A DNA stretch of 64,000 bases from Candidatus Levyibacteriota bacterium (GTDB taxonomy: Bacteria > Patescibacteriota > Microgenomatia > Levybacterales > UBA12049), in contig JACOXU010000001.1 of the NCBI GenBank assembly GCA_016182185.1, positions 274,915 to 338,914 on the forward strand, in the 5' to 3' direction. Under the pieces are notes generated by a model. The model had not been told where the DNA came from, did no database searches, and was given only the letters and a program-made list of their open reading frames with translations. Both the position numbers and the translations under genes were made by a program. Position 1 is the first letter of the stretch; every line of letters begins with the position of its first letter. This document shows positions 1 through 64,000 of the stretch, one piece after another.

Positions 1-1300
1 CCTTTGCATTGAAATAATTTTGCTGAACAAAATACTGATTTAAGTAATATAAAAAATTAAACATAAAAAATAAAAAACAAAAAGAGTATATAAAATATTT
101 TATTTGTATATTTGATATTTTATATTTGATATTTGATATTTTTTGTAAAGCAAAAAGAATTCCTATTGCTGTAAAAATTTGAAATGTTGGTAGAAAGTTA
201 AGTGTTCTGACAGCATGTGGTACTCCGCTTGTGACAGAAGCAGGAATCGGTGCTATTAAAAACCAGGCTAAAACTAAGAACTTTGTCTTTTTATCAAAAT
301 TTCCGAAAATTAAGCAGTATATTCCAATCAAAAGAAAAGGTAATTCAAAAAGATACAAAAGTCCCATATTGGGTGCATGATGCCTCGCAATATCACCTGT
401 GATAAAAAGCCAATTTAGATCAAAATGCGAAACATATCCAGAAACTACTGATTTAGCAAAAGCAATTCGTCTATTATCAAATAACAATCCTAACGTATCA
501 TTATTTTTTTGATCTTCTATTAGTTTTTTGGCATTCTCTTCAAGAAGATTGGTAGTTTCTGAAAAAACACTAACCCCCTTGGCTCTTCCCAGCGCGTTTT
601 TATCAGTTATCGTATAAGACACAATCGGAATCGAAATTAATAATCCAGCTATTGCTGCCAGGAAAATATATTTTTTGGGTATTGAAAAAAGTTCTTTTCT
701 AAAGATTATAATCATGGCCAAAAGTAGAATTGGGGCAAAAACTTTTTCGCTTTGATAAATGTATAGATTTATTGCCATAAAAAATGCCGAAAATACTAGA
801 AACCACGGTTTTTTGAGACCCTTAATAAAAAACAGCACTGAAAAAACATTGAAAGAAAGACCCACGTTTGACTCGAATGCAATTCTTGAAAACTGGATAT
901 GCCAAGGCGAAATAGCAAGCAAGAATGAAGATAAAAGTGCAATTTCTTCTTTTCTGAACAATTCTTTAATTAAAAAATATATTGCAAAAACTGTCATAAC
1001 TCCAAATACTGCAGAAGGAAAACGAACTGAAAAAACAGTCAGATCAAATATTGCAATTGAAGGAATAGTAAAGTAGGTGTAAAATGCAGGCTTATAGTCG
1101 TCAAAGGAACGTAAAATAACAGGAAATAGTTTTCCATATTCATCGCGCCCAGTTTGCATAATTGAGTATGCATTATACCCAAGAGCTACTTCATCCCAAT
1201 CTGGAGATATTGGAACCTCCCCAAGCTTCCAAAGTCTTAGAATTGTAGCTAGAGCTATTATTCCGATTAATAAAATTAAAATAACCTTTTTATTCATAAG
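1..1300 (-). CDS. ArnT/PMT-like (GT39/GT83-like) GT-C fold membrane glycosyltransferase, family A paralog; partial, C-terminus runs off window start
   Basis: Reverse-strand translation from ATG at 1300 is open through position 1: MNKKVILILLIGIIALATILRLWKLGEVPISPDWDEVALGYNAYSIMQTGRDEYGKLFPV...LLAISPWHIQFSRIAFE. It is collinear with the paralogs at 1316-2989, 2986-4650 and 4661-6331. It is absent from the ORF track because it has no stop inside the window. Confidence 0.65.
102..144. repeat. Heptanucleotide tandem repeat (ATTTGAT-like, about 6 units) inside the partial family A gene
   Basis: atttgta tatttga tatttta tatttga tatttga tattttt. It encodes ...QKISNIKYQISNIKY... on the minus strand. 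Confidence 0.7.
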
Positions 1301-1315
1301 TCATAAGGCTTACAC

Positions 1316-2989
1316 CTATCTTGTAAACGCCGCTAGAACAGGCTTACCATTCAACAAATAAAACGTTTTAAGCTGTTTAGATTTACTTGGAATTTTATCT
1401 GGCGTACTGATGAAAAGTATTTTTTTCTTATCATTATTTACCAAATCAAGTCTATCCATAAAACGGTATTTATCAAAGGAAAAAACATCAACAAAACCAT
1501 TTACATCTCTATTAATCTCTGCTGTTTCTCTAAACTTACTAGGATTGTAATTCGTGTAAAATAAGTAATATATGTACGGTCTTCCAAGTGAAGATATTAT
1601 TCTTACCTCATCATAGTTATCGTATTGCTGAGAAACGTAATGAATCGATTCCTTATATCCATACTGCCACTCACCAGAATAAATTCTTGGATAATGGACT
1701 ATATAATCACGGAAGAAATATAAAAAATTGAGAAATAATAGCGATAATAAGAGTAAAATTATAGCAATTCTATATTTTTTTACAAAACTTATTAAATTTA
1801 TAAAACCATAGGCAGTAATAATCTGAAAAGTTGGTAACGTCGCTTCAATTCGCAGAGCATGAGGAGTTTCCCGAGCCGTTCCTGCCGGAATTATTCCTAA
1901 AATCAGCCACAATGGAATAATCCACCAAAATCCTTCCTTTTTTTTTATCAGTAAAAATATTCCAGAAATTAAAAAGACTAAATCCCATAGATACATTTGA
2001 CCTACTGTTTGTGTGGAAAACTTGGGATTGCCATCGCCTTTTATGAAAAGAAAGTTAGGGTTTAAATTGTCAAAATAATGCTTAAGATATGAAACACCAT
2101 ATGCTAAGCGGCGATTATGAAGAATTTTTGACCAAAAGGAATTGTTGTCGTTTGCTATTTCTTGGTTTGTATTGGTAATAATTCCAATATCTGAGAAGAT
2201 GTTTACTTCCCTGAACCTAAGACTTGCTTGAGGAGAAAGTAAAAAATTGACTGATGGGATTATTAATAAAATGCCAAGAATAACTGCAAAAATAACTTGC
2301 TTCTTAATCTTGAATAACTCCTTTCGAAAACCTATTGCCAATGCCAAAATTAAAAGCGGGGAAACAATTCGTGCAGTGTTGAAAGTGTATAAAGAAATTG
2401 CAAGCGAGATTATTGAAAGGATAATAAACCATCTGCTTCCTTTAACCGCCCAGAGAAAAAAGATTACTCCCGCAATGATAAAAAACGTTGCGACATTTGC
2501 TTCAAAGGCGGCGCGGGAAAGCATAATATGCCAAGGACTGATTGCCAGAATTAAAGCTGAAAACAAAGCATATAACTCAGTATTTAGTATTTTGTATTTA
2601 GTATTTTGTATTTGTTTAGGATTTAAGATTTCGGATTCAGAATTTGTTTTGAATAGCGTTTTTACTAAAAAGTATGTCATCAATACAGTCAAAACTCCGA
2701 AAAAGGCAGATGGAAAGCGAACACTAAATTCCGAAAGACCAAAAATTTTCACAGGAATTATAGCAAGATATGCATAAACCGGAGGTTTAAAATCGCCAAA
2801 TGACTCCAGATAATCCAAGGGCAAAAATCTTCCGAATTCATCTCGGGCTTCTTTGCCCAGCGAATAAGCATTATATCCCCACGCTGCCTCATCCCAGGTT
2901 AGAGATGGCGGGTTCTGTCCCAGCTGATAAAACCGTAAAAAAGAAGCAATTAATAATATAAAAAATAGAAATATGTAAATTTTTTTCAT
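1316..2989 (-). CDS. ArnT/PMT-like (GT39/GT83-like) GT-C membrane glycosyltransferase, family A paralog
   Basis: 557 aa, multi-TM. The N-terminal loop carries the conserved D-E (WDEAAWGYNAYS) and ISPWH motifs typical of 4-amino-arabinose/dolichyl-P-mannose protein mannosyltransferase-like enzymes. Confidence 0.7.
   Translation of the reverse strand: MKKIYIFLFFILLIASFLRFYQLGQNPPSLTWDEAAWGYNAYSLGKEARDEFGRFLPLDYLESFGDFKPPVYAYLAIIPVKIFGLSEFSVRFPSAFFGVLTVLMTYFLVKTLFKTNSESEILNPKQIQNTKYKILNTELYALFSALILAISPWHIMLSRAAFEANVATFFIIAGVIFFLWAVKGSRWFIILSIISLAISLYTFNTARIVSPLLILALAIGFRKELFKIKKQVIFAVILGILLIIPSVNFLLSPQASLRFREVNIFSDIGIITNTNQEIANDNNSFWSKILHNRRLAYGVSYLKHYFDNLNPNFLFIKGDGNPKFSTQTVGQMYLWDLVFLISGIFLLIKKKEGFWWIIPLWLILGIIPAGTARETPHALRIEATLPTFQIITAYGFINLISFVKKYRIAIILLLLSLLFLNFLYFFRDYIVHYPRIYSGEWQYGYKESIHYVSQQYDNYDEVRIISSLGRPYIYYLFYTNYNPSKFRETAEINRDVNGFVDVFSFDKYRFMDRLDLVNNDKKKILFISTPDKIPSKSKQLKTFYLLNGKPVLAAFTR
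2581..2615. repeat. Heptanucleotide tandem repeat (TATTTAG/TATTTTG, 5 units) inside the family A gene 1316-2989
   Basis: tatttag tattttg tatttag tattttg tatttgt. It encodes QIQNTKYKILNTE in the loop before the ISPWH motif. Confidence 0.7.
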
Positions 2990-4650
2990 GATATAAGTTT
3001 TACAATATAATAAACAGATTTTGAATAAACTCCGTCAATCTTTTTCAAAACTTCAAACTTGTATTGTCTTTTTTCAGATTGAATTAAATTATTTTGAGAA
3101 TTAAAATCCTCAGAAGACAAAATAAATATTGTATTTCCCTTTATATATGATGACAAATCTGAAGTTGCAAAATTTATTCCCTCTCCCCTATCCCACTGTG
3201 AAATGCCAAAATGAATATTTTCAAATCCATCAATACTTCCACTTTTCTGGTATAAAGATGGCTGGTATTTAAGATAAAACAGCATATAAATATAAGGGCG
3301 CCAAAAGTAGCCTGTCACATAAATGTTATCGTACTTACTTTTATTTTCTTTTACAAACTGTGCCATTTGTTTATGCCCGTCGCCCCAAACTAGAGATGTA
3401 TGATATGGCTGATAATCAAAGTAAAGAACCAGAAAACGGATGAAAAAGAAGATAAAAACAATTACAAATAGGCTCAAATAAAATTTAAAAAATCTATTTT
3501 TTTTCAAAATATTATATAAATAATAAATTCCCATTGCTGAAAACAGAACTACGACAGGAACGTTAGGCAAAGTTCTGAATGGATTAGGCTGCTGCGTTGT
3601 AAGCCCTCCTACGATTGGGACTGCGAAAAACCAAGCAATAAAAATCCATTTCCATTTTTCTTTTATTCTAAATAAGAAATAGATTCCCAGAAGCACAAGG
3701 GGAGCTTCCCAAAGATACATAAGACCCATGGGTCCTGTACCAGTGGCAAAATAAAAATCCGGAGCCAAATTCTTAAGATAATTTTCTGAAAATTGCTGGA
3801 GATAGGCAATGCGCCTGTTATATATAATCTTTGAAAGTAAAGAATTATTATTTCTTAAAATTGCCTGTGAGTATGGATTAGTATAACTTTTATCCTCAAG
3901 AATGCTGACTGTATTTACTCTCGTTAAACCAACAGGATTAAGAATATTGAAAAGAATAGGAATAGAAAATATAACTCCCAGAATAATACCTGCTGTCACC
4001 CATTTCTTAATTTTTAAAAATCTGTCTTTATAGATAAGAAAGAAAACCAAAAAAACAATTGGGATTAAAATTCTTGAAGTATAGTAAAAATAAAACGAAA
4101 TAACTGCTGACATTACAGAAGCTATAAAGAAAGATGGATTTTTAAATGTTTTAACAAGAAGCAAAATTGAAAGTACAATAAAAAAGAGGCTTCCATTTGT
4201 TTCAAATGCTGCTCTTGAAAAATTAATATGCCAGGGAGATATAGCCAGAAGTAGAGCCGCTACTTCTGGAATTTCTAATTTCCAATTTTTAATTTCTAAT
4301 TTAAGGTTTGTATTACGAAATAATTCTTTGAGTAGAAAATAAAAAGCGATAATCGTGAGAACTCCAAGAAAGGCGGAGGGAAACCGAACACCAAATTCAT
4401 TAAGGCCGAATATTTTCTCGGAAATCGCAACTGAATAAATCATTCCTGGAAGCTTTGAATCATCAAAAGAACGAAAGAAAATCGGCCAAGGATTGCCGTA
4501 TTCATCTTTTCCCGTAGTCAATATTGAGTAGGCATTATAACCTATGGCAGCCTCATCATGTGAAACACCGGGAGGAATCTGACCTAAATCCCAAAACCGC
4601 AAAATAATACCTATAAAAATAATAACAGTCAGAAATATATATTTTTTCAT
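2986..4650 (-). CDS. ArnT/PMT-like GT-C membrane glycosyltransferase, family A paralog
   Basis: 554 aa with HDEAAIGYNAYS and ISPWH motifs. It overlaps its neighbour by 4 nt, consistent with translational coupling. Confidence 0.7.
   Translation of the reverse strand: MKKYIFLTVIIFIGIILRFWDLGQIPPGVSHDEAAIGYNAYSILTTGKDEYGNPWPIFFRSFDDSKLPGMIYSVAISEKIFGLNEFGVRFPSAFLGVLTIIAFYFLLKELFRNTNLKLEIKNWKLEIPEVAALLLAISPWHINFSRAAFETNGSLFFIVLSILLLVKTFKNPSFFIASVMSAVISFYFYYTSRILIPIVFLVFFLIYKDRFLKIKKWVTAGIILGVIFSIPILFNILNPVGLTRVNTVSILEDKSYTNPYSQAILRNNNSLLSKIIYNRRIAYLQQFSENYLKNLAPDFYFATGTGPMGLMYLWEAPLVLLGIYFLFRIKEKWKWIFIAWFFAVPIVGGLTTQQPNPFRTLPNVPVVVLFSAMGIYYLYNILKKNRFFKFYLSLFVIVFIFFFIRFLVLYFDYQPYHTSLVWGDGHKQMAQFVKENKSKYDNIYVTGYFWRPYIYMLFYLKYQPSLYQKSGSIDGFENIHFGISQWDRGEGINFATSDLSSYIKGNTIFILSSEDFNSQNNLIQSEKRQYKFEVLKKIDGVYSKSVYYIVKLIS
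4271..4305. repeat. Heptanucleotide tandem repeat (ATTTCTA-like, 5 units) inside the family A gene 2986-4650
   Basis: atttcta atttcca attttta atttcta atttaag. It encodes LKLEIKNWKLEI in the same loop position as the tract in the neighbouring paralog. Confidence 0.7.
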
Positions 4651-4660
4651 AAGCTTTCCT

Positions 4661-6331
4661 CTATTTTACCTTAAGAACCGAAAAAACATCTGAATTGTCA
4701 CCCCTTTTAATTTTTTTAAGTAATTTGAAACTATCTATATCTTTGCAAAGGAAACTGTTTACGTATAGAACATTTGTTTCTCCAACAAGAACCTTGCTAT
4801 CATTTTTCTTTTCTATTCTCAAAGGACATTCGTCTTGAGAGAAAACGTATTTTCCAAATCCAATTCTATCAAAATCATTAATCTTGGGGTTTCTTGTTTC
4901 CTCTTGAAAGGCAATAGGATCGTATTTGCTGTAAAACAAGAAAAAAATAGCCGGAGCTGATTCTCTGTCCGTAATTACTGCCCTTTTGTAGGTAGGTAAA
5001 AGATTATTTACGACAGCAACTAGCTCCTTATACCCATCTTGCCTATACCATGGTCTATAGTGACTAAGATGGACATAATACTGATGTAAATAGCTCAGAA
5101 GCCCAAAAAGAAAAAATATAAAAATAATCACTATTAAAAAAAGCGAAAAAAATGTTTGCTTTTTAAGTAATGAGTATAGAGAAAAAAATCCATAAGCACT
5201 TATAATTGAAAGAGCGGGAAAGAAAATTAAGGTTCTTTGTACATTGGGAACATCATCCGAAGTAAGCGCGCTTCCAACAGGAACAAGAAAAATCCATCCA
5301 AGCAAAAAGACACCCTTTCTAAAATTGTTTTTAAGAAGCATCCATATTCCGAATAGTAAAAACGGCAATTCTATTAAATAGATTGGACTTATCTGAGGAA
5401 CTCTATACCTATCAGGGAGGCCTTGGTCTTCGAAAAGAAAGTCAAAGGAAAAGTGAGCGAAATAATTTTGGAAAAATTGAGAGGTATAACCTATAACTTT
5501 ATTATGAAAAGTACGAGAAAGAAATATCGGAACATTCGAAACACCATCTTCTCTGATCTGCTGATTTACTTCAAGTTGTGTTTGACTGCTTGAAAAAATA
5601 CTTACAGTTTTTATTCGTAAAGTCAAACTATCTGAAGAAAGAATCAGAAAAACCGGAATAATTATAGTTAATATAAACAGAAAAATTGAAGTTTTGAATC
5701 TCTTAAGCTCTAATTTGGACCAAAATGAAATAATAAATAATAATGGTATGAAAAAAGGAAGAAAAGCTCTAGGCGCCTGGTAAAAAAAGAGCGTTAGGCT
5801 GAAAATTAAAAAGGAGGCTATTAATAAAATTAAATTCTTTTTTCTGACCCATAAAAAAAATAAAAGTGTTGTAACTGAAATCAAAAAAACAACAATTGTA
5901 TTTTCTGTCGCAGTTCTTGCCAGATTTATATTCCAGGGAGAAACTGCAATAAATAAAGAGGCAAGGAGTCCAATTTCGGATTTGTGTTTTTTCTCTCGAA
6001 AAATTTCCATCGTAAGGAAATAAGTTATCAAAATAGTCAGACTTCCAAAAAGAGCAGAGGCAAAACGCACAGAAAAAACCGATAATCCAAATAAATATAT
6101 AAATGGAATTGACAAGTAAGAATATCCCGCAGGGCTATATAGAAATGATTTGAGATGTAAAGGTAGAAAATTTCCCGTAATATCTTTACCCGTTAAAAGA
6201 ATTGAGTAGGCATTATAGCCTAGAAATGCTTCATCCCTATGAAGTCCAACAGGAATTTCTCCAAGCCTATAAAGCCTCAGCACTAATCCCAGAATGAAGA
6301 TTAAAACTAGAAAGAAAATATATTTTTTCAA
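4661..6331 (-). CDS. ArnT/PMT-like GT-C membrane glycosyltransferase, family A paralog
   Basis: 556 aa with RDEAFLGYNAYS and VSPWNI motifs and the same multi-TM architecture. Confidence 0.7.
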   Translation of the reverse strand: MKKYIFFLVLIFILGLVLRLYRLGEIPVGLHRDEAFLGYNAYSILLTGKDITGNFLPLHLKSFLYSPAGYSYLSIPFIYLFGLSVFSVRFASALFGSLTILITYFLTMEIFREKKHKSEIGLLASLFIAVSPWNINLARTATENTIVVFLISVTTLLFFLWVRKKNLILLIASFLIFSLTLFFYQAPRAFLPFFIPLLFIISFWSKLELKRFKTSIFLFILTIIIPVFLILSSDSLTLRIKTVSIFSSSQTQLEVNQQIREDGVSNVPIFLSRTFHNKVIGYTSQFFQNYFAHFSFDFLFEDQGLPDRYRVPQISPIYLIELPFLLFGIWMLLKNNFRKGVFLLGWIFLVPVGSALTSDDVPNVQRTLIFFPALSIISAYGFFSLYSLLKKQTFFSLFLIVIIFIFFLFGLLSYLHQYYVHLSHYRPWYRQDGYKELVAVVNNLLPTYKRAVITDRESAPAIFFLFYSKYDPIAFQEETRNPKINDFDRIGFGKYVFSQDECPLRIEKKNDSKVLVGETNVLYVNSFLCKDIDSFKLLKKIKRGDNSDVFSVLKVK

Positions 6332-7965
6332 ATTTTTTGGATATACGTATTTATTCTTTCTCTAAATATAAATATTAAACCTACTATTACTATTCCTATT
6401 AAACTGACATAATCTGCAAAGAGTCTTATTGGAGATTCTCCGAATTCAACTTTTACAAAGTGGTGTCCTCTTGGAACATTGAAAGTAATTAATCCTCTAT
6501 AATTAATATCTTGAAATTCAATGGGCACTTTTTTATTATCTACAAAAACTCTCCATCCCGGAAAATATACGGTACTATCAAGAATTTCAAGATTTTTTTC
6601 CGCTTGAACCTCAAAACTATGAAAATTGGATTTTCTGAATACATTATAAACTCTTCCTTTGCCTGATACTATCGTAATTGGAGCCTTTGGGTATGATGAT
6701 GCGTCTCCTGCAACCCAAATTGTTGTTGCCTCACTGTGATATGCAGCAGTGCCTGGGTAATTAAAATAATAACTATCAAGCCTGTCTTGATATGCAGCTA
6801 CCTTTGCCATGGGAATAGACAGGATAAATAAGAAAAGCAAAACAGTGAGTATTAATATTTTATTTTTAACTTTGGTAAAAAAGTAACCAGTAAGAACAGC
6901 AGTTGCAAAACTTGATATAGCAGTGAAACGCCAGGGAAACTGAAATTGCTGCAGGGTATGAATGTTTTTCCACAAAAATTCTGATAGCGGAGTCGAAAGA
7001 AATATAGCAAGTGATAAAATAACAAACCAGTATCCTACATGCAATTTATCTTTTATTTTTTTTCTGAGAAATAGTAAAAAGACTAATACTGAAAAAATCA
7101 TATGCAAAGGCCCTATTTGAGCAGATAAACCTCCTTGTGTATTAATATTACTTCCGAACCCCCAGCTTGAGTAGATTAATCCCTCAAATTTCAAAAAATG
7201 TTCTTTATACCACTCGCCAATCAGTAGTTTGCTGTTTATATATTTTGCCTCTATCAATGCAGGCAGCCAGAAATAAACTGTGATTATTAATCCGATTAAT
7301 AAGATGCTTGTATTCGCAAGTATTAACTTTTTATCTCTTAAGCTTTTAACTACAATGTATCCAAAAATAATAATTGAAAAAGAAAAGCTTAAAATATTAT
7401 GAGAAAGAATCAAAAATGCGTAAGATAATCCACCAATTAGAATATTGCCAACTGAAATTTTATGGCCGTTTTTTTCGATCGCGTATAGTATAAGAGGTGG
7501 AAAGATAAAAGCCAATGATTCTGCCAAATGTCCTCTGACAAATACGTCTAAAAAACTATATGGAGCAAGTCCATAAAATAAAGAAGAAACCAGAGCTGCC
7601 CACTCTTTAAAAATTTGCTTTGCCCATAGATAAAAGGACAAAGGTGCCAAAATAAATGTTGCTCCCATTAATATTTTATAACTGTCTTGCAGATTAAATC
7701 CGAAAAAGTGAATAATACCTGTGATGTAATTACTTAAAGAATAAAAAAATATCAGTCCGGGGTTCCCATAACCATAATTCAAACCTCCTGCCCATCGCGC
7801 GGGAAACTGTCCATCTGATACAGCTTTTATACTCGCGGCAATTCTGGCAATTTGAGGAATACCATCATGAGATGTATACAATCCAGGTTGCATAATTGGT
7901 AAAAGATACAAGGAGGAAACGATAATGATAAAAAAAGGAAATAACCAAATTGATAATTTTTTCAT
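6328..7965 (-). CDS. Uncharacterized polytopic membrane protein, family B (GT-C-like, 'HDG...DGQFP-RW' family)
   Basis: 545 aa with an N-terminal TM and the loop TSHDGIPQIARIAASIKAVSDGQFPARWAGGLNYGYGNPGLIFFY, then 10 or more TM segments. Paralogs lie at 25726, 27456 and 33108. Confidence 0.55.
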   Translation of the reverse strand: MKKLSIWLFPFFIIIVSSLYLLPIMQPGLYTSHDGIPQIARIAASIKAVSDGQFPARWAGGLNYGYGNPGLIFFYSLSNYITGIIHFFGFNLQDSYKILMGATFILAPLSFYLWAKQIFKEWAALVSSLFYGLAPYSFLDVFVRGHLAESLAFIFPPLILYAIEKNGHKISVGNILIGGLSYAFLILSHNILSFSFSIIIFGYIVVKSLRDKKLILANTSILLIGLIITVYFWLPALIEAKYINSKLLIGEWYKEHFLKFEGLIYSSWGFGSNINTQGGLSAQIGPLHMIFSVLVFLLFLRKKIKDKLHVGYWFVILSLAIFLSTPLSEFLWKNIHTLQQFQFPWRFTAISSFATAVLTGYFFTKVKNKILILTVLLFLFILSIPMAKVAAYQDRLDSYYFNYPGTAAYHSEATTIWVAGDASSYPKAPITIVSGKGRVYNVFRKSNFHSFEVQAEKNLEILDSTVYFPGWRVFVDNKKVPIEFQDINYRGLITFNVPRGHHFVKVEFGESPIRLFADYVSLIGIVIVGLIFIFRERINTYIQKI

Positions 7966-8036
7966 TTACAAATGCCAGCAACTTTGAATTTAGGATTATT
8001 ATAACCCATCATAAGATACTTATGCTTTCTAAATAG

Positions 8037-9740
8037 TTATTTTATGTAGTTTTTTTGAAGCAAAATTTTTACAACCTGATCGACGCTATCTTTGCGAATG
8101 TACAGTATGTCTGCTAAATTACCGGGATATAACCGATCAGGAAAAAAATAAATTAAATCACCTCTCTTTTTAACATCGGACAACTTTATATAATTCTGGT
8201 TTAAAAAATCTAGAAAAAAATCACTATATGTATAAGCTTTGTACGTAATGTAGGTAAAATCTTTATCAAATAATATTACTTTTGGCATATTCGTATTAAA
8301 ATCCGAAAGCATCTCGTTTCTCATTTTTTCAGACAAACCAATTCCTCTTATTAGGATATGGTATTTGGACGGGATTTTACGATTAAGATGAAATAATTCT
8401 TCGAATTCAAAAGGCCCTATCCAGGCATAATCGTCTTTGTCTGTAACCGTCTCAATAAGAGGTGTAAATCTAGGTCGATCGTAAATAAGAGGCATTTTAC
8501 CCATATATTTGGGAAACACTTTTTCATTAAATTTTCTAACTATAAATAATAAGGAAAAAACAAAATAGAATGAGGTCAGTAAGAGTAAAACAGAAAATAT
8601 GATTTTCTTACTTAAATCATTAATTTTATTAATATCCAAATACAAATTTGGCAGTACGAAAAAAATATTTAAAAATGAAAGATAAATGTATACTGCGGAC
8701 TGATAATCTGTTTCTCTTGAGGTAAGAGGATTGCTTCTGACATTTGAATAAACAAGGATCAAAAGAATAAGGATCGTCAATTTGTATTGTTTTTTAAAAA
8801 TTAAATAAAGTAGCAGTACTGTATTGCCGACTGCCATAGTCACATTCAAAGGATTACCAAAATTAAATTGATTAAACCCGGCAAGCAACGCATGAAAATT
8901 ATTGTAAAAATCATTAAATATTAATATTGCGTAACGAACTGGATTGATATTGCTTGAAATATCCCGTGGATAATTGTAGATATAATATCTTACATTAAAG
9001 GTGAAGTTTTGAAAATAATAATCCCCGAAACTTTTCGTTAATATCAGGTAAAAAATAAATAAAGCATGAGGAATTGCAAAAATAAGAATTGGCAATATAA
9101 ATTTTTTTGAAATCATAAATTTTATAGATTTAATTTGTTGTTGATAAACCAGATACATAACCGCTGGAAAGATTATCAAATATAAATAAGTATAAGTAAG
9201 AGAAGAGTAAAGTCCTATTGCGAAGAGAGAAGCAATAATTATAATATCTGCGGTGCTCAGTAATTTTTTATAAAAAACCTTAAAGACGATGAGGATATAA
9301 ACAGGCAAATAAACAAAAGCCGCAATATTATCTGCCAATAGCATATGGCTCCAATAATATGTAGCCAAAAAACCGATAAAAATTATAAAAAGTAAATAAA
9401 TTTTTCTTATTTGTTCTCCTAAAGATTTTCGAAGAAGATAATATGTAAAAATAAACCATCCTATCAGGAAAAGAGAGTATAGGATCCGAAATCTCACAAA
9501 TGACTGACCTGAGAAAATTTCAACAAGTGCCGCTATAAAATAGGGTATTGGACCGTGATGAGTAAAGAAACCTGTAAATGGAAGTTTTCCTTGCAGTATA
9601 AACCAGCCGCCAAGAATATTGTCAAATTCGTCCGGATAGCTTTCGTGAAAGGTATTCGCTAAAAACAAAAAAATTATAAAAACTCCAAAAAGTGCCTGCT
9701 GGAAAAAATTTCTATTCAATAATTTAATAATTCTTTTCAT
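8037..9740 (-). CDS. Polytopic integral membrane protein (possible GT-C-like glycosyltransferase)
   Basis: 567 aa, highly hydrophobic, embedded in the glycosylation operon. No recognisable catalytic motif. Confidence 0.4.
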   Translation of the reverse strand: MKRIIKLLNRNFFQQALFGVFIIFLFLANTFHESYPDEFDNILGGWFILQGKLPFTGFFTHHGPIPYFIAALVEIFSGQSFVRFRILYSLFLIGWFIFTYYLLRKSLGEQIRKIYLLFIIFIGFLATYYWSHMLLADNIAAFVYLPVYILIVFKVFYKKLLSTADIIIIASLFAIGLYSSLTYTYLYLIIFPAVMYLVYQQQIKSIKFMISKKFILPILIFAIPHALFIFYLILTKSFGDYYFQNFTFNVRYYIYNYPRDISSNINPVRYAILIFNDFYNNFHALLAGFNQFNFGNPLNVTMAVGNTVLLLYLIFKKQYKLTILILLILVYSNVRSNPLTSRETDYQSAVYIYLSFLNIFFVLPNLYLDINKINDLSKKIIFSVLLLLTSFYFVFSLLFIVRKFNEKVFPKYMGKMPLIYDRPRFTPLIETVTDKDDYAWIGPFEFEELFHLNRKIPSKYHILIRGIGLSEKMRNEMLSDFNTNMPKVILFDKDFTYITYKAYTYSDFFLDFLNQNYIKLSDVKKRGDLIYFFPDRLYPGNLADILYIRKDSVDQVVKILLQKNYIK

Positions 9741-10956
9741 TTGGCCAAAAATAAGCTGTTATAAATACCATCGACAGATACCCCAGATGACTATTGTTTA
9801 AGTATCTTGAAAAATACCAGAAGACAATAAGAAATATTCCATATGCTAATAAAAGTTTTTGAATAGTATTTTCTTTTCTCTGCCATTTTATCAAAAATAT
9901 AATTAGAGGTAATCCAACAGCAACTTGCCAAATCCAAAAGGGATAATAAGAGTAAACATCTGAAATTATGCCGAATTCTTTCAATACTGATCCAAAACCA
10001 TATCCTGATATCGGATAGCTATGGAGAGTATTTCCGGAAAGATAAAAAATAGTACTATCAAGATAGGCTCCCGGGTTCCAGAAAAAAAAGGGCAATACTA
10101 CTGTGGAAAAAGTGATTGCAAAAGGAATAATTTTAATAACTGTTTTTTTGAAATTTTTATTTTTGAAATAAAAGTAGGCAAAGTAAAAAGGGAAAATAGG
10201 CCAAACTGATTGCTTAACTGCAAAAGCAAGAGCTAACAAAATTCCTGCAAGTAAATCTTTCTTTTTATAAAATAAATATAAACCTGCAAGTAAAAACGAG
10301 AACATAAAAATATCATCTCTGCCTTCCAAAAAGTAGCCAAGTGTTGCGGGATTAAATGAAAGTAGTATTAAGAATTGCCGTTTTTTATCCTCATCTTTTA
10401 CCAGTCTTCCTGCTGTAATAAGCATTACAAAAAATAAGAATAAAAGCGGAATTCTCGCATCAAAAAAACCAGGATATCCATGTGCGGTAGCTAAATAAAA
10501 CGGTATAGCAAATAATATATAAAACGGTGGCGTGACAAAATGATAAAGAGCAGGGTTTATCTCCTTATCGGAATAGTTCCATCTTTCAAGCGGAGTTCCA
10601 AAGTATGTGGTTGCGTACGGATTTTTTCCATGCAAAAGGAAACGAATAGCTGATTCCTGCTGAAGTGGCATATCATGAATGCCATATTCAGGAACAGTCT
10701 GATGCCGGACAACAATTGCTGAATAAAAAGCACTTCCTATAATAGTAATTATCAAAATCCACAGTAAGCTATGCTTAATAATATTTAGAATCTTTTCTCT
10801 TAGATTGATTAAGTCAAAAATAATATATAACAAAAGCCCAAAAAAAATTAATCCGAATAACCAGTAAGGGGTGCCTCCGGGGCTTATTCTGTAAGTCATT
10901 ATAAATGGAATAACAAGAGCAAAAAGCAAAATGCTGTCAAGTTTTATATTTTTCAT
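9724..10956 (-). CDS. Polytopic integral membrane protein (possible GT-C/mannosyltransferase-like)
   Basis: 410 aa with 9 or more TM segments. It overlaps its upstream and downstream neighbours. Confidence 0.4.
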   Translation of the reverse strand: MKNIKLDSILLFALVIPFIMTYRISPGGTPYWLFGLIFFGLLLYIIFDLINLREKILNIIKHSLLWILIITIIGSAFYSAIVVRHQTVPEYGIHDMPLQQESAIRFLLHGKNPYATTYFGTPLERWNYSDKEINPALYHFVTPPFYILFAIPFYLATAHGYPGFFDARIPLLFLFFVMLITAGRLVKDEDKKRQFLILLSFNPATLGYFLEGRDDIFMFSFLLAGLYLFYKKKDLLAGILLALAFAVKQSVWPIFPFYFAYFYFKNKNFKKTVIKIIPFAITFSTVVLPFFFWNPGAYLDSTIFYLSGNTLHSYPISGYGFGSVLKEFGIISDVYSYYPFWIWQVAVGLPLIIFLIKWQRKENTIQKLLLAYGIFLIVFWYFSRYLNNSHLGYLSMVFITAYFWPNEKNY

Positions 10957-13361
10957 TATTTTTTAATCTTATGTAAAACAACAGCTAAAAATGAAAATAA
11001 CATTAAACCCAATAAGGTTGATGCTAGTCCAAGCTTGAATGATAATGGTTCGTATTTAAAGGTTACCATATGATTACCCCCCGGAACAACCACGGCTCGG
11101 AAAGAGTAATTAGCTCGATAAATTTTAGTTTTTTGATTATCTATATAAGCATTCCAACCAGGATAGAAATTATCTGAGAGAAAAAGAATAGAATTATTGT
11201 TAGTTTTTGTTTTAACTGAAATTAAATTTGGAGAGTATAAATTAATCTCAGAAGTTCCCTGAAAATCTTCAACCGAACTAAAATTAATTGGATTTTCTTC
11301 TAAAATTACTATTTTGGAAAGGTCTATATTTGGATCAAAAAGAGTATTTAAAATTTCTTGCGGCTTTTCTTTTTTTTCGAATTTCCCTACCAAAAAAGTC
11401 CTTGGCAAAGCAAGTTTATTTCTATATAGCAAAAATTTACCGTCGGACCATATTCTGTTTAAATTACTTCCAACATTATCCTCCTTAGGTTTTAAATCCC
11501 TATCTATTATGTAAGCCACAGAAAGAAGAGATAGTAATCTGTTTCTATAATGATCGCTCTCAATTGTCTCCATGTTCTCGGCAAAAGGGAGTTTGGCATC
11601 TGCCCTTGGTATCTCTTGTGAATATTTTCCTTTATTTGTTCCTGCAAAGAGCAATTCACCATATCTACTGATATAAAAGGAGTCATAACCCTCAGGAGAA
11701 TAAAGATTATAATAAGTTAAAAGATTGGATTCGACATAAGATTTTCCAACACTCCATACCCTACTAACACCGGCTACTCTTTTGGCTTGTTCCAGGATAG
11801 GCAAATTGGGAAAAACAAACTCTCTATCTGAAAAGTACAAATATTTATTTGCAAAGTATAAACTTCCAAAAAGCGAAATTATAATCATGAAATAGGCAAC
11901 ATGATTTGTGATTTTTTTAAAAAAGGCACTAATTAAAATAATAATTATTGACACTAGATAGAAAATAGAAGGAAGAATGAGATTCCTGAAACTTCGAGTC
12001 GCAAACTCACCGGAAGGATCGATAATTCTTTTATAAAAAACAAATCCCCAGGCAGCGATAAAAACAGAAGTTAAAATTAGAATTACTAACATAAAACTTT
12101 TTTTTGATATTTTTTGGGTTAAAAAATAATTTAGACCAAAAGCAGAAAGTACCGAAATCGAAAAAGTACTGATCAAAAAAATTCTTGATGGAATAATAGC
12201 TGATAAAAAGGGCATTTTTGAATAATAAAGCAAGAACCAGCTCGTTGGGAGAGACAGCCCTAAGGATAGCGTTACCAAAAAAACAATTCTAAAAAAAATT
12301 GAATATTTATGAGTTTTCGTCAGTAATGCAAATAAGCCGAAGATTAATCCTGGAATGCCAATATAGAGAACCCTTTCGTAAAAAAATCCTCCCCCAAAAT
12401 AATTATGGACTCCCGGATTCCCAAAAAAATCTGAAGAAATAAAAGTAACTAGTCTGTTTAAGGGGAGAAGGTATAAATCGAAAATAAATTTAGCATCAGT
12501 TGTTCCCCTGGCTGAGTAAATATATGCTTCAAGACTTGGGATTAAATGAATCCCTGCAATCAACAAAGAGATCAAAAATCCTGACAGAATCCAGACTAAT
12601 TTTTTAAAAGTAATTTCCTTTTTAACAAATAGATAAAATAACCAAAGAAAGGAAAAAAGAAATACATATAGACTCGTCTGAAACCAACCTGACAATATCG
12701 ACAAGGTTAATCCGGCAATTAAAATTGAAAAAGAAAAAGCTGAAAGTTTTTTTCTAAAGTTTAATATTGCAAATAGTACGATCGGAAGAAACACTGCCGA
12801 GTAAGTACTCATCAAAGACTCTTCCCACCACGCAATCATGAATCCTGAGAAAGTAAAAACAGTTGCCCCAAAAAAACTAGCTTTTTTATCCAAGGATAAT
12901 TCTTTCAAGAAAAGATACATAAAAACTCCTGTAGTAAGAGGTGTTAAGATAATAATTATTGACCACGCGTCAATTTGAGGCAAAAAAAGAAATAAAAAAC
13001 TTAAGGGATGGAAAGCTGCTGACTGATATGTAGCAAGGAGAGTATTTCCCGAAAAATAATAAGGATTCCAAAGAGGCAATGTAAAATTTTTTATTTGATC
13101 TGTGGTTATTTTTCTTAAAGGATAGAAAATTCTCAAATTATCAAATCCAATGGGCTTGCTGGGAGGACCAGACACATATCCCTTCCACTTATAGGAAGAA
13201 AAAGGTTCATAATAGGAGACAAGAAGATTGCCTGGAATAGGTACTTTTTTTTCAAAAAAATAAGGTTTAAAGAAAAGAAAAGTTAAAGTTATAAAAATAA
13301 GAATAACGAAAAGAATATCTTTCCTCATTATTGGGTAAAGCGGTATTTTAAAAGAGTCCAA
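10956..13361 (-). CDS. YfhO-like GT-C membrane glycosyltransferase, family C paralog
   Basis: 801 aa with an N-terminal TM, an LPLWNPYYFSGNTLLATYQSAAFHPL loop, about 14 TMs and a large C-terminal extracytoplasmic domain, the architecture of YfhO family proteins. Confidence 0.6.
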   Translation of the reverse strand: MDSFKIPLYPIMRKDILFVILIFITLTFLFFKPYFFEKKVPIPGNLLVSYYEPFSSYKWKGYVSGPPSKPIGFDNLRIFYPLRKITTDQIKNFTLPLWNPYYFSGNTLLATYQSAAFHPLSFLFLFLPQIDAWSIIIILTPLTTGVFMYLFLKELSLDKKASFFGATVFTFSGFMIAWWEESLMSTYSAVFLPIVLFAILNFRKKLSAFSFSILIAGLTLSILSGWFQTSLYVFLFSFLWLFYLFVKKEITFKKLVWILSGFLISLLIAGIHLIPSLEAYIYSARGTTDAKFIFDLYLLPLNRLVTFISSDFFGNPGVHNYFGGGFFYERVLYIGIPGLIFGLFALLTKTHKYSIFFRIVFLVTLSLGLSLPTSWFLLYYSKMPFLSAIIPSRIFLISTFSISVLSAFGLNYFLTQKISKKSFMLVILILTSVFIAAWGFVFYKRIIDPSGEFATRSFRNLILPSIFYLVSIIIILISAFFKKITNHVAYFMIIISLFGSLYFANKYLYFSDREFVFPNLPILEQAKRVAGVSRVWSVGKSYVESNLLTYYNLYSPEGYDSFYISRYGELLFAGTNKGKYSQEIPRADAKLPFAENMETIESDHYRNRLLSLLSVAYIIDRDLKPKEDNVGSNLNRIWSDGKFLLYRNKLALPRTFLVGKFEKKEKPQEILNTLFDPNIDLSKIVILEENPINFSSVEDFQGTSEINLYSPNLISVKTKTNNNSILFLSDNFYPGWNAYIDNQKTKIYRANYSFRAVVVPGGNHMVTFKYEPLSFKLGLASTLLGLMLFSFLAVVLHKIKK

Positions 13362-14038
13362 AGAGCAATTGTTCCATCTCTTACAGTATTTAGTTTTTTC
13401 CCCTCACCATAACCCCTTGGTTTAGTTTCTATAGGTATCTCCAAAATTTTATAATCTTTTTTAAGTAATTTTGCCGTAATTTCTGGCTCAAAATCGAAGC
13501 GGCGAGAATTAAGTTTTATATTTTCTAAAGCTTTTTTGGGAAAAAGTTTATAACAGGTTTCCATGTCTGTAATCCACTGACCGTATAAAACGCTTGTAAT
13601 AAGACTTAAAAATCTATTACCAAAATAGTGAAGGAGAAAAAGTGGGCTTTTTTCGTCCTTTGTCAGATTAGGTAACCGGTTAAGTCGTGTGCCATACACG
13701 ACCTTTGCCATTTTTTTTTGAATAGGGATAAAAAGTTTCTTAATATCATTGGGATCATATTCAAGGTCTGCATCTTGAATCACTATATAATCCCCTGAAG
13801 AGTTTTCGATTCCTGTTCGAACCGCAGTGCCTTTTCCTAAATTTTTTTTATGATGAATAATCTTAAGACCCGATATATTAAAGCCTGAAAGTTTTGCTGC
13901 TGTTTTATCAGTTGATCCATCATCAACGACAACAATTTCTTTTTCAGCGTTCGGAATCTTAAGTTTTGTAACTTTTTCAAGAATCTTAGATATTGTCTTT
14001 TCTTCATTAAAGACTGGTATTACAATAGATAATTTCAT
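13328..14038 (-). CDS. GT2 glycosyltransferase, polyprenyl-phosphate sugar synthase-like (DPM1/GtrB/CsbB-like)
   Basis: MKLSIVIPVFNEE...VVDDGSTDKT...IQDADLEYDP. A short GT-A fold enzyme that overlaps the downstream YfhO-like gene by 34 nt. Confidence 0.7.
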   Translation of the reverse strand: MKLSIVIPVFNEEKTISKILEKVTKLKIPNAEKEIVVVDDGSTDKTAAKLSGFNISGLKIIHHKKNLGKGTAVRTGIENSSGDYIVIQDADLEYDPNDIKKLFIPIQKKMAKVVYGTRLNRLPNLTKDEKSPLFLLHYFGNRFLSLITSVLYGQWITDMETCYKLFPKKALENIKLNSRRFDFEPEITAKLLKKDYKILEIPIETKPRGYGEGKKLNTVRDGTIALWTLLKYRFTQ

Positions 14039-14079
14039 AAATTAATCAGCTCGCAATGGCTTTAAGCTAAATCAACGGG

Positions 14080-15009
14080 TCATTCAATAAATTCTGTAAT
14101 TTCTCTATCGGTTTTGCTAAATAATTTTTGAGCCCTGAAACTTGATTTTATAATTTTTGGAAATAAAATTAAAGCCCTAAAAAAACCTAGAAAAAAAGCT
14201 GAGTCTAATCTCAATATTGCCATGATCAAATGATAAGGTAGCCACAATATATGAAGTATTTGTAAATCAAAATCTGTCGCATTTTCCCATACGAAAATAA
14301 ATTGATTTCTGTATGATACTACTTTTATTTCATAATCTGAATATTTACTCTTTATTGATCCTTTTTCATGCTCGTGAACAACGATACTTTTAGGTTCAAA
14401 TTGTATTTTGTATCCTGATTTAAGAGCCCTATAGGAAAGATCAATGTCCTCCCAGTAAAAAGGTGAATAAAGTTCATTAAATCCTGAAAGTTTATCCCAA
14501 ATAAATTTTCTAAATGACCCGCTTCCGCCGCTTACCCAAAGAGTGTCATTTTTACCTACTTCTCCTCTTTGATGGACTAGAAACCCTTTCTGCCATCTGC
14601 CTATGCCTCTACCCCGAAGCACTGCTTTACTCTTCTCAATACTTTTATCCATACAACCTACTGCAAAAATCCTTTCATCATCAAAATGCTCTATCAATGG
14701 CTCAAGAAAATTCTTTTCAGGAGCAACATCCGTATTTAATAGTACTAAAATATCCCCACTTGCATCTTCTACCCCACGATTTACACTTCTTGCAAATCCC
14801 AAATTCCTTTCATTCTTAATTAGTTTGAGGTTTGAGATTTGAGGTTTGAGATTTGAGACTGTTGATATACTTTCATCAGTTGATGCATCATCAACTATTA
14901 TTATTTCCACATCCCCATGATAAAACTTTGCAGCCTCTATAACCCTTGGTAAATTTTTTTTTAGAAGAACTTCTCCATTATAATTTGGAATAATAATACT
15001 TAGATTCAT
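14080..15009 (-). CDS. GT2 family glycosyltransferase
   Basis: MNLSIIIPNYNGEV...IIVDDASTDES...NTD (DXD). It contains a heptamer repeat tract at 14824-14858. Confidence 0.65.
   Translation of the reverse strand: MNLSIIIPNYNGEVLLKKNLPRVIEAAKFYHGDVEIIIVDDASTDESISTVSNLKPQISNLKLIKNERNLGFARSVNRGVEDASGDILVLLNTDVAPEKNFLEPLIEHFDDERIFAVGCMDKSIEKSKAVLRGRGIGRWQKGFLVHQRGEVGKNDTLWVSGGSGSFRKFIWDKLSGFNELYSPFYWEDIDLSYRALKSGYKIQFEPKSIVVHEHEKGSIKSKYSDYEIKVVSYRNQFIFVWENATDFDLQILHILWLPYHLIMAILRLDSAFFLGFFRALILFPKIIKSSFRAQKLFSKTDREITEFIE
14824..14858. repeat. Heptanucleotide tandem repeat (TTTGAGR, 5 units) inside the GT2 gene 14080-15009
   Basis: tttgagg tttgaga tttgagg tttgaga tttgaga. It encodes SNLKPQISNLK. 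Confidence 0.75.
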
Positions 15010-17285
15010 AATAAAGAATTAGAAAAAACTACCTCGTGTTTTCCCTCTTCAATCACAATGCCTCTAAAATCGAAGTTTGTGAGATATATCTTGGTAGATA
15101 CACCATCAATCTCCGCACGCCAAGTTGGATAAAAACTATCAGTCAAAACCAGGAATCCTTTATTCTCATTTTCTGTATTGATAATAATTTTATTAGAACG
15201 ATATTCAACAATATTTACTTTTCCGTTTTTATTACCAACCTGTGAATCTTCAAAGTTTTCAACTATTGCTGTTTTGAAGGGATCGAAATCGGATCTAAAT
15301 ATCTCATTAATTGCCTCTGTTTTACCAGCAACATTTTTCACTTCATTGACAAAAAAAGCTCGAGGTAGTACATTTTTATTTTCATAAACTCTTGCTTCTC
15401 CTTCCTGAAAAACTTTAACTAAAGCACCTGATTTAAGATCAGCCAAACTTAGAATATATTTAACTCCCAAAAGATCTATAATTTTCGAAGAATAATTATA
15501 CGGAGTAATAATTCTATTGAAGCCAAACGGAGGTTTGATGTTCGGCACTCCTCTTTTTGATGCAGTAATTAATTCAGCATATCTGCGTAAATATAAAGGG
15601 TCATAACCTTCTATGCTCTGGATTTTATATATTATCGAAAAGTTAGGAGGCAAAATTCTTGAATCCGTACTCATAACTCTAAAATTATCATTTTTTTCTT
15701 GAAGGAAGGACAAAATTTTCGTTTGTGGAAATAAATAATCTTTTTTTGTAAAAGGCGTGAATTTCCAGCCGGCTCTAAACAAATCAAAAATAGTTATGGA
15801 TAATACTAGAACGGAAAAAACAAGAAAAACATTTTTGTTTTTTTTATGAAAAAAAATATAAAAAAATATTGATAAACTAGACAAAAGAAAAATTAGAGTC
15901 GGTAAGACAATATTTCTTTTTGCAACGAGTAAGTTATCAATAATTAAATTTTTATCGATGTTTCTTCCGTAATAAACAAATAACCAAAGACAAATTAATA
16001 TTATCAAAATAAATATGATCGGATGGAAAATTTCCTTCTTATTTTTCATTTTCAAGAAGTAGTCAAAACCAAATGAAGCAAGAACTGCCAAAGAAAAATC
16101 AGTCAGAAATAGCAATCGCGTAGGTTGGGTTGTATTTATAAAAGGAATGTTTAGAATAAAAGGAATTTTCGCAAATATTGTTGGGAGTGCAAGAATAAGT
16201 GAGAGAAAAAATATTGTACCAAAAAATAGAGTTTTCCTATCGCGACGAAAGAAAAGAGAATACAGGGAAAAAATAAGCGGAAAGACACCGATATAACCTA
16301 AAAATTCTCCATAATTCCATTCTCCCCAGTAATTAAGCGTCGTAGGGTTTCCAAAAAAATCAGGAGCAATAAATTGAATTAAATTCTGCCAGGGAATAAA
16401 CCAACCGGGGTTTTGCCATGGAATTTGATCAACGCTTCGCGCTGAAAATAAAATAAATTGAAAGAGCGGATACCACTGAACGAAAGTTAATATAAAAAAT
16501 AAAAGATAAAAAATCAAAAAAATAAACAAAATTTTTTTTATTCTACCGTACTGAGCCCATCTTACAATTAAGTACACCGTAGAAGTAATAAATAAATAGA
16601 AGAATGTTTGCAAATGTCCCGCAAAGAATGCTGATGTCAGAGAAAGTACGAATATTAAACCCCAAATTAAAAAATTTTTATTTTTGATACTTAATACTGA
16701 ATACTTAATACTGAATACTATTTTATCCGTCGCTAATAATATAAGGGGTAGCCAAAGAGCGGTATGCAGGATTGTGTTCCATTCCATCCAAGCAATCGAA
16801 AATCCGGAAAATGAGAATGTAATCGAACCTATTATACCTGCCCATCTATTTAATTTAAAATTATTTAGATATAAAAATAAAAATATTCCAGCTAAAAGAG
16901 GCTGGAGAATAATTAGAATACTCCAAGAGAAATTAAATGGGAGTATAAAAAATAATAAATTTAACGGATAAAGTGCTGCCGATTGGTGATTTGCCAAAAG
17001 CGGTGTTCCTGCAAAATTATACGGATTCCATAATGGCAGCTCTAAGTTCTTCTCAAGATTAATTGCTAAATACCTCCATGGGTATTGCTGCCTCACTGGA
17101 TCCGTAATCAGGAAATTTTTAAATGGCACTCCTCGAGGAAATTCTTTTGAGTATAAATCGCGGAATGGATGATAAAGCCCTACAATTGTGTCGGATGGAA
17201 TAGGATACAAACTTTTAAAAATAAATTGCCAAAAAAATGTAAAAGCAATAAAAATTATAAAAAATATTGGTAATAATCTTTTCAC
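15006..17285 (-). CDS. YfhO-like GT-C membrane glycosyltransferase, family C paralog
   Basis: 759 aa with LPLWNPYNFAGTPLLANHQSAALYPL and the same architecture as 10956-13361. It overlaps the GT2 gene by 4 nt. Confidence 0.6.
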   Translation of the reverse strand: MKRLLPIFFIIFIAFTFFWQFIFKSLYPIPSDTIVGLYHPFRDLYSKEFPRGVPFKNFLITDPVRQQYPWRYLAINLEKNLELPLWNPYNFAGTPLLANHQSAALYPLNLLFFILPFNFSWSILIILQPLLAGIFLFLYLNNFKLNRWAGIIGSITFSFSGFSIAWMEWNTILHTALWLPLILLATDKIVFSIKYSVLSIKNKNFLIWGLIFVLSLTSAFFAGHLQTFFYLFITSTVYLIVRWAQYGRIKKILFIFLIFYLLFFILTFVQWYPLFQFILFSARSVDQIPWQNPGWFIPWQNLIQFIAPDFFGNPTTLNYWGEWNYGEFLGYIGVFPLIFSLYSLFFRRDRKTLFFGTIFFLSLILALPTIFAKIPFILNIPFINTTQPTRLLFLTDFSLAVLASFGFDYFLKMKNKKEIFHPIIFILIILICLWLFVYYGRNIDKNLIIDNLLVAKRNIVLPTLIFLLSSLSIFFYIFFHKKNKNVFLVFSVLVLSITIFDLFRAGWKFTPFTKKDYLFPQTKILSFLQEKNDNFRVMSTDSRILPPNFSIIYKIQSIEGYDPLYLRRYAELITASKRGVPNIKPPFGFNRIITPYNYSSKIIDLLGVKYILSLADLKSGALVKVFQEGEARVYENKNVLPRAFFVNEVKNVAGKTEAINEIFRSDFDPFKTAIVENFEDSQVGNKNGKVNIVEYRSNKIIINTENENKGFLVLTDSFYPTWRAEIDGVSTKIYLTNFDFRGIVIEEGKHEVVFSNSLL
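16687..16721. repeat. Heptanucleotide tandem repeat (ATACTKA, 5 units) inside the YfhO-like gene 15006-17285
   Basis: atactta atactga atactta atactga atactat. It encodes SIKYSVLSIKN. Confidence 0.7.
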
Positions 17286-18349
17286 AATTCAAGAATATGC
17301 CTAAGATCAGAGCAAAATCTATCTCCTCCGAAAAAATTTGCCCTTTTTATTGCCTCTTTAGACATCTTACTCCACAAATCTTGATCTTCGGTTAATATTT
17401 TGGTCTTATCTATCAATTCTTCCAGCGTATTCCAGAGGAATCCATTTTTTTTATCCTCTACTATTTCTTTTTGACCACCAGCATTTATCACAACGGGAAC
17501 ATTTCCTGCGCCCATTGCCTCAACTGTCGATATACCGAAGTGCTCAGCGTATTCAGGATGCCTTAACAAATCTTCACCAAGCCCTGAAGCATGCCAATAA
17601 ATCTTGGCTTTTGAATATATATTCCAAAGATGATCGTTTGTATTATTGATTGAAAACTCAATCGGAAAATTTTCCGTTCGTTTTTTAAATTCATTAAAAA
17701 TTTTTTCTTCGTTCTTCTTAACACTTACTGCAAGCACAAATTTCCAATTAAGAAGCCCTCTCTTAATCATTTCTTTAAAAGCTTCAATCATTACACCTTG
17801 CTTTTTATAATCATCCGCATTTACGTTTCGCACCCTAAATCTTCCTACATGAAGAATAATATTTTCCTTGTTGTCTTTCGTAGGTCTTAGGCTAACAGGA
17901 GGATACAGAATCGAACTATCAATATTCAAAGATCTATCAATGTAAGATTTTGTATATTTTGAATTACAAAAAAATTTGGTTATTTTTTTAATTTTAAATT
18001 TATCTTTAAAATTTAATCGGAGTTCTGAAATTGGCTGCTGAAAATGAATAAATGTTTTTTTTGATAGAGTTATGGGAATACTCCCATCGCTGAGTAAAAT
18101 GATTACATCGTATTTCTTAGTTATAAGAAGTCTCCGAAAAGTACTTACTTTTGGTGAAAATATGTTTTTTGCAAAATTTATTCGTGATAAATTAAACGAA
18201 AATCTTCTTTTAAGCTCTTCTACATCATTATTATTGTCCCAGAATACATCCACGTTATGATTGGAGGCCAAACACTGGGCTACCGTCATCATGTACTTCT
18301 CTCCACCGCCTAAATCATCAAAGTATGGATCAAAAATTCCAATCTTCAT
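17282..18349 (-). CDS. GT4 (group 1) glycosyltransferase
   Basis: C-terminal EAMGAGNVPVVINAGGQKEIVEDKKNGFL, the EX7E-type GT-B motif. 355 aa. Confidence 0.65.
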   Translation of the reverse strand: MKIGIFDPYFDDLGGGEKYMMTVAQCLASNHNVDVFWDNNNDVEELKRRFSFNLSRINFAKNIFSPKVSTFRRLLITKKYDVIILLSDGSIPITLSKKTFIHFQQPISELRLNFKDKFKIKKITKFFCNSKYTKSYIDRSLNIDSSILYPPVSLRPTKDNKENIILHVGRFRVRNVNADDYKKQGVMIEAFKEMIKRGLLNWKFVLAVSVKKNEEKIFNEFKKRTENFPIEFSINNTNDHLWNIYSKAKIYWHASGLGEDLLRHPEYAEHFGISTVEAMGAGNVPVVINAGGQKEIVEDKKNGFLWNTLEELIDKTKILTEDQDLWSKMSKEAIKRANFFGGDRFCSDLRHILEL

Positions 18350-18412
18350 GAGTTAATTCTACCAACTTTTATACTCCTTGCAAAGTTATTTGAGCTATGA
18401 TATCGTCAGAAT

Positions 18413-18664
18413 ATGAATTATTTTGATTCGCTTAATCAGATTTCACCCCTTGCTCTCTTTGCAGTATTCCTCTGGTCACTCTTGTGGAAAGGCGTTGCCT
18501 TGTGGAGAGCTGTAAAAAATGATCAAAGAAATTGGTTTATTGCAATCCTTGTTATCAATTCAATTGGAATACTCGAAATTACTTACCTTTTTGGATTCGC
18601 GAAAAAAAAGATGAAATTAGAAGAACTTAAATTTTGGGAATTACTTCAAAAATCTTCTTCTTGA
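18413..18664 (+). CDS. Small 2-TM membrane protein of unknown function, plus-strand ORF embedded in the minus-strand cluster
   Basis: 83 aa with two hydrophobic helices. It is convergent with the 3' end of the YfhO-like gene at 18641-21004 and overlaps it by 24 nt. Confidence 0.35.
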   Translation: MNYFDSLNQISPLALFAVFLWSLLWKGVALWRAVKNDQRNWFIAILVINSIGILEITYLFGFAKKKMKLEELKFWELLQKSSS

Positions 18665-21004
18665 TAATACTGTACTTACTATAGTAATTAATATTAAACC
18701 CGTAAAAAAACTATATATTCCAACTCTAAAACTTAGCGGATTATAGGTAAATTCAACAGTGTGTTTTCCCTTTGATACAGGAACTGCCCTAAAGATATAA
18801 TCTGCCCTATAGACTTCTGATTTTCTTCCGTCAACGTAAGCCTCCCAACCCTTGTAATAAACGTCAGATAAAAACAGCAGGCCATCGTCATTTGTGTCAA
18901 CCGATATTTTTATCTTATTTGGAGTATAACTTATAATTTCTGCATTACCAATCTCTCCTTCAGACTGCTGAATACTTGGATTTTTCTCAAGAATAATTTC
19001 GTTTCTTAAATTAAAATTGTCGCTAAACATAGTACTTAAAATTTTTTGATCGTCCTGAATAACTCTGTACTTTCCAACCATAAATACTCTTGGAAATACC
19101 TCTTTATTTTCAAAAAATTTATAGTGTTTATCAGCGTAAACCAATTTAAATCTATCTTGAGGGTATTTCCAGACTGGAAATGTCCAACCCATATTGTCAT
19201 CAGAAATTTTATGAATGATATATTTTATTCCCAATAAATTAATAGAATCGGATGTGGATTTTCCATCTCTTGAGAAAATAACTACTGATGCCCATAATTC
19301 ATCTCTTAATCCCGCATTTATAAATGAAATAAACTCTCCATATCTTTTTATATAAACTGCATCATAACCCTCAATAGACGGAACTTTATAGTAAACCAAG
19401 GCCTCGGCTCCAAGATTTCCCAAGACCCTTTCATAGCCCGAAATTCTTTTAAACTCCTGCGTTGTTTTCGTATCTGGAAAAACTAAATGTTTTGGATCAA
19501 ATGCTTGCCATTTTATGGCAAAACGAAGCATGTCAAAAGAAACAATAAAAAGAAAAAATAAAGATAAAAATGAAAGTATTAATCCTTTATTGTCTTTAGT
19601 CTTTTTAAGATATAAAACGGAAAAAAGAACAGATATAGATACCAGAATAAAAAGCCCTGTCGGAAGAATTAAATTTTGCCGTGCCACCACCAGCCTGTCT
19701 TGGGGGATGTATATCCTGAAAACAACTATCAACCAAAGTAATGAAAAAACAACAGTAAAAGATCCTATCCAAATTAAAATTTTTTTAATCTTATATTTTT
19801 TTATATCAACTAATAGTTCCTCTAATCCAAATGCTGCAAGAATTGCGAATAAAAAACTATAAACTACGATAATTCTGCTTGCGGCACTTGTTGATAAAAC
19901 TGGAATATGAAGATTTACCAGAAAAGTTAATAAGGGTGTGTTAAAAGCCAAAAGTAAAATAAAAATACCAAATATGAATAAAAAAAATGTTTGAACTTTT
20001 TTTTTACTTGTTAATCCATAAATAGAGAGGATTAAAGGCAAAACTCCAATATAACCATTCCACTCAGCATAGTGGCCAAACCAATCATTCCTAGTTATTG
20101 GGTTACCAAAAAAATCAGGTGCAATAAAAGTTGCAATATATTCCCAAGGAATTATCTCTCCTACCCTGAATAGTCCACTCCTGAAAGTTTGAAAATATAA
20201 TTCTATAGAAGGAAAAAGTTGGGGTGATGACAATAATACTCCTAAAAAAGTGTAAGATATTAAATACAGTGCATGATAGATATTTTTACTAACAATTGAT
20301 TTGTAAAAAATATAAATTACAACTGTCAGCAAGAAATATAAACTCATTTGAAAATGGCCACTAAAAAATGATAAAGGAATTGTAATGCTTAAAAGTGCAA
20401 GGAATATAATTTTCTTTTCCTTAATATAATTTTCTATGGCAAATATAGCCAGAGGTAAAAATAAAATTGCGTAAGCAAGTGTTCCATATCCCATCCAAAC
20501 TGTAATAAACCCGCAAAACATAAAAGAAATCGATGAGATCAGGCCTATTAACTTACTAAAATTAAAAGCTCTAATGAGCAAATACATAAATAACCCTGCC
20601 AGTAGAGGTTGAAGAAGTATTAAAATACTCCATGCATCAATAAAGGGCAAGATAAAAAATAAAAAGTTAAATGGAGAAAAAACAGCAGACTGGTAATTTG
20701 CAAGATGAGGCGTTCCTGAAAAACTGTATGGATTCCAAAGAGGAACTTGTCCGCTCTTCAAAGTATCGATAGTAAAATATTTCCAAGGATAAATTTGCGT
20801 AATAACGTCTGGCATTGCACCATTTTTGACTGGCCCCCAGAATTCTGGATATGCGCTCCAAGGCGCAAAATTATTTACTTGATAAGTCGAAGTAAACGGA
20901 ACTCTGTTTTGCAAAAAATACGGACTTGCAAATATAAACCAGATTATTACGAGAACTAACAATGGCCAAGTTTTTAGCAAAAATTTTTGAATTTTAAATT
21001 TCAC
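18641..21004 (-). CDS. YfhO-like GT-C membrane glycosyltransferase, family C paralog
   Basis: 787 aa with VPLWNPYSFSGTPHLANYQSAVFSPF and a multi-TM region followed by a C-terminal domain. Confidence 0.6.
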   Translation of the reverse strand: MKFKIQKFLLKTWPLLVLVIIWFIFASPYFLQNRVPFTSTYQVNNFAPWSAYPEFWGPVKNGAMPDVITQIYPWKYFTIDTLKSGQVPLWNPYSFSGTPHLANYQSAVFSPFNFLFFILPFIDAWSILILLQPLLAGLFMYLLIRAFNFSKLIGLISSISFMFCGFITVWMGYGTLAYAILFLPLAIFAIENYIKEKKIIFLALLSITIPLSFFSGHFQMSLYFLLTVVIYIFYKSIVSKNIYHALYLISYTFLGVLLSSPQLFPSIELYFQTFRSGLFRVGEIIPWEYIATFIAPDFFGNPITRNDWFGHYAEWNGYIGVLPLILSIYGLTSKKKVQTFFLFIFGIFILLLAFNTPLLTFLVNLHIPVLSTSAASRIIVVYSFLFAILAAFGLEELLVDIKKYKIKKILIWIGSFTVVFSLLWLIVVFRIYIPQDRLVVARQNLILPTGLFILVSISVLFSVLYLKKTKDNKGLILSFLSLFFLFIVSFDMLRFAIKWQAFDPKHLVFPDTKTTQEFKRISGYERVLGNLGAEALVYYKVPSIEGYDAVYIKRYGEFISFINAGLRDELWASVVIFSRDGKSTSDSINLLGIKYIIHKISDDNMGWTFPVWKYPQDRFKLVYADKHYKFFENKEVFPRVFMVGKYRVIQDDQKILSTMFSDNFNLRNEIILEKNPSIQQSEGEIGNAEIISYTPNKIKISVDTNDDGLLFLSDVYYKGWEAYVDGRKSEVYRADYIFRAVPVSKGKHTVEFTYNPLSFRVGIYSFFTGLILITIVSTVLSRRRFLK

Positions 21005-21006
21005 TT

Positions 21007-21795
21007 TTAATTTTTTTTTGGGTTAATTTTAACTTTATTCTGAAACTCCCAAAGTCTTGCATAGGTAATAAAAATGCTAAAAGCCTGATAAATACTCTCA
21101 ATGATCCCTGCGGTGCCTGCTTTCCATCCGCTTTGTTTTATATAAGAATCTAAAAAGGCAGAAAGCATCACTCTGGGAAAACGCCACCATGTCATTTTGG
21201 GATGATTGTTGCTAAATTTAAGACCCGCCTCAATTTCCGACCAGCTTAATGTTTTTGTAACCATTGATGATAGGTCATGATGAGTAAAGTGGAGAAGAAA
21301 ACCCTCTAATTCTTTTATATCTCCATCAAAGATTGGACTCTCATGAAGCTTACCTTTCCATGATTTCAATTTTTTCCTTAAAAATAATCTTTCCATTTTT
21401 TCTATATAGGGCCATTCATGATTTCCAAAGTAAAAATTCTTTCTCTTGAATCTATAGGAAACAATGCCATTTCTAAAATTATTCACTGCCAAACTTATTT
21501 CTTCCCTAAGTTTTTCCGATACTCTTTCATCTGCATCAACATACAAAATCCACTCAAAAGATGCTTTTTCAAGACCAAAATTTCTAAGATCAGAGAAACT
21601 ATCTGATTTTAAACTGAAAACCTTAGCTCCCATCTTATGAGCTATTTCACAGGTTTTATCCTGAGAATTGTTGTCAACAATAATAATCTCGTCGCAGAAA
21701 GAAATTGACTCTATGCAATCTTTAATCTTCTCTTCTTCATTTTTGGTAATTACAACAGCAGATATCTTACTCATATTGAAAACTTCCTTTTCCAA
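21007..21795 (-). CDS. GT2 family glycosyltransferase
   Basis: MSKISAVVITKNEEEKIKDCIESI...IIIVDNNSQDKT...VDADE. A paralog of 22689-23588. Confidence 0.65.
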   Translation of the reverse strand: MEKEVFNMSKISAVVITKNEEEKIKDCIESISFCDEIIIVDNNSQDKTCEIAHKMGAKVFSLKSDSFSDLRNFGLEKASFEWILYVDADERVSEKLREEISLAVNNFRNGIVSYRFKRKNFYFGNHEWPYIEKMERLFLRKKLKSWKGKLHESPIFDGDIKELEGFLLHFTHHDLSSMVTKTLSWSEIEAGLKFSNNHPKMTWWRFPRVMLSAFLDSYIKQSGWKAGTAGIIESIYQAFSIFITYARLWEFQNKVKINPKKN

Positions 21796-22687
21796 ATTTA
21801 CCCGAATAGAAATCTCTTACTCCCTTTTTTTGCCATTTTCTTCCTTTTGTCAAGAGTATAATACTTTCTTTCAAAAGAGCTAGTTTTGATCTATATGGAG
21901 CATATTTCATTCCAAACAGCAAACGATTTCGAGTCAAATAATAATCCTGAAGTTCTGAACCTGATCCACCCGCAGACCCGGCGTTCTTGTGCCATAAAAT
22001 TGCGCGAGGAGCATATATTGTTTTATAGCCCGTCTTTTTGCTTCTTTGACAAAAATCGGCATCTTCATAGTACAGAAAATATTTTTCATCAAATTTTCCA
22101 ATTTTTTCAATTAACTCTCTTTTTATCAACATACAAGCACCGCTTGCAAATTCGGTTTCTAAAATATGATTGTATTGTCCATTATCTACTTCATCAACAC
22201 CAGTATGTTTTCCTATAATATTGTTCCAATCAATTTGTCCTCCGGCATACCAAATCACTCTTCCTAATTCATCTTTTTTGTATCTGTCTTTATGAAATTC
22301 GAAACCCGGAAAAAAATAAATTTTTGGCGTAGCAATTCCTACTTTACTATTTTTCTCTAATTCTCTTAACAATTCTTGAACTAAATTTGAATCAACAATA
22401 GTGTCATTATTTAAAATCAATATATAATCTGCATCCTTTGAGAGTGCAAAATCTATTCCTACATTATGGCCCCCGGAAAACCCTAGATTTTGCTCATTTC
22501 TTATTATTTTAATTTGATTTTTAAATCGTAAATCACGAATAGTAAATTTTTCTTTTGAATTGTTATCAATCACAACTACATTCAATTTTGGGCCAGCTGA
22601 GTTAAGTTTCTCTATGGACTCTAAACAATCAATAGTATTTTGTCTTCCATTGAAATTAATCAGGGAGATAAAGATGTTTTTCATCAA
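21767..22687 (-). CDS. GT2 family glycosyltransferase
   Basis: FISLINFNGRQNTIDCLESI...VVIDNNS...YYEDADF. GT-A fold with a DXD-type motif. Confidence 0.6.
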   Translation of the reverse strand: MMKNIFISLINFNGRQNTIDCLESIEKLNSAGPKLNVVVIDNNSKEKFTIRDLRFKNQIKIIRNEQNLGFSGGHNVGIDFALSKDADYILILNNDTIVDSNLVQELLRELEKNSKVGIATPKIYFFPGFEFHKDRYKKDELGRVIWYAGGQIDWNNIIGKHTGVDEVDNGQYNHILETEFASGACMLIKRELIEKIGKFDEKYFLYYEDADFCQRSKKTGYKTIYAPRAILWHKNAGSAGGSGSELQDYYLTRNRLLFGMKYAPYRSKLALLKESIILLTKGRKWQKKGVRDFYSGKFGKGSFQYE

Positions 22688-22688
22688 T

Positions 22689-23588
22689 TTATTTATTCAA
22701 AAAGCGGTAGATAATTTTTTTGATTGGACTTTTTGTTTGATTTATTTTTACCTCCAAAAACCAATGCTTAAACTCGATACCAAAATTCTTTAACTCTTTT
22801 TCTAATTCAGTTAATAAATTATTATCTGAGATATCTTTAAAACCGAGTTTTTGCCAAATATTTATAAATATAACTAAATGATAAAAAGCCATAAGTATAG
22901 ATAAGGCAATGCCATGTAAACCGTCTTTATATCCTTTTCTTGCAAAAAACCTGCTCAAAAATTCCTTAATCGGAAATCTTATTATATCTTGCCATTTTAA
23001 TTCGTACCCATTCTTAATAAGTTGAGTTGCTTCATTTTCTGTATAAATAATTAATTTTTGCAAAAACTGGGTAATAGTTTCATAATTTCTATGAATCATT
23101 GGGTTTTTAAGATATTCAGACTTTCCCTCAAGCTTTATCATCTCATGAACATGTTTCTCCTCAAATTTCCCTTTATTTCTTCTAAATAATCTTAATTGAT
23201 GATCAGGGTACCAACCGGTATGTTCAATCCATTTCCCGAAAATTATGTTTTTTCGAGGAACCCAATAACCATTTATTTTGGCATTCGATGCTTTAAGCGT
23301 GGATTTAATTTCACCAACTAAATCATCTGAAATTTCTTCATCAGCATCTAATGACAGTATCCAATCACCGGTTGCCTTTGTGAAACCGAAGTTTTTATTT
23401 ACATTAAGCATCGGATTATTGGGTCTTTTAAAAATTTTAGAAGTAAATTTTTGGGCAATTTCTACTGTTCTATCAGCGGACATATTATCTACCAGGATAA
23501 TCTCATCGGCAAACCTAACTGATTCAAGACAATCTTTAATCTTACTTTCTTCATTAAACGCTGAAATTACTACAGAAAGTTTTGTCAT
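22689..23588 (-). CDS. GT2 family glycosyltransferase
   Basis: MTKLSVVISAFNEESKIKDCLESV...ILVDNMSADRT...LDADE. Confidence 0.65.
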   Translation of the reverse strand: MTKLSVVISAFNEESKIKDCLESVRFADEIILVDNMSADRTVEIAQKFTSKIFKRPNNPMLNVNKNFGFTKATGDWILSLDADEEISDDLVGEIKSTLKASNAKINGYWVPRKNIIFGKWIEHTGWYPDHQLRLFRRNKGKFEEKHVHEMIKLEGKSEYLKNPMIHRNYETITQFLQKLIIYTENEATQLIKNGYELKWQDIIRFPIKEFLSRFFARKGYKDGLHGIALSILMAFYHLVIFINIWQKLGFKDISDNNLLTELEKELKNFGIEFKHWFLEVKINQTKSPIKKIIYRFLNK

Positions 23589-23593
23589 ATAAT

Positions 23594-25045
23594 TTATGTT
23601 AAGTTTTCTTTTATTAGATTTATATCTGCTATCAATTCTTTCTTTGCAATTAAGAATATTAATCCAAAATATAGTATAGCACCCATCATGATCATTATCA
23701 GTAAAGTTACAATATTCCTTACTATCAATGGGCTAAGAAAATAAATAACAACACCCATTACCAATGTGCAGAATGCAGGATATTTAATTATTGTGAAGAT
23801 GTTGAAATCTATGTGTTTTTTTGCTAAATAAACAACTACTCCTAGTGAAAGAGCAATAAAAGCTGATGCTGCTGATACACCATTGAAACCAAAAATAACT
23901 ATAGCTATGGGGGTCAATATCCAGGTTGCAATAGTCCAAAAAACCATCAAATATAATGTAATTTTAATTTTTCCTATCGCGTTTAAAGCGTTTGTCAATG
24001 GCGTTGAGATTGATGACAAGACTGCGTTTAAAGAGAAAAGAGATAAGGATATTAATGCGGGTTCCCATTTTGTATATTTAGGAATAATCTTAACAAAATA
24101 AGGAAATAAAACTATAAGCCCCATGAGAGAAGGGAAAATTAAAAAGCTGGAAGCAAAAATTGATTTCTCTAGTGCCTTACTAAGAATATTTTTATCATGC
24201 TGAAGTCTTGAAAAAGACGGAAATGTTATACGTATTACGTTATCCATTATCAAGCGCAGTGGAGTAAATGCCCATTTTTGGGCAAAACCTATGTAGCCTA
24301 CCTGAGCAATGGGTAGAACTTTTCCAAGATATGCTATCAAAAGATCATCCTTAATAAGAGCCAGAAAACTATTCATCTGAAAAGGGACTCCAAATGATAA
24401 AAGTTTCGAGGCTGATTTTTTTGAAAATCCAAATCTTATTCTCCAGGGACTAATGATATAGATTGTTATAAGTCCCGATAGTCCCCTTGCCAAAACTGCC
24501 AAGGAAAAACTGGTCACCCCGAACCCATTTATAGCAAGCAGAACTACAATAACGTTAAAAAAAATGTTTTCTACTATTTGAGGGACAACTAATTTTTCAA
24601 AATTTAAGTTTCTTTCAAGAATAATCGAAGGAATTGTCTTAAGCGAAGAAAGAAAAAAAGAAACAATCAACGCCTGAAATAAAAACACTCCATCATTCCC
24701 CAGATTATAAAAAGACTTAATAAAATTAGAAGAAAGTAATGCAATCACGACAAGAGTTGCAACAAGAATTTGCTGGATTGTAAACGTTGTTGAGAGATCC
24801 TCATCCGTTATTGCTTCTTTCTTTTGAATTAATGCTGCGGCAAGTCCAATATCTGAAAAGTATGAAAGAAAGGCAATTGCGGCAGAAACTACAAAAAATA
24901 CACCAAAAACAGACGGGGAAAGAAAAATTGTAAGAAGAAAGTTTGCACCAAATCCCAAAATTTGTATTGCAAAAGTACGATAAACCAAGGCAAAAATTCC
25001 ACGAACTGATCTTTTTGTGATTAGAGCAAGATCAACTTCTTCCAT
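23594..25045 (-). CDS. Wzx-like polysaccharide/oligosaccharide flippase (MOP superfamily)
   Basis: 483 aa with about 12-14 TM segments and no soluble domains. It sits between GT2 genes, as flippases typically do in glycan clusters. Confidence 0.5.
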   Translation of the reverse strand: MEEVDLALITKRSVRGIFALVYRTFAIQILGFGANFLLTIFLSPSVFGVFFVVSAAIAFLSYFSDIGLAAALIQKKEAITDEDLSTTFTIQQILVATLVVIALLSSNFIKSFYNLGNDGVFLFQALIVSFFLSSLKTIPSIILERNLNFEKLVVPQIVENIFFNVIVVLLAINGFGVTSFSLAVLARGLSGLITIYIISPWRIRFGFSKKSASKLLSFGVPFQMNSFLALIKDDLLIAYLGKVLPIAQVGYIGFAQKWAFTPLRLIMDNVIRITFPSFSRLQHDKNILSKALEKSIFASSFLIFPSLMGLIVLFPYFVKIIPKYTKWEPALISLSLFSLNAVLSSISTPLTNALNAIGKIKITLYLMVFWTIATWILTPIAIVIFGFNGVSAASAFIALSLGVVVYLAKKHIDFNIFTIIKYPAFCTLVMGVVIYFLSPLIVRNIVTLLIMIMMGAILYFGLIFLIAKKELIADINLIKENLT

Positions 25046-25745
25046 AATTCAGATCTTTCCATAAAATAAAACTCTCTTTTATTGCTCGCAAAATTACTCT
25101 TAGATTCCCTCCGCTTTGATCTCCATAAATTCTAGGATAGTGAGATACATTCACCTGACTTATTTTAAGTTTTTCTTTTTTGGCCTTGGCTAATATCTCT
25201 GTCGTAATCATTGCGCCCTCTGATCTTAGAGGGGTAATTCTTTCAAGTGCCTGTTTTTTAAACATTTTAAATCCGCAATCAATATCTCTGAAAACGAAAC
25301 CAAAAAATACGAAATCCCAAATCTTGAGTAGATTCATTAAGATATGTCTAATAGGATGATCGTGTCTTTTCTGCCTGTAGCCAATTACTATATCCGAGTT
25401 TTTAATTTTAGGAAAAAATCTTGAAACTTGGGAAAAATCAAATTGACCGTCACCGTCCGTAAATACAACCAGGTTATATTTTGCTGCCTCAAAACCTGAC
25501 CTGAGTGAGGCACCGTAGCCACGATTTATTTTATGAGCAACGACCTTAAGATTAGAGTCTTTTCCTGCAATGCTTGTGGCAATTTTTAAAGTATCATCAG
25601 ATGAACCGTCATCCACCATGATTATCTCCCAATCCTGAGCACTTTTTTTTGCAACTCTAATTGCACTGTCAACAACCTTTTCAATATTTTTTTCTTCGTT
25701 CCAAAAAGGGAAAAAAATAGAAAGTTCAGCGATTTTTTTGTCCAT
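25032..25745 (-). CDS. GT2 glycosyltransferase, GtrB/DPM1-like polyprenyl-phosphate sugar synthase
   Basis: LSIFFPFWNEEKNI...IIMVDDGSSDDT...VFTDGDGQFD. Confidence 0.7.
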   Translation of the reverse strand: MDKKIAELSIFFPFWNEEKNIEKVVDSAIRVAKKSAQDWEIIMVDDGSSDDTLKIATSIAGKDSNLKVVAHKINRGYGASLRSGFEAAKYNLVVFTDGDGQFDFSQVSRFFPKIKNSDIVIGYRQKRHDHPIRHILMNLLKIWDFVFFGFVFRDIDCGFKMFKKQALERITPLRSEGAMITTEILAKAKKEKLKISQVNVSHYPRIYGDQSGGNLRVILRAIKESFILWKDLNYGRS

Positions 25746-27459
25746 AGACTATTTTTCTAGTAGAAAAGATTATACCAATAATAAATACAAATAAGCCAGT
25801 AAGTGAGAGGGCATTGGCGAATTTCTCAATAGACGTTTGAACAAATTCTGCATACAATTCATGCCTTCCCGGCTCAATTATCAGGCTTATTCCATTCTCT
25901 AAAATGCTGGGTGTTGTTTTTTTACCATCTATGTAAAATTGCCACGCAGGAAAATAAGCTATATTTAATTGTATTTCTGATCGCTTTGAAATATCAAAAA
26001 AATAGCGAAGAGTTTTCGAATTTTCTAATTCAAAAAGTGTTCTTCCCTCATCCTCCTTAATTTCAATGATTTTACTGGGAATATCTTCTCTATTCCTAGG
26101 TTTGTTAAAGCCTTTTGGCATGTATTCATCTGAAATCTTTGATATTCTCCATCTTAAATTACTAGGACTTGTATAATCTTTTTCTGTTTTAAACTCTGTT
26201 GTTTGGGGATTAAAGAGTTTTGCATTAAAGAAGATAAGAGAAAATAACAAAATAGATACAACGAGAGGTATAATAAATTTGTTGGTCTTAAGCGTTTTGA
26301 GCTTTTTTTCCGTAAACCATAGAAAAAATCCTGTAAGAACTGCTGAAAAGAACGAAGTCAACAAAAGAAATCTCCACGGATACTGAAAAAATGCCATAAG
26401 AGGAATCTGTTCCCAAATAGGCTTTGAAATCTCAAGCATCAAAAAAATTGATAATAGTATTCCGGCTGTAGAAAAAAATGTAAATAATATCGTATTTTTG
26501 TACTTATCATTGTCAAATTTTGTTTTTAATACAAGCCATATTAAGCTTAAAAAGCCAAGAAGAGACAGTAGTAAATGCATCTTGCCAATCTTAAATGATA
26601 ATCCGTCTATGCAACCGGGTGCTGACCCTCCAAAGCCCCAGGGACTTTGCCAAAGCTGCTCAACACAAACAAAGTGATCTCGAAAATCCGCTCCTCCTCC
26701 AATTTGAGAAATTACATTTGTATATTTCATCTCAAAAAGTGCAGGAATCCAGTAAAATGCAGAAATCATTAAGCCTAGAACTATAGCAATTAGCGGATTG
26801 ATGAAAGTATTTATTCTTTTTTCTCTATAATAATTTAAAAAATAAAATAATATGAAAACCAATATGAAAGGCGTGATCATCATTGCGGTTAAGTTATGTG
26901 AAAGAATGACCCCTGCGTAACTTATTGCACCAATTGCGATATATTTCCATTTTTTTTCAAAAGCACTCCTCAAGAGTCCATAAAAAACAAGTGGAATAAA
27001 AGTATATGCCCAGGATTCTGAAATATCCCCTCTAATATAAATGTCTAAGGCGTGGAATGGGGCATACATATAAAAAAGAGCTGATGTGACACCTGCAATT
27101 TTCCCAAATAGGTAAGATGTTAATATATACATAAAAATTCCAGAAAGGATAATTCCTAAGCCCATTATAATTTTTGTTGAAATTAAAGCATCAAAACCAA
27201 AAATATTTATAATTGACCCTGCATAATATGTAAGGGGTGCATAGAAATTAAAAATCGGATAACCGTATCCGTATCCAAGATCAGGAACCCATCTGACCGG
27301 AAACTGTCCATCTAGAAGAGCCAGTTTCATTTCAAATACCCTTGCCACTTGAGTATCATCGTGTATGGGAAAGAATCCGGGATTAAAAAGAGGTTTTATT
27401 GTCAAAAAAGAAAGTATAATAACAAACAGAAAAGGTGCAATTTTTTTAAAAAAAATCAT
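25726..27459 (-). CDS. Family B polytopic membrane protein (GT-C-like)
   Basis: 577 aa with PIHDDTQVARVFEMKLALLDGQFPVRWVPDLGYGYGYPIFNFYAPLTYY. Confidence 0.55.
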   Translation of the reverse strand: MIFFKKIAPFLFVIILSFLTIKPLFNPGFFPIHDDTQVARVFEMKLALLDGQFPVRWVPDLGYGYGYPIFNFYAPLTYYAGSIINIFGFDALISTKIIMGLGIILSGIFMYILTSYLFGKIAGVTSALFYMYAPFHALDIYIRGDISESWAYTFIPLVFYGLLRSAFEKKWKYIAIGAISYAGVILSHNLTAMMITPFILVFILFYFLNYYREKRINTFINPLIAIVLGLMISAFYWIPALFEMKYTNVISQIGGGADFRDHFVCVEQLWQSPWGFGGSAPGCIDGLSFKIGKMHLLLSLLGFLSLIWLVLKTKFDNDKYKNTILFTFFSTAGILLSIFLMLEISKPIWEQIPLMAFFQYPWRFLLLTSFFSAVLTGFFLWFTEKKLKTLKTNKFIIPLVVSILLFSLIFFNAKLFNPQTTEFKTEKDYTSPSNLRWRISKISDEYMPKGFNKPRNREDIPSKIIEIKEDEGRTLFELENSKTLRYFFDISKRSEIQLNIAYFPAWQFYIDGKKTTPSILENGISLIIEPGRHELYAEFVQTSIEKFANALSLTGLFVFIIGIIFSTRKIVYGQKNR

Positions 27460-29009
27460 AACTTTATTAAATATTTCTTTTTACTAATTAGAAGAAAAAT
27501 AATAAATAGTAAACTGATAATAGAAATTACATCACTTAAAAACCTAATTCTAGTTTCGGAAAATTTAACTTCAACGTGATGATTGCCCGACGAAACATTA
27601 AATCTGATCAATCCATTCTCATCATAAATAATTGGTACGGACCTTCTGTTTATTTCCAACATCCATCCCGGAAAATAAACTGTGTTTATCTGAATTTGAC
27701 TTTCCTTATTTGAAAAAAAATTAAAAATAAATTTATTTCCGTTTGTTGAAAAATTACTTATTTCCCCTTCCCCGCTTATTATTTCTATCTTTTTTTCAGG
27801 CATCTTAGCAGGAACCTGTCTGATCCATCTTGGCATATATTCATTTTTAACAGTTGTGGTATCTTGATTGGTAGAATAATAAGAATCGGGATAATTCTCG
27901 AAATTTTGAGGTTTCAAAAAATCCTTTGCAGAAAAAAATATTGCTAGAAGGTATATAATCCCAATTATTATCTTTGCTTTATTTTTAAAATGACTCAGTT
28001 GCGATGCGGAAAGAAATGCAATGCTTAAGGTAATTAAAGATAAAAACCTAAAAGGAAATTGAATTAGAGCAACAAATGGTAAATTTCTCCACAAAAATTC
28101 ACTAAATGGAATTATTAAAAATAAAGATACAACAGTTATTGATAGAAAATAAATATCAACCTTATTTCTTCTTTTATAAAAAGGGGTAAGGCTAAGTACT
28201 AATACTAAAATAAAAATAAATCCGAGTAGATTATAATTACTCAAAGACACAAAATAATCTGAATAATTTGAAACGCTTACAGAATCAAATATTGTAAATT
28301 GTTTATCATATATGGCTGGGATCCAAAAGAATGCACCAAGACCCAATCCAAGAATTAAAGGGGATAGTATCTTTAAAAAAACTTTTTTATTAATTTTTGG
28401 GCTTGAGAGAATATGATATAAAAAAATTATAGGTAAAAATAATAACGCAAGTGAATTATGCGAGGTTATCAAAAGCCCATATCCAATTCCGGCTAGTATT
28501 AAATTTTGTTTTTCTATCGACCATAAAATAAAAGGAACAATTGCAAGTGCAAGCACTTCTCCAACTGATCCTCTTTTATACACATCCCACAGGTGGTATG
28601 GAAAATATAAATATAAAAGCGATCCCACAAAAGATGCAAAATAATCAAATCTCTTTCTCAACCACAAAAAACAGAAAACAGCTGAGAATATTAAACTAGT
28701 GCCTAATATTACTTTTATCGTATCAACGAAACTTGCACCCAAAATATGAATCGGTACGCCAATATACATGAAGAGAGGGTAAAGGAAATTCGAGACTGGA
28801 TAACCATATCCGTTGTTGAGGCGCGAAAGAAAACGCACAGGGAACTGACCATTCCTCAACGATTCATAAAATGCTGAAAATCGTATAACCATCCAGTTTC
28901 CGTCATCACTCTGAAAATATCCCGGTTGAAAAAGATAAAATATTGCAGGAATTGAAAATAAGATTAGTAAAATTATTGAAATTTTTTTGAAAATATTTAA
29001 ATATTTCAT
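27456..29009 (-). CDS. Family B polytopic membrane protein (GT-C-like)
   Basis: 517 aa with SDDGNWMVIRFSAFYESLRNGQFPVRFLSRLNNGYGYPVSNFLYPLFMY. Confidence 0.55.
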   Translation of the reverse strand: MKYLNIFKKISIILLILFSIPAIFYLFQPGYFQSDDGNWMVIRFSAFYESLRNGQFPVRFLSRLNNGYGYPVSNFLYPLFMYIGVPIHILGASFVDTIKVILGTSLIFSAVFCFLWLRKRFDYFASFVGSLLYLYFPYHLWDVYKRGSVGEVLALAIVPFILWSIEKQNLILAGIGYGLLITSHNSLALLFLPIIFLYHILSSPKINKKVFLKILSPLILGLGLGAFFWIPAIYDKQFTIFDSVSVSNYSDYFVSLSNYNLLGFIFILVLVLSLTPFYKRRNKVDIYFLSITVVSLFLIIPFSEFLWRNLPFVALIQFPFRFLSLITLSIAFLSASQLSHFKNKAKIIIGIIYLLAIFFSAKDFLKPQNFENYPDSYYSTNQDTTTVKNEYMPRWIRQVPAKMPEKKIEIISGEGEISNFSTNGNKFIFNFFSNKESQIQINTVYFPGWMLEINRRSVPIIYDENGLIRFNVSSGNHHVEVKFSETRIRFLSDVISIISLLFIIFLLISKKKYLIKL

Positions 29010-29011
29010 AA

Positions 29012-30742
29012 TTATTCTCCTGATTTAATTAAAACATAAGCATTTTCCTCTACCGGGTACTGGATGATTTTTTGTTTCAAGGAAAAAACTACCGGTCGGC
29101 TTGGGAAATTAAAAACTTCAACTGTTGAGACTTCCTTCGGCTTTCTATTTTCTGAAGTTATGATCAATGTCCTTTGGAGGCTCAGATCTTTTCCCCAATC
29201 AATATCTCTGAATTCATATTTACCAAACGACTTGACTTCGCTGAAACCCTCTGAATCATCAGGAAGACGTTCTGTTGTTTTCTGAAATTCCCAAGGAGAA
29301 TAAGGTATATAAAAAAGAAGTGAAGTATAAATAAAACCTGCATATTTATCGAAAATAATTTTTTCATATTCTGTCTCATGTTCTTTAATAAAAAGGGCTA
29401 CTTTCTTATCTTCTGATCTCCATGCTTTTGCATAAATTACTGGAAACCGAATATAGTAAGATGTAAAGTAAAATATTAGATTGTAGATGATGATAGACCC
29501 AATAACAACAAATAGAGCAACCTTTAATTTGTAATTTTTAATATCATTAAGCCATTTGGTAAAAAAGATAAACCCATAAGCTGAGAAAATTACAAATGGT
29601 GCAATAAGAAAAAAACTGCGCGTTGCGTGAGGTGATTCGCGCGTTAAAGCTGCAACCAGAATTGTTAAAACTGACCAACCAAACAAAAGAAAACCCCATC
29701 GGTATTTTTTATTAAATATTTCAATAGCACCCAAAGATATAAAAAGAATTTCAATTAAATAGAATTGTCCAACGTTCCCAATACCATGATTTCCATGTGT
29801 TGATCCAGTAATAAAGAAGAAAGAAGAAGAGAGATACGAAGCAATATTTTCAATATATTTCCAAAGAGTTAATAATTTTAAATTGAAAAATATTTTTGTA
29901 AATAAACTCGATAAATCAACAAGATAAGCTCTAAACTCTAAAAGATTTGCCTGTATTTGGGCGCTTGTAGTAATAAGCGTTCCGCTTGAGGAAGAAATTC
30001 CTCCGCCTGAAAAAAATGTTTTTAAGAATGGCACGAGAAAGATAAAAGATATTATAAATGTCGATATTATTTCGATTTTTTTTATGTTGCCCATTTGTTT
30101 CTTGTAAGTCATTACGAACAACAAATAGAGTGCAGGGGCCAGTAATCTTGTCAAATTATAAGAATAAAAAGATATGATAAAGCATATTGTACCCATTAAA
30201 AACGCACCTTTACTTCTTTTATTAAAAGATTTCAATAGCAGGAGTCCGCCAACTATAAATAAAAATAGCGAGATGCTAACCTCAAAAGTTGCCCTGCTGT
30301 AATGCAGATGCCAGGGATTTATAGCCAGTATAAAAGAACTTATTAGAGCAAAATAATTTGTATCTATCTCCTTTCCTCTTATTGTTAATCTTTTTTCGTT
30401 TATTAATTCTTTTATAAAAAAATAGAACATAATTACTGTCAGAAATCCAAAAAATGCAGAGGGGAAGCGAACTGCAAATTCAGTCAACCCAAAAATTTTT
30501 ATAGATAAAACTGTTGAATAAATATAAACAGGGAGCTTCCAATCACCAAATGATTTAAAGTAAAGAGGCATAAACTTACCATATTCATCTCTTCCAGTCT
30601 CGAGTATCGAATAGGCATTATAACCAATGGCTGATTCATCTTGATAAAATCCGTATGGAATTTCACCTAGTTTATAGAATCTTAAAAAAAAGGAAGTAAA
30701 AATGATCAAAGTAAAAAGTATAATTTCAATCTTTCTATTCAT
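29012..30742 (-). CDS. ArnT/PMT-like GT-C membrane glycosyltransferase, family A paralog
   Basis: 576 aa with YQDESAIGYNAYS and INPWHL motifs. Confidence 0.7.
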   Translation of the reverse strand: MNRKIEIILFTLIIFTSFFLRFYKLGEIPYGFYQDESAIGYNAYSILETGRDEYGKFMPLYFKSFGDWKLPVYIYSTVLSIKIFGLTEFAVRFPSAFFGFLTVIMFYFFIKELINEKRLTIRGKEIDTNYFALISSFILAINPWHLHYSRATFEVSISLFLFIVGGLLLLKSFNKRSKGAFLMGTICFIISFYSYNLTRLLAPALYLLFVMTYKKQMGNIKKIEIISTFIISFIFLVPFLKTFFSGGGISSSSGTLITTSAQIQANLLEFRAYLVDLSSLFTKIFFNLKLLTLWKYIENIASYLSSSFFFITGSTHGNHGIGNVGQFYLIEILFISLGAIEIFNKKYRWGFLLFGWSVLTILVAALTRESPHATRSFFLIAPFVIFSAYGFIFFTKWLNDIKNYKLKVALFVVIGSIIIYNLIFYFTSYYIRFPVIYAKAWRSEDKKVALFIKEHETEYEKIIFDKYAGFIYTSLLFYIPYSPWEFQKTTERLPDDSEGFSEVKSFGKYEFRDIDWGKDLSLQRTLIITSENRKPKEVSTVEVFNFPSRPVVFSLKQKIIQYPVEENAYVLIKSGE

Positions 30743-33104
30743 TTTTTACTAAACGGGGAATTAGTATTAAAAACCCCGATAATGCAATTAGACTTATTAT
30801 ACTAACTTTTATACCTAAAACGAAGGAATCAGGTGTATAACTGAAGATAACAGTATGTTTCCCGGATGGCACAATAATTGCTCTGAAGGCATAATTTGCG
30901 CGATAAATTTTTGTCTCTTTTCCATCAACAAATGCTTTCCATGAGGGATAAAAAACATCCGAGATAAATAATAGCTGTTTTCTTTCAGTCTTTGAGTTAA
31001 GTATAACCTTATTGGGGTTGTAAGAAATGAGTCCTACTTGCCCAGAAGATCCCTGATCAATATTTTCTGCAAGATTTTCCTCGAGTAAAATTGTCCTTCG
31101 AGGATCAAAATTTTCTGAAAAGAAATTGTTTTCGAATTCCTGATCAGTTTTAAAAACTTTATAATTTGACGCCAGGAATACCCGGGGCAGAGCTTTTTGA
31201 TTTTCTAAAACTAGCCAATTGTTAGTTTCATGAATCAGCTTGAATCTTTCTTTGGGAAATGTGATTTCCGTACTCCCATTTTCTACCCTATCAAGAATAT
31301 ATTTAATACCGAGAATATCTAAAATTCTTAATCTGTAAATATTTGACGGCAGATCTTTTTCTCCAAAACCAGGAGCAATTATTGCATCAGAACGATTTTC
31401 ATTTATAAAAACTTTTTTAATTTTTCCGTTTTTTGAACTTTGAATAAATTCACCATATCTTTTGGGATAAATGGGGTCATATCCGTCTGGGGAGAAAAAC
31501 TCAAACTGCGTTGCAAAATTCGCTTCAATTGCCGCTCCCCCATATCCCCAAACTCTGTCTATTCCTGCTGTTTTTTTTAGATAATCTATTATAGAGGCTT
31601 GAGGGAAAACCAAGTTTTTGGGAACAAAAGGATTAAATTTTTGAAAAAAATAAAAAAGGTCAAAAACTGTAACGATAACAAAAATCAGAGCAATAAACTT
31701 GCGGTTTAATTTGAATATCTTAGCAATTAAAATAAGGAGTATAAATGTTCCGAGAATTAAACTTGAATAAATAAAATTCTTTGTGCTAGTTTGGGAATGA
31801 ATTGCCAAAATATATATCCATAAAAATAAAAATAAAAGTCCAATGAAAGTAGCTACTCTATATAATTTACCTTCATTTTTAATAAACCTTTCTATTCCAA
31901 AACCTGCCAAGATACTCAAGGAAAATGAAAGCAGAAATAAAGCATTCGTCGGAGATCCAGTTGAAAAAAATGGAATATTAACTGAATAAAGTAATTCTGT
32001 TAAAAAAGATCTTGTTAGAAAGACCAATAACACAATAAAAGCTATTAAAAAAAATTTAATCTGGTACTTTTTTTTAAAATCAAAGAGGGAGAAAATAGCA
32101 AAGATTAAAGGAATTAAACCAACATACATCGCATTTCCGGGATACGAATCTGATAAAAGATAATTTTGAGAAGCTGGATTACCGAAAAAATCCGGGGACA
32201 CAAAAAGAATTAGTTGATTGAACTGAATAAGTAAATTTTCTAGTAAAAATTTGTAATCTTGACTCGTACGCGCTGACAGATTTATCAGTTCTATTGTTGG
32301 AAAAAGCTGAAAGGAAGAAATTCCCCAAAAAAGAATAATTAAAGAAAAAAAGACTGCTAAAAGTATATTTCTTCTATTATTTTTAAAGTCGTTATAAATA
32401 ATTCTTGTTGTTGCGTAAATTACAATAAATATTAATGAGAAAACGAAAATTTGAATATGTCCTGCTAAAAATGAGAACAAAAGTGAGACAATAAAAAAAA
32501 TAATATTCCAAGAATTTATTTTTTTTATTAGACGTTCAACAAAATACAGGCTTAAGGGCAGCCATAGAATTACATGCCCGATCGTATTGTATTGACTAAA
32601 GACAGTCATAAATAATGAATAAGGAAAAATGATGGCCGAAAAAATTGAACCATATTTTCCCATCTTTATTTCTCTTGCAAAAAGATAACTAAAAATTCCA
32701 GCAAGAAGCGGTTGAAGCATCACCAACAGGCTCCAGGCAGTCACTTGTGAAAAAAAGAAATATAATATAGTAAATGGATAGAATACTGCAGACTGAGAGT
32801 TAGCAAGAATAGGAGAGCCTGAAAAATTATATGGATTCCAAAAAGGAATTTCTCCTTTTTTTAAACTATCGATGGAAAGAGTCCTCCAGGGATAAATTTG
32901 CTTAAGCGTATCAAAATACTGAGCCTTATCAGGATATGTTCCTGGATTATAACCAAGATATGAATATGTCTTCCAGGGAGAATAATGAGTTATTAAATTA
33001 TCTGCGGGAAAAGGAATAAGTCCATTTAAAAAGGATTTATAGAAAAAAAATATTAGTATAAAAAGAAAAATACCGATTGCAAAAATAAATTCTCTAATTT
33101 TCAT
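30735..33104 (-). CDS. YfhO-like GT-C membrane glycosyltransferase, family C paralog
   Basis: 789 aa with IPFWNPYNFSGSPILANSQSAVFYPF. Confidence 0.6.
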   Translation of the reverse strand: MKIREFIFAIGIFLFILIFFFYKSFLNGLIPFPADNLITHYSPWKTYSYLGYNPGTYPDKAQYFDTLKQIYPWRTLSIDSLKKGEIPFWNPYNFSGSPILANSQSAVFYPFTILYFFFSQVTAWSLLVMLQPLLAGIFSYLFAREIKMGKYGSIFSAIIFPYSLFMTVFSQYNTIGHVILWLPLSLYFVERLIKKINSWNIIFFIVSLLFSFLAGHIQIFVFSLIFIVIYATTRIIYNDFKNNRRNILLAVFFSLIILFWGISSFQLFPTIELINLSARTSQDYKFLLENLLIQFNQLILFVSPDFFGNPASQNYLLSDSYPGNAMYVGLIPLIFAIFSLFDFKKKYQIKFFLIAFIVLLVFLTRSFLTELLYSVNIPFFSTGSPTNALFLLSFSLSILAGFGIERFIKNEGKLYRVATFIGLLFLFLWIYILAIHSQTSTKNFIYSSLILGTFILLILIAKIFKLNRKFIALIFVIVTVFDLFYFFQKFNPFVPKNLVFPQASIIDYLKKTAGIDRVWGYGGAAIEANFATQFEFFSPDGYDPIYPKRYGEFIQSSKNGKIKKVFINENRSDAIIAPGFGEKDLPSNIYRLRILDILGIKYILDRVENGSTEITFPKERFKLIHETNNWLVLENQKALPRVFLASNYKVFKTDQEFENNFFSENFDPRRTILLEENLAENIDQGSSGQVGLISYNPNKVILNSKTERKQLLFISDVFYPSWKAFVDGKETKIYRANYAFRAIIVPSGKHTVIFSYTPDSFVLGIKVSIISLIALSGFLILIPRLVKNE

Positions 33105-33107
33105 ATA

Positions 33108-34766
33108 TTAACTTCTATATTTCCGAAGTATTTTTTTGAAATTATTAGACGCTACTCCGATAAGAATGATTGCTATAAACGAAAAGAGGCTTAATAAATT
33201 CGCGAATAATCGCAACCTAGTCTCAGTAAAAATAACTTTTATATTATGTTCTCCTTTTGGAACTTTAAATTCTATCTCTCCTCTATAATTTATGTCTTGA
33301 AATTCTATCTCAACAGGCTTTTCATCAACATAAGCCCTCCATCCCGGAAAATATTGAGTATGATCAACTAGAGTCGTATTTGATTTAGCATCTACTTCAA
33401 ATATATGCAAGTTTGATTTCTTAGAAAAACCTTTTATTACTGCACTACCGTCAATAACTTCTACTCTTTGCTTGGGATACGACTTCGCCGGACCAGCCGA
33501 CCAAATAACATCAGCCTCTCCATAATAAGTAGTATTAAGAGGGAAATTCCAGTAATATTTCTCATCAATTTGATCGTATCCCTCCTTAGTCTGCCAAAAG
33601 GGAATACTTAAGGCAATTATTATAAAAATCAATGATAAATATATCCATTTTTTTTTAAAAAAACTAAAGGATAGAAAACTTGAAGCCGCAAAAGATGTAG
33701 AAAAAACTATACCAGACAAAAATCTCCATGGAAATTGAAATTGTCGAAGTAATGAAATTTTTCTCCAGACAATATTTGAAATGGGGCTCATAAACAATAA
33801 AGAAATCCCGAATATAAAAAGAGAGAAAATAAGTATTTTTTTTATTGTCGGATCTATTTTTCTTCTAATAATTATAAATATCGAAAAAATAACCGTTAAA
33901 ACATGAGGAATTCCAATTTGAACTGGCACATTTCCAGTCCAGAACATTGGGCTATTAATGATATTGGGAGTAAAAAGATTTTTAAAAGAGGGAAAATTAT
34001 TAAGATACACATCTTTCATAAATAAATCTCCATAGGTATACTTATGTTCCAAAATTGCAGGCAGGGAGTAAAAAGCAGACGAAGAAATTCCAAGAGAAAC
34101 AGCAATAAATGCCCAAATTAAATCTTTTTTTCTTTTGGCAAAAAATAAAATGTAGCCAACCGAAATTACAAAAAATATCAAGCTTATCGAATTATGAGAA
34201 ATAATAAGAAGAAAAGTTGCCAAAGAAGTGATGACCAAACCTCTTCTGTAAAATTTTTTAAAGATAAGCGTAATTCCGTACAAAACAAGAGGTAAAAAAG
34301 CATAAGTATATGTCTCTCCAAATGCTCCACGAGTTGTTATCTCAACGATTCTAAAGGTTGCAAACTGATAAAAAATAGTAACCAAAAAAGCTCTCTTGAG
34401 ATCCTCAAAAAACTCTTTTGCGAACATAAACATAAAAAGCCCCGAAAGAATATAGCTTAATGATATTGTTAGCTTAAAGGTGCCCACAAGCCCGAAGCCT
34501 AAAAATAGAAAAATTGATGAAAGTAAATAAGGTAGCGGATAAATAAAATTAAAAAGAGGCATGCCATATCCGTAATTCAAATCCCCTGCAAATCGTACTG
34601 GAAACTGACCATCTTGTAGTGCTTTAAAATATGCCGCGATTCGAGGCAAATGCACCAATCCATCATGAGTATGAACTAATTTATCCGTCAGAAAAATGTT
34701 TATTAGAGGAAGGATTGATAATATTGTGATTAATAAAAAGGGGACTGCGGTATTTCGGAATTTCAT
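33108..34766 (-). CDS. Family B polytopic membrane protein (GT-C-like)
   Basis: 552 aa with VHTHDGLVHLPRIAAYFKALQDGQFPVRFAGDLNYGYGMPLFNFIYPLPY. Confidence 0.55.
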   Translation of the reverse strand: MKFRNTAVPFLLITILSILPLINIFLTDKLVHTHDGLVHLPRIAAYFKALQDGQFPVRFAGDLNYGYGMPLFNFIYPLPYLLSSIFLFLGFGLVGTFKLTISLSYILSGLFMFMFAKEFFEDLKRAFLVTIFYQFATFRIVEITTRGAFGETYTYAFLPLVLYGITLIFKKFYRRGLVITSLATFLLIISHNSISLIFFVISVGYILFFAKRKKDLIWAFIAVSLGISSSAFYSLPAILEHKYTYGDLFMKDVYLNNFPSFKNLFTPNIINSPMFWTGNVPVQIGIPHVLTVIFSIFIIIRRKIDPTIKKILIFSLFIFGISLLFMSPISNIVWRKISLLRQFQFPWRFLSGIVFSTSFAASSFLSFSFFKKKWIYLSLIFIIIALSIPFWQTKEGYDQIDEKYYWNFPLNTTYYGEADVIWSAGPAKSYPKQRVEVIDGSAVIKGFSKKSNLHIFEVDAKSNTTLVDHTQYFPGWRAYVDEKPVEIEFQDINYRGEIEFKVPKGEHNIKVIFTETRLRLFANLLSLFSFIAIILIGVASNNFKKILRKYRS

Positions 34767-34780
34767 ATTCTGTCATGAGC

Positions 34781-36298
34781 TCAAATTTCTACTCTATAAA
34801 GTCTCGTGTAAGAATCTCCAACGCCCTTTTTATACTCAAGAATCAATTTAAGCGGCCAATCTTTCGAAGCATCTTCAAATTCATGCTGGTTTGATATCAA
34901 TACATACACTGGTATAGTTTTGGCTCTTTCAATTAGATCTTCAGGAATTTTTGAAGGTACAGGAAAAATTCCACGCTTACCAACATTTTTATTATCACCG
35001 AAATATATTTCAATTGAATAAGTTGGGAGAGATCCGAAGGTTCCCAGTGAAGCCACGTAGATTTTGCCCTTTTTGACTTCTTTATCAAGATAACTAACAA
35101 CCTCTTTTATACCTCCGCCTGCCGGCCAGTCATTAATATACTGACCAAGGTCTGCCTTTGGAATTGGAGCATTAGCAAAATCAGTAAGAATAAAATAATC
35201 ACTACGTATGGCTGCAAAAGAAAATAAAAACAGTAGCACATAAAATATATATTTGTTGTTTAACCTATTGAAGATTTCATAGGTTAAAAAGGCAATAAGA
35301 GGAAGTAAGGACAACGTCATGAAGAAAATAAATCTCGGATAAAGAACTCTCCCAAATAGTGCGAGCGCAACAAAGGGAATAATAAACCAAAGAAAAAGAA
35401 GGATTTTTTCCTTTGTAAATTTTAGGGAAATAAAGAAAGACAATACGATAAGAATAAGAAATGGCCAGGTCATGTAATTAATAAACCAATCAAAAATACC
35501 CTTTATATTTCCAATAAGATAAGTAAAAGGGTGACCCAGCCAATCTCGAAGTGGATAAACAAAAATTGAATTTTTTTCTGCTATAACATGAAAAAGTGGT
35601 GAGAGACGTTGAATTGAATAATAGCCGTAAGAAGCTATAATGACTATAACCGCAAGCCCTATCCATTTTAGCAGTCTCTCCAAACGTCTTTTTTTCGACC
35701 AATCAAAAATTATCAATACAAATGGCGCAAGATAAATATTGAAAAATCCTGACGTCTTAGTAAGAACTCCTCCACCTATTACCATTCCCAGAATAAGAGC
35801 TACATCAAGTCTTGGTTTTTTTACAAGAAGTATCCAAAGATACAAACTCCAAACAGCAAATGCACCTACTAAACTGTCGTAAAGAGCCATGCGATCATAA
35901 ACCAAGGCAAAAGGATAAATTATATAAAGCCCCGCGGACAAAATTCCAATCCATCGATTTTTAAAAATTTCTTTTCCCAAAAGAAAGAGCCCGATCATTG
36001 TAAAAAAACCTGCAACTGTAGAAACCATTCTTCCAGACAATAAGGGATCTTGAATAAAACGCATTAAAATCATATCGAACCAAACAAATAGAGGTTGCTT
36101 TCCATCACTTAGTGAAATAAATCTCCAGTTTGCATCATATCGGGCTATTTGAGACCAGCGGGTATAGATCGCCTCATCTGTAAAAATCGGGAGCGACATT
36201 ATATTGTAAAGTCTGAGGAAAAAATAAGAAACGACTCCTAGAAAAGAGGCAATTATCTCTGTCTGGAATTTTTTGATATCTTTAAAAAAAACTTTCAC
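34781..36298 (-). CDS. ArnT/PMT-like GT-C membrane glycosyltransferase (divergent family A member)
   Basis: 505 aa with an N-terminal loop PIFTDEAIYTRW (the D-E motif) and a multi-TM region. Confidence 0.55.
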   Translation of the reverse strand: MKVFFKDIKKFQTEIIASFLGVVSYFFLRLYNIMSLPIFTDEAIYTRWSQIARYDANWRFISLSDGKQPLFVWFDMILMRFIQDPLLSGRMVSTVAGFFTMIGLFLLGKEIFKNRWIGILSAGLYIIYPFALVYDRMALYDSLVGAFAVWSLYLWILLVKKPRLDVALILGMVIGGGVLTKTSGFFNIYLAPFVLIIFDWSKKRRLERLLKWIGLAVIVIIASYGYYSIQRLSPLFHVIAEKNSIFVYPLRDWLGHPFTYLIGNIKGIFDWFINYMTWPFLILIVLSFFISLKFTKEKILLFLWFIIPFVALALFGRVLYPRFIFFMTLSLLPLIAFLTYEIFNRLNNKYIFYVLLFLFSFAAIRSDYFILTDFANAPIPKADLGQYINDWPAGGGIKEVVSYLDKEVKKGKIYVASLGTFGSLPTYSIEIYFGDNKNVGKRGIFPVPSKIPEDLIERAKTIPVYVLISNQHEFEDASKDWPLKLILEYKKGVGDSYTRLYRVEI

Positions 36299-36313
36299 AA
36301 ACTAATTCTATCA

Positions 36314-37519
36314 TTATTTTTTAGCTCTTACTATATTATTTAAAGCATATACTGCTCCTGTTAATGCCAGTGATAATATTATCCCAGCTGAGGTAAGCCA
36401 AAACAATATTTGAGGAACAGGATAATTCCAGTCGCCTTTTAATAAAAATGGGATATATTGTGAAAGCGAGAAAAAAGACATAGTCAAAACAGGAATTAAA
36501 ATATAATATTTTTTGCTTGTTAGACTTACAAAAGGAATTACCAGAAGTAAATACCACGGTTGAAAATTCGTTCTGATAGATACAACAACTACCGCCCCTA
36601 CCATCATAACAGTAATTAAATTTATCAAAAACACGAAATTAATTTGTCGTTTTTTGTAGAAAAAGTAACTTGCTAAATAAACTGGGAATATTAAACCGGT
36701 GGCAAATTTAATTCCTGCCGATAATCCAAGTCCGATCCATGAAAAAATATTTTTTTTATTCAAAAAAAGAAATAGGGAAAAAATTGCAAAAAACATCATG
36801 AGAATATCGTTATGAGAGGAGACTAATCCTTCAATAATTATCAATGGGTTAAATGCGAAAAAAGCAAGTCCAAAAAGACTTTCCTTTGGAGAAACCTTAA
36901 TTAAAATCTTTTCAATAAAATAGGCTGTTCCTAAATAACCTAGGCTCATTAAAAATTTAAAAAGAAAAAAAGTGGGAAGAAAAAAATTGAGTCCGATGAA
37001 TGAAAGTGGAATCGTCAATACCAACCAGAAGGGGCCATATGGATAAAATCTGTGAGTCCAATGCATAAATGAAAGCATGGGGTCATTGGGAAAATCCAAT
37101 GCTTTGTGGGTATATGGATTTTGCTGGTAATAAGTTACGATCTTTGCATCAAAAATATAGTTGAATAAATCATGAGAAAACGCATTGTAAGAAAAGGATA
37201 GAATTATACCTGTAGCAATAATTAAAATCCACAACTGCTGCCTTTTGAATCTATGACTATTAATAAATATCAAATGTAATCCATAGAAAACAAACAACAA
37301 AAATATTATTAAACTGTAAAATCCCGTAGATAATGGACGGTTGAAATATCCAATTTGCTGAAAAAATTTTTGTACTACCTGCCAATATGACCATTGAGAC
37401 AAGGTAAGACTTAAATCGACTTGGGTAAAAGAGTAAAGGAATAATCCGACAATGGTTAATAAATATCCAATGCTAATAAATTTTAAATTTGAAATTTGAA
37501 ATTTGAAATTGGACATCAT
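36314..37519 (-). CDS. Polytopic membrane protein (possible GT-C-like mannosyltransferase)
   Basis: 401 aa with about 10 TM segments. The N-terminus carries a heptamer repeat (MMSNFKFQISNLKFISIG). Confidence 0.4.
   Translation of the reverse strand: MMSNFKFQISNLKFISIGYLLTIVGLFLYSFTQVDLSLTLSQWSYWQVVQKFFQQIGYFNRPLSTGFYSLIIFLLFVFYGLHLIFINSHRFKRQQLWILIIATGIILSFSYNAFSHDLFNYIFDAKIVTYYQQNPYTHKALDFPNDPMLSFMHWTHRFYPYGPFWLVLTIPLSFIGLNFFLPTFFLFKFLMSLGYLGTAYFIEKILIKVSPKESLFGLAFFAFNPLIIIEGLVSSHNDILMMFFAIFSLFLFLNKKNIFSWIGLGLSAGIKFATGLIFPVYLASYFFYKKRQINFVFLINLITVMMVGAVVVVSIRTNFQPWYLLLVIPFVSLTSKKYYILIPVLTMSFFSLSQYIPFLLKGDWNYPVPQILFWLTSAGIILSLALTGAVYALNNIVRAKK
37478..37512. repeat. Heptanucleotide tandem repeat (AAATTTG, 5 units) at codons 3-13 of gene 36314-37519
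   Basis: aaatttt aaatttg aaatttg aaatttg aaattgg. It encodes SNFKFQISNLKF immediately after the start codon. Confidence 0.75.
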
Positions 37520-38283
37520 TATCTGTAAGTTCCTTTTATTGAATTTATTTTTATTTTAATAAGATCAAAAAATCCATCTATTGAATCCCTGAGAGGGCTG
37601 ACTCTTCTTGTTTCAACATAAAGCCAATTTACGGGAACTTCCTTTATCTTATATTTCATTTTCTGGGCAAGAAATAAAAGTTCTACATCAAAACCGGCAG
37701 AAACTTTTGATCCGGAAACTTCAGAAAATCCTTTGTTAATTCTATTTATCTTTTCAAAAAGTTTTTTTGCAACATCATGACGGAATGCCTTAAATCCGCA
37801 CTGAGTATCAGAAATGCCTTTTATTCCTACTATTATACTTCGCAATAACATCATTCCTCTTGCCATCACAAGTCTTGTCCAAGGGGCTCCCTTTCTTTTT
37901 GAATTTCGAGATCCAATAACAATATCAAAACCCTTATCTAAATACGGCATGATTTTGTCAATTTCCTCAATTGGTGTTGCTTGATCCATATCAGTAAAAA
38001 CGACGTATTCTCCTGAAGCTTCAAGTACTCCTTTTGTAACCGCTCCTGCCTTGCCGAGATGGTTATTCTTAATGATTCTAAACTCTGGATTATCTTTTAC
38101 AAACTTTTCCGCAAAATCCACACTTCCATCGGTTGATCCGTCATCTACAATGATAACTTCGAAGCTGTATTTTTGTTTTGTCAGAAAATGTAAAACTTTA
38201 TCCAAAACACCCTTTTGTAGATTGGCCATCTCGTTATAAGAAGGAATGACTACCGAGAGAAAAGGATTATTCATCCTATCCAT
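37519..38283 (-). CDS. GT2 glycosyltransferase, dolichyl/polyprenyl-phosphate sugar synthase-like; first gene of the array
   Basis: LSVVIPSYNEMANL...IIVDDGSTDGS...VFTDMDQATP. TGTATAAT lies directly upstream of the ATG, suggesting a leaderless or near-leaderless start. Confidence 0.7.
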   Translation of the reverse strand: MDRMNNPFLSVVIPSYNEMANLQKGVLDKVLHFLTKQKYSFEVIIVDDGSTDGSVDFAEKFVKDNPEFRIIKNNHLGKAGAVTKGVLEASGEYVVFTDMDQATPIEEIDKIMPYLDKGFDIVIGSRNSKRKGAPWTRLVMARGMMLLRSIIVGIKGISDTQCGFKAFRHDVAKKLFEKINRINKGFSEVSGSKVSAGFDVELLFLAQKMKYKIKEVPVNWLYVETRRVSPLRDSIDGFFDLIKIKINSIKGTYR

Positions 38284-38342
38284 TATACAAAACTACACTT
38301 TCTTTTAAAATAGAAGCTGAAAAAGATTATAGGCACGTTATC

Positions 38343-38371
38343 TTGTTTTTTGACTTAAAATATCCTATAAT
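38343..38371 (+). promoter_or_regulatory. Putative sigma70-like promoter (TTGTTT-17-TATAAT) for the cmk-like gene
   Basis: -35 TTGTTT at 38343-38348 and -10 TATAAT at 38366-38371, 8 nt before the GTG at 38380. Confidence 0.35.
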
Positions 38372-38379
38372 GTGTCACC

Positions 38380-39081
38380 GTGAGCAGAAGGTTGGAAGCC
38401 AGAGGGCAATCTGAAGACATCGTCCCAAAGGAAAGATGGGGGGTTTCTTTTTGCGTGGTTACAATTTCTGGAAAACCCGGTTCCGGAAACACTGCGCTTG
38501 GGCAAGGGCTTGGAGACAAATACGGAGTCGAAGTTAGCCATGTAGGAGAGGCGTATAGAAAAGGAATTGAAGAACATAATATTCCGGTTATAGACTACTC
38601 CAGAAGACCGGTAAAAACAGATGAGGAAATTGACGAGATGCAGGCTCAAGCTATTAGACGCGCGATAGAGATGACCGGTCATCCGATTATAAAAGAATCA
38701 AAACTCGCAGGAGTTATAGCCACAGAGGTTTTGGACAAAACCGATGCAGGACAAAAAGCCTTATCTCCTGTTGCCAGAATTTTAGTGGTGGCAGATGAAA
38801 ATGTGAGAGCAGAAAGGATTCAAAAAAGAGAAAGCGAAAAAAATCCAGGACTTGAGGTTACGCAGGAAGAGATTCAGGACAGAACAAAAAACCGTTGGAA
38901 AAGAGACCTTACAAGATACAGAATTATACATCCTCAACTGGCGGATATTGACCCTTGGGATCCGGAAAGCGCGGATAAATTTTATGATTTTGTAATTGAT
39001 ACGACCGATTTAACTCCTGAAGAGGCAGTTCAAAAAGTACATGAGTTTTTAGCAAGCCGCGGGATGGTTAACTTAACTTAA
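38380..39081 (+). CDS. Archaeal-type cytidylate kinase-like P-loop NMP kinase; true start may be the internal GTG near 38455
   Basis: Walker A VVTISGKPGSGNTALGQGLGDKYGVEV resembles archaeal Cmk (ITISGxPGSGKTT). The ORF is visibly higher in GC than its surroundings. Confidence 0.5.
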   Translation: MSRRLEARGQSEDIVPKERWGVSFCVVTISGKPGSGNTALGQGLGDKYGVEVSHVGEAYRKGIEEHNIPVIDYSRRPVKTDEEIDEMQAQAIRRAIEMTGHPIIKESKLAGVIATEVLDKTDAGQKALSPVARILVVADENVRAERIQKRESEKNPGLEVTQEEIQDRTKNRWKRDLTRYRIIHPQLADIDPWDPESADKFYDFVIDTTDLTPEEAVQKVHEFLASRGMVNLT

Positions 39082-39468
39082 AATCTTCCCCGCCCATTTT
39101 TACCAAAAGACGGATTTGTGCCTATCGAGATAAGATCATGCTCTATCTTTTCTCTCATGAAACGGGTGTGTTTATTACCACAAGAAAGTTTTTGCTCAAG
39201 CTCCCCTAAAACATCATAATCTAGTGTTTCTACTCCTCTGGTACCACATCCCGGCTTAAATTCACAATTATTCCCTCTGGCAACAAGTCTAAATGCAGTC
39301 CTGCCCGCATTGCCCGGACCAAAGTTTCTTCTCCATTCTTTAAAGTTATTGAATCCTCTTCCTTCAATCTTTGACATATTTAATCGAAAATTATATCCTA
39401 TAAACCAAAAATTATCAAGTTCAATTCCTTGTATTTTGAGGTCATTTTGAGTAAAATAAGAAGGCTGC

Positions 39469-39476
<8 letters not shown>
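39078..39476 (-). CDS. Hypothetical protein (Cys-containing, possible Zn-ribbon); doubtful
   Basis: 132-aa ORF in the GC-rich island. Its start codon overlaps tRNA-Glu by 8 nt on the opposite strand. It has no recognisable motifs apart from CEFKPGC...SCGNKH. Confidence 0.25.
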
Positions 39477-39544
<68 letters not shown>

Positions 39545-39583
39545 AACAATCCTCCTCTTAATATTATTTGAAATTGAAGGTGG

Positions 39584-41278
39584 TTGTGCTATCATAATTT
39601 TATGGTCCTGCCCAATGAACAAGTAAACGATCTTTTGACCAAAGTCGGCGTTGATCAAAAAACCCTCAATGACCTTATAATCTTCACCGACAATGCCAAG
39701 ATCTCGCTTCAGGAAGCGGCAATTGAAAAAAATGTAATTACAGATGAAAAGCTGGGAATGTTGATTGCCGCTTCCCTTAAAATGCCCTTTATTTCTCTGT
39801 CAAAAGTCAGTATCCCTGAACCTGTCTTTCGTATCATCCCTGAAAGAATTGCAAGAAAATATAAGGTCCTTGCATTCGGCCGTGATGGCACCGGAATAAA
39901 ACTTGCTATGGCCAATCCCAAAGAAACCCAGCTTCAGGAAATGGTTATAAAAAAAACCGGACAAAAAATTGTTCCCTATTATGCAACTGAAAGAGACATT
40001 GAAAATTCAATGCAGCTTTATAAAAAAAACCTTCAAGAGCTATTCGATGACCTACTCCAGACCGAAGTTCCCACCAAAACTACCTCAGATGATGCCCCGA
40101 TTGTAAAAATGATCGAAATTTTAGTAACTCGCGCTTATCAAGATAAGGCATCAGATATTCATATAGAACCCCAGGAGAAAAATATTATAATCAGATTTAG
40201 AATTGACGGCATTTTGCACGATGTCTTAAGCCTTGAAAAAAGACATCATGACAGGATTGTTACTAGGATAAAAATACTTTCCAAATTAAGAACCGATGAG
40301 CACCTGAGCCCTCAGGATGGAAAAATGAGAATGCAGGTGGATGACGAAAACTTAGATATTAGAACTTCGATTATTCCAATTGCAGACGGAGAAAAAGTAG
40401 TGTTAAGACTTCTTTCCTCCCACTTTAGACAGTTCTCTTTGCAAGATCTTGGAATGAGTGATACAGATCTTAAAAAAATTAATAATGCAATCAATAAATC
40501 ATATGGAATGATTCTTTCAACCGGTCCTACAGGGTCTGGAAAAACAACTTTGATCTATTCGATACTTAAAATTTTAAACACCAGACAAAAAAACATTACT
40601 ACTATCGAAGATCCGGTTGAATACCGAATAAAAGCCGTCAACCAAATCCAGGTAAATACCAAAACAAAACTGACATTTGCTAACGGATTAAGGTCTATTT
40701 TAAGACAGGATCCAGATATTATTTTTGTGGGGGAAATACGTGACAGCGAAACAGCGGGAATTGCTGTAAATGCCGCCCTTACAGGCCATCTGGTCCTTTC
40801 AACAATTCATACCACCAATGCTGCAACTGCACTTCCCAGGCTTATTGATATGGAGATTGAACCATTTTTGGTTGCTTCAACTGTTGATATTATTGTTGCA
40901 CAGAGACTCGTGAGACGAATCTGCGAATCTTGTAAGATAAAGGCTTTGGCGAAACGAAGCGACCTTCTTAAAAATTTTCCGGAAAAAAGCATTACTAAGT
41001 ATTTCGGTTCGCAGGACAACATCAAGGTGATGCAGGGACAAGGATGTAAGATGTGTCACTACACGGGCTTTTCAGGTCGAATAGGCATTTTTGAAGTAAT
41101 AGACGTCTCAAACACGGTTAGAAAACTTATAACACAAAAGAGTGATTCAGATGTGATAAATAAAGCGGCTATTGAAGAAGGTATGACAACTATGCTTGAG
41201 GACGGACTCGAAAAAGTAGCAAAAGGAGTAACAACAATAAGTGAAGTACTAAGGGTTACCAAAGTAGAATCTGCATGA
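39584..41278 (+). CDS. pilB: Type IV pilus assembly ATPase PilB (GspE family)
   Basis: N-terminal GSPII_E-like domain, Walker A GPTGSGKTT, the tetracysteine motif CESCK...CKMCHYTG, and Asp/His boxes. The start may be the ATG at 39603. Confidence 0.85.
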   Translation: MCYHNFMVLPNEQVNDLLTKVGVDQKTLNDLIIFTDNAKISLQEAAIEKNVITDEKLGMLIAASLKMPFISLSKVSIPEPVFRIIPERIARKYKVLAFGRDGTGIKLAMANPKETQLQEMVIKKTGQKIVPYYATERDIENSMQLYKKNLQELFDDLLQTEVPTKTTSDDAPIVKMIEILVTRAYQDKASDIHIEPQEKNIIIRFRIDGILHDVLSLEKRHHDRIVTRIKILSKLRTDEHLSPQDGKMRMQVDDENLDIRTSIIPIADGEKVVLRLLSSHFRQFSLQDLGMSDTDLKKINNAINKSYGMILSTGPTGSGKTTLIYSILKILNTRQKNITTIEDPVEYRIKAVNQIQVNTKTKLTFANGLRSILRQDPDIIFVGEIRDSETAGIAVNAALTGHLVLSTIHTTNAATALPRLIDMEIEPFLVASTVDIIVAQRLVRRICESCKIKALAKRSDLLKNFPEKSITKYFGSQDNIKVMQGQGCKMCHYTGFSGRIGIFEVIDVSNTVRKLITQKSDSDVINKAAIEEGMTTMLEDGLEKVAKGVTTISEVLRVTKVESA

Positions 41279-42321
41279 GTAGTCTAACGCTTTCCGGAAA
41301 TGATAAATTAGGCCTTATCAGTAACCTTGCTACGATGATCGCAGCAGGTATTCCCATACTTGAAACTATTGATTCATTACTCGAAGACGCAAAAGGAAAT
41401 ACAAAAAAAATCCTTGAAAAAGTTCGAGAGGACCTGACTCAAGGAAGATATTTGTATAGTTCATTTGCAAACTTTCCGAATGTTTTTGATAAGGTAAGTG
41501 TAAATATAATTAAGGCAGCTGAGGAGGCAGGAACTTTGGACGTAACTCTTAAAGACTTGAAGGAGCTTATCAAAAAAGAACTTGAGTTTGCCGATGAAAT
41601 AAAAGGCGCCCTTTCCTATCCTGTTTTGATTATTATTGTATTTGTAATAATTCTATTTCTTATACTCGTTGTAGTTATCCCTAAGATTTCTGTGGTATTT
41701 CTGCAGCTTGGAGTTTCTCTTCCTCTTCCGACAAAAGTTCTGATTTATTTGTCTAATCTGTTAACCAAAAATACACTCCCCGTCATGGGGATAATTATAC
41801 TTTTTCTCGCCGGGTTGTTTTTCATTTATAAATTTAAAAAGGAATGGTTTCATTCGATCCTATACTCATTGCCTATTGTCTCTGGACTTATTAACTATAT
41901 TGATCTTATACGCTTCTCAAGAAGTATGAATTTACTGCTTTCTTCAGGAATCACCATTACAACAGCACTTGAATTTGCAGAAGATGTTGTAGTAAAGAAA
42001 GATATGGTCAAAGCAATTCATGCAACTAGAAAATCTATACTTGTAGGAAAAGATCTTTCAGATGGATTCAAAGAAAATAAAAAAATTTTTCCAAGTATTA
42101 TGATAAAAATTATTGAAGCAGGCGAAAAAACAGGAACTCTTGAAACATCCATGCAGGACATTTCAGACTATCTTAATTATCAAATAACCAACAAGCTTAA
42201 AACTCTTACAACTCTTCTTGAACCAATAATGCTTATCGTTATTGGCGTGATGGTTGGAGGAATGATGTTGTCAATTTTCGGTCCGATGTATGGATTAATA
42301 ACCAACATTGGCGGCCGATAA
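41275..42321 (+). CDS. pilC: Type IV pilus platform protein PilC (GspF family)
   Basis: 348 aa with three TM segments and a T2SS-F-like cytoplasmic domain. It overlaps pilB by 4 nt. Confidence 0.7.
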   Translation: MSSLTLSGNDKLGLISNLATMIAAGIPILETIDSLLEDAKGNTKKILEKVREDLTQGRYLYSSFANFPNVFDKVSVNIIKAAEEAGTLDVTLKDLKELIKKELEFADEIKGALSYPVLIIIVFVIILFLILVVVIPKISVVFLQLGVSLPLPTKVLIYLSNLLTKNTLPVMGIIILFLAGLFFIYKFKKEWFHSILYSLPIVSGLINYIDLIRFSRSMNLLLSSGITITTALEFAEDVVVKKDMVKAIHATRKSILVGKDLSDGFKENKKIFPSIMIKIIEAGEKTGTLETSMQDISDYLNYQITNKLKTLTTLLEPIMLIVIGVMVGGMMLSIFGPMYGLITNIGGR

Positions 42322-42323
42322 CT

Positions 42324-42812
42324 ATGGTATCTTCAAAGCAAAAGGGATTTACCTTATTAGAAATTCTAATCAGTCTAACAATATTTGCTACTCTATTAGG
42401 CTTTGCTACGGTAAGCTTCTTAAACACTCGACAGACGAGTTCAATTAACAGTTCTTTAGAAAAGATAGTCTCAGACATAAAGAGCCAGCAGCTTAAAGCA
42501 ATGGCAGGCTCATCCGATGGGGGTGAAAGCGGTTCAAGTTACGGAATCTATTTTGCGGTAAGTAGCTACACTCTTTTTCGGGGAAGTTCATACAATCCTT
42601 CAGATTCAACAAATTTAACTATTGACTTAAATGAAAATATCAATATGACCAGCATTCTACTGCCTAGCAATTCGGTTGTCTTCTCCCAGCAAAGCGGAGA
42701 GATCTTAGGTTTTGACAGTAATAATAATTCCATAACTCTTAAAAATATTTCAGCAAATGAACAAAAAACCATTACCATCAATCGATATGGTGCAACTTCA
42801 TTATCGCCTTAA
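42324..42812 (+). CDS. Type IV pilin / pseudopilin (prepilin-type N-terminal cleavage/methylation domain)
   Basis: MVSSKQKG|FTLLEILISLTIFATLLG, a class III signal with F at +1 and E at +5. Confidence 0.8.
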   Translation: MVSSKQKGFTLLEILISLTIFATLLGFATVSFLNTRQTSSINSSLEKIVSDIKSQQLKAMAGSSDGGESGSSYGIYFAVSSYTLFRGSSYNPSDSTNLTIDLNENINMTSILLPSNSVVFSQQSGEILGFDSNNNSITLKNISANEQKTITINRYGATSLSP

Positions 42813-42816
42813 TTTA

Positions 42817-44745
42817 ATGAAAAATCGATTTTTTGAAAAGGGTCAATTTATAATAGAACTTCTTATAACCATAGGTCTTACTTCAATGATTCTTCCTGCC
42901 ATTCTCACGGGTTTTTTTGCTGTAAGATCAGGAAGCATCAATCAGGATCAAAAAATTCAAGCGATATCTTACCTTAAAGAGGCGGCAGAAGCTGTTCGAA
43001 TTGTACGTGATGCAGATTGGGCTCAAATTGCGACAAACGGAACCTTTCATCCAGTAGTGTCTGGTTCATCCTGGTCACTTGTATCCGGGAGTGAAACACT
43101 AAGTCCTTATAACCTTACTCGGCAAATTGTAATTAGTGATACCTATCGGGATTCAAACGGTGCTATAGTCACAAGTGGAGGAACCCAAGATCCCTCGACT
43201 AAGAAAATTACTATTACTGTTTCGTGGAATAATCCTCTTCTTTCATCCGTTGAATCTATAATGTATTTAACTCGTTATCATGAAAATGCTTCATTTATTC
43301 AATCATCGGAAACTGATTTTAATTCGGGAACTTTATCAAGCACTGTAGTAACAAATACAGATGGCGGGGAGATTACTTTGGGGGCTGGGGGAAGCGGGAG
43401 TTGGTGCAGTCCGAATTTATCAATAACTGCTCTTGATCTTCCCAAAAATGGAGTTGCAAATGCAGTATCGGCCATCGAGGGCGGTGCTTTTACGGGAACC
43501 GGAGAAAATGCATCCGGGGTTTCATTTGCAAATGTATCAATAAGTAATACCAATCCTCCAGTAGCAAGTATTTTAGGAACTTTTGACGGATACAAAACTA
43601 ATGGGGTTTTTGGCGAAACAAACTATGCATATCTTGCTACTGATACCGGATCAAAAGAAATCGTAATCATCGACCTGACTCAATTAACAAACGGGAAATA
43701 TGCAGAAGCCGGATATTTTAATGCTCCGGGAAACGGCAGGGGAGAAAGTATTTTTGTCTCAGACAATATAGGCTACATGAATGACGGAAATAAATTATAC
43801 ACATTTGATCTCTCAAGTAAGTCCGGTTCAAGACCACAGTTGGGAAACGTTACGCTCGCCGCAACCGGAAGCAAGGTTGTTGTTATGGGAAATTATGCGT
43901 ATGTTGCTATCGCCGGTGCCGCACAAGAGCTTCAAATTATCCAAGTCAGCAATGGAGGACGAACTTTATCTATAGTTGGATCGGCAGATGTAAACGGTCA
44001 GGCCGCATTTGATGTCTTTGTTAATTCAACTGCTACCCGAGCTTATCTTGCAACAGGAGCCTCCTCATCCCAAAGAGAATTATTCATTGTGGATATCTCA
44101 ACCAAGACTGGAAGTAGACCAAGTATAGGAAACTACGATTCGAATGGCATGAATCCAAGAGGAATTACTGTTGTTCCCGGCAACAAAGCAATTCTAGCTG
44201 GGAGCGGGGGTCAGGAGTATCAAGTTATAGATATAACCAATGAAGCAAATCCCGTAGAATGCGGAGGTCTTCAGATCGACACGGGAGTACGGGGAGTCTC
44301 AGGAGTCACCGAACAAGACGGTGATGCCTATGCATATATAGTTACTGGAGATGCGACCACAGAATTTAAGATAATTGAAGGCGGACCGGGCGGACAATAT
44401 TCAAGTTCTGGAACATTCACCTCAGCTGCCTTTGATGCAGGTTCAACTGTAACCTACAATCGATTTATTCCGACATTTTCACAACCCAGTCAGACAAACA
44501 TTCAGTTTCAAGTTGCAGTGGCCGATGCCGTAAACGGATCATGCACCGATTCAACCTATTATTTTGTCGGACCGGATGGAGCCTCCAACACTTATTTTTC
44601 CCAAGAAGGTCCAATTCCGCTTCTTACCAACGAGCAGGGTTACAAAAATCCAGGAAGATGCATAAAATATAAAGCGTATTTGTCAACTACTGATTTAAGC
44701 CAGGCGCCCATCCTATACGATGTAAGCTTTAACTATTCACCATGA
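42817..44745 (+). CDS. Large pilin-like protein with LVIVD-like beta-propeller repeats (candidate tip adhesin); ORF-track start 42757 is probably too early
   Basis: From the ATG at 42817, MKNRFFEKG|QFIIELLITIGL is a prepilin signal. The body carries repeated motifs AYLATDTGSKEIVIIDL, AYVAIAGAAQELQIIQV, AYLATGASSSQRELFIVDIS and AYIVTGDATTEFKIIEG, which are LVIVD-repeat-like. Confidence 0.6.
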   Translation: MKNRFFEKGQFIIELLITIGLTSMILPAILTGFFAVRSGSINQDQKIQAISYLKEAAEAVRIVRDADWAQIATNGTFHPVVSGSSWSLVSGSETLSPYNLTRQIVISDTYRDSNGAIVTSGGTQDPSTKKITITVSWNNPLLSSVESIMYLTRYHENASFIQSSETDFNSGTLSSTVVTNTDGGEITLGAGGSGSWCSPNLSITALDLPKNGVANAVSAIEGGAFTGTGENASGVSFANVSISNTNPPVASILGTFDGYKTNGVFGETNYAYLATDTGSKEIVIIDLTQLTNGKYAEAGYFNAPGNGRGESIFVSDNIGYMNDGNKLYTFDLSSKSGSRPQLGNVTLAATGSKVVVMGNYAYVAIAGAAQELQIIQVSNGGRTLSIVGSADVNGQAAFDVFVNSTATRAYLATGASSSQRELFIVDISTKTGSRPSIGNYDSNGMNPRGITVVPGNKAILAGSGGQEYQVIDITNEANPVECGGLQIDTGVRGVSGVTEQDGDAYAYIVTGDATTEFKIIEGGPGGQYSSSGTFTSAAFDAGSTVTYNRFIPTFSQPSQTNIQFQVAVADAVNGSCTDSTYYFVGPDGASNTYFSQEGPIPLLTNEQGYKNPGRCIKYKAYLSTTDLSQAPILYDVSFNYSP

Positions 44746-45239
44746 TAAAAAACAAAATAAAACAAAAGGGATCGTCATTTATAGAAATCATTTTATATAT
44801 GGCTATTTTTTCAATGCTTTTGGTAATTCTGCTTCAGATGTTTACTTCAATTATTGACATCCAGCTTGAATCCCAAACTAGATCAAGTGTGCTTCAGGAT
44901 GAAAGATTTATCCTTCAGAGATTAACTTTTGATATAAGGCGTGCCCAGAGCATAAATATTCCCGCAGCACCCGGAGAGCAAGGATCCACACTGCAGCTTG
45001 TTATTGATGGAATAAACTATACTTATAGTTTGGATGGAAATGATTTGACTCTTAATAATAATTTGGGTACTGATTCTATAAATAGTTCCGAAACAGCAGT
45101 TTCAAGCATCAATTTCACAAGACTCGGAGAAGCAAGCGGCAAAAACAGTCTTCAGGCCTTATTCACTCTGACGAGTAATGCAAAGAGAAGATCAGGGCCG
45201 GAGCAGGAAGTGTTCAGCGCAACGATTGGAACAAGATGA
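44742..45239 (+). CDS. Type IV pilin-like protein
   Basis: MIKNKIKQKG|SSFIEIILYMAIFSMLL with E at +5. Overlaps its neighbour by 4 nt. Confidence 0.65.
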   Translation: MIKNKIKQKGSSFIEIILYMAIFSMLLVILLQMFTSIIDIQLESQTRSSVLQDERFILQRLTFDIRRAQSINIPAAPGEQGSTLQLVIDGINYTYSLDGNDLTLNNNLGTDSINSSETAVSSINFTRLGEASGKNSLQALFTLTSNAKRRSGPEQEVFSATIGTR

Positions 45240-45619
45240 AAAAGAGAATTCAAGAACGCGGACAAGCATTGATAACATTTCTGTATATTATGATTATTGG
45301 CATGACCATCTCTTCGGCCTCGGCGGTAATTATGTTGATAAATTTAATGGGAGGGGGAACAATGGAAAGAGGGGAAATTACTTATTATATTGCAGAATCA
45401 GGAATTGAAAATGCAATTCTTAAGCTCTTACGCGATCCTGATTATTCGGGTGAAACTTTGAGTGTGGGTGGAGGAAACGTAACTACGGAAATAACGAGCC
45501 AAAACCCCCTAACAATTGTTGCCACCGGAAGATATAATAATATAGTACGCAAGATTGAAGTACAGACGTTGTATAATAATAATGTATTAACAATTTCATC
45601 ATGGAGGGAAATTAATTAA
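45236..45619 (+). CDS. Minor pilin-like protein (PilX/ComGF-like N-terminus without E at +5)
   Basis: MKKRIQERG|QALITFLYIMIIGMTISSASAVIML. Overlaps its neighbour by 4 nt. Confidence 0.5.
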   Translation: MKKRIQERGQALITFLYIMIIGMTISSASAVIMLINLMGGGTMERGEITYYIAESGIENAILKLLRDPDYSGETLSVGGGNVTTEITSQNPLTIVATGRYNNIVRKIEVQTLYNNNVLTISSWREIN

Positions 45620-46282
45620 ATGGATTTTTCCGCAAAACAATCAGGAATTTTTTATATTGAAAGGGTAAGAGCCTTCTATTATGACAACAGTCTTTCATCT
45701 CCTCTTAAAATAGAATTTCCCGAAGATGTATTTATCCATTCTGAAGTTATAGACAGAAAAAAATTTTATGTCTTGATTCATGATTTTCTTGTAAAAAACA
45801 AGATAAATTATCATAAGGTTATCTATATAATCCTTTCGCCTCAAATTACTTTCGAAAAAGATTTCGATAAGAAAACCGTTATTTCGGAAGCTGAATTTGC
45901 GGAATTACAAGATATGATTCCGTTTGAGGAAGTAATTAATAAAGAATATCGTCTAGGTAATAAGATAAAAATTGTAAACGCCAATAAACATTTGTGTAAT
46001 GTATTATTTGGTATTTTTGAAGAGGGTAAATTTCTGGTGGGGGGAATTACTCCCCTTTCTATTTTGAAAGAGTTAGTTTCAGGGCTTGACAAAAATCTTA
46101 ATTTAGATCTTCTTATCGGTAAAACTGAACTTTTAAGATCCTACAGTTTATTTGATGTAGAAGATCCAAGTGCTGCAAATCAATCCAGGAAAAAGAACGC
46201 TTTAAATATCCGCTATATAATTTTACTGGGAATTCTTGGCTCCTTAATAATTCTTCTGACCGCGCTTCTACTTCTTCGATAA
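45620..46282 (+). CDS. Pilus-operon-associated hypothetical protein with C-terminal TM anchor
   Basis: 220 aa, immediately following the pilin genes, with C-terminal TM IILLGILGSLIILLTALLLL. Confidence 0.4.
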   Translation: MDFSAKQSGIFYIERVRAFYYDNSLSSPLKIEFPEDVFIHSEVIDRKKFYVLIHDFLVKNKINYHKVIYIILSPQITFEKDFDKKTVISEAEFAELQDMIPFEEVINKEYRLGNKIKIVNANKHLCNVLFGIFEEGKFLVGGITPLSILKELVSGLDKNLNLDLLIGKTELLRSYSLFDVEDPSAANQSRKKNALNIRYIILLGILGSLIILLTALLLLR

Positions 46283-46311
46283 TAGCTGGTTAAGAGGGTC
46301 AAAATAGGATT

Positions 46312-48690
46312 TTAGTCAACTTGATATGGGGAGGGGGCGTGAAGAACAGGACGCGGAGGAGTTTGGGCCTCATGTTCTTTTACGCGTTGCAATTGTTTTA
46401 CTAAGGCAATATTTAATACCTCATCCATATGATTTACAAAAACAAATTTCAAATCCTTCAATACTTCTTTAGGCACATCCTCAAGGTCTTTCTTGTTGTC
46501 TTTTGGCAGAACCACAGTCTTAAGCCCTGCACGGTGAGCCGCAATTACCTTTTCCTTTACTCCGCCAATTTCAAGCACTCTTCCTCTTAGAGTCACTTCT
46601 CCAGTCATCCCAACTTTTCTATTCACGGGGATTCTGGTCAGGGCCGACACGATTGCAGTTGTTATGGCAATTCCCGCAGACGGTCCGTCCTTGGGAACTG
46701 CTCCTTCTGGAACGTGCACATGGACATCAATTTTCTGATAAAACTTTTCAGGAAGACCTAATAGTCTTGCTCTTGCTCTTATGTAAGACATGGCTGCCTG
46801 ACAAGATTCTTTCATAACTTCACCAAGTTGTCCGGTGAGAATTAAATTCCCCTTCCCCGGCATGAGCGCCACTTCTATAAACAGTATGTCTCCTCCTGCC
46901 TCAGTCCAGGCAAGCCCAGTAGACATTCCTATCTCATCCTTTTTCTCAAGAATATTTGACCTTATCTTAATCGGTCCCAAGAATTTTGGTACATTTTTTT
47001 CAGTTACGATAACTTTTTTTTCTTTTCCTTCTGCAATCATTTTGGCAATCTTACGGAATATCTTTGCGATCTGTCGTTCAAGACTTCTTACCCCTGCTTC
47101 TCTTGTATAGTGCTGAATTATAAATCTTATTGCCTCATCTTTTATTTCAGATGTCTTTTCCGATAACCCGTGGCTTTCCATTTGCTTCTTCATCAAGAAA
47201 TTCTTGGCAATTTTAAATTTCTCAAATTGTGTATATCCGGCAAAGTGAATTATCTCAAGTCTATCTCGAAGTGCAGGAGGAATAGTATCAAGCACATTTG
47301 CAGTCGTGACAAACATAACGTCAGAAAGATCAAAGGGAACTTCAAGGTAATGATCCGAAAATTGATTATTTTGCTCAGGATCCAATGCCTCAAGAAGAGC
47401 AGACGATGGATCGCCTCTAAAATCTGTCCCGACCTTGTCTATCTCGTCCAGCATAAACACCGGGTTTTTCGTGCCTGAATCTTTTATGCCTTGGATTATT
47501 CTTCCAGGCAGTGCGCCGACATAAGTTCTCCTGTGTCCTCTTATTTCTGCCTCATCACGAATTCCGCCAAGTGAAACCCGGATAAACTTTCTGCTAAGAG
47601 ATCTTGCGATTGATTTTCCGATCGATGTTTTTCCTACTCCGGGCGGTCCGACAAAACAAAGAATAGGACCCTTCATTTTTCCTGCTAATTTGTGGACTGC
47701 CAAATATTCAACGATTCTTTCTTTTACCTTCTCAAGTCCATAGTGGTCTTCATCAAGAATCTTCTCAGCAGACTTAATATCAATATTGCTCTTACTTTCA
47801 AGACTCCAAGGAAGACTTATCAGCCAATCCAAATAATTCCTGATATAACCTGCCTCAGGATTAAATTGATTCATCTGTCTTAATTTTCTTAATTCTTTTC
47901 TGGCTTTTTCTTCCACGTCTTCGGGCATTCCTGCCTTTTTGATTTTTTCAGAAAGCTCTCTTATTTCACTGTCTTCATCGCTTTGACCAAGCTCTTTTTC
48001 GATGGTTTTGAGCCTTTCTCTAAGAAGCGCCTCTCTTGCACCTTTTTCAAATCTTTCTTGAGTTTTTGAAGAAAGTTTCCTTTCAATCTCCAAAATTTTT
48101 ATTTCCTTGGTAAGAAAATCAGAAACTTTTCCAAGTCTTATCTTTGCACGTGTCTCTTCAAGCATTTCCTGCTTATCTTGAGGCTTAATATCCAAAACTG
48201 AGGCAATAAGATCTGACAATTCAGAAGGGGAGTTGTCTGACATTATATTCATAAAGGTTAGAAAATCTACAGACTTTCCCAAATTTATGGCTTTTCTGAA
48301 TTGATTTGTTACGTGATTACAGAGCGCTTTAACTTCGGCAGAATCGTCAGTTATCTCAGGCATTTCTACAACTTTGGCTACCAGAAATTGATCGTGCTCC
48401 TCATAGGAAATAATCTTGACTCTTGATATTCCCTTAACTTGAGCATTTATCTCTCCATCTGTCCTTATCATTCTCTCAATTCGGGAAAGTGTACCAATAT
48501 CGTATAAGTCTTCGGAAGTAGGTTCATTTAACTTTGAGTTTCTTTGAAGAACAAAACAAACGATTCTTTCATGCTGAAATGAACTCTCTAGCGCGGCCAG
48601 GCTTTTGGGTCTCCCAAACGTAAGAACAGAATCTATATTGGGGAAAATTATTCCGTCTCTGATCGGTATAACTGGTACAAGTTTTTCCAT
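46312..48690 (-). CDS. lon: ATP-dependent Lon protease (LonA)
   Basis: N-terminal LON substrate-binding domain, AAA+ Walker [10 protein letters not shown], and the Ser-Lys dyad region [10 protein letters not shown]...K. 792 aa. Confidence 0.9.
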
Positions 48691-48706
48691 ATTTCCTAGC
48701 GCAACA

Positions 48707-48733
48707 TTAGCACTCTATCAAAATATCTGCTAA
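48707..48733 (-). promoter_or_regulatory. CIRCE-like inverted repeat (candidate HrcA operator) in the lon 5' region
   Basis: TTAGCACTC-N9-ATCTGCTAA against consensus TTAGCACTC-N9-GAGTGCTAA: the left half is perfect and the right half matches 6 of 9. It overlaps the minus-strand promoter TTGACA(48735-48740)-17-TAGAGT(48712-48717). AGGAAAT lies 2 nt upstream of the lon ATG. Confidence 0.5.
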
Positions 48734-48758
48734 TTGTCAAGACCCTGTAGTTTTGGGG

Positions 48759-48788
48759 TTGACAGCCTCATCTTAAGGCGCCTACAAT
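48759..48788 (+). promoter_or_regulatory. Sigma70-like promoter TTGACA-18-TACAAT for the MgtE-N/CBS and NRAMP genes
   Basis: TTGACA at 48759-48764 and TACAAT at 48783-48788. The ATG at 48798 is only 9 nt downstream with no SD, indicating a leaderless or near-leaderless transcript. Confidence 0.5.
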
Positions 48789-48797
48789 TAAAATAAC

Positions 48798-49985
48798 ATG
48801 ATCTATTTCAGCCAGCTGGTAAATAAAAATATATATTTTAATAAAAAGATTTTCGGCAAAATTATTGATGCGGCTGTGTTTGAGAACTATCCTATGCCCT
48901 CTTTATCAAAGATTGCCATCAAAAAGAATAATAAAAAGGTAACAATTACGCCTGAGGCTATTAATTTTTCTCACAAATTTCCTATCTTAAAGTCCGCACA
49001 TGCACCGCTTTTGCCCTTTGATGAAAAAGATTTCTATTTGAAAGAAGATCTTTTAGACAAACAGGTTATAGATATTGATGGAAAAAGGCTTGTCCGAGTA
49101 AATGACATAATTTTGGAGAGTAACGGTGAACTTAAGGTGATCGGGATCGATATAGGCCTGTCTGGAATCTTAAGAAGACTTGGAGTGGGAAAATTAGCAA
49201 AATTAAAAGATAGAGTCTTGCCATGGCAGATGATTGAGGCATTTGACTACGAAACTGGCAATATAAAAATAAAGTTAACTCAAAATAAATTAAATTCTCT
49301 CCATCCGGCAGAGCTTGCAGATATTCTTGAGGAACTCGGAACCAAAGAAAGACTTGGTATTATTGAAGTTTTAAACCCGGATACGGCTGCCAAAGCGATT
49401 GAGGAGGCAAATCCTGAAACGCAGGAGGCAATTCTTGAACAGTTGCCAACATCGCCTCTTAAAACAATCGTTGAAAAAATGCATTTGTCCGAGTTTGCCG
49501 ATATTTTTTATAAGATTAATCCTTTGAGAATCAGGGAAATTCTCGGTCTTTTGGGAATTGAAAAAGCAAGACGTGTAGAAAAACTTCTTGACTTTGGCAT
49601 GGATACGGCAGGAGGCATAATGACACTAGACTTTTATACAGTAAGCGGCGACAAAACTGCCAAAGAGATACTTATTGAGCTTTCCAATCTTAGTCATAAA
49701 CCCGAAGCCATATTAATTACAAACGGGCATGAGAAACTAATCGGCACTCTTCTTACAAAAGATCTTGTTAATTGCGACCAGCTGTCCGTTGTGAAAGACA
49801 TTGTAAGCGACAGAAAATTTACATATGCCAATATAGATTTCTCCCAAATCTTGAGAATCTTTTCTCAGTATCACTTAAGACTTCTTCCTGTCGTTGACAA
49901 GGAAAAAAAACCAATCGGAGTGATATCTATCGACTCTGTTCTGGGCAACATAGAAGAAAGACAAGAGGAAAATGAATCTATTTAG
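48798..49985 (+). CDS. Soluble PRC-barrel + MgtE-N + CBS-pair protein (stand-alone MgtE cytoplasmic regulatory module, no TM domain)
   Basis: PRC-barrel-like VIDIDGKRLVRVNDIILESNGELKVIGIDIG. MgtE_N-like helical region LHPAELADILEELGTKERLGIIEVLNPDTAAKAIEEANPETQEAILEQL. C-terminal CBS-like repeats. No hydrophobic segments. Confidence 0.6.
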   Translation: MIYFSQLVNKNIYFNKKIFGKIIDAAVFENYPMPSLSKIAIKKNNKKVTITPEAINFSHKFPILKSAHAPLLPFDEKDFYLKEDLLDKQVIDIDGKRLVRVNDIILESNGELKVIGIDIGLSGILRRLGVGKLAKLKDRVLPWQMIEAFDYETGNIKIKLTQNKLNSLHPAELADILEELGTKERLGIIEVLNPDTAAKAIEEANPETQEAILEQLPTSPLKTIVEKMHLSEFADIFYKINPLRIREILGLLGIEKARRVEKLLDFGMDTAGGIMTLDFYTVSGDKTAKEILIELSNLSHKPEAILITNGHEKLIGTLLTKDLVNCDQLSVVKDIVSDRKFTYANIDFSQILRIFSQYHLRLLPVVDKEKKPIGVISIDSVLGNIEERQEENESI

Positions 49986-51219
49986 AAGACACTTTCGTAG
50001 AATTCTTCCCGTTCTCGCAATCATCGGACCCGGAATTATTTCAGGATCTGTTGATAATGATGCGGGTGGAATCACAACTTATTCAGTTGCAGGAGCCAGA
50101 TTTGGCTATTCTCTTTTGTGGGTTTTATTTTTAACCACATTTTCCCTGGCAATTACACAAGAAATTGGAGCAAGGATGGGACTTGTTACAGGAAAAGGTC
50201 TGGCTTCCTTGATCCGGGAAAAATTTGGCCTTAACTGGACCGCAATTGTTATGGTAATTTTGTTTATTGCCAACATGGGAACAATTGCTGCTGAGTTTGC
50301 GGGGATCGCAGGGGCTTTGGAAATATTTAATGTTCCACGATTTGCCTCTGTGCTTATAGCAATTACTGCCGTTTATTTTCTGGTCACAAGAGGAAATTTT
50401 AAAAGACTGGAAAGAATCTTCTTAGTTATTTCGTTTTTTTATATTTCTTATATTATTTCTGCATTTATCATTAATCCTAGCTGGGGAATCGCAGTCAAAA
50501 GTCTTGTAATGCCGAGCTTTCAGCTAAATAATGCATATATTTTAACCCTCATGGCAGTAGTAGGTACGACAATCACACCTTGGGGCCAGTTTTTTATACA
50601 GGATTATGTCGTGGATAAAAAGCTTTCGAAGGAGGATCTAAAAATAGAGCGAGGCGATGTATTTTTAGGTTCTTTTCTGACGAATTTTATCGCTTTTTTT
50701 ATAGTTGTTGCTACAGCGGGAACACTTTTTGCTCAGGGAATTAATATCACTGAAGCAAAAGATGCGGCAATTGCTCTGAAACCATTAGCAGGAAATTTTG
50801 CGGCCGTACTTTTCTCATTTGGACTTCTAAATGCTTCTCTTTTTGGCGCTGCTTTAGTACCGGTTACTACTTCCTACGTAATTACCGAAGCATTTGGAAT
50901 GGAATCGGGGCTCAATTTTAGAGTCAGGCAAGCTCCGTATTTTTATGGTCTTTTTGCCTTTTCTCTTGTCTTGGGAGGTCTTATGGTAATAATTCCCTCA
51001 TTTCCTCTTCTCACGATTCTTATAGTCTCTCAGGCCTTAAATGCAGTGCTACTTCTTCCTATTTTTATATTTCTCTACCTCCTTTCAAATGACAAAAAGA
51101 TTTTGGGCAATTACGTAAACAACAGGCTAATAAATGCAGTTCTTATAATTACCTTTACAGGGGTCGCAATTGCCTCATCTATCTATCTCTTCTCCCTCTT
51201 CTTCCCAAAGGGATTTTAA
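49972..51219 (+). CDS. NRAMP (SLC11) family transporter with non-canonical metal-site residues (NRMT-like candidate Mg2+ transporter)
   Basis: TM1 GPGIISGSVDNDAGG against canonical GPG...DPGN. The TM6 region GTTITPWGQFF against canonical A-x-MPHN: Met is replaced by Thr and His by Trp. 415 aa with about 11 TM segments. Overlaps the upstream ORF by 14 nt. Confidence 0.65.
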   Translation: MNLFRRHFRRILPVLAIIGPGIISGSVDNDAGGITTYSVAGARFGYSLLWVLFLTTFSLAITQEIGARMGLVTGKGLASLIREKFGLNWTAIVMVILFIANMGTIAAEFAGIAGALEIFNVPRFASVLIAITAVYFLVTRGNFKRLERIFLVISFFYISYIISAFIINPSWGIAVKSLVMPSFQLNNAYILTLMAVVGTTITPWGQFFIQDYVVDKKLSKEDLKIERGDVFLGSFLTNFIAFFIVVATAGTLFAQGINITEAKDAAIALKPLAGNFAAVLFSFGLLNASLFGAALVPVTTSYVITEAFGMESGLNFRVRQAPYFYGLFAFSLVLGGLMVIIPSFPLLTILIVSQALNAVLLLPIFIFLYLLSNDKKILGNYVNNRLINAVLIITFTGVAIASSIYLFSLFFPKGF

Positions 51220-51282
51220 TCGATCATATCAAGCCCTACGCATTGTCTGTTAGCTTCTACATCTGGTAACGAATCTTTAATA

Positions 51283-52371
51283 TTGATTAATTGTAAATCA
51301 TGTAGTATATTGCGAGCATTGTTTATGGGCAATGCCTTAGAAGAAAGAGAAAGAAAAGAACAAAGAAGTTTTGGTGTAGTGCAAGTTGTAGTAGACGGAT
51401 CACCCTTGTTTAAACCCGATTACGCTGCAGATCTTTCTGATAGAAGTTTCATAAATTATCTTAAGAACTCAGAGTCGGTGTGGAAATACGGTTCGGCAGC
51501 TTGGATGGACAGAAAACCAGAAGATATAAAACTGCTTGAAAGAATTGCGAAAGACAAGAGATTTCCTGAATTCTTAGCAGGCGTTATTAGAAACGGAGAA
51601 GACTATTTTGCAACACAAGCTGCCTCAGATTTAGCCGATATGATTGCGGGCAGCAATCAAGCTCTTGAAATCATTCCCTCAGAAGATTTAAGGCTACCTG
51701 AAAAAACTCCTGAGGATCCTGAGAATAAAGATAATTCTTTAGACAAGATAACAAAATCTATCAGGAGATTGGGATTATTTTTAAGAAAAGGGATGATAAT
51801 TTGTAGAGGAAATGTCGGCGAGGTAGAGGCCCTGCGAGGAGGAACTCTGTATATTGACGGGGATGTAGAGAAATTATCTCAACCCGAATACGGAATAGTT
51901 TATATAAATGGCGATCTTCATCATCTTGGAAATTCAGATAAAATCATTTTGATTGTAACTGGAAAAATTCATGAGTATGTCCAGCCGAAATACTCAGCGG
52001 GTGGTCTTGGATTAGAAATAACCCCTTCTCCTTTTATTTTCACTTCTGAGGAAATTAGAGGACATCGGGTCGGAGTAAAAGATCATCACGGAGGAACTCA
52101 ATTGACACACGCTGAAGAATTTTCCGGAGGTTTGGTTGTCTCTCCTGATTCTATATCTGGATGGCAACCTCAAGATGTGAAAAGAAGAGCCATGGACCTT
52201 TGCAGGAAGCGGGTGGATACGGATCTTGAAAGCATTCGAAAAATCGCAGGAAACATAAGCGACCCAAAAAATATGGCGGAATTTTACGAGAAGTATATTT
52301 TGGGATACATAACAGCTCGAGTTAAAGGAAACTATGAAGGAGCGAGCCGTCACGCTATATCTTTTGACTAG
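51283..52371 (+). CDS. Hypothetical protein with a central beta-helix-like (bactofilin-reminiscent) repeat region
   Basis: 362 aa with higher GC than neighbours. The segment ICRGNVGEVEALRGGTLYIDGDVEKL...GIVYINGDLHHLGNSDKIILIVTGKIHEY has alternating G/V/I periodicity. The start is uncertain. Confidence 0.35.
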   Translation: MINCKSCSILRALFMGNALEERERKEQRSFGVVQVVVDGSPLFKPDYAADLSDRSFINYLKNSESVWKYGSAAWMDRKPEDIKLLERIAKDKRFPEFLAGVIRNGEDYFATQAASDLADMIAGSNQALEIIPSEDLRLPEKTPEDPENKDNSLDKITKSIRRLGLFLRKGMIICRGNVGEVEALRGGTLYIDGDVEKLSQPEYGIVYINGDLHHLGNSDKIILIVTGKIHEYVQPKYSAGGLGLEITPSPFIFTSEEIRGHRVGVKDHHGGTQLTHAEEFSGGLVVSPDSISGWQPQDVKRRAMDLCRKRVDTDLESIRKIAGNISDPKNMAEFYEKYILGYITARVKGNYEGASRHAISFD

Positions 52372-52423
52372 TGCTGGGCATACCGCTCTAGACCCATTTA
52401 GTCATTATAGCAATCAGCTGCTC

Positions 52424-52848
52424 TCACTTATTCAAAATAACTATAGATACGTTAAGAAGGGTTGCAAATGCAACCCACAAAGCATAAGGTAAAAGAAGAT
52501 ACATGGCAAACTTGGATATTTTATTAAACTTAATCATAGTTAAAATTAGTGCGACAAATAGAACAGTAGTAAAAATAAATATAGTGCTATTTTTATTTTT
52601 TTGCTTTTGGAATCCTCTCTCCAAATTAAATAAGCTGATAAGCCCATCAGAAAATATAATATTATCCAGACCGGACCAAAAATCCAGTTGGGTGGAGAAA
52701 ATGGCGGTTTTATAAGTTGTGCGTACCATGTAGGTATTGAACCAATAGTAAATGGAGTACCCGCTAGTCCTACTAACTCACAACCTATGATTGAAATTAT
52801 AACCTTGTAAATATCTCTCACATTTTTAGTATGAGAAATGATTGTCAT
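52424..52848 (-). pseudogene. tspO: TspO/MBR (tryptophan-rich sensory protein) gene split by a frameshift
   Basis: The N-terminal part (ORF 52546-52848) reads GSIPTWYAQLIKPPFSPPNWIFGPVWIILYFLMGLSAYLIW. The C-terminal part (ORF 52424-52729) lies in another frame and reads LLPYALWVAFATLLNVSI. The two overlap in an A/T homopolymer-rich stretch, so this is either a true frameshift or a sequencing error. Confidence 0.6.
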
Positions 52849-53063
52849 TATGTCAATTAAAAAATTCTTAATTAAGGGACTAAACGGTCTGGAACCATTT
52901 GATCATTATAACTGCATTAATTCCGCTTTTTATCAAATAAATTCCTATTTTCCCAGTAATTTGCTAAGGATTATAAGCTTCGCAGGAGTGGTGAATCGAA
53001 GCTTTAGGGTTATAGTCCGCGTGTGCTGAGCATATCGGTCTCGAACCGTTTGAACTTTATAGC

Positions 53064-53693
53064 TTAATGTCGTCTGTCAATAAAATCTTTCCACGAACGC
53101 ATTTTTAGTTTTGCAAACCCTTTTGGTTTAAAATGAACCTTCTTGTGAGAATAAATAAATTTTAATCTCTGATAACCAATATAGCTCAAGATAATACCAG
53201 TGCTCGTACCCAAATTTAGACTCTCAACAATGCCACCCATTGGTATTTGAATACACATATCTGAGCTATTAACTGCTTCATCAGATATGCCTCCAGATTC
53301 ATTACCAAACCAGATAGCAAGACGCCGTTGCGTGAATGTCTCTTCATATAAATTTATATTATTCTTCCCCTTTTTATGTGATGAAGTTACAGCAATGGTA
53401 TAAAGATTTTTCTTAAGATGATCTATGCACTCACTAGTAGAATTAAAATATTTTACGAAAACCCATTTATTTGCCCCAACACTAATATTTGATAAATGTT
53501 TATCTTTTCGAGACGTTTCAAAATCTTTTAAGATATCTGCGCCACCAATAACATATAGTTTTTCAACACCGAATGCTGAAATATTCCTTATTGCAGAAGC
53601 AATATTGACTAAGTTGTCTGGATTTTCTAATACGCAAATGAAATACTTATTTTGCAGATGCTTTACTTGTCTAATTCTTTCTCTTATGGCCAT
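53064..53693 (-). CDS. SpoU/TrmH-family RNA 2'-O-methyltransferase
   Basis: 209 aa with the C-terminal SPOUT motifs IQIPMGGIVESLNLGTSTGIILSY. Confidence 0.7.
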   Translation of the reverse strand: MAIRERIRQVKHLQNKYFICVLENPDNLVNIASAIRNISAFGVEKLYVIGGADILKDFETSRKDKHLSNISVGANKWVFVKYFNSTSECIDHLKKNLYTIAVTSSHKKGKNNINLYEETFTQRRLAIWFGNESGGISDEAVNSSDMCIQIPMGGIVESLNLGTSTGIILSYIGYQRLKFIYSHKKVHFKPKGFAKLKMRSWKDFIDRRH

Positions 53694-53749
53694 ATTTATA
53701 CTTATAATTTTGCTGCCGGAGTTGGATTTTTTTTATCTTCTTGCCAGAG

Positions 53750-53820
53750 CTGCTGGGTTTGGATTCGAACCAAAATAAACGGATTCAGAGTCCGTTGTCC
53801 TACCATTAGACGACCCAGCA
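53750..53820 (-). tRNA. tRNA-Gln (anticodon CUG), U1:A72, no encoded CCA
   Basis: The minus-strand reading is TGCTGGGTCGTCTAATGGTAGGACAACGGACTCTGAATCCGTTTATTTTGGTTCGAATCCAAACCCAGCAG. It has a 7-bp acceptor stem, anticodon stem ACGGA/TCCGT with loop CTCTGAA, and T-arm TTTGG-TTCGAAT-CCAAA. Confidence 0.8.
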
Positions 53821-53888
53821 ATGTCAAGCTAATTTTATCAGATTTTCCAAGGCATAACAAACTTAATTATTAATGCTATAATTACTCT

Positions 53889-54671
53889 ATGAAATCAGAT
53901 AATATTAATAATTATAAAAGGGTTGCATTAGGTCTTGCACATCAAGCTGGGAAAATTATGCGGAAAAATTTCTCACTTGGTAGCAAAAAGACCTGGAAAA
54001 AAGACAATACTCCAGTTACCGAAACCGATATTACAGTCAACAAACTAGTAATAAAAACTCTTTCAAAAAATTTTCCAGAGTACGGAATAATCGGAGAAGA
54101 AGAGAGTCTTAAAAAAAACTCCCAGTATCAATGGGTATGTGATCCCCTTGATGGCACAGTGCCCTTTTCTCACGGTTACCCAATGTTTACTTTTGTACTG
54201 GCATTGGTTAAAAATGGCGATCCTATATTGGGAGTAATTTATGACCCAATTTTAGACAGGCTTTTCTACGCTGAAAAGAGGAAAGGTACTTTTCTTAATG
54301 GCAAAAGGATCAGGGTTTCCGATCAAAAAACACTTGGCAAATATTCAGTCGTAGAAGTAAATGCACGCAATAGATATAAAAACCTTCAAGATATAATTTC
54401 GGAAAGAGCACATTATACTGTTAACTTTATTTCAGCATCTTACGCTGCAAGCCTGGTTGCATCCGGAGCTTTCGTTGCCAATGTTTATGAATATGAGAAT
54501 CCATGGGATGGAGCTGCTGCAAAAATAATTGTTGAAGAGGCAGGTGGAAAGGTAACTGACATTACCGGAAAAGAACAAAGATATGACCGCGATATAAACG
54601 GCTTTATCGCAAGTAACGGCCTAGTCCACAAAGAACTTTTAAAACTTTGTGAAATCGCCCGAGAGAATTAG
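53889..54671 (+). CDS. Inositol monophosphatase / FBPase-family phosphatase (SuhB-like)
   Basis: Metal-binding motifs EEE (GIIGEEES), WVCDPLDGT, and a C-terminal WDGAAA region. 260 aa. Confidence 0.75.
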   Translation: MKSDNINNYKRVALGLAHQAGKIMRKNFSLGSKKTWKKDNTPVTETDITVNKLVIKTLSKNFPEYGIIGEEESLKKNSQYQWVCDPLDGTVPFSHGYPMFTFVLALVKNGDPILGVIYDPILDRLFYAEKRKGTFLNGKRIRVSDQKTLGKYSVVEVNARNRYKNLQDIISERAHYTVNFISASYAASLVASGAFVANVYEYENPWDGAAAKIIVEEAGGKVTDITGKEQRYDRDINGFIASNGLVHKELLKLCEIAREN

Positions 54672-54751
54672 AAAACAATCTCCTCTCTGTTATAATTAAC
54701 ATCTAATATTTCTCTTCACCTTTTTGTCTCCAATAGGACTATAATGTATTT

Positions 54752-55123
54752 ATGGATGGCAAAACCCAACCAAGCTTAATTCTTCTGACATATAAAAATA
54801 AGGTTCTCCTCATGCATAAGAGTGATAATTCAATTGACAAAGAAAAACATCCGTGGTGTCTTATCGGCGGAATTAAAGAAGAAAAAGAGTCTTTTGAAAA
54901 TGCGATGACAAGACGGGTAGAAAAAGAAATGGGTATAAAAGTTGATAAAGTTGAATATGTCTCTGAATCTTGTTATCATGCCAGACTAACCGATGATAAT
55001 GTCAATAAGATTCAAAGGGCAGAAAATCAACTGCTTGATTTTTTTACTCTTGGAGAAGTGAAAAAGCTTTTTCTTTCAAGCACAACAGCGCAATTTATTT
55101 CAAAACACAGCGCCCTTATATAA
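54752..55123 (+). CDS. NUDIX hydrolase
   Basis: Nudix box GGIKEEKESFENAMTRRVEKEMGI, fitting GX5EX7REUXEEXGU. Confidence 0.7.
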   Translation: MDGKTQPSLILLTYKNKVLLMHKSDNSIDKEKHPWCLIGGIKEEKESFENAMTRRVEKEMGIKVDKVEYVSESCYHARLTDDNVNKIQRAENQLLDFFTLGEVKKLFLSSTTAQFISKHSALI

Positions 55124-55147
55124 AAAGGGGGGAAGCGACCCTCAGTA

Positions 55148-55167
55148 AACGGAGGGTTATTTGGATA
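55148..55167. terminator. Hairpin between convergent NUDIX and dgkA genes (candidate bidirectional terminator)
   Basis: ACCCTC-agtaaacg-GAGGGT, a 6-bp stem followed by TTATTT on the plus strand. A T-run also follows on the minus side at a distance of 11 nt. Confidence 0.35.
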
Positions 55168-55169
55168 GT

Positions 55170-55538
55170 TTATCTAATTAACTTCATTATGTGGGGGATG
55201 AAGATGAGGAGGCCGACGATCACAGCGCCCATTGAAGCGACAAGCACCATGCCCGCTCCGACATCTTTGGCGATCTTGGCTTCTTTTCGATGCTCACTGA
55301 TAATAAGATCTACCATCTCTTCAAGTGCTGAATTGATCATTTCTGTACAAATAACCAAAACTATCATAACGCCTAAGATTCCCATTTCAAATGGAGTAAC
55401 TTTAAAATAAACGCTCGCAACAACTACAACAACTGCGGCTGCCAAATGAATTCTTAAGTTTCTGTTGTGTCTTATTGAGAAAAATATTCCCTCAAAGGCA
55501 TACTTGAATGATTGAATAAGTGTAGTATTTGTATTCAT
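55170..55538 (-). CDS. dgkA: Diacylglycerol/undecaprenol kinase (DgkA family)
   Basis: 122 aa with 3 TM segments and signature EMINSALEEMVD (family consensus ExxNSAIEAxVD). Confidence 0.75.
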   Translation of the reverse strand: MNTNTTLIQSFKYAFEGIFFSIRHNRNLRIHLAAAVVVVVASVYFKVTPFEMGILGVMIVLVICTEMINSALEEMVDLIISEHRKEAKIAKDVGAGMVLVASMGAVIVGLLIFIPHIMKLIR

Positions 55539-56122
55539 TTTAAATAAGTTTTTGCAATTATATAAACTATTATAGTTATAATTGTACCCAGAACTCCACC
55601 CGTTACTGCCTCTGTCGGCGTATGTTTTTTAATTTTAATCCTTGACCAAGCCATAATCGGAATAAGAACAAGCGAAAGAATAAACCACCCGCCATAAAGA
55701 ATTGCCAAAGAAATACTAAGGGCAGAAACAGTTGCCGTATGAATACTTACTTTAATCCATTGATTGGCAATTCCAAGTACGATTATTCCCAAAATAATAG
55801 CAAAGATGGCAATAAAAAGTATTTTTGGACCATTTAATACAAAAAGAGAAGCAAGGTAAAAAAAGGTAACAAGTCCTGAAAAAAAGAACAATAAGGGCCT
55901 TTGCTCCTTTTTGGAAACATCAAAATCAGAAAAAACTCCCAAGAAGGTTCCGGCAATCACGAACAAAACTACTGAAAAAAGGAAAATATAAGAGAACAAT
56001 GCCCATTTGAGAGCATAAATATCATTATTGCTTACCTTATCTACTAGGATGTATGGCGCAGGCAAAAGAATTATCAGAGGACTCGAGAATAAAGATATTA
56101 TCCTTGCAATAAAATTACTCAT
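55535..56122 (-). CDS. PAP2-family membrane phosphatase (undecaprenyl-diphosphatase/PgpB-like)
   Basis: 195 aa with 5-6 TM segments, motif 2 VSIHTAT (PSGH-like), and motif 3 WSRIKIKKHTPTEAV (SRx5Hx3D/E). Overlaps dgkA by 4 nt. Confidence 0.55.
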   Translation of the reverse strand: MSNFIARIISLFSSPLIILLPAPYILVDKVSNNDIYALKWALFSYIFLFSVVLFVIAGTFLGVFSDFDVSKKEQRPLLFFFSGLVTFFYLASLFVLNGPKILFIAIFAIILGIIVLGIANQWIKVSIHTATVSALSISLAILYGGWFILSLVLIPIMAWSRIKIKKHTPTEAVTGGVLGTIITIIVYIIAKTYLK

Positions 56123-57425
56123 TTAAATTCTTGAAAAAAAATTCTTTTCCGTAAATTTGATTAAGCTCCAAAACGCCTATTCCGTGCTCTTTTCCCGTCA
56201 AGAGAAAATATATTTTTTTAAATGAGATGTTATTTCCCTTACTGAAATTTTTAAGAACCTTGAGAAGTTTCTCATCCTGCCAGGAATCCTTTAATTCATT
56301 TTTAAGATAAACCGATAAATTATTGGCAATTCTTTTTTCTTCCGAGGTCATTTTTCTTTCTCTTCTGATACTCATTAAATTTTTAAAATCTTTTAAAGTT
56401 TTTATTCTTGATCTTGCAGAATCAACTACCAGATCTCCTTTTGACGAATTAAGAAGAGATATTATATCTTTATCTTTGGAATAAAAATCAGTCAATCTTT
56501 GCTTGAGATCCTTAATCTCTCTAATCCACATTCCATTTAACCATTCAAGCTTTTTAAGATCAAAAATCGGATTTGCAGTATTAATATCTTTAAGATCAAA
56601 CAGTCGGATTAATTCCTTAATAGAGAATATTTCTTTATCTCGCCCACGCCTGTCTTCGCTTGCGCTCCGCAGGCGAGATCCGTCGCTTCGCTCGTCCGCT
56701 CCAGGATTCCAGCCAAGAAGCGCCATGTAGTTTAATAAAGTTTCTTTAAGATATCCTTCATCTTTATAATCCAGTACTGCTTTTGCACCGTGCCTCTTAG
56801 AAAGCTTTGTCTTATCAGTTCCTAAGATGATGGGCAAATGACACCAAACAGGTTCTTTCCATAGGAAAGCTTTATATAATTGAACATGTTTTGGTGTCGA
56901 GGAAATAAATTCCTCACCTCTAATTATATGGGTTATTTTCATAAGATAATCATCAACTACATTGGCAAAATTATAGGTTGGATATCCGTCAGACTTCATA
57001 ATTATGAAGTCTTCCTGTGTATTATTTTTAAACACAATTTTTTTATTTCCTACCGCGTCCTGCCAAAAAGTTTCGCCTGTCTTTGGCATCCTAAATCTTA
57101 GAGCGCCTTCTTCTCTATAAGCTAACTTTTTCTTTTCCAAAATATCTGCATATTCTTTGTAAACAGACAGTCTCTCGGATTGAACATATTTTTCATCAAA
57201 GGAAAGACCCAGCCATTCTAAGGTTTTAATTATTATAGTTTCTGCTTCTTTTAAAAATCTAGTTCTGTCTGTATCCTCAATTCGCAGAATAAATTTCCCG
57301 CTGTTATGACGTGCAAAAAGAAAATTAAAAAGCGCAGTTCTTGTATTTCCGATATGAGGGATGCCTGTCGGACTCGGCGCAAACCTTACTCTAATCATAG
57401 TTATTATTCCCGCGGGGTATTTCAA
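56115..57425 (-). CDS. gltX: Glutamyl-tRNA synthetase (class I), short form, with a GC-rich internal insertion
   Basis: HIGH motif (FAPSPTGIPHIGNTRTALFN) and KMSKS-type KLSKRHG. 436 aa. Insertion ADERSDGSRLRSASEDRRGRDK is encoded by a GC-rich patch at about 56640-56710. Confidence 0.85.
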   Translation of the reverse strand: MKYPAGIITMIRVRFAPSPTGIPHIGNTRTALFNFLFARHNSGKFILRIEDTDRTRFLKEAETIIIKTLEWLGLSFDEKYVQSERLSVYKEYADILEKKKLAYREEGALRFRMPKTGETFWQDAVGNKKIVFKNNTQEDFIIMKSDGYPTYNFANVVDDYLMKITHIIRGEEFISSTPKHVQLYKAFLWKEPVWCHLPIILGTDKTKLSKRHGAKAVLDYKDEGYLKETLLNYMALLGWNPGADERSDGSRLRSASEDRRGRDKEIFSIKELIRLFDLKDINTANPIFDLKKLEWLNGMWIREIKDLKQRLTDFYSKDKDIISLLNSSKGDLVVDSARSRIKTLKDFKNLMSIRRERKMTSEEKRIANNLSVYLKNELKDSWQDEKLLKVLKNFSKGNNISFKKIYFLLTGKEHGIGVLELNQIYGKEFFFKNLNE

Positions 57426-57575
57426 AATTTTGTAAAATCAAAGCGAGAAATAAATTTTTTCGCTGGACGCAAGCGAACTGCGTTTTCCTTGAAAAAATTT
57501 GATTTCGAGCAAATATTACAATTGACCTCAGCGGTACACTTGCATTGTACCTTAAGTTTTTCTTATACTCAAGAC

Positions 57576-58619
57576 ATGCTCACTTTGGGCCAAGCTTCAG
57601 CTATTACCAAAACTTTTGCCAAGTGGACAATAGGGATAATTGGCGCAATTCTGTTAATCCTAATTGCCTTCAGAGTCGGAAAAATAGTAAAAGAAATTAT
57701 TTCGCCTACTCCTCCTGCGCCGCCAACAGTTACATTCGGAAAACTACCCAAGATTGCATTTCCTGAAAAAAATATAGAAGGTCAATTCAGCTTCAGAATT
57801 GACACGCTAACCGGGGCTCTTCCTTCTTTTTCTGACCGGGCAAAAGTATTCAAGATGGTTCCTGACAGACCAGATCTTCTTGCAACTCAAAGAGCAAAAG
57901 ATAAAGTTACAAAGGTAGGATTTAAAGCTGATAGCATTCAAGTTTCAGAAAACATTTACGAGTGGACGGATGATACCCCTCTTGCCAGAAAATTGGTGTT
58001 AAACACTCTTACTTCCAATTTTACGCTTACATCTTCTTTTTTTACCGACCAGACAATTCTTGCCGCTACCAACCTTCCCGATCAAAATAAAGCCGTGTCA
58101 CTTGCTCAATCCTTTTTATCAAACATGTCGTCTCTCCCTGTTGATCTTGACGCTGAGAAAACAAAAGCTACTCTTTTCTCGATAAGAAACGGGACATTGG
58201 TTCCCTCAACAAGTTACTCAGAAACACAAATAGTCAGGGTCGATTTTTTTCAAAAAAATATAGAAAAAATGCCGATCTACTATTCAAATCCGGTAGTTCC
58301 AAATATAAGCTTTTTGGTCGGAGGCGGAGAAAATGATCCTCAAATTGTTCAAGCAAATTATACATATCAAGGAGTAACAGAGGAAAGTGCCACCTATCCG
58401 ATAAAAACTGCCCAAGAAGCCTACTCAGAGCTTGAGGAAGGAAATGCTTATACTGCCTCAAATAATAAGCCCGGGACCGTATCGATAACTAATATTTTTC
58501 TTGCATATTATATAGGAGAAGAAAGACAAGAGTATCTTTTGCCAATCGTTGTCTTTGAAGGAGAAAATAATTTTGTTGCTTATATTTCAGCCGTTAAGGA
58601 CGGATGGTTAAGTAATTAA
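57576..58619 (+). CDS. Hypothetical N-terminally membrane-anchored protein (ORF-track start 57306 overlaps gltX; ATG 57576 preferred)
   Basis: MLTLGQASAITKTFAKWTIGIIGAILLILIAF is a TM anchor, followed by a Pro-rich linker (SPTPPAPPTVTFGKLP) and a roughly 300-aa domain with no recognisable motifs. Confidence 0.4.
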   Translation: MLTLGQASAITKTFAKWTIGIIGAILLILIAFRVGKIVKEIISPTPPAPPTVTFGKLPKIAFPEKNIEGQFSFRIDTLTGALPSFSDRAKVFKMVPDRPDLLATQRAKDKVTKVGFKADSIQVSENIYEWTDDTPLARKLVLNTLTSNFTLTSSFFTDQTILAATNLPDQNKAVSLAQSFLSNMSSLPVDLDAEKTKATLFSIRNGTLVPSTSYSETQIVRVDFFQKNIEKMPIYYSNPVVPNISFLVGGGENDPQIVQANYTYQGVTEESATYPIKTAQEAYSELEEGNAYTASNNKPGTVSITNIFLAYYIGEERQEYLLPIVVFEGENNFVAYISAVKDGWLSN

Positions 58620-59541
58620 TATTTCCGGAAATAAAATCAATGAGTCTTAAGGTATCGGAAAATCTATCATCGCTTCTTAAAACTACAATAATTAAAGTGT
58701 GATCTTTCTCAACTTTTGAAGTAATAAGTACACCGCCTGCCTCGTCTGTAAATCCGGTTTTTACCCCGTTGACGCCGTAGGCTCCCAAAAGTTTGTTTAA
58801 ATTCGAAATGTCATAGATATTCACGCCATCAATGTCTGAGATTATCTTTCTTTTGGTAGCAACAATTTGGGATAAGGTTTTATTATCAAGAGATATTGAT
58901 GCAAGCCTGGCCAGATCAATTGGGCTCGCGTAATCCTCATAATCCAGAAGGCCGGCAGGATCTTCAAAATGCATATTGTAAAGATGGAGCCGTCTGGTGT
59001 TCTCATTCATCTTGTCTATAAATGCTTTTTCTCCTCCTGGAAAGTTTTGAGCAATAACGAAAGCGGCATCATTGGCAGATGGCAAAAGCATCGCATATAA
59101 TAAATCTCCGAAAGTCATTCTCTCGCCCTCTGATAAGCCAATCACTGATCCTTCTATTCCGGTTGATTTGACAGTTAAAATATCAGTCAAATCAAAATAT
59201 TCAAGAGCAGTCAGTGCCGTCATTATCTTCGTAGTTGAGGCCGGTGAGAAACGTAAATTTGGATTTTTGCTAAAAAGAACAACAGATGAATCCTTATCCA
59301 TGATAATTGCAGCTTTGGCAGAAATTTCGGGCGGATTTGTATTTTTTAAAAGCGGATAACTATTTACCTTTGTTGTAATTGGGATCGGCAGTATTTGATT
59401 ATTTAATAAAACCTGCTGAATATAGATATCATAGACAGAAATCATAATTAACAACACTACTACAAAAAGAGGGATTAAGAATATATTGGGTTTTGTGAAG
59501 TTTAATACTGCGTGGTCAACTGACCTGAGAATATCTTTCAT
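58594..59541 (-). CDS. D-alanyl-D-alanine carboxypeptidase (S11 peptidase, PBP5/DacA-like)
   Basis: SxxK (SPASTTKIMTA), SxN (LPSANDAA) and KTG (VKTGFTDEAG) motifs, with an N-terminal TM/signal. Confidence 0.8.
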   Translation of the reverse strand: MKDILRSVDHAVLNFTKPNIFLIPLFVVVLLIMISVYDIYIQQVLLNNQILPIPITTKVNSYPLLKNTNPPEISAKAAIIMDKDSSVVLFSKNPNLRFSPASTTKIMTALTALEYFDLTDILTVKSTGIEGSVIGLSEGERMTFGDLLYAMLLPSANDAAFVIAQNFPGGEKAFIDKMNENTRRLHLYNMHFEDPAGLLDYEDYASPIDLARLASISLDNKTLSQIVATKRKIISDIDGVNIYDISNLNKLLGAYGVNGVKTGFTDEAGGVLITSKVEKDHTLIIVVLRSDDRFSDTLRLIDFISGNINYLTIRP

Positions 59542-60871
59542 CGACTCTCTCCATATCTCTTGGGAAAAGACTTGCCTCTCTAATATTTGACAGTCCTAAA
59601 ATATCCTTAGTCAATCTCTCAAGTCCCATGGCAAATCCTCCCTCAGGCGGCATACCATATGAGAATGCCTGAAGATAAATCCCAAAATTTTCAGGCTTGT
59701 TTTTCCATTTGACAATATTTTCCATCAGTCTGTTATAGTCATTGATTCTTTGACTTCCTGTAACCCATTCCTCATTTATACCCAAAAGATCAAAACTTAA
59801 AGTGTAATCGGGGTTTTCTGAATCAGGCATGGTATAAAACGGTCTTTTTTTAGTCGGATAATGAGTTATAAATACAAATGGCGCACCGTATTCCTCCTTG
59901 GCCCATTTGCATATTTCTTTCTCATCAAAGGGGTCAAGATCCATTTCCTTTCTGTGATCAGTTTTGGTTCTCTTGAAAATTATTTCTTGGGCTTCCTGCA
60001 TCTTAATTCTTGGGATTTTCTTTTTTATCTGAAAGACTGAAGTATTGAATAGTCTAAGTTCATTTTGATTCTTGCTATTAACCTCTTCAAGCATATTTAA
60101 GACTATTTTTTCTGCCATATCCATAAGTTCTTTCCATGAATTGATAAACCCGAATTCCGCATCAAGACTTATGTATTCTGATAAATGTCTGGTTGTCACC
60201 GAAGGTTCTGCTCTATAGGCATGTGCGATTGTAAAAACCCGTTCATAAATTGAAGTCATGATTTGCTTATACATTTGAGGTGATTGAGCAAGATAAGCCT
60301 TGTGATTATAATAGTCAACAGGAAATACTTCCGCTCCTCCTTCAGTTGCAGTTGGAACAAGGGTAGGAACAAAAATTTCTGTAAAATTTTCCTTCTTCAG
60401 CGTTTCCCTAAATGATCCAACAAGTGTTTCCTGAACTTTAAAAATGGCTGAGACTTTGGGATGGCGAAGCGTTAAAGAACGATTATCAAGAAGAGTAGGC
60501 AGTTCAAGATTTAATTCTTCTCCCCCCATGTCAAAGGGCAATGGATTTGCTTTTGCGATAACCTTAATATCTTTTACTTCGATTTCTATTTCTCCGGTCG
60601 GTAAATCCTTATTCACCGTTCCTGATGGTCTTGCTTTTACATTTCCCATTATCTCTATTACAAATTCCGGTTTTATATCCAAGGCAGTTTTATAGGTATT
60701 TTCGGCTATTTTAGGATTTACAACCAATTGAACGATTCCACCTCTGTCTCTTAAATCAAAAAAAATAAGTTTTCCATGATCTCTTCTGGTCTTAACCCAG
60801 CCTTTTAGTAGCACCTCTTTACCTATCAACTCAGGGGCTCCAGAGGAAAGACTTCTTTTTAATTGTTCCAT
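59516..60871 (-). CDS. aspS: Class IIb aspartyl(/asparaginyl)-tRNA synthetase, archaeal/eukaryal-type AspRS-like
   Basis: N-terminal OB-fold LLKGWVKTRRDHGKLIFFDLRDRGGIVQLVV, AQSPQMYKQ, motif 2 AHAYRAEPSVTTRHLSEYISLDAE and motif 3 GGFAMGLERL. 451 aa. Confidence 0.7.
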   Translation of the reverse strand: MEQLKRSLSSGAPELIGKEVLLKGWVKTRRDHGKLIFFDLRDRGGIVQLVVNPKIAENTYKTALDIKPEFVIEIMGNVKARPSGTVNKDLPTGEIEIEVKDIKVIAKANPLPFDMGGEELNLELPTLLDNRSLTLRHPKVSAIFKVQETLVGSFRETLKKENFTEIFVPTLVPTATEGGAEVFPVDYYNHKAYLAQSPQMYKQIMTSIYERVFTIAHAYRAEPSVTTRHLSEYISLDAEFGFINSWKELMDMAEKIVLNMLEEVNSKNQNELRLFNTSVFQIKKKIPRIKMQEAQEIIFKRTKTDHRKEMDLDPFDEKEICKWAKEEYGAPFVFITHYPTKKRPFYTMPDSENPDYTLSFDLLGINEEWVTGSQRINDYNRLMENIVKWKNKPENFGIYLQAFSYGMPPEGGFAMGLERLTKDILGLSNIREASLFPRDMERVDERYSQVS

Positions 60872-60901
60872 TAGCTCTCATTTTACCTTGATTTTACCCT
60901 C

Positions 60902-60930
60902 TTGACAAGGTATATTTAACTTGATATATA
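60902..60930 (+). promoter_or_regulatory. Sigma70-like promoter TTGACA-17-TATATA upstream of a candidate leader peptide
   Basis: TTGACA at 60902-60907 and TATATA at 60925-60930. The ATG of a 16-codon ORF lies at 60943. Confidence 0.45.
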
Positions 60931-60942
60931 TTGATATAGAAC

Positions 60943-60993
60943 ATGAAATTATCTTTGCACACAATTAAGCCTATTTCCCTCTTTATTGTATAA
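60943..60993 (+). CDS. Candidate leader peptide (MKLSLHTIKPISLFIV) of an attenuator
   Basis: 16 codons plus TAA. The stop codon lies inside the loop of the first of three overlapping alternative hairpins. Confidence 0.3.
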   Translation: MKLSLHTIKPISLFIV

Positions 60994-61016
60994 GAGGGAG
61001 GAGGTTTTGTGAAAAT

Positions 61017-61050
61017 CCTCCCAATATTTAAAAACGGGAGGTTTTTTATT
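61017..61050 (+). terminator. Intrinsic terminator-like hairpin (CCTCCC-N13-GGGAGG + TTTTTTATTT) with an upstream competing antiterminator pairing
   Basis: Segment 60996-61004 (GGGAGGAGG) can pair with 61017-61022 (CCTCCC), which alternatively pairs with 61036-61041 (GGGAGG) followed by a T-run. Hairpin 60977-60983 / 60992-60998 (CCCTCTT/AAGAGGG) overlaps the first segment. Confidence 0.4.
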
Positions 61051-61059
61051 TAAGAAACT

Positions 61060-61359
61060 ATGAATAGACAAGAGAAAATAAATGGTTCAAGAAGAATCTC
61101 TGTGCATGATATGCCTGATTTTACTGCCGCACTGGAGCAGTACGGAGAGATATTAAAAACGACAGGGGTGCCTCCTGCCCGCGCAGAAGCATGTACAATG
61201 GGTATTATAGATAAAGCATCAACAAAAAGAGAAGAGGCTAATAGGTTTATTAATTTTGTTGCAAAATTATCTAAAGAAATTCAGAATGGAAATGGAAATC
61301 ACCAAGAAGAGGTCGTCGTTTTCAGCGCTAAAAATGGTTCAGGGAATGGATCGGCGTAA
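61060..61359 (+). CDS. Hypothetical 99-aa protein downstream of the attenuator-like leader
   Basis: ORF with higher GC than neighbours and no recognisable motifs. It overlaps the recJ 3' end convergently by 21 nt. Confidence 0.35.
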   Translation: MNRQEKINGSRRISVHDMPDFTAALEQYGEILKTTGVPPARAEACTMGIIDKASTKREEANRFINFVAKLSKEIQNGNGNHQEEVVVFSAKNGSGNGSA

Positions 61360-63135
61360 ATCCTTGATCTTAAGCTGGAGCTTGCTGTTTCCATTCCATT
61401 CATTTTTTTCAATTTGATAGACAAGATCAATTCTGTCGCCTATTCGAATTTCATTTGAACGCTCACCCATCCCAAACCCTATGCCTTCAATTTTGAGATT
61501 TGAAATTTGAGTTTTGAGATTTAATTTTAGGTGCCTCCCATCCATTCCGACCAGTCTCATATCTTCAATAATTATATTTTTACTCACAAAGGCAGGTTGG
61601 GAATTCCCCATTCCAAACGGAGCAAGTTTTTGCAAAACATTATAGAATTCTTCATTCAAATAATTAATATCAAATTCACAATCGATATAAAGACTTCTGA
61701 CAAACAAGTCTTGAGTTAAAATTTTATCCGCGAGTTTTTCAAGTTTTTTTTGAAGAAGCTCAAGGTTTATTGTTTCGACTGTAAATCCTGCAGCCATCGG
61801 ATGGCCTCCGACATCGACTAATAAATCTGATGCGCTTCTGATAAACTCGACTATATTGAATCCGCTGATCGACCTTGCTGATGCCTTAGAATAAATTTCT
61901 CCTTTTGAGATAACAATAGAGGGTCGATAAAATTCCTCAACTAATTTTCCTGCTATCAATCCGATGACTCCCTGCTGGTACGATTTATCTGCTATTAAAA
62001 GAAGTTTTGGAATTTGTGATTTGGAATTTGTGATTTGAAGTCTTGCGTGTTCAAAAGATTTAAGTGTGATTTCTTGTCTTTTTCTATTGGTATGCCCTAA
62101 TTTGTAAGCCAGATCTTTCGCTCTTTCTTTACTCTTAGTACAAAGGAGTCTTAAGCTATCCATTGCGTACTCAAGCCTGCCCATGGCATTAAGACGCGGA
62201 GCAATAATATGTCCAATTTCATATACGCCAATTAAAACTTGATCGATTCCCGTTTCTTCAATTATTGCCAAAAGGCCGGGTCTTTTGGTTTTCCTTAATT
62301 CCTCAAGACCGAATTTTACAAAAGTCCTATTTGCACCCTTTAAAGGAACCAGATCCGCAATTGTTGCCAAAGCAACAAGTTCAAGATGTCCAAGCGAGGA
62401 GTCCACAAAATTTTCGTTGTGAGCTTTTGCGCCACCTGCGTTTCGGGTTGAGGGAGATTTGACCGCACTGCGAACACGAAAATTTTTGCGGGCGACTTCA
62501 GCATTTATTTCTTGCGCCAGCAAGAATGCTACTCCTGCCCCGCAGACTTGTGTAGTATGGACAAAACTGTAGGCTTTGGGCAATTTTTGTGCCGATACAT
62601 GATGATCTGTAATAATTACATCAATCCCCTCTCTATTGGCAAGATCGACGGCATCATTTGCTACAATTCCATTATCAACAGTGATAATCAAAGAACAATT
62701 TTTTCCGTCCAACTGGCGGATTAAATTTTTAATTCCTGTCTTCGACAGTCCGTACCCTTCATCCATTCTGTGAGGAATATATGGCAATACTTTTGCACCT
62801 AAATCATTTAAGGTTTCCCATAAAATAGCAGTCCCGCAAATTCCATCTACATCATAATCACCATAAATAACAATTTCCTCCTTGCTTATAATCGCTCTAT
62901 TGATTCGGGCAATCGCTTTCTTAAGCTGTTTTTTATCGATGCCAACACTTGAAATCGTTACATCTGAAAGCTTTGGATTTAAAAATTTTTCCTTTTCTTT
63001 TTCGGTTTTAATTCCCCGATTTTCAAGAAGAACGTTTAAAATTTCTTCGATCTTTAATTTTTTATTTTTTATTTTGCCCGCCCCGCTTCGCTTGTCGAGG
63101 CCGGGGAATTTATTTACGATTTTCCATTTTTTCAT
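61339..63135 (-). CDS. recJ: Single-stranded-DNA-specific exonuclease RecJ (DHH/DHHA1)
   Basis: DHH motifs IYGDYDVDGICGTAIL and VIITDHH, a DHHA1-like region (GGHPMAAG) and a C-terminal OB-like domain. 598 aa. It contains two heptamer repeat tracts and GC-rich insert patches. Confidence 0.85.
   Translation of the reverse strand: MKKWKIVNKFPGLDKRSGAGKIKNKKLKIEEILNVLLENRGIKTEKEKEKFLNPKLSDVTISSVGIDKKQLKKAIARINRAIISKEEIVIYGDYDVDGICGTAILWETLNDLGAKVLPYIPHRMDEGYGLSKTGIKNLIRQLDGKNCSLIITVDNGIVANDAVDLANREGIDVIITDHHVSAQKLPKAYSFVHTTQVCGAGVAFLLAQEINAEVARKNFRVRSAVKSPSTRNAGGAKAHNENFVDSSLGHLELVALATIADLVPLKGANRTFVKFGLEELRKTKRPGLLAIIEETGIDQVLIGVYEIGHIIAPRLNAMGRLEYAMDSLRLLCTKSKERAKDLAYKLGHTNRKRQEITLKSFEHARLQITNSKSQIPKLLLIADKSYQQGVIGLIAGKLVEEFYRPSIVISKGEIYSKASARSISGFNIVEFIRSASDLLVDVGGHPMAAGFTVETINLELLQKKLEKLADKILTQDLFVRSLYIDCEFDINYLNEEFYNVLQKLAPFGMGNSQPAFVSKNIIIEDMRLVGMDGRHLKLNLKTQISNLKIEGIGFGMGERSNEIRIGDRIDLVYQIEKNEWNGNSKLQLKIKDLRRSIP
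61492..61526. repeat. Heptanucleotide tandem repeat (TTTGARA-like, 5 units) inside recJ
   Basis: tttgaga tttgaaa tttgagt tttgaga tttaatt. It encodes KTQISNLKIEG. Confidence 0.7.
62005..62039. repeat. Heptanucleotide tandem repeat (ATTTGTG/ATTTGGA, 5 units) inside recJ
   Basis: ttttgga atttgtg atttgga atttgtg atttgaa. It encodes QITNSKSQIPK. Confidence 0.7.
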
Positions 63136-63146
63136 CTGATTTCTTC

Positions 63147-63163
63147 TGCTATACTATAGCAGA
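63147..63163. promoter_or_regulatory. Perfect 8-1-8 palindrome CTGCTATA-C-TATAGCAG in the recJ/cca divergent intergenic region
   Basis: Exact inverted repeat lying 12 nt from the recJ start and 23 nt from the cca start. It contains TATACT/TATAGC -10-like hexamers on both strands. Confidence 0.35.
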
Positions 63164-63185
63164 CACTTTCAAAGCGTGGCAAGGT

Positions 63186-64000
63186 ATGAATATTCCAGCT
63201 GAAATTATCAAAATCTATAAAAAGTTTGAAGAGGCTGGTTTTGAAATTTATCTGGTCGGTGGCTGTGTAAGAAACCTGCTTCTCAAAAAACATGTAAAAG
63301 ACTGGGACATGGCCACAAATGCAACCCCTGAAGACATGCTAAAGCTCTTTCCTAATGCTTTTTACGACAACCAGTTTGGGACAGTTGGAATTCCCCTTAA
63401 AGACTTCAGAATTGCAGATACACCTGAACATCCAGGAGTAGTTGAAACAACAACTTATAGAACTGAGCATGGTTATATAGATCGTAGGCATCCTCAAAAA
63501 GTCTCCTGGGGAAAAACAATCGAGGAAGATCTATCTCGTCGTGATTTCACGATCAATGCAATCGCTCTAAAGATTGAAAATGGCACTACCTCAGATAAAA
63601 TAATTGATCCCTTTGATGGGTCATCTGATTTAAAAAAGAAAATAATTAAAGCCGTTGGCGACCCTAAAAAACGCTTTAAGGAAGATGCTCTCCGCCTTAT
63701 GAGGGCAATAAGATTTGCCGCACAGTTATCGTTTACGATAGATGAGCAAACGTGGATTGAAATTACAAAAGATGCATCTTTGATAAAGGAAATTTCAAGT
63801 GAACGAGTAAGAGATGAACTCTTAAAAATAATAGGAAGTAACTTTCCTTATGAAGGCATTATTCTTCTTAGGAATAGCACTCTTTTGGATCATATAATGC
63901 CTGAGCTTATCGAAGGAATTGATGTTTCGCAAGTCCGCCCTGGAAGGCATCATACAACTGATGTTTTTACTCACAATCTTTTATCTCTCAAATTTTGTCC
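63186..64000 (+). CDS. cca: CCA-adding enzyme / tRNA nucleotidyltransferase (PolyA_pol head domain), partial at window end
   Basis: YLVGGCVRNLLLKKHVKDWDMATNATPEDMLKLF (GG-x-VRD, D-x-D) and RRDFTINA. Open to position 64000. Confidence 0.8.
   Translation, partial: MNIPAEIIKIYKKFEEAGFEIYLVGGCVRNLLLKKHVKDWDMATNATPEDMLKLFPNAFYDNQFGTVGIPLKDFRIADTPEHPGVVETTTYRTEHGYIDRRHPQKVSWGKTIEEDLSRRDFTINAIALKIENGTTSDKIIDPFDGSSDLKKKIIKAVGDPKKRFKEDALRLMRAIRFAAQLSFTIDEQTWIEITKDASLIKEISSERVRDELLKIIGSNFPYEGIILLRNSTLLDHIMPELIEGIDVSQVRPGRHHTTDVFTHNLLSLKFC

Follow-up and report, generated by a model that had tools for sequence, protein, structure and literature searches.

The cluster described here is conserved within its lineage and is likely to serve the assembly of a complex glycan of the cell envelope, on the outer side of the cytoplasmic membrane. 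It lies in a window of 64,000 nt, the whole stretch of DNA that was analysed, which comes from a metagenome-assembled genome (MAG) of Candidatus Levybacteria, a CPR bacterium with a tiny genome; a first-pass annotation, made from the sequence alone, had already suspected an organism of this kind. With about 38 kb the cluster takes up about 6% of the 617-kb contig, and its G+C content is below that of its surroundings. ORF listing and translation gave 26 minus-strand genes lying back to back in positions 1–38283. Complete ORFs were found for 25 of them (1316 to 38283) and the 26th, g00 (start at 1297), leaves the window at the left edge. Because g00 is cut there, the cluster probably extends further to the left. 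Neighbouring genes are joined at distances of -34 to +71 nt, except for a single 291-nt gap at 18350–18640. The contiguous run of about 27 genes with gaps of 0–70 nt or small overlaps proposed beforehand was therefore close to what we found, but had passed over a plus-strand gene in this gap. This small gene (18413–18664) encodes an 83 aa protein with two TM segments and a DUF5652 match (78.8 bits, Pfam), and it may split the cluster into at least two putative transcription units. Promoter and terminator scans of the cluster gave nothing better than shuffled sequence. In seven related loci a DUF5652 gene with 44–62% identity occupies the same antisense position, upstream of the g11 ortholog.

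According to Pfam, the cluster encodes 17 membrane proteins of GT-C fold, seven GT2 and one GT4 glycosyltransferases and one Wzx-type flippase. The 17 are made up of six PMT_2/ArnT-like proteins, four of a short YfhO/PTPS_related type, four long YfhO proteins, two GT87/MptA_B-like proteins and one sequence orphan. This matches the earlier count of five or six family A, four family B and four family C members, three other polytopic proteins, seven GT2, one GT4 and one flippase.

Families of the membrane proteins

Fourteen of the 17 membrane proteins exceed the Pfam gathering score for a family of the GT-C clan. Below it are g20 (PMT_2, 20.9 versus 26.1 bits) and g24 (GT87, 24.5 versus 25 bits); g05 has no match to any Pfam family. 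Between 8 and 15 hydrophobic segments occur in each of the 17 proteins. The two proteins modelled by AF2 appear as helical bundles, and the structural matches include the solved GT-C enzymes AftA, AftD, AftB, PimE and EmbA. The GT-C similarity postulated in the first-pass annotation is borne out by Pfam and by predicted structure. An acidic residue following TM1, the catalytic position in GT-C enzymes, is kept in all families, in paralogs as well as in orthologs, and several basic residues are also conserved across orthologs. The positively charged N-termini suggest that the loop after TM1 faces outward.

Family A, which is PMT_2/PMT-like, consists of g00 (2–1297; PMT_2 51.5, PMT 38.6 bits), g01 (1316–2989; PMT 33.2, PMT_2 33.0 bits; 11 hydrophobic segments), g02 (2986–4650; PMT_2 36.4 bits), g03 (4661–6331; PMT_2 32.1 bits) and g20 (29012–30742), all on the minus strand as are the other cluster genes below. 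Both g02 (E = 3e-91) and g20 (E = 4e-88) are paralogs of g01, and for this reason g20 was assigned to family A despite its sub-threshold score; g00 shares 33–40% identity with the other four. A DE motif follows TM1 in g00 and is present in g20, and D33 and E34 are conserved in 44 of 45 family members. The divergent PMT_2-type protein g23 (34781–36298; PMT_2 54.0, PMT 31.9 bits) aligns with family A at 99% in hhalign and has D41 and E42 in 34 of 34 orthologs.

Family B, the short YfhO/PTPS_related type, comprises g04 (6328–7965; YfhO 41.3 bits), g18 (25726–27459; PTPS_related 48.2, YfhO 33.1 bits), g19 (27456–29009; PTPS_related 41.3 bits) and g22 (33108–34766; 36% identical to g04). Its members exceed the gathering score for PTPS_related (PF10131), for YfhO (PF09586) or for both. 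The long YfhO proteins of family C are g07 (10956–13361; 64.7 bits), g10 (15006–17285; 80.2 bits), g12 (18641–21004; 106.8 bits) and g21 (30735–33104; 97.5 bits); these four as well as g04 and g18 exceed the YfhO cut-off of 28.5 bits. Family B had been described as having no obvious characterised homolog that could be named. It is not without a family, however, but falls into PF10131, and hhalign shows its homology to the long YfhO genes with a probability of 99.8%; the gene without a family is g05. The loop motifs reported for family B are present and largely invariant (HDG, DGQFP[AV]R[WF] and GYGxP). D35 is conserved in 44 of 44 family B sequences, and D66 in 41 of 44 of family C. Compared to the long YfhO proteins, those of family B are shorter by about 240 residues and have a small beta-sandwich domain followed by a final TM helix. 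PF10131 is listed as a member of the GT-C clan (CL0111) of unknown function (PMC7801869), and no characterised member was found in the literature searched.

Among the GT87-like genes, g06 (9724–10956; 31.4 bits; 8 hydrophobic segments) lies above the 25-bit cut-off of GT87 (PF09594) and g24 (36314–37519) just below. For g24 there is in addition a precomputed match to MptA_B_family (PF26314) on an identical protein, and a weak paralog match to g06 (E = 2.5e-6). Both have HD after TM1. The orphan g05 (8037–9740) is a GT-C by fold, judged from its predicted structure. It carries PDEFD after TM1, with D37, E38 and D40 invariant, and remote relatives in its family carry a fused GtrA flippase domain.

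GT2, GT4 and flippase genes

Three of the seven GT2 proteins are candidate polyprenyl-phosphate sugar synthases: g08 (13328–14038; Glycos_transf_2 121.8 bits), g17 (25032–25745) and g25 (37519–38283), the first gene of the cluster. Their best PDB matches are DPMS 5mlz (1.8e-15), GtrB 5ekp and ArnC for g08, ArnC 9bhc (2.8e-15, residues 5–218), DPMS and GtrB for g17, and DPMS 5mlz (1e-17), GtrB and ArnC for g25. All these solved relatives are polyprenyl-phosphate glycosyltransferases, but g08, g17 and g25 lack the TM helices found in GtrB, ArnC and Pyrococcus DPMS. Near full-length NCBIfam matches of the three point to AglJ, PpgS, PgfS and ArnC (g08: AglJ, PpgS and dolichyl-P hexose transferase; g17: PgfS/ArnC/AglJ-like), with all GT2 matches, including those of g08, far below the equivalog cut-offs. 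These candidate synthases, together with the GtrA-domain fusions in remote g05 relatives, suggest indirectly that the GT-C proteins may use lipid-phosphate-linked donors.

The remaining GT2 genes are g09 (14080–15009; Leloir-type, EpsD/MftF-like), g13 (21007–21795; Glycos_transf_2 59.2 bits), its paralog g15 (22689–23588; 87.7 bits) and the rhamnosyltransferase-like g14 (21767–22687). The GT4 protein g11 (17282–18349; Glycos_transf_1 66.4, Glyco_transf_4 29.3 bits) is a cytoplasmic glycosyltransferase of GT-B fold. Directly downstream of g17 lies g16 (23594–25045), a flippase of the Wzx/MOP family with 12 hydrophobic segments (Polysacc_synt_3, 163.3 bits); its 118 bits against the NCBIfam MOP flippase are below the cut-off of that model. 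The presence of candidate synthases and a flippase in the same cluster fits the extracytoplasmic glycosylation from lipid-linked donors that had been proposed from the first reading. No initiating phosphoglycosyltransferase, Wzy polymerase or LCP ligase was found in the cluster, where Wzy_C, Bac_transf and Glycos_transf_4 gave no Pfam match, and no GtrA domain was detected among the window ORFs scanned. Therefore, the genes of the cluster do not explain priming, anchoring or the flipping of monosaccharide donors.

Conservation and comparison with known systems

At least 16 species-representative genomes retain the complete order of an 11-gene block, g25-g24-g23-g22-g21-g20-g19-g18-g17-g16-g15, and the other half of the cluster (g12 to g00) is kept in a further group of related loci (L070–L081). 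Orthologs of g22 are 45–66% identical, compared to only 28–40% between paralogs within the genome. Each GT-C gene thus appears to have diverged from its paralogs long ago and to have a separate ortholog in other species. One-to-one positional orthologs and such low identity between paralogs argue for fixed, non-redundant steps and against mix-and-match use or recent amplification; hence we do not uphold the idea of a combinatorial system. The density of GT-C genes had been called extraordinary. This is justified in comparison with characterised systems, but in related loci as many as 12 GT-C genes are found per 21.5 kb, and on the complete 763-kb chromosome of a relative two stretches dense in GT-C genes, with nucleotide-sugar modification genes among them, lie between 343.8 and 400.6 kb. 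GT-C density is a lineage trait and the norm across Levybacteria and other Microgenomates.

In multi-component transmembrane glycosylation, a GT-A enzyme makes a polyprenyl-phosphate sugar, a flippase translocates it and a GT-C acts outside the membrane (PMC8035078, PMC11127046); in the GacI/GacK/GacL system of S. pyogenes a TM-less GT-A is combined with a Wzx-type flippase and a GT-C (PMC8035078). The cluster shares the YfhO and PMT_2 families with such systems (CsbB/GtcA/YfhO, GtlA/GtlB, GacI/GacJ/GacK/GacL, Gtr, ArnC/ArnT), and it resembles the GacI/GacK variant in having a TM-less GT2 beside a Wzx-type flippase. By analogy, it could be seen as an enlarged system of the same logic. However, in the known systems each donor synthase has a single GT-C, and the polymer that is decorated comes from elsewhere, whereas here 17 GT-Cs from five sequence families and three candidate synthases are found at one conserved locus, and a GtrA-type flippase is missing.

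The closest analogy in logic may be the assembly of mycobacterial lipomannan, lipoarabinomannan and arabinogalactan (AG). The repertoire for PIM, LM and LAM synthesis consists of GT4, Ppm1-like GT2, GT87/MptA_B-like and PMT_2-like enzymes, and the mycobacterial parts include the GT4 enzymes PimA/B', the GT2 Ppm1, PimE/MptC of GT87, MptA/MptB and the Emb/Aft GT-Cs. As in PIM, LM, LAM and arabinogalactan synthesis, the cluster would combine a cytoplasmic GT4 primer, polyprenyl-phosphate sugar synthases and many linkage-specific GT-Cs that extend a glycan outside; it also has GT87/MptA_B-like genes, and the structural matches named above include mycobacterial-type Aft, Emb and PimE enzymes. In contrast, there is no sequence-level orthology to the named mycobacterial enzymes, YfhO/PTPS_related proteins dominate, and the organism, being a CPR bacterium, presumably has no mycomembrane. 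The mycobacterial genes are also more dispersed, with about 5–6 GT-Cs in a roughly 30-kb AG cluster. Wzx/Wzy loci for O-antigen or capsule share with the cluster a Wzx-family flippase amid Leloir GT2/GT4 genes and a lowered G+C content. They differ in that the window has no Wzy, chain-length regulator, initiating phosphoglycosyltransferase or sugar-nucleotide genes, and in that the gene content of the cluster is conserved between species whereas Wzx/Wzy loci are hypervariable.

Proposed function and alternatives

The recurrence of the gene order in many related species suggests that the product is probably a fixed, complex and so far uncharacterised cell-surface glycan. In the proposed scheme, the soluble GT2 proteins g08, g17 and g25 would load sugars from nucleotide sugars onto polyprenyl phosphate, and the lipid-linked sugars would be flipped across the membrane, for which g16, adjoining g17, is the sole candidate in the cluster. 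A primer, which could be a glycolipid or a lipid-linked oligosaccharide, would be made in the cytoplasm by the GT4 g11 and the GT2s g09, g13, g14 and g15. Each of the 17 GT-Cs would then add a sugar in a specific linkage to the growing acceptor on the outer face. This acceptor is more likely a lipoglycan or wall polymer than protein. Some of the GT-Cs may be decorators, since in other systems their PMT_2 and YfhO relatives modify finished polymers or proteins and do not polymerise.

Alternatively, the cluster might serve mainly protein O-glycosylation, with PMT_2/PMT-like enzymes and perhaps others using polyprenyl-phosphate donors to glycosylate Ser/Thr residues in secreted proteins, S-layer proteins or type IV pilins, and paralogs differing in their protein acceptor or extending the glycan. 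Six genes match PMT/PMT_2, with g00, g01 and g23 exceeding the PMT (PF02366) threshold, and the DE motif of loop 1 is as in PMTs. Bacterial PMTs are not known to have MIR domains either, so that the lack of MIR and PMT_4TMC domains in the cluster genes (Pfam), which speaks against this function, still leaves room for protein acceptors. Streptococcal GT-C systems are reported to glycosylate membrane proteins in regions rich in Ser/Thr (PMC12041528). The cluster lies 1.3 kb from a type IV pilus operon, which encodes pilins and an LVIVD surface protein. This adjacency is not conserved: in the related locus L018, Lon and a kinase-like gene abut the g25 ortholog, and PilB or PilC found no match anywhere in the locus. 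A Lon gene is also upstream of this ortholog in L023, L036 and L046. Furthermore, the PMT_2 family also holds ArnT and the Listeria teichoic-acid galactosyltransferases GtlB and GttB, and protein acceptors alone could hardly account for 17 non-redundant GT-Cs that include GT87/MptA_B-like and YfhO proteins. We regard this possibility as rather unlikely.

The same low likelihood applies to decoration of the Firmicute CsbB/GtcA/YfhO type, in which single side-chain sugars would be placed on a backbone resembling teichoic acid or rhamnan and encoded at another site of the genome. Eight genes belong to the YfhO/PTPS_related family, LTA and WTA of Bacillus, Staphylococcus and Listeria are known targets of YfhO and PMT_2 enzymes (PMC5836110, PMC8035078), and GT2 genes are near GT-C genes as in csdAB/CD/EF. 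Nevertheless, three donor synthases for 17 GT-Cs are far from the one-to-one pairs of known decoration systems, the window has no GtrA/GtcA flippase, and neither the window nor the related loci examined contain teichoic-acid backbone genes. Strict cross-species conservation of all 17 also contrasts with the strain-variable nature of decoration genes.

Compared to these, switchable surface variation is very improbable. In this reading, individual transferases would be switched on or off, for instance through heptanucleotide slippage, giving a variable or combinatorial glycan coat. Six period-7 tandem arrays (about 4.7–5.7 copies) are found inside g00, g01, g02, g09, g10 and g24, where gain or loss of one 7-nt unit would shift the reading frame, and similar arrays, many of them perfect, recur in orthologs of other species. 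In other bacteria, simple repeats are well known to mediate phase variation of glycosyltransferase genes (PMC2651432, PMC11868660). However, the genes present and their order do not vary between species, the repeats show 100% identity among the five independent metagenome assemblies wherever these cover them, and no frameshifted or split orthologs occur among 77 genome-scan loci (L007–L083). The density of arrays is only about 2-fold higher in cluster-family genes than in other DNA, which is not significant (about 40 versus 6 arrays, with cluster genes making up about 77% of the sequence counted), and those of family A sit in two permissive loops, not near gene starts. Very unlikely as a whole is also the most far-reaching version of our preferred reading, a major, so far undescribed envelope lipoglycan or wall heteropolysaccharide in Levybacteria and related Microgenomates that is put together almost wholly outside the membrane by about 17–20 dedicated GT-Cs, including a GT-C family without a model, and is subject to heptanucleotide switching. 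If true, switching of steps would vary the coat contacting hosts and phages. Finally, that the membrane paralogs are transporters, an objection raised already with the first-pass annotation, or inactive scaffolds is hardly credible, as none of these paralogs matches a transporter family in Pfam, the fold matches are GT-C enzymes, and the acidic residue at the catalytic position is conserved across orthologs together with several basic ones.

Gene content and families of the cluster

According to ORF listing and translation, the minus strand between positions 1 and 38283 holds 25 complete ORFs and one more (start at 1297) that exits the window at its left edge; from left to right they are designated g00 to g25. 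Gaps and overlaps between neighbours range from -34 to +71 nt, save for one gap of 291 nt at 18350–18640. The first-pass annotation had described a single-strand run of genes, which holds for the 26 contiguous minus-strand genes but not for this gap, where a plus-strand ORF is located (18413–18664; 83 aa, two transmembrane helices, Pfam DUF5652 with 78.8 bits). No other gap of the cluster is sizeable. The ORF runs antisense to the genes around it and shares 24 nt with the 3' end of g12. In seven related loci (L070–L072 and L078–L081) an antisense DUF5652 gene is found directly upstream of the g11 ortholog, with the orientation kept. Proteins identical to g05 and g22 carry the locus tags HYT08_01540 and HYT08_01630 in a 'Candidatus Levybacteria bacterium' MAG, on a contig of 617,327 bp; this spacing implies one annotated gene beyond the minus-strand count, which the DUF5652 ORF would fit. 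Near the gap and the start of the cluster, promoter and terminator scans predicted no more sites than in shuffled sequence.

Pfam scans reproduced the family counts of the first-pass annotation. Six proteins belong to PMT_2/PMT, five being close paralogs (family A) and the sixth (g23, 34781–36298) divergent. Four (family B) match PTPS_related (PF10131) and/or YfhO, four are long YfhO proteins of 759–801 aa (family C) and two are GT87-like. The polytopic g05 (8037–9740, 567 aa) has no match in Pfam or NCBIfam, and the remaining genes code for seven GT2, one GT4 and one Polysacc_synt_3 flippase. Curated Pfam thresholds were passed by 14 of the 17 membrane proteins assigned to the GT-C fold, and all 17 have 8–15 hydrophobic segments. 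Protein g20 reaches PMT_2 with 20.9 bits only and is tied to g01 by E = 4e-88; g24 matches GT87 with 24.5 bits and g06 weakly as a paralog, and a precomputed MptA_B_family match exists for an identical protein.

In profile-profile comparison (hhalign), family A and g23 are related with a probability of 99%, and family A with family B and with the GT87-like proteins at about 94% each. Family B and the long YfhO genes reach 99.8%, so that family B is one of short YfhO/PF10131 proteins. Within the GT-C clan, PF10131 is known as a family of unknown function (PMC7801869). It is not family B, for which the first-pass annotation could name no obvious characterized homolog, but g05 which is the true sequence orphan: its family reaches at most 31% with any other family of the cluster. 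A g05-family profile retrieved 1302 representative proteins among 1.84 billion at E <= 1e-3. Two remote homologs (P0310 and P0318, ~680 aa) possess an N-terminal GtrA/DPMS transmembrane domain and are flippase-transferase fusions; one other matches PMT_2. The fusions lend independent support to a role of this GT-C family, for which neither database has a model, together with flipped polyprenyl-phosphate sugars.

Fold, catalytic residues and proposed donor supply

AlphaFold2 models were built from homolog alignments for two of the 17 GT-Cs, g05 (pLDDT 89.8) and g22 of family B (pLDDT 86.6). A transporter fold, named in the first-pass annotation as a refuting outcome, is excluded by these models for both proteins; for the other 15 it is unlikely, given the families to which they belong. 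It was the comparison of folds that worked. Sequence searches against PDB chains with g01, g12, g22 and the A1 and A2 profiles gave nothing meaningful, only chance transmembrane matches to GABA receptors.

In solved GT-C enzymes the catalytic position is occupied by one or more acidic residues in the loop after TM1. Such residues are retained in every GT-C family of the cluster, as judged from alignments of the window paralogs together with orthologs from other genomes: D33 E34 in family A (44 of 45 sequences), D41 E42 in g23 (34 of 34), D35 in family B (44 of 44) and D66 in family C (41 of 44). In g05, D37, E38 and D40 are invariant among 39 homologs, and the GT87-like g06 and g24 both have an HD motif. 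Several further positions of the GT-C alignments hold a near-invariant Arg or Lys. Conservation of these loop-1 acidic and Arg/Lys residues argues that all 17 are active enzymes.

On the donor side, three GT2s without transmembrane helices (g08, g17, g25) show full-length similarity to one another. Their closest solved relatives are the Pyrococcus dolichyl-phosphate mannose synthase, GtrB (sll0501) and ArnC. Near full-length NCBIfam matches are to AglJ, PpgS, PgfS, ArnC and dolichyl-phosphate hexose transferase, in each case with a score well under the equivalog cut-off. The g17 gene overlaps the start of g16, the Wzx-type flippase. Together with the GT-Cs this pair resembles GacI/GacK/GacL of S. 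pyogenes, where a soluble GT-A protein, a Wzx-type flippase and a GT-C are combined (PMC8035078). By analogy with GacJ, the DUF5652 protein might be a membrane partner of the three GT2s, which is pure speculation. The GT2s g09, g13, g14 and g15 and the GT4 g11 resemble ordinary transferases that depend on nucleotide sugars. The scanned ORFs of the window included no gene for GtrA, Wzy, LCP or an initiating phosphoglycosyltransferase.

Conservation and possible function

Species-representative genomes of GTDB, which do not include the source genome, were scanned with a family B profile and the ORFs of the recovered loci were assigned to the window genes by phmmer. The scan yielded 77 loci, which come from Levybacteria, Gottesmanbacteria, Woesebacteria and further Patescibacteria. 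At least 16 genomes share the full order g25-g24-g23-g22-g21-g20-g19-g18-g17-g16-g15, and several more have versions of it cut short by contig ends. In L070–L081 the remaining half (g12, g13, g11, g10, g09, g08, g07/g06, g04, g03, g01, g00) recurs, and the typical arrangement of Gottesmanbacteria-like loci is a rearranged one, 'B A A A GT87 | B C A ...'. GT-C density in related loci reaches 12 genes per 21.5 kb (L030). Paralogs within a genome are 28–40% identical and g22 orthologs 45–66%, which places the duplications before the divergence of the lineage, with each copy retained. Recent tandem amplification was rejected on account of these low paralog identities and the one-to-one orthologs.

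The complete chromosome CP066685.1 (762,565 bp) of a relative has two GT-C-dense stretches, at 343.8–365.4 kb and 378.8–400.6 kb. The second one includes sugar-modification genes: amid the GT-C array, a DegT aminotransferase, a hexapeptide acetyltransferase and a GFO_IDH_MocA oxidoreductase are encoded at about 379.8–382.4 kb (958–3598 of locus L084). Their family assignments point to an acetamido-sugar pathway; such genes are absent from the cluster in the window. Levybacteria-type gene order with 50–63% protein identity was also seen in records under the name 'Candidatus Pacearchaeota archaeon' (L014) or 'uncultured Gammaproteobacteria bacterium' (L009, L016, L018 and many TPA assemblies). 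Mis-binning or mislabelling is the probable cause here, not transfer.

Fixed content, fixed order and one-to-one orthology fit a series of linkage-specific steps without redundancy, by which a single defined, complex glycan would be built. They agree neither with the 'combinatorial' system proposed at first nor with a recently amplified one. We consider it fairly likely that the cluster works in general as such an assembly line. Glycosylation of proteins and decoration of a polymer are variants to which we give a lower probability; for individual enzymes they are compatible with the assembly line. We infer the acceptor (which could be a lipoglycan, a wall polymer, a teichoic-like polymer or a protein), the sugars and the order of the steps; g16 may flip monosaccharide donors or an oligosaccharide. 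The logic of an assembly line is shared with the synthesis of mycobacterial PIM/LM/LAM and arabinogalactan, with regard to the GT4, the Ppm1/DPMS-like GT2s and the GT87/MptA_B-like and many other GT-Cs.

At the component level, the cluster is an enlarged form of a multi-component system for transmembrane glycosylation, and the principle that GT-Cs transfer sugars from lipid-linked donors on the outside of the membrane is already established. New are the scale, with 17 GT-Cs packed into 38 kb that take up about 6% of the 617-kb contig, the phylum-wide conservation, the lineage and the unmodelled g05 family. Full-text searches, with most subscription journals outside their coverage, turned up no earlier account of GT-C clusters from CPR bacteria, Patescibacteria or Microgenomates. 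CPR bacteria, Levybacteria among them, are uncultured and presumably live attached to other cells, with genomes of roughly 0.6–0.8 Mb; their surface coat has, to our knowledge, hardly been described. Relatives spend a comparable share of their genomes on the locus. Being costly and conserved, it offers a concrete handle on CPR envelope chemistry, with 17 GT-Cs that have clear orthologs for heterologous expression and three candidate donor synthases.

Tandem repeats, base composition and flanking genes

Six period-7 tandem arrays of about 4.7–5.7 copies, read in frame as 7-aa repeats, are located inside cluster genes: 95–142 (g00), 2579–2613 (g01), 4270–4302 (g02), 14824–14858 (g09), 16687–16719 (g10) and 37478–37510 (g24). 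They coincide with insertions relative to the paralogs. Among the tandem repeats of the related Microgenomates loci, periods 7 and 14 far outnumber all others, and many arrays are perfect; in family A proteins they cluster at two hot spots in loops (around residues 115–138 and 383–440). The arrays are reminiscent of the heptanucleotide STRR repeats of cyanobacteria. Exactly at such arrays, two Logan contigs are broken off: L002 begins at 37510 and L005 stops at 2584. Phase variation is conceivable, since a change by one unit would shift the reading frame. However, it is unsupported: array lengths did not differ from those in five other assemblies, and no split or frameshifted ortholog occurred in the 77 loci of the genome scan. 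By our own tally, array density in genes of the cluster families is only about two-fold that of other DNA.

The G+C content is about 31% in the cluster and 35–40% to its right. Amino acid bias of membrane proteins is ruled out as the cause, as GC3 is 25.8% in soluble and membrane cluster genes alike, compared to 32.0% in the flanking genes (38284–64000). Such a low GC3 resembles horizontally acquired polysaccharide loci but is at odds with long vertical conservation across species.

On the plus strand, 1.3 kb from the cluster start, lies a type IV pilus block (39584–46282) with a PilB-like ATPase, a PilC-like platform protein, two N_methyl pilins, a 662-aa LVIVD-repeat protein and two family-less ORFs. 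We rejected a link to the cluster, as this neighbourhood is not a conserved one: the g25 ortholog of L018 is abutted by Lon and a kinase-like gene, and no PilB or PilC match occurs in that locus. Two further plus-strand ORFs have no Pfam family, one of 362 aa (51283–52371) and one of 437 aa (57306–58619); the latter may not be a real gene, as it has ~120 nt in common with the 5' end of the gene for glutamyl-tRNA synthetase, which is on the opposite strand. About 16–18 kb from the cluster are genes of the inositol-monophosphatase family (53889–54671, plus strand) and the prokaryotic diacylglycerol/undecaprenol-kinase family (DAGK_prokar, DgkA-type; 55170–55538, minus strand) and a PAP2 phosphatase gene (55535–56122, minus strand), which may be related to polyprenyl-phosphate recycling or inositol lipids.

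Follow-up and report, generated by a model that had tools for sequence, protein, structure and literature searches.

The window analysed is a 64,000-nucleotide stretch of DNA from Candidatus Levybacteria (Microgenomates, CPR/Patescibacteria), a tiny-genome bacterium. A cluster of glycosyltransferase genes spans at least 38 kb of it (1-38283, minus strand) and reaches the left window edge (Table 1). The cluster holds at least 16 GT-C genes, consisting of four long YfhO, four short YfhO/PTPS, six PMT_2 and two GT87-like genes. In addition there are three predicted donor synthases without transmembrane (TM) helices, four other GT2 genes, one GT4 gene, one Wzx-type flippase gene and a gene for an unclassified 10-TM protein.

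Table 1. Genes of the glycosylation cluster, by position in the window
Feature	Coordinates	Strand	Evidence and remarks
Partial PMT_2-type GT-C, family C	1-1297	-	ATG at 1297, runs off left window edge; 432-aa open frame
Family C GT-C (PMT/PMT_2, ArnT/Pmt-like), 557 aa	1316-2989	-	Pfam PMT 33.2 bits, PMT_2 33.0 bits
Family C GT-C (PMT_2), 554 aa	2986-4650	-	Pfam PMT_2 36.4 bits; 35% identity with 1316-2989
Family C GT-C (PMT_2), 556 aa	4661-6331	-	Pfam PMT_2 32.1 bits
Family B GT-C (short YfhO/PTPS_related), 545 aa	6328-7965	-	Pfam YfhO 41.3 bits
Protein X, unclassified 10-TM membrane protein, 567 aa, candidate GT-C	8037-9740	-	YPDEFDN motif
Family D GT-C (GT87-like), 410 aa	9724-10956	-	Pfam GT87 31.4 bits
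Family A GT-C (long YfhO)	10956-13361	-	Pfam YfhO 64.7 bits; likely start ATG 13328, 790 aa
dpm3, TM-less polyprenyl-phosphate sugar synthase-type GT2, 236 aa	13328-14038	-	PDB, Foldseek
gt2g, GT2 of ppGalNAc-T/EpsD type, 309 aa	14080-15009	-	NCBIfam, AF2 model
Family A GT-C (long YfhO), 759 aa, core conserved	15006-17285	-	Pfam YfhO 80.2 bits
GT4 (GT-B fold) cytoplasmic glycosyltransferase, 355 aa	17282-18349	-	Pfam Glycos_transf_1 66.4 bits
DUF5652 small 2-TM protein, 83 aa	18413-18664	+	Pfam DUF5652 E=2.4e-22
Family A GT-C (long YfhO), 787 aa, core conserved	18641-21004	-	Pfam YfhO 106.8 bits
SunS/GmaR-like GT2, 262 aa	21007-21795	-	PDB, NCBIfam matches
GT2, rhamnosyltransferase-subfamily-like, 306 aa	21767-22687	-	NCBIfam TIGR01556 84.8 bits (cut-off 200.55); YYEDADF
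SunS/GmaR-like GT2, 299 aa	22689-23588	-	Paralogue of 21007-21795, 35% identity over 247 aa
MOP/Wzx-type flippase, 483 aa	23594-25045	-	Pfam Polysacc_synt_3 E=9.6e-48; NCBIfam MOP flippase
dpm2, TM-less polyprenyl-phosphate sugar synthase-type GT2, 237 aa	25032-25745	-	PDB ArnC, NCBIfam
Family B GT-C (PTPS_related/YfhO), 577 aa	25726-27459	-	Pfam PTPS_related 48.2 bits, YfhO 33.1 bits
Family B GT-C, 517 aa	27456-29009	-	Pfam PTPS_related 41.3 bits
Family C GT-C (PMT_2-like), 576 aa	29012-30742	-	33-35% identity with other family C genes
Family A GT-C (long YfhO), 789 aa	30735-33104	-	Pfam YfhO 97.5 bits
Family B GT-C, 552 aa	33108-34766	-	Pfam PTPS_related 29.3 bits
C2, PMT_2/PMT GT-C, 505 aa	34781-36298	-	Pfam PMT_2 54 bits, PMT 31.9 bits
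Family D GT-C (GT87-like), 401 aa	36314-37519	-	Pfam GT87 24.5 bits (cut-off 25)
dpm1, TM-less polyprenyl-phosphate sugar synthase-type GT2, 254 aa	37519-38283	-	Cluster head; outside 10956-27459

Organization of the cluster and its GT-C proteins

An earlier note described 10956-27459 as four repeated modules, each with its own GT2 synthase and GT-C transferase and together providing four distinct sugar decorations. The open reading frames that it named are all present on the minus strand, and its family assignments agree with Pfam: three of the large genes (10956-13361, 15006-17285, 18641-21004) match YfhO, the fourth (25726-27459) matches PTPS_related and YfhO, all four short genes match Glycos_transf_2, and 23594-25045 is a flippase of the MOP/Wzx type. 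The pattern, however, is not limited to that interval; the cluster occupies the window from its left edge up to 38283, and the third synthase-type gene, dpm1, lies outside 10956-27459. The flagged genes are the middle of one widely conserved cluster, not four repeated two-gene modules.

The junctions were correctly read as overlaps of 34 (13328-13361), 4 (15006-15009), 20 (25726-25745) and 14 nt (25032-25045) and a gap of 2 nt (21005-21006), although the 34-nt overlap depends on the TTG start of the longest reading frame of 10956-13361. In four independent assemblies the start was instead called at ATG 13328, which overlaps the GT2 stop by a single base (TAATG). Each named GT2 gene does adjoin a GT-C gene by an overlap or a tiny gap, as independent modules would, but this coupling is not pair-specific: among the cluster's 24 junctions, 13 are overlaps and 23 measure no more than 71 nt. 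GT2/GT-C adjacencies are in fact rarer than chance, five being observed against 9.0±1.9 in shuffled orderings of the same 25 cluster genes. The DUF5652 gene breaks the minus-strand run; it is divergent from the GT4 gene, and its position and orientation are kept in 30 related loci.

GT-C enzymes are recognized by eight to thirteen TM helices and, in an extracytoplasmic loop, a conserved acidic motif resembling DxD (PMC8035078). Hydropathy predicts eight to fifteen hydrophobic segments per GT-C protein in the cluster, with an invariant acidic residue after TM1, in the predicted first extracytoplasmic loop (FD in family A, HD in B, DE in C). All four family A proteins score above the Pfam gathering threshold for YfhO (PF09586, 28.5 bits), as do two members of family B; 27456-29009 reaches only 22.8 bits, below threshold, and 33108-34766 has no YfhO match in Pfam, only PTPS_related. 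PDB sequence searches gave no match for families A and B, whose GT-C fold is taken from their Pfam families and from HHpred assignments published for YfhO. Identity with other members of the family is 32-36% for the family B product of 6328-7965 and 33-40% for the partial family C product at the window edge. The family C protein of 1316-2989 is multi-TM with the invariant DE in its first loop, and 29012-30742 has a PMT_2 score of its own of 20.9 bits, under the cut-off. Of the two GT87-like proteins, which are weakly similar to each other, that of 9724-10956 is identical to a protein in a Logan contig labelled MptA_B_family, a weak label. Protein X has no Pfam, NCBIfam or PDB match and no detectable relation to any GT-C; of its 322 homologues, those listed all lack a Pfam domain and are annotated as hypothetical or unnamed. 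Its YPDEFDN motif is invariant and follows TM1, and it is a candidate GT-C.

Cytoplasmic transferases and flippase

Three GT2 proteins, dpm1, dpm2 and dpm3, resemble solved polyprenyl-phosphate glycosyltransferases not just in the N-terminal nucleotide-binding half of the catalytic domain but also in its acceptor half, and are of the polyprenyl-P-sugar synthase type, an activity predicted from sequence. The best PDB sequence match of dpm3 is DPMS (5mlz, residues 1-228), and the top 24 Foldseek PDB matches of its AF2 model (pLDDT 87) are all ArnC, GtrB or DPMS. Its top NCBIfam match is AglJ, at 121 bits versus about 69 for the next and a model cut-off of 325, and the PpgS model covers its full length. 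dpm2 best matches ArnC in the PDB (residues 5-218) and PgfS, ArnC, AglJ and PpgS in NCBIfam, the PgfS model giving good scores for both dpm2 and dpm1. dpm1 best matches DPMS (1e-17), then GtrB and ArnC; its PDB alignment (residues 9-173, about 165 residues) is the shortest of the three, and its NCBIfam AglJ alignment covers residues 10-236. The three proteins are 28-33% identical to each other over their full length, each forms a separate orthologue group, and DAD, DGD and DMD motifs are visible in them, DAD in dpm3.

By hydropathy, none of the three has a TM segment; what they do have is a helix near residues 132-152, amphipathic or hydrophobic in character, and another helix at the C terminus. 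No small membrane-protein gene adjoins them on the same strand, and no membrane partner was found. The usual anchors of such enzymes are C-terminal TM helices, two in GtrB, ArnC and CsbB and four in PfDPMS, or a dedicated membrane partner. PpgS and human DPM1 are also TM-less. A further TM-less precedent is GacI, with GacJ (PMC8035078). Since TM-less members are known elsewhere, the dpm genes are a variant of the class and are not excluded from it.

Thus two of the four GT2 proteins thought to be DPM1/GtrB/CsbB-like, dpm3 and dpm2, are of that type, but the other two are not, which counts against four complete modules. gt2g, of the second supposed module, has EpsD, MftF and PgaC as top NCBIfam matches and carries the motif WEDIDLSYR. 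The best structural matches of its AF2 model are ppGalNAc-T (TM-score 0.75), and DPMS, GtrB and ArnC are absent from the top 50. A PDB sequence search gave chondroitin synthase and ppGalNAc-T2 as best matches, with DPMS aligned over residues 1-118 only. By these sequence and model matches gt2g is ppGalNAc-T/EpsD-like and not of the lipid-P-sugar synthase type. The GT2 of the third, 21007-21795, is GmaR/SunS-like and likewise not of that type: it matches GmaR (3e-17) and the SunS-like 7msk (1.5e-10) in the PDB and TIGR04283 and SunS in NCBIfam, none of its eight PDB matches is a synthase, and only its N-terminal nucleotide-binding half can be aligned to synthases.

The flippase has about 12-14 hydrophobic segments and is the only one found; no GtrA-type protein is encoded by the window reading frames scanned. 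Of the four supposed modules, just one combines flippase, synthase and GT-C. The window reading frames scanned lack PGT, Wzy, Wzy_C and LCP domains as well as a ligase gene, which leaves the Wzx-type flippase as the sole component of a Wzx/Wzy-dependent pathway in the window; others could be encoded elsewhere in the genome.

Gene order in related genomes

Synteny was followed in 78 loci from related genomes, which are not independent samples. About 40 of the 78 carry the block B-B-dpm-flip-sunS-rha-sunS-A-gt4-A-gt2g-(x)-dpm, and the gene order recurs in dozens of genomes of Levybacteria, Gottesmanbacteria and Woesebacteria. The conserved unit is this block of about 12 genes.

The fourth proposed module (25726-27459, 25032-25745, 23594-25045) is a good three-component candidate: at dpm2 orthologue loci the flippase lies downstream in 20/20 and a family B GT-C upstream in 17/20, and the B-to-dpm adjacency occurs in 31 cases. 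dpm1 orthologues have a GT87-like gene next downstream (7/7 loci). dpm3 lies downstream of GT4, the 15006-type family A YfhO and gt2g in 27/29 loci, and is paired with a YfhO of the 10956-13361 type in only 2/29. The first proposed module thus has a GT2 of the genuine polyprenyl-phosphate-GT type, but a partner that relatives rarely keep, and it is the sole pairing of a YfhO with a true synthase. The adjacencies of the second and third are kept: a family A gene stands directly before gt2g in 41 of 45 non-edge cases, and a SunS-like GT2 directly upstream of a family A gene in 26 cases. GT4 is followed by a family A gene in all 43 non-edge cases.

Three of the four adjacencies are therefore conserved, yet four independent modules are largely refuted and now highly improbable, with two of four GT2 proteins not of the synthase type and three synthase orthologue groups and one flippase set against at least 16 GT-C genes in one block. 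The deduction of four sugar decorations from four copies falls with them. The strongest conserved neighbours of the core YfhO genes are the non-synthase GT4, gt2g and SunS-like genes, which a simple donor-to-GT-C model does not explain, and synteny alone is insufficient to read functional synthase/GT-C pairing.

Peripheral GT-C genes differ in copy number and identity among relatives, and the space between gt2g and dpm3 holds variable insertions (genes for a methyltransferase, DUF2079 and unknown membrane proteins). This would be expected if the GT-C array were mostly redundant or decaying tandem-duplicate paralogues without distinct functions, a hypervariable island under phage or host pressure. 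Such decay is hardly credible, however. Except for the gene cut by the window edge, the reading frames are intact, of family-typical length and with loop motifs kept. Window paralogues are 28-36% identical, farther apart than many cross-genome orthologues (medians 35-63%), so the duplications are mostly old and retained, and many paralogues have orthologues in other species, at median identities of 45-63%.

Proposed pathway and relation to known systems

Gene families, topology, paralogy and synteny across genomes are established here, as is the fold class for two of the GT2 proteins. Anything said of enzymatic activities, the matching of donors to GT-C enzymes, sugar identities, the acceptor or the flippase cargo is inferred. 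The locus is probably one conserved envelope-glycosylation cluster with three synthases, one flippase and at least 16 GT-C enzymes. At the inner membrane face, dpm1, dpm2 and dpm3 would each use a nucleotide sugar to charge polyprenyl phosphate with a sugar. The lipid-linked sugars would then be flipped, 23594-25045, which adjoins dpm2, being the only candidate flippase in the window. The GT-C enzymes would transfer the sugars outside the membrane onto surface acceptors, possibly a polysaccharide, a teichoic-acid-like polymer or proteins, and so probably decorate the cell surface. The five non-donor transferases (two SunS/GmaR-like, one rhamnosyltransferase-like, one ppGalNAc-T-like and the GT4) most likely build or extend the acceptor glycan, or glycosylate it from inside. 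The three-component logic of the earlier note, lipid-P-sugar synthase, flippase and extracytoplasmic GT-C, survives as the best available model, with one flippase only. Gram-positive systems offer precedents for this three-step scheme, for flippases of the Wzx type and for soluble forms of GT-A (PMC8035078), and enzymes of the YfhO family use Und-P-sugar to glycosylate teichoic acids or proteins (PMC8035078; bioRxiv 10.1101/2024.05.05.592596).

A less likely alternative, though one to be taken seriously, is an archaeal-Agl-like or Wzx-dependent oligosaccharide pathway. A dpm enzyme would prime polyprenyl monophosphate with the first sugar, the SunS-like, rhamnosyltransferase-like, gt2g and GT4 enzymes would extend the chain in the cytoplasm, and the MOP flippase would export it; one or more YfhO-type GT-C proteins would act as oligosaccharyltransferase, polymerase or ligase, with the others adding side sugars outside. 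The five non-synthase transferase genes and the flippase are indeed interleaved in fixed order with the two most conserved YfhO genes, and the window has no priming phosphoglycosyltransferase or Wzy, although one of the priming kind could be encoded outside the window. The best NCBIfam match of dpm3 is also AglJ, the Dol-P hexose primer of Haloferax N-glycosylation, but its score is far under the cut-off. To our knowledge no YfhO-family protein moves oligosaccharides en bloc. The best reading remains one integrated multi-component transmembrane glycosylation system, a variant of known systems.

The Haloferax volcanii Agl N-glycosylation pathway comprises AglJ/G/I/E/D, the AglR flippase, AglS and AglB. 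Like it, the cluster combines several GT2 proteins, one of them the AglJ-like dpm3, a Wzx-like flippase and Dol-P-sugar-dependent-type GT-C enzymes in one locus; unlike it, the window has no AglB/STT3 homologue, scores fall far under equivalog cut-offs, and the host is bacterial. Mycobacterial and corynebacterial envelope glycosylation uses Ppm1/PpgS donors, among which PpgS and the Ppm1 catalytic domain are TM-less, with many GT-C enzymes (GT87 PimE/MptA-type, Pmt, Emb/Aft); the genes are dispersed, and no YfhO-type GT-C is known among them. Shared with the cluster are few lipid-linked monosaccharide donors for many GT-C paralogues, GT87-like and PMT-type GT-C genes adjoining dpm1, and the full-length match of dpm3 to the PpgS model. 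The GT87 matches in the cluster are weak, however, the genes form an operon-like block, and no arabinan or mannan chemistry is implied. Streptococcal protein O-glycosylation (GtrB/PgtC2, PgfS/PgfM1/PgfM2; bioRxiv 10.1101/2024.05.05.592596) also joins a YfhO-family GT-C to Und-P-sugar from a GtrB/PgfS-type GT2, but with membrane-anchored synthases and one or two GT-C genes.

The Firmicutes systems (CsbB/YfhO/GtcA, GtlA/GtlB, GacI-J-K-L, Csd, Gts; PMC8035078) and Gtr O-antigen modification share with the cluster a GtrB/ArnC/DPM1-type GT-A, a flippase and a multi-TM GT-C of the YfhO or PMT_2 family. In contrast to their one-to-one pairs, a single locus here combines three synthases and one flippase with at least 16 GT-C genes. 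The synthases have neither TM helices nor an identified GacJ-like partner, the flippase is not of the GtrA type, GT2 and GT4 genes of non-synthase type flank the core YfhO genes, and the host, a CPR bacterium, probably has a genome of less than 1 Mb. The family B-dpm2-flippase trio resembles GacI/GacK/GacL, which also uses a Wzx-type flippase.

Gene content and junctions of the glycosylation cluster

The glycosylation genes form one minus-strand block that extends from the left edge of the window to position 38283. The earlier note had described a slice of this block as four modules, each pairing a GT2 polyprenyl-phosphate sugar synthase with a membrane GT-C transferase. The leftmost PMT_2-type gene is cut by the window edge, so the cluster is longer than the window shows. 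The large membrane proteins were sorted into families by all-against-all BLAST, and the cluster has at least 16 recognisable GT-C genes versus seven GT2 genes, one GT4 gene and one flippase gene.

Features of the glycosylation cluster (window positions; for families, gene starts)
Feature	Position	Strand	Basis
Further PMT_2-type GT-C, runs off left edge	1-1297	minus	33-40% identical to family C
Family A, long YfhO, 759-801 aa	10956, 15006, 18641, 30735	minus	BLAST families
Family B, short YfhO/PTPS_related, 517-577 aa	6328, 25726, 27456, 33108	minus	BLAST families
Family C, PMT_2-type	1316, 2986, 4661, 29012; more distant 34781 (C2, to 36298)	minus	BLAST families
Family D, GT87-like, ~400 aa	9724, 36314	minus	BLAST families
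X, 567-aa, roughly 10-TM orphan protein amid GT-C genes	8037-9740	minus	no family match
dpm3, predicted synthase	13328-14038	minus	
gt2g, GT2	14080-15009	minus	
gt4, GT4	17282-18349	minus	
DUF5652 gene, 83 aa, two TM	18413-18664	plus	E=2.4e-22
sunS, SunS-like GT2 (two genes)	21007-21795, 22689-23588	minus	
rha, GT2	21767-22687	minus	
flip, MOP/Wzx-type flippase	23594-25045	minus	
dpm2, predicted synthase	25032-25745	minus	
dpm1, predicted synthase	37519-38283	minus	

Pfam recognises the sequences of families A-D, some members only marginally. In each of families A, B and C, the loop that follows TM1 has an acidic residue that never varies, consistent with the acidic loop motif described as a GT-C hallmark (PMC8035078). 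In sequence searches, neither family A nor family B matched a solved structure. AF2 models cover two proteins, dpm3 and gt2g; the GT-C assignments rest on sequence families.

The twelve ORFs of the earlier note are all present on the minus strand at their assigned coordinates, with its overlaps and gaps correct as given. The length of one of these, a 34-nt overlap between dpm3 and the YfhO-like gene 10956-13361, hangs on a TTG start at 13361 taken from the longest ORF; the genes abut either way. At 13328 is an ATG that overlaps the dpm3 stop by a single base (a TAATG junction), and gene callers chose it as the start of this YfhO gene (790 aa) in four independent public assemblies with identical dpm3. 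The broad family calls are also borne out. Pfam YfhO matches 10956-13361, 15006-17285 and 18641-21004 at 64.7-106.8 bits (cut-off 28.5), and 25726-27459 matches both PTPS_related and YfhO. The four short genes all match Glycos_transf_2, and the flippase matches Polysacc_synt_3/MOP.

Gene overlap had been taken as evidence for modules. Measurement of all 24 cluster junctions and permutation of the gene order ruled this out. Thirteen of the 24 junctions overlap and 23 are at most 71 nt, and junctions between two GT-C genes or two GT2 genes are no looser than the GT2/GT-C ones. Five GT2/GT-C adjacencies were observed versus 9.0±1.9 expected from random orders of the same 25 genes (P(≤5)=0.04). 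With fewer adjacencies than in random orders, there is no statistical signal for recurrent modules within the window, and any real signal must be sought in the GT2 subtypes and in other genomes. GT2/GT-C adjacency is not what identifies a Gtr-like module; GT2 subtype and cross-genome synteny alone serve for that.

The orphan protein X gave no match in Pfam, NCBIfam or, using a 37-sequence profile, the PDB, beyond spurious matches to GABA-receptor TM segments. Single-sequence and profile hhalign comparisons with families A and C showed no relation. It has 322 homologues, those listed all being hypothetical or unnamed and without a Pfam domain, and an invariant H-x-x-Y-P-D-E-F-D-N motif after TM1. 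X lies outside the Pfam families that recognise A-D and may represent an undescribed GT-C-like family.

Antisense in the cluster's sole large gap, the DUF5652 gene points away from the GT4 gene and breaks the cluster up into two or more transcription units. In 30 related loci it has kept this position and direction, at 45-85% identity. At the cluster breaks, scans for promoters and terminators turned up nothing stronger than weak consensus matches, such as TTGCAA-N16-TAGAAT preceded by a TG, at 18383-18356 ahead of the GT4 gene; these were not counted as evidence. An Rfam search found no structured RNAs in the cluster, only the flanking tRNA. The GC content is ~30-34% in the cluster (1-38000) and ~35-40% in the housekeeping flank (38000-64000), a difference that could stem from membrane-protein amino-acid bias or from a separate history.

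Types of GT2 enzyme

Three of the GT2 genes, dpm1, dpm2 and dpm3, are predicted to be of the lipid-phosphate-sugar synthase type. In PDB sequence searches, dpm3 residues 1-228 align to the Pyrococcus DPMS, followed by GtrB and ArnC, and dpm2 residues 5-218 align to ArnC. The dpm1 product, encoded outside the region of the earlier note, aligns to DPMS, GtrB and ArnC over ~165 residues, the shortest alignment of the three. Their top NCBIfam matches are AglJ, PpgS, PgfS, ArnC and Dol-P-hexose transferase, all scoring far below the equivalog cut-offs, and the alignments are often full length (e.g., dpm1 residues 10-236 versus AglJ). The top 24 PDB matches of the dpm3 AF2 model (pLDDT 87) are all ArnC, GtrB or DPMS. 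All three proteins have a DxD motif (DAD, DGD, DMD) and a D-x-x-C-G/Y-F/K motif. By sequence and fold they class with the polyprenyl-phosphate glycosyltransferases. No TM helix was predicted in any of them; synthases without the usual membrane anchor are a known but minority variant.

The gt2g product had appeared GtrB-like from its length of 309 aa and single hydrophobic C-terminal segment. Structure prediction and fold search ruled this out. Synthases match only its N-terminal nucleotide-binding half, and its best sequence matches are EpsD, MftF, chondroitin synthase and ppGalNAc-T2. Its AF2 model (pLDDT 86) matches ppGalNAc-T catalytic domains with a TM-score of ~0.75, and there is no DPMS, GtrB or ArnC among the top 50 fold matches. 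The GT2 genes 21007-21795 and 22689-23588 are paralogues (35% identical), both with matches to GmaR, SunS-type enzymes and TIGR04283. The rha gene is nearest to a rhamnosyltransferase subfamily, with a score below that model's cut-off. Two of the four proposed modules, those built on 14080-15009 and 21007-21795, therefore hold the wrong kind of GT2.

Conservation in related genomes

When the family-A alignment was used as query, 78 loci were recovered, nearly all from Levybacteria/Levyibacteriota, Gottesmanbacteria, Woesebacteria or unclassified Patescibacteria. Their ORFs (simple calling, at least 150 aa) were classed by best BLAST match to the window genes. The loci are phylogenetically related, so that locus counts are not independent events. 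About 40 share the order [dpm-D-C2-A-(C-C)]-B-B-dpm-flip-sunS-rha-sunS-A-gt4-A-gt2g-(variable)-dpm-(variable GT-C). Among non-edge genes, an A gene comes after GT4 in 43/43 cases and before gt2g in 41/45, and a dpm gene precedes the flippase in 34/37; a family-A gene directly adjoins a dpm gene in only 3/112.

The dpm genes were assigned to orthologue groups with an identity threshold of 45%. The flippase follows dpm2 in 20/20 loci, with family B preceding dpm2 in 17/20, and a GT87-like gene follows dpm1 in 7/7. In 27/29 loci the first two genes upstream of dpm3 include gt2g and the first three include a YfhO-A gene; a YfhO-A gene follows dpm3 in only 2/29. On conservation of pairing in relatives, the test set by the earlier note, modules 2 (14080/15006), 3 (21007/18641) and 4 (25032/25726 with the flippase) hold and module 1 (13328/10956) fails. 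The GT2 type is right in modules 1 and 4 and wrong in 2 and 3. Module 4 alone comes through on both counts.

Conservation is highest in the synthases (median identity 65-67% for dpm2 and dpm3) and intermediate in the core transferases and the two core YfhO genes (47-54%). Many peripheral GT-C genes have lower identity, 35-45%, and vary in number. Paralogues in the window (28-36% identical) predate the species splits and are thus retained distinct enzymes, not recent duplicates.

The slot between gt2g and dpm3, 41 nt and empty in the window, carries variable inserts in relatives: a SAM methyltransferase (8 loci), a DUF2079 membrane protein (6) or a ~640-aa Pfam-less membrane protein (6); examples are L054:16536-17399, L042:13214-14650 and L045:15827-17770. 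It looks like a diversification hotspot inside the conserved block. Several locus records (L005, L025, L010, L017 and others) are titled "uncultured Gammaproteobacteria", "Pacearchaeota archaeon" or "Sulfotelmatobacter" despite a Microgenomates-type cluster, and are probably mislabelled or misbinned MAGs.

Type IV pilus genes lie just right of the cluster on the plus strand (39584-45239), past two small genes and a tRNA-Glu; they encode a PilB-like ATPase, a PilC-like platform, two N_methyl pilin-like proteins and a 662-aa LVIVD-repeat protein. The pilus cluster was rejected as a conserved neighbour and candidate acceptor, the 78 loci showing no PilB, PilC or pilin matches. Lon alone is shared, in 4 of the 78 loci. 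At 55170-56122 (minus strand), ~17 kb away from the cluster, a DAGK_prokar gene (DgkA/undecaprenol-kinase-type, E=2e-32) adjoins a weakly matching PAP2 phosphatase gene; their products could plausibly recycle polyprenyl phosphate.

Proposed working and comparison with known systems

The locus is real and conserved, and all its components are from known families. [quoted passage not shown] First, the three soluble synthases would make three polyprenyl-phosphate monosaccharides. Second, the Wzx-type flippase, possibly with further flippases, would translocate the lipid-linked sugars. Third, the many GT-C enzymes, of distinct specificity, would transfer the sugars to surface acceptors. YfhO-family enzymes glycosylate teichoic acids from Und-P-sugar, and in streptococci proteins too (PMC8035078; bioRxiv 10.1101/2024.05.05.592596). 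Fourth, the GT4 enzyme and those GT2 enzymes that are not synthases would work at the cytoplasmic face, where they presumably build up or lengthen the acceptor.

A simple donor model does not account for the core YfhO genes having GT4, gt2g and the SunS-like genes as their tightest neighbours. This arrangement would be explained by an archaeal-Agl-like or Wzx-type pathway, in which a dpm enzyme primes a lipid-linked oligosaccharide that cytoplasmic glycosyltransferases lengthen and a YfhO-type enzyme then transfers or polymerises; we consider this main rival to the integrated system improbable.

The genomes of CPR bacteria are minimal, and these bacteria need contact with other cells. To our knowledge almost nothing is known of their surface chemistry, and a search of the library of papers available to us found no relevant paper on GT-C or YfhO clusters in CPR, Patescibacteria, Microgenomates or Levybacteria. 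The cluster, at least 38 kb, takes up ~6% of a 617-kb contig (617,327 bp) from an NCBI Candidatus Levybacteria MAG for which proteins identical to those of the window are recorded. A conserved block of ~38 kb given over to extracytoplasmic glycosylation, in which three donor synthases would supply at least 16 GT-C enzymes, suggests a surface glycan central to the biology of the lineage. The three small soluble synthases, 65-79% conserved and defined by orthologues, are easily expressed targets for heterologous biochemistry.

In its few donors for many GT-C enzymes, TM-less synthases and GT87/PMT partners, the integrated system recalls Ppm1/PpgS-dependent envelope assembly in mycobacteria. Speculatively, and with rather low likelihood, the Microgenomates surface glycan may be built almost wholly outside the membrane, from only three lipid-linked monosaccharide donors by at least 16 distinct GT-C enzymes plus X as a new GT-C-like family, the YfhO enzymes being backbone-building or ligase-like. 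Partnered with cytoplasmic GT4 and GT2 enzymes, the YfhO-type enzymes would then be more than mere decorators. Such assembly would parallel that of mycobacterial arabinan and mannan but, unlike it, would be encoded in one conserved ~38 kb block. The integrated system would work like the known three-component systems, from which the locus differs in its stoichiometry (3:1:≥16), its single conserved block of at least 38 kb and its host lineage.

What the first reader, a model, noticed from the sequence alone, without database searches (positions are those of the whole stretch)
14824..14858. In-frame heptanucleotide (period-7) tandem repeat tracts inside at least seven unrelated genes encode a shared QISNLK-like peptide
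Eight tracts of 4-6 units of a 7-nt repeat (variants of ATTTGAN/TTTGAGR/AAATTTG) lie inside coding regions on both strands: 102-144, 2581-2615, 4271-4305, 14824-14858, 16687-16721, 37478-37512, 61492-61526 and 62005-62039. Three 7-nt units make 21 nt, so the same heptamer is read in all three frames. A perfect TCTCAAA repeat of 3 units gives SQISNLK. The same peptide therefore appears in a GT2 enzyme (PQISNLKLI), a GT-C membrane protein (KFQISNLKF), another GT-C (QKISNIKYQISNIKY) and RecJ (KTQISNLKI). Seven is not a multiple of three, so gain or loss of one unit by slipped-strand mispairing shifts the frame and truncates the protein. This is the hallmark of contingency (phase-variable) loci, which typically lie in surface-glycosylation genes. 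Six of the eight tracts are in the glycosylation supercluster. Units are slightly imperfect (alternating variants, so effectively period 14), which may damp slippage. Alternatively the tracts are footprints of a short repeat-inserting process that targets permissive loops.
Basis: seen in the sequence. Interest (0 to 1): 0.85.

Follow-up and report, generated by a model that had tools for sequence, protein, structure and literature searches.

The report
Slippery seven-base repeats inside genes
Short runs of a 7-base repeat sit in frame inside sugar-coat-building genes and a DNA-repair gene of an uncultured Levybacteria (CPR) bacterium; in close relatives the same runs lose whole units and break the gene, so they behave like a previously undescribed, lineage-wide set of mutational on/off switches.

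Summary
All eight period-7 tracts are at the stated coordinates and in frame. The window has 8 period-7 arrays against 0 at periods 4-6 and 8-12, and 0.01 expected by simulation.

The window comes from a Candidatus Levybacteria genome. The tracts are a lineage trait: 170 period-7 arrays in 2.1 Mb of relatives, fading out with phylogenetic distance. About 89% lie at roughly 12 recurrent sites in GT2, PMT_2 and YfhO glycosyltransferases and RecJ, a density about 10 times that of other genes.

Orthologous sites carry different heptamers in different species, which indicates concerted evolution at the DNA level.

Five whole-unit length polymorphisms turned up between otherwise 100% identical contigs of relatives:
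- -7 nt and -14 nt in recJ
- -7 nt at the orthologous site of the focal GT2, in two samples
- -7 nt in yfhO
- an in-frame -21 nt in yfhO

The frameshifting variants split the gene.

So the slipped-strand, frame-switching reading holds mechanistically. Three things are not shown:
- variation in this genome itself
- reversibility
- adaptive benefit

OFF alleles are rare: 0 of 147 intragenic tracts in representative genomes.

Verdict: a new heptanucleotide variant of SSR contingency loci, apparently unreported in CPR bacteria.

The parts
102..144 (-). Heptamer tract with sense unit about AAATATC, encoding QKISNIKYKISNIQIKY.
   Evidence: TRF; six-frame translation; Pfam (no hit for 1-400)
2581..2645 (-). 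Heptamer tract. The core 2581-2615 alternates AAATACA and AAATACT (ABAB) and encodes KQIQNTKYKILNT. It continues as degenerate heptamers to about 2645. It covers aa 125-137 of a PMT/PMT_2 GT-C protein.
   Evidence: TRF (rows 2579-2613 and 2582-2645)
1316..2989 (-). Host gene: PMT/PMT_2 family GT-C glycosyltransferase, 557 aa.
4271..4305 (-). Heptamer tract (sense AAATTAG / AAATTGG / AAATTAA) encoding LKLEIKNWKLEI, aa 116-127 of a PMT_2 GT-C protein.
2986..4650 (-). Host gene: PMT_2 GT-C glycosyltransferase, 554 aa.
14824..14858 (-). Focal tract. Sense strand reads TCTCAAA TCTCAAA CCTCAAA TCTCAAA CCTCAAA and encodes VSNLKPQISNLK (aa 51-62). It forms the C-terminal half of helix alpha-2, the turn and the start of beta-3 of the GT-A fold. 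The orthologous site in a relative shows a -7 nt frameshift allele.
14080..15009 (-). Host gene: GT2 glycosyltransferase, 309 aa, with a hydrophobic C-terminus.
16687..16721 (-). Heptamer tract (sense AGTATTC / AGTATTA, ABAB) encoding IVFSIKYSVLSI, aa 189-200 of YfhO. This is the recurrent YfhO site at which orthologs show 0, +7 aa (IKYQVLS) or longer states.
15006..17285 (-). Host gene: YfhO-family GT-C membrane glycosyltransferase, 759 aa.
37478..37512 (-). Heptamer tract (sense AAATTTC x4-5) encoding SNFKFQISNLKF at aa 3-14, directly after the start codon of a GT87-like membrane protein.
36314..37519 (-). Host gene: GT87-like (weak Pfam hit) polytopic membrane protein, 401 aa.
61492..61526 (-). 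Heptamer tract (sense AAATCTC / AAAACTC / AAATTTC) encoding KLNLKTQISNLK, aa 537-548 of RecJ. It forms the tip of an OB-fold beta-hairpin and is 4 aa longer than in solved RecJ 8y30.
62005..62039 (-). Heptamer tract (sense CAAATCA / CAAATTC, ABAB) encoding LQITNSKSQIPK, aa 366-377 of RecJ. There is no net length change relative to solved RecJ.
61339..63135 (-). Host gene: recJ (DHH, DHHA1 and RecJ_OB domains), 598 aa. RecJ is the most tract-dense gene family in the lineage.

Best explanation
The tracts are slippage-prone heptanucleotide microsatellites. They are kept at about a dozen conserved positions in dispensable genes of Levybacteria: GT2, PMT_2 and YfhO surface-glycosylation enzymes, and recJ.

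**How the switch works.** Seven is coprime to three, so a stop-free heptamer is read in all three frames and yields a 7-residue peptide repeat. Strand misalignment during replication adds or removes whole units.
- A change of 1 or 2 units shifts the frame and truncates the protein within a few codons (OFF).
- A change of 3 units keeps the frame and alters loop length by 7 residues.

Repeated gain and loss under selection for an open frame homogenises the units. The same site therefore carries a different heptamer in each species. The result is population-level ON/OFF heterogeneity of contingency-locus type in cell-surface glycosylation and in a repeat-stabilising exonuclease.

**Shown:** the excess of period 7, its lineage specificity, its concentration at particular sites and families, concerted evolution of units, and whole-unit polymorphisms that break or keep the frame in relatives.

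**Inferred:** that the window's own tracts vary, that switching is reversible, and that it is used adaptively.
For: **1. Excess of period 7.** The window has 8 arrays at period 7 against 0 at other short periods, with 0.01 expected by simulation. In 1.35 Mb of relatives the count is 53 against at most 1.

**2. Lineage gradient.** Loci are binned by RecJ identity to the window.
- At least 50% identity: 15 tracts in 121 kb.
- 43-49% identity: 15 tracts in 357 kb.
- At most 42% identity: 1 tract in 215 kb.

**3. Concentration in a few families.** 138 of 155 tracts assigned to ORFs lie in RecJ, YfhO, PMT_2 and three GT2 families (1.57 per 10 kb). Elsewhere the density is 0.15 per 10 kb. The tracts sit at about 12 recurrent positions.

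**4. Concerted evolution.** The same RecJ, GT2 and YfhO sites carry different heptamers in different species. For example AAATCTC gives KTQISNLK, while AAATGTC gives KCQMSNVK. One base change is repeated in every unit and produces three coordinated residue changes.

**5. Whole-unit polymorphisms.** In each case these are the only differences over 0.36-2.3 kb.
- recJ -7 nt: L163 versus L164-166.
- recJ -14 nt: L167 versus L168-171.
- GT2 -7 nt: L172 and L173 versus L174-181.
- yfhO -7 nt: L182 versus L183-185.
- yfhO -21 nt, in frame: L186 versus L187-189.

**6. In-silico effect.** A change of 1 or 2 units truncates every window host protein. A change of 3 units keeps the frame.

**7. Orientation bias.** TCAAA on the sense strand is forced, because the reverse complement contains TGA.
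Against: - No out-of-frame tract occurs among 147 intragenic tracts in species-representative genomes. neuO is OFF in about 66% of genomes. OFF states therefore look selected against or transient.
- The tracts are short (4-5 units) and often imperfect.
- All five variants are deletions and come from short-read iterative-k assemblies. No read-level confirmation was possible.
- The focal tract is invariant in the three assemblies that cover it.
- Concentration in a few families could reflect inheritance of old sites through paralogs plus tolerance of gene loss, rather than selection for switching.
- RecJ and a CCA-adding enzyme are not surface genes.
Confidence: 0.55

Rival explanations
1. Non-adaptive molecular drive. 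The slippage mechanism is the same, but the tracts are selfish or neutral mutational hot spots. They survive only where transient gene loss and a variable surface segment are tolerated, that is in non-essential glycosyltransferase paralogs and recJ. Frameshift alleles are a mutational load, not a switch.
For: - OFF alleles are rare. None of 147 tracts is OFF in representative genomes, and roughly 5-10% of population contigs are OFF.
- Tracts are nearly absent from essential genes such as AspRS, GluRS, SecD/F and a PBP.
- Tracts sit at structurally tolerant places: a hairpin tip, a surface helix and inter-TM loops.
- Heptamer SSR excess is known in many bacteria and has been ascribed to polymerase slippage (PMC4692102).
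Against: - Period-7 structure persists at the same sites across RecJ identities of 45-65%. That is hard to maintain by drift alone.
- GT1 enzymes and the Wzx flippase in the same clusters, also probably dispensable, have almost no tracts (1 of 66 and 0 of 41 members).
- The OFF allele is the assembled (majority) form in some samples.
Confidence: 0.33
2. Footprints of a short repeat-inserting or mobile process. Tract sequences are copied from a common template, or move between sites, into permissive loops.
For: - An identical imperfect 31-nt tract (AATTGCA AATAGCA AATAGCA AATTGCA) occurs in two different genes of one genome, L086.
- A 42-nt string that includes an aperiodic tail is shared by a YfhO tract (L010) and a GT2 tract (L016).
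- TCAAA-core units make up about 39% of tracts against about 3% of background stop-free heptamer classes.
- Small GC-rich or palindromic insertions nest inside tracts.
Against: - Unit similarity follows the site more than the genome. Pairs within 1 mismatch are 25% for the same site in different genomes, 16% for the same genome at different sites, and 12.5% as background. The permutation test gives p = 0.087.
- Shared strings are otherwise confined to the periodic part.
- No terminal repeats, target duplications or linked enzyme were seen.
- RecJ site 1 shows no net insertion relative to solved RecJ.
Confidence: 0.07
3. Selection acts on the encoded peptide. A QISNLK-like heptad motif would be functionally required, for example as an amphipathic segment or sequon, and the DNA periodicity would be secondary.
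For: The peptide QISNLK recurs in GT2, GT87-like and RecJ proteins. The focal tract is modelled as helix-turn-strand with pLDDT above 80.
Against: - Different tracts read related heptamers in other frames and give unrelated peptides: IVFSIKYSVLSI, LKLEIKNWKLEI, KQIQNTKYKILNT.
- Orthologous sites change one base in all units and so change three residues at once.
- Tracts also lie across gene junctions, where they contain stop and start codons.
- No N-x-S/T sequon is present.
Confidence: 0.03
4. Assembly or sequencing artefact.
For: The tracts are low-complexity sequence in MAGs. All length variants are deletions in short-read assemblies.
Against: - The same tracts occur in hundreds of independent assemblies from many projects.
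- The focal tract is identical in three assemblies.
- Tracts of 28-35 nt are shorter than the k-mers above 29 used in assembly.
- The -7 nt GT2 allele recurs in two samples.
- The -21 nt yfhO allele has no repeated 21-mer that could collapse.
Confidence: 0.02

Closest known systems
SSR contingency (phase-variable) loci in surface-glycan genes of Campylobacter, Haemophilus, Neisseria and Helicobacter
   Same: An intragenic tandem repeat whose unit length is not a multiple of 3. Slipped-strand gain or loss of units shifts the frame. The repeats are concentrated in glycosyltransferase genes, and populations are heterogeneous (PMC8437040 abstract).
   Different: - Here the unit is 7 nt, not 1-5 nt.
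- The tracts are only 4-5 units long and often imperfect.
- OFF alleles are rare.
- The sites are conserved across a class-level lineage with turnover of the unit sequence.
- The organism is a free-living or episymbiotic groundwater CPR bacterium, not a host-adapted pathogen.
- Switching rates are unknown.
neuO of E. coli K1 (phage CUS-3): the 5'-AAGACTC-3' heptanucleotide coding repeat
   Same: A heptanucleotide repeat inside the coding sequence is read in all three frames. The protein is full-length only when the unit number fits modulo 3. The gene modifies a surface glycan (PMC13001214). The unit even resembles AAATCTC.
   Different: - neuO is a single gene with 3-53 units at the 5' end, and about 66% of genomes are OFF.
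- Here there are dozens of genes per lineage, 4-5 units, positions mostly internal (aa 50-540), and almost all consensus alleles ON.
- The proteins are not homologous.
Lineage-specific heptamer repeats: cyanobacterial STRR / GGGGA(C/T)T, Xanthomonas GGGAATC, Beggiatoaceae TAACTGA
   Same: A strong, lineage-restricted excess of period-7 tandem arrays while other periods are at normal levels. The arrays are short, typically 2-6 units (PMC4692102; PMC4679880).
   Different: - Those arrays are overwhelmingly intergenic and built from one fixed heptamer per lineage. They are proposed to act as G-quadruplex or translational signals.
- Here 86-93% are intragenic and in frame.
- Here the units are diverse (TCAAA-core in about 39%).
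- Here unit-number changes act through the reading frame.
Tandem repeats of Borg elements that create disordered protein regions
   Same: Rapidly evolving, recently formed tandem repeats inside ORFs add low-complexity peptide segments (PMC9879509 abstract).
   Different: The Borg paper (abstract) describes repeats that add disordered protein segments, with no frame switching. The heptamers here switch the frame.

Membership tests
SSR contingency / phase-variable locus | Tandem simple-sequence repeat in an ORF or promoter, with a unit length that is not a multiple of 3 | tested here: met
   Eight period-7 tracts lie in frame in ORFs.
SSR contingency / phase-variable locus | Unit number is polymorphic among near-identical strains or within populations | tested here: inconclusive
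   Met in relatives: five whole-unit variants in recJ, GT2 and yfhO on otherwise identical DNA. Not seen for the window genome, where only tract 14824 could be compared and it was identical in three assemblies.
SSR contingency / phase-variable locus | A change in unit number toggles translation ON and OFF | tested here: met
   In silico, a change of 1 or 2 units truncates all seven host proteins. The observed variants split the genes into 224+357, 197+344, 65+221 and 284+290 aa ORFs.
SSR contingency / phase-variable locus | Repeats are over-represented and concentrated in surface or host-interaction genes | tested here: met
   Density is 1.57 per 10 kb in GT2, PMT_2, YfhO and RecJ against 0.15 per 10 kb elsewhere. 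The sites are orthologous or paralogous, so the counts are not independent events.
SSR contingency / phase-variable locus | High-frequency, reversible switching with a selectable phenotype | not testable with these tools
   This needs reads, cultures or reporter assays. Only deletions were seen, and OFF alleles are rare.
Lineage-specific heptamer SSR families (STRR, TAACTGA, GGGAATC) | Period-7 arrays strongly over-represented relative to other periods in one lineage | tested here: met
Lineage-specific heptamer SSR families (STRR, TAACTGA, GGGAATC) | One or a few fixed heptamer sequences per lineage | tested here: inconclusive
   TCAAA-core units are enriched (about 39% against about 3%), but more than 50 different unit classes occur.
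Lineage-specific heptamer SSR families (STRR, TAACTGA, GGGAATC) | Predominantly intergenic location | tested here: not met
   147 of 170 arrays lie well inside long open frames. This matches the 95% random expectation for these gene-dense genomes.
neuO-type heptanucleotide coding repeat | Heptanucleotide repeat at the 5' end of the ORF, long and highly variable (tens of units), in a homologous O-acetyltransferase | tested here: not met
   Only tract 37478 is at a 5' end. The tracts have 4-5 units, and the hosts are GT2, GT-C and RecJ proteins.
Mobile mini-elements (MITE / REP / SDR-like) | Dispersed copies of one sequence with defined ends (inverted repeats or target duplication) at non-orthologous sites | tested here: not met
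   Shared strings are limited to the periodic part, apart from two curious pairs. There is no significant within-genome sharing of units (p = 0.087).

The most novel reading that the evidence does not exclude
Levybacteria, and to a lesser degree other Microgenomates, run a lineage-wide contingency system based on heptamers. The recJ gene encodes an exonuclease reported to stabilise tandem repeats. It is itself the most tract-dense gene, with five recurrent sites, 31 tracts in 68 kb against 13 in 357 kb of its own flanks, and frameshifted alleles seen in two species. Switching RecJ OFF would raise slippage genome-wide. That would give a self-referential, reversible 'repeat-mutator' switch that tunes how fast the surface-glycosylation repertoire is reshuffled.
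Probability: 0.15. Interest if true: 0.88.

Novelty: new variant of a known kind. Interest (0 to 1): 0.66.

Why it matters
- **CPR biology.** CPR/Patescibacteria are ultra-small, mostly uncultured, and are thought to live attached to host cells. How they vary their surface is unknown. My literature searches found no report of SSR phase variation in them.
- **A testable handle.** A conserved set of frame-switching repeats in GT2, GT-C and YfhO glycosylation genes can be followed by read counting in existing metagenome time series. That would give access to surface variation, phage evasion or host switching in this group.
- **The heptamer puzzle.** An excess of heptamer repeats in bacteria was noted in 2007 and has not been explained (PMC4692102). 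Here the repeats lie in coding DNA, their turnover can be traced across orthologs, and natural length variants are available.
- **The recJ enrichment.** It suggests a possible link between repeat-stabilising nucleases and repeat-driven variation.

Tried and rejected
1. **'No enrichment, tracts are randomly placed.'** My first test gave 93% of tracts in long open frames against 95% for random positions, which suggested no preference. Family-level clustering overturned this.

2. **Frameshifted alleles in representative genomes.** Seven candidates were found. Five are one orthologous gene junction (stop of a GT2 gene, start of a YfhO gene) that lies inside the tract. One is an N-terminal tract and one a false positive. 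None is a true frameshift.

3. **Genome-specific heptamer, implying a trans-acting template or inter-locus conversion.** There is only a weak trend (16.3% against 12.5%, p = 0.087), and unit similarity follows the site instead.

4. **ABAB (period-14) structure as a general rule.** It is common in the window (4 of 8 tracts) but rare in relatives, where about 5 of 107 are ABAB and 'AAAA' is the commonest pattern.

5. **Tracts as pure insertions of 21 or 42 nt.**
   - True at the YfhO site (+7 aa).
   - Not true at RecJ site 1, where there is no length change.
   - Not true at RecJ site 2, which is +4 aa relative to a solved RecJ.
   - Not true at the GT2 site, which has mixed lengths.

6. **Slippery-site (X XXY YYZ) ribosomal frameshifting.** This fits only AAATTTC and AAATTTG units, so it was dropped.

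7. **P0441 as a second yfhO OFF allele.** It is truncated by a contig edge.

8. **Papers.** Mrazek 2007 and Elhai 2008 are not held in the library. They are cited only through PMC4692102 or from memory.

9. **More clusters.** Additional cluster look-ups gave no further clear heptamer frameshifts.
Full report
**1. The observation**

Each has period 7, 4.4-5.7 copies and 78-96% matches. Four are perfect at period 14, meaning two alternating unit variants: 2580-2613, 14824-14857, 16687-16719 and 62006-62037.

A simple self-match scan (at least 22 of 28 positions equal at a given offset) finds 8 arrays at period 7 and none at periods 4-6 or 8-12. The two recJ tracts pass only at period 14. Two extra A-rich arrays, at 46-84 and 16492-16526, also pass. 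In 200 second-order Markov simulations of the window the mean is 0.01 arrays.

All seven complete host ORFs are on the minus strand and read straight through the tracts.

By Pfam the hosts are:
- two PMT/PMT_2 GT-C enzymes
- a GT2
- a YfhO
- a weak GT87-like membrane protein
- RecJ, which carries two tracts

Positions 1-38.3 kb form a block of about 30 co-oriented glycosylation genes: PMT_2, YfhO, PTPS_related, GT87-like, eight GT2, one GT1 and a Wzx-type flippase.

The focal tract is 100% identical in two independent assemblies from other samples. It is therefore not an artefact.

**2. Organism and lineage distribution**

The window proteins are 100% identical to proteins of a Candidatus Levybacteria MAG (Microgenomates, CPR) on a 617-kb contig.

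Eighty genomic loci around GT2 orthologs (1.35 Mb) contain 53 strong period-7 arrays. There is one array at period 8 and none at other short periods. TRF finds 119 arrays there, mostly 4-5 units and 31-35 nt long.

Eighty metagenomic recJ loci show a gradient with relatedness:

| RecJ identity to the window | Tracts | Sequence scanned |
|---|---|---|
| at least 50% | 15 | 121 kb |
| 43-49% | 15 | 357 kb |
| at most 42% | 1 | 215 kb |

The phenomenon is therefore a trait of Levybacteria and, more weakly, of other Microgenomates.

**3. Where the tracts lie**

Of 170 arrays in 2.1 Mb, 147 lie well inside open frames of at least 150 codons. In these gene-dense genomes that alone is close to the random expectation, 93% against 95%.

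Clustering all 1,783 ORFs shows strong concentration:

| Family | Tracts | Members |
|---|---|---|
| RecJ | 36 | 81 |
| YfhO | 31 | 110 |
| PMT_2 GT-C | 28 | 133 |
| GT2, 309-aa type | 15 | 137 |
| GT2, 254-aa type | 15 | 84 |
| GT2, 349-aa type | 13 | 110 |

- These six families hold 138 of 155 assigned tracts, at 1.57 per 10 kb.
- All other genes hold 17 tracts in 1.15 Mb, at 0.15 per 10 kb.
- Families with one tract or none: GT1 1 of 66 members, Wzx flippase 0 of 41, AspRS 0 of 39, SecD 0 of 32, SecF 1 of 36, GluRS 1 of 32, D-Ala-D-Ala carboxypeptidase 0 of 41.

recJ carries 31 tracts in 68 kb, against 13 in 357 kb of its own flanks.

Within families the tracts occupy about 12 recurrent positions:
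- after the DDxSxD motif in all three GT2 families
- YfhO aa ~195-207 and ~241-280
- PMT_2 aa ~119-142 and ~389-430
- five sites in RecJ

Caveat: these sites are orthologous or paralogous, so the counts are not independent events. I also chose GT2 and recJ as probes because they carry tracts in the window.

**4. Structural position**

An AlphaFold model of the focal GT2 has pLDDT 80-91 over the N-terminal 100 residues. It places residues 51-62 in the second half of helix 47-57, the turn, and the start of strand 61-66.

Against solved RecJ 8y30:
- the tract at 61492 extends an OB-fold hairpin tip by 4 residues
- the tract at 62005 replaces a segment of equal length
- between the DHH domain and the linker the window RecJ has a GC-rich stretch of about 31 residues

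At the YfhO site, orthologs fall into three states: no tract, exactly +7 residues (IKYQVLS), or longer.

**5. The periodicity is a DNA property**

Related heptamers give unrelated peptides in different frames: QISNLK, IVFSIKYSVLSI, LKLEIKNWKLEI.

At one and the same RecJ hairpin, different species have (AAATCTC)n, (AAATGTC)n, (AAAGTCA)n, (AAATTTC)n, (TTCAGAA)n or (ATTTATG)n. One base change is repeated in every unit and alters three residues at once. An example is KTQISNLK versus KCQMSNVK. The same holds at the GT2 and YfhO sites. This is concerted evolution of units within a tract.

The strong orientation bias (TCAAA on the sense strand) is explained by stop codons. A tract of at least 21 nt is read in all three frames, and the reverse complement contains TGA.

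There is also a sequence preference. TCAAA-core units make up about 39% of intragenic tracts (43 of 111, counted). They account for only 2.5-3.2% of stop-free heptamer classes in coding DNA.

**6. Direct evidence for slippage**

I looked at members of 90%-identity protein clusters and then fetched their contigs.

| Case | Gene | Variant contig(s) | Reference contigs | Change | Consequence |
|---|---|---|---|---|---|
| a | recJ | L163 | L164-166 | (AAATTTC)3 vs (AAATTTC)4, -7 nt | ORFs of 224 + 357 aa |
| b | recJ, another species | L167 | L168-171 | lacks GAAATCCTAAATTC, -14 nt | ORFs of 197 + 344 aa |
| c | GT2 orthologous to the focal gene, same site | L172, L173 (two samples) | L174-181 | lacks one ATCAAAT unit, -7 nt | ORFs of 65 + 221 aa |
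| d | yfhO | L182 (a 134-kb contig) | L183-185 | lacks one CTATTTA unit, -7 nt | gene split |
| e | yfhO | L186 | L187-189 | lacks three units, -21 nt | in frame, 756 vs 763 aa |

- In every case the unit indel is the only difference over 0.36-2.3 kb.
- In case c, the other eight contigs (of at least 24 found) carry the full tract.
- Indels at these tracts therefore arise faster than point substitutions.
- They occur in whole units and produce both OFF alleles and in-frame length alleles.

In silico, a change of 1 or 2 units in each window tract gives a stop within about 20 codons. A change of 3 units keeps the frame.

Caveats:
- All five variants are deletions from short-read iterative-k assemblies.
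- The tracts (28-35 nt) are resolved at k of 29 or more.
- The -7 nt GT2 allele recurs in two samples.
- The -21 nt allele has no repeated 21-mer that could collapse.
- I therefore regard the variants as real, but only reads can prove it.

**7. Arguments against a classical contingency locus**

- In about 160 species-representative loci no intragenic tract is out of frame. The seven candidates resolve into one orthologous GT2-stop/YfhO-start junction that lies inside a longer, stop-containing tract, one N-terminal tract and one false positive.
- neuO, the textbook heptanucleotide coding switch, is OFF in 65.6% of complete K1 genomes and has 3-53 units (PMC13001214).
- Here OFF alleles are roughly one in ten to fifteen contigs, and tracts have 4-5 units.
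- The non-adaptive reading therefore remains a serious rival. Under it, the tracts are hypermutable and survive only in genes whose transient loss is tolerated.

**8. The repeat-inserting alternative**

Two curiosities exist:
- an identical imperfect 31-nt tract in two genes of one genome (L086)
- a 42-nt string shared by a YfhO tract and a GT2 tract in two genomes

However, unit similarity tracks the site rather than the genome:
- same site, different genomes: 25% of pairs within 1 mismatch
- same genome, different sites: 16%
- background: 12.5%
- permutation test: p = 0.087

No element ends were seen. I give this alternative low weight.

**9. Comparison with known systems**

- *SSR contingency loci.* The mechanism matches. 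The unit (7 nt), the short tract length, the rarity of OFF alleles, the deep conservation of sites with unit turnover, and the organism all differ.
- *neuO.* It shares the heptanucleotide, the three-frame logic and the glycan context. It is a single, long, 5'-terminal, mostly-OFF tract.
- *Lineage-specific heptamers.* The heptamer excess noted by Mrazek et al. 2007 (cited in PMC4692102) shares the period-7 bias. So do the heptamers of cyanobacteria, Xanthomonas and Beggiatoaceae (PMC4679880). Those arrays are intergenic and sequence-fixed.
- *Literature check.* I found no paper on SSR phase variation or heptamer repeats in CPR/Patescibacteria.

**10. The recJ angle**

RecJ and other single-strand exonucleases are reported to stabilise tandem repeats (Feschenko et al. 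2003, as cited in PMC3942315). The most tract-dense gene of the lineage thus encodes such an enzyme, and it is found frameshifted in two species. This invites the speculative idea of a self-referential repeat-mutator switch. I rate it at about 15%.

**11. Verdict**

The slipped-strand, frame-switching interpretation is supported mechanistically in relatives and is plausible for the window. Its adaptive 'contingency' status and variation in this genome itself remain unproven.

It is a new heptanucleotide, lineage-wide variant of a known kind of system. It is of good interest for CPR biology and for the long-standing heptamer-repeat puzzle.

Noticed in passing
window 46-84 and 16492-16526: Two further period-7 arrays, (ATAAAAA)n on the plus strand and so TTTTTAT on the sense strand. 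They lie in hydrophobic segments of the left-edge ORF and of YfhO. They pass the same self-match threshold as the eight listed tracts but are low-complexity A/T runs.
   Followed up: partly
window 62383-62505 (RecJ aa ~211-251): A stretch of about 31 residues, GC-richer than its surroundings, encodes NAEVARKNFRVRSAVKSPSTRNAGGAKAHNENFVDSS. It is absent from solved RecJ and contains a remnant GTCAAATCTCCCTCAA. In relatives this is the position ('site 0') where heptamer tracts lie and where the -7 nt and -14 nt frameshift alleles occur.
   Followed up: partly
relatives: GT2 clusters (P0012 vs P0241; P0093 vs P0254/P0255), RecJ (P0192 vs P0268; P0155 vs P0295), many YfhO orthologs: Small GC-rich insertions of 4-14 residues nest inside heptamer tracts. 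Examples are SPLGFSQGE, SAGW/SAGR, NSTSIKLRGAS, KISHLRQDFDGQANPKS, PAGRS and LRQGFGGQA. They are present or absent among proteins at least 90% identical. It is unclear whether they target the tracts or whether both simply share permissive sites.
   Followed up: partly
L085 RecJ hairpin (site 2); RecJ P0459/P0460; RecJ P0147 site A: Longer insertions occupy the same tract sites and stay in frame. They encode CHPERSEGSRD..., SCHPEFISGSRLVGIPKQVRNDK... and VILNLFQDHGSSGSRSLEMLKQVQHD. The L085 insert (about 69 nt) appears flanked by imperfect inverted repeats (TGTCATCCTGA ... TCAGAATGACA, by eye, not tool-checked), MITE-like.
   Followed up: no
L005 1275-1325, L010 3632-3685, L012 3859-3905, L022 1141-1167, L028 2936-2970: An orthologous gene junction lies inside a heptamer tract in five species. 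It is the stop of a GT2 gene of about 250 aa and the start of a YfhO gene of about 780 aa. These tracts are longer (27-54 nt), contain stop and ATG codons, and differ in unit and length between species. Unit changes there would alter the overlap of the stop and start codons. The window's equivalent junction (13328-13361) has no tract.
   Followed up: partly
L086 1628-1660 and 6025-6058; L010 8036-8089 vs L016 3679-3725: An identical imperfect tract (AATTGCA AATAGCA AATAGCA AATTGCA) occurs in two different genes of one genome. A 42-nt string that includes an aperiodic tail is shared by a YfhO tract and a GT2 tract in two genomes. This may reflect ectopic conversion between tracts.
   Followed up: partly
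window 1-38300 vs 38300-64000: G+C steps from about 0.30-0.34 in the glycosylation block to about 0.35-0.40 in the rest of the window (type IV pilus ATPase, Lon, recJ). The block is a run of about 30 co-oriented genes with many GT-C, YfhO and GT2 paralogs.
   Followed up: no
window tracts 2581, 14824, 16687, 62005: Four of the eight window tracts are perfect ABAB(A) alternations of two units that differ at one base. This pattern is rare in relatives (about 5 of 107). In some cases the variant unit would create a stop codon if it were read in another phase, so the alternation may be shaped by stop avoidance or by two-unit slippage.
   Followed up: partly
L190 (contig ERZ4903070 k141_2925520): A 31.5-kb contig begins about 55-85 nt (estimated from ORF lengths, not aligned) downstream of the yfhO tract that is polymorphic in L182. 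This could reflect an assembly break at a heterogeneous tract.
   Followed up: no
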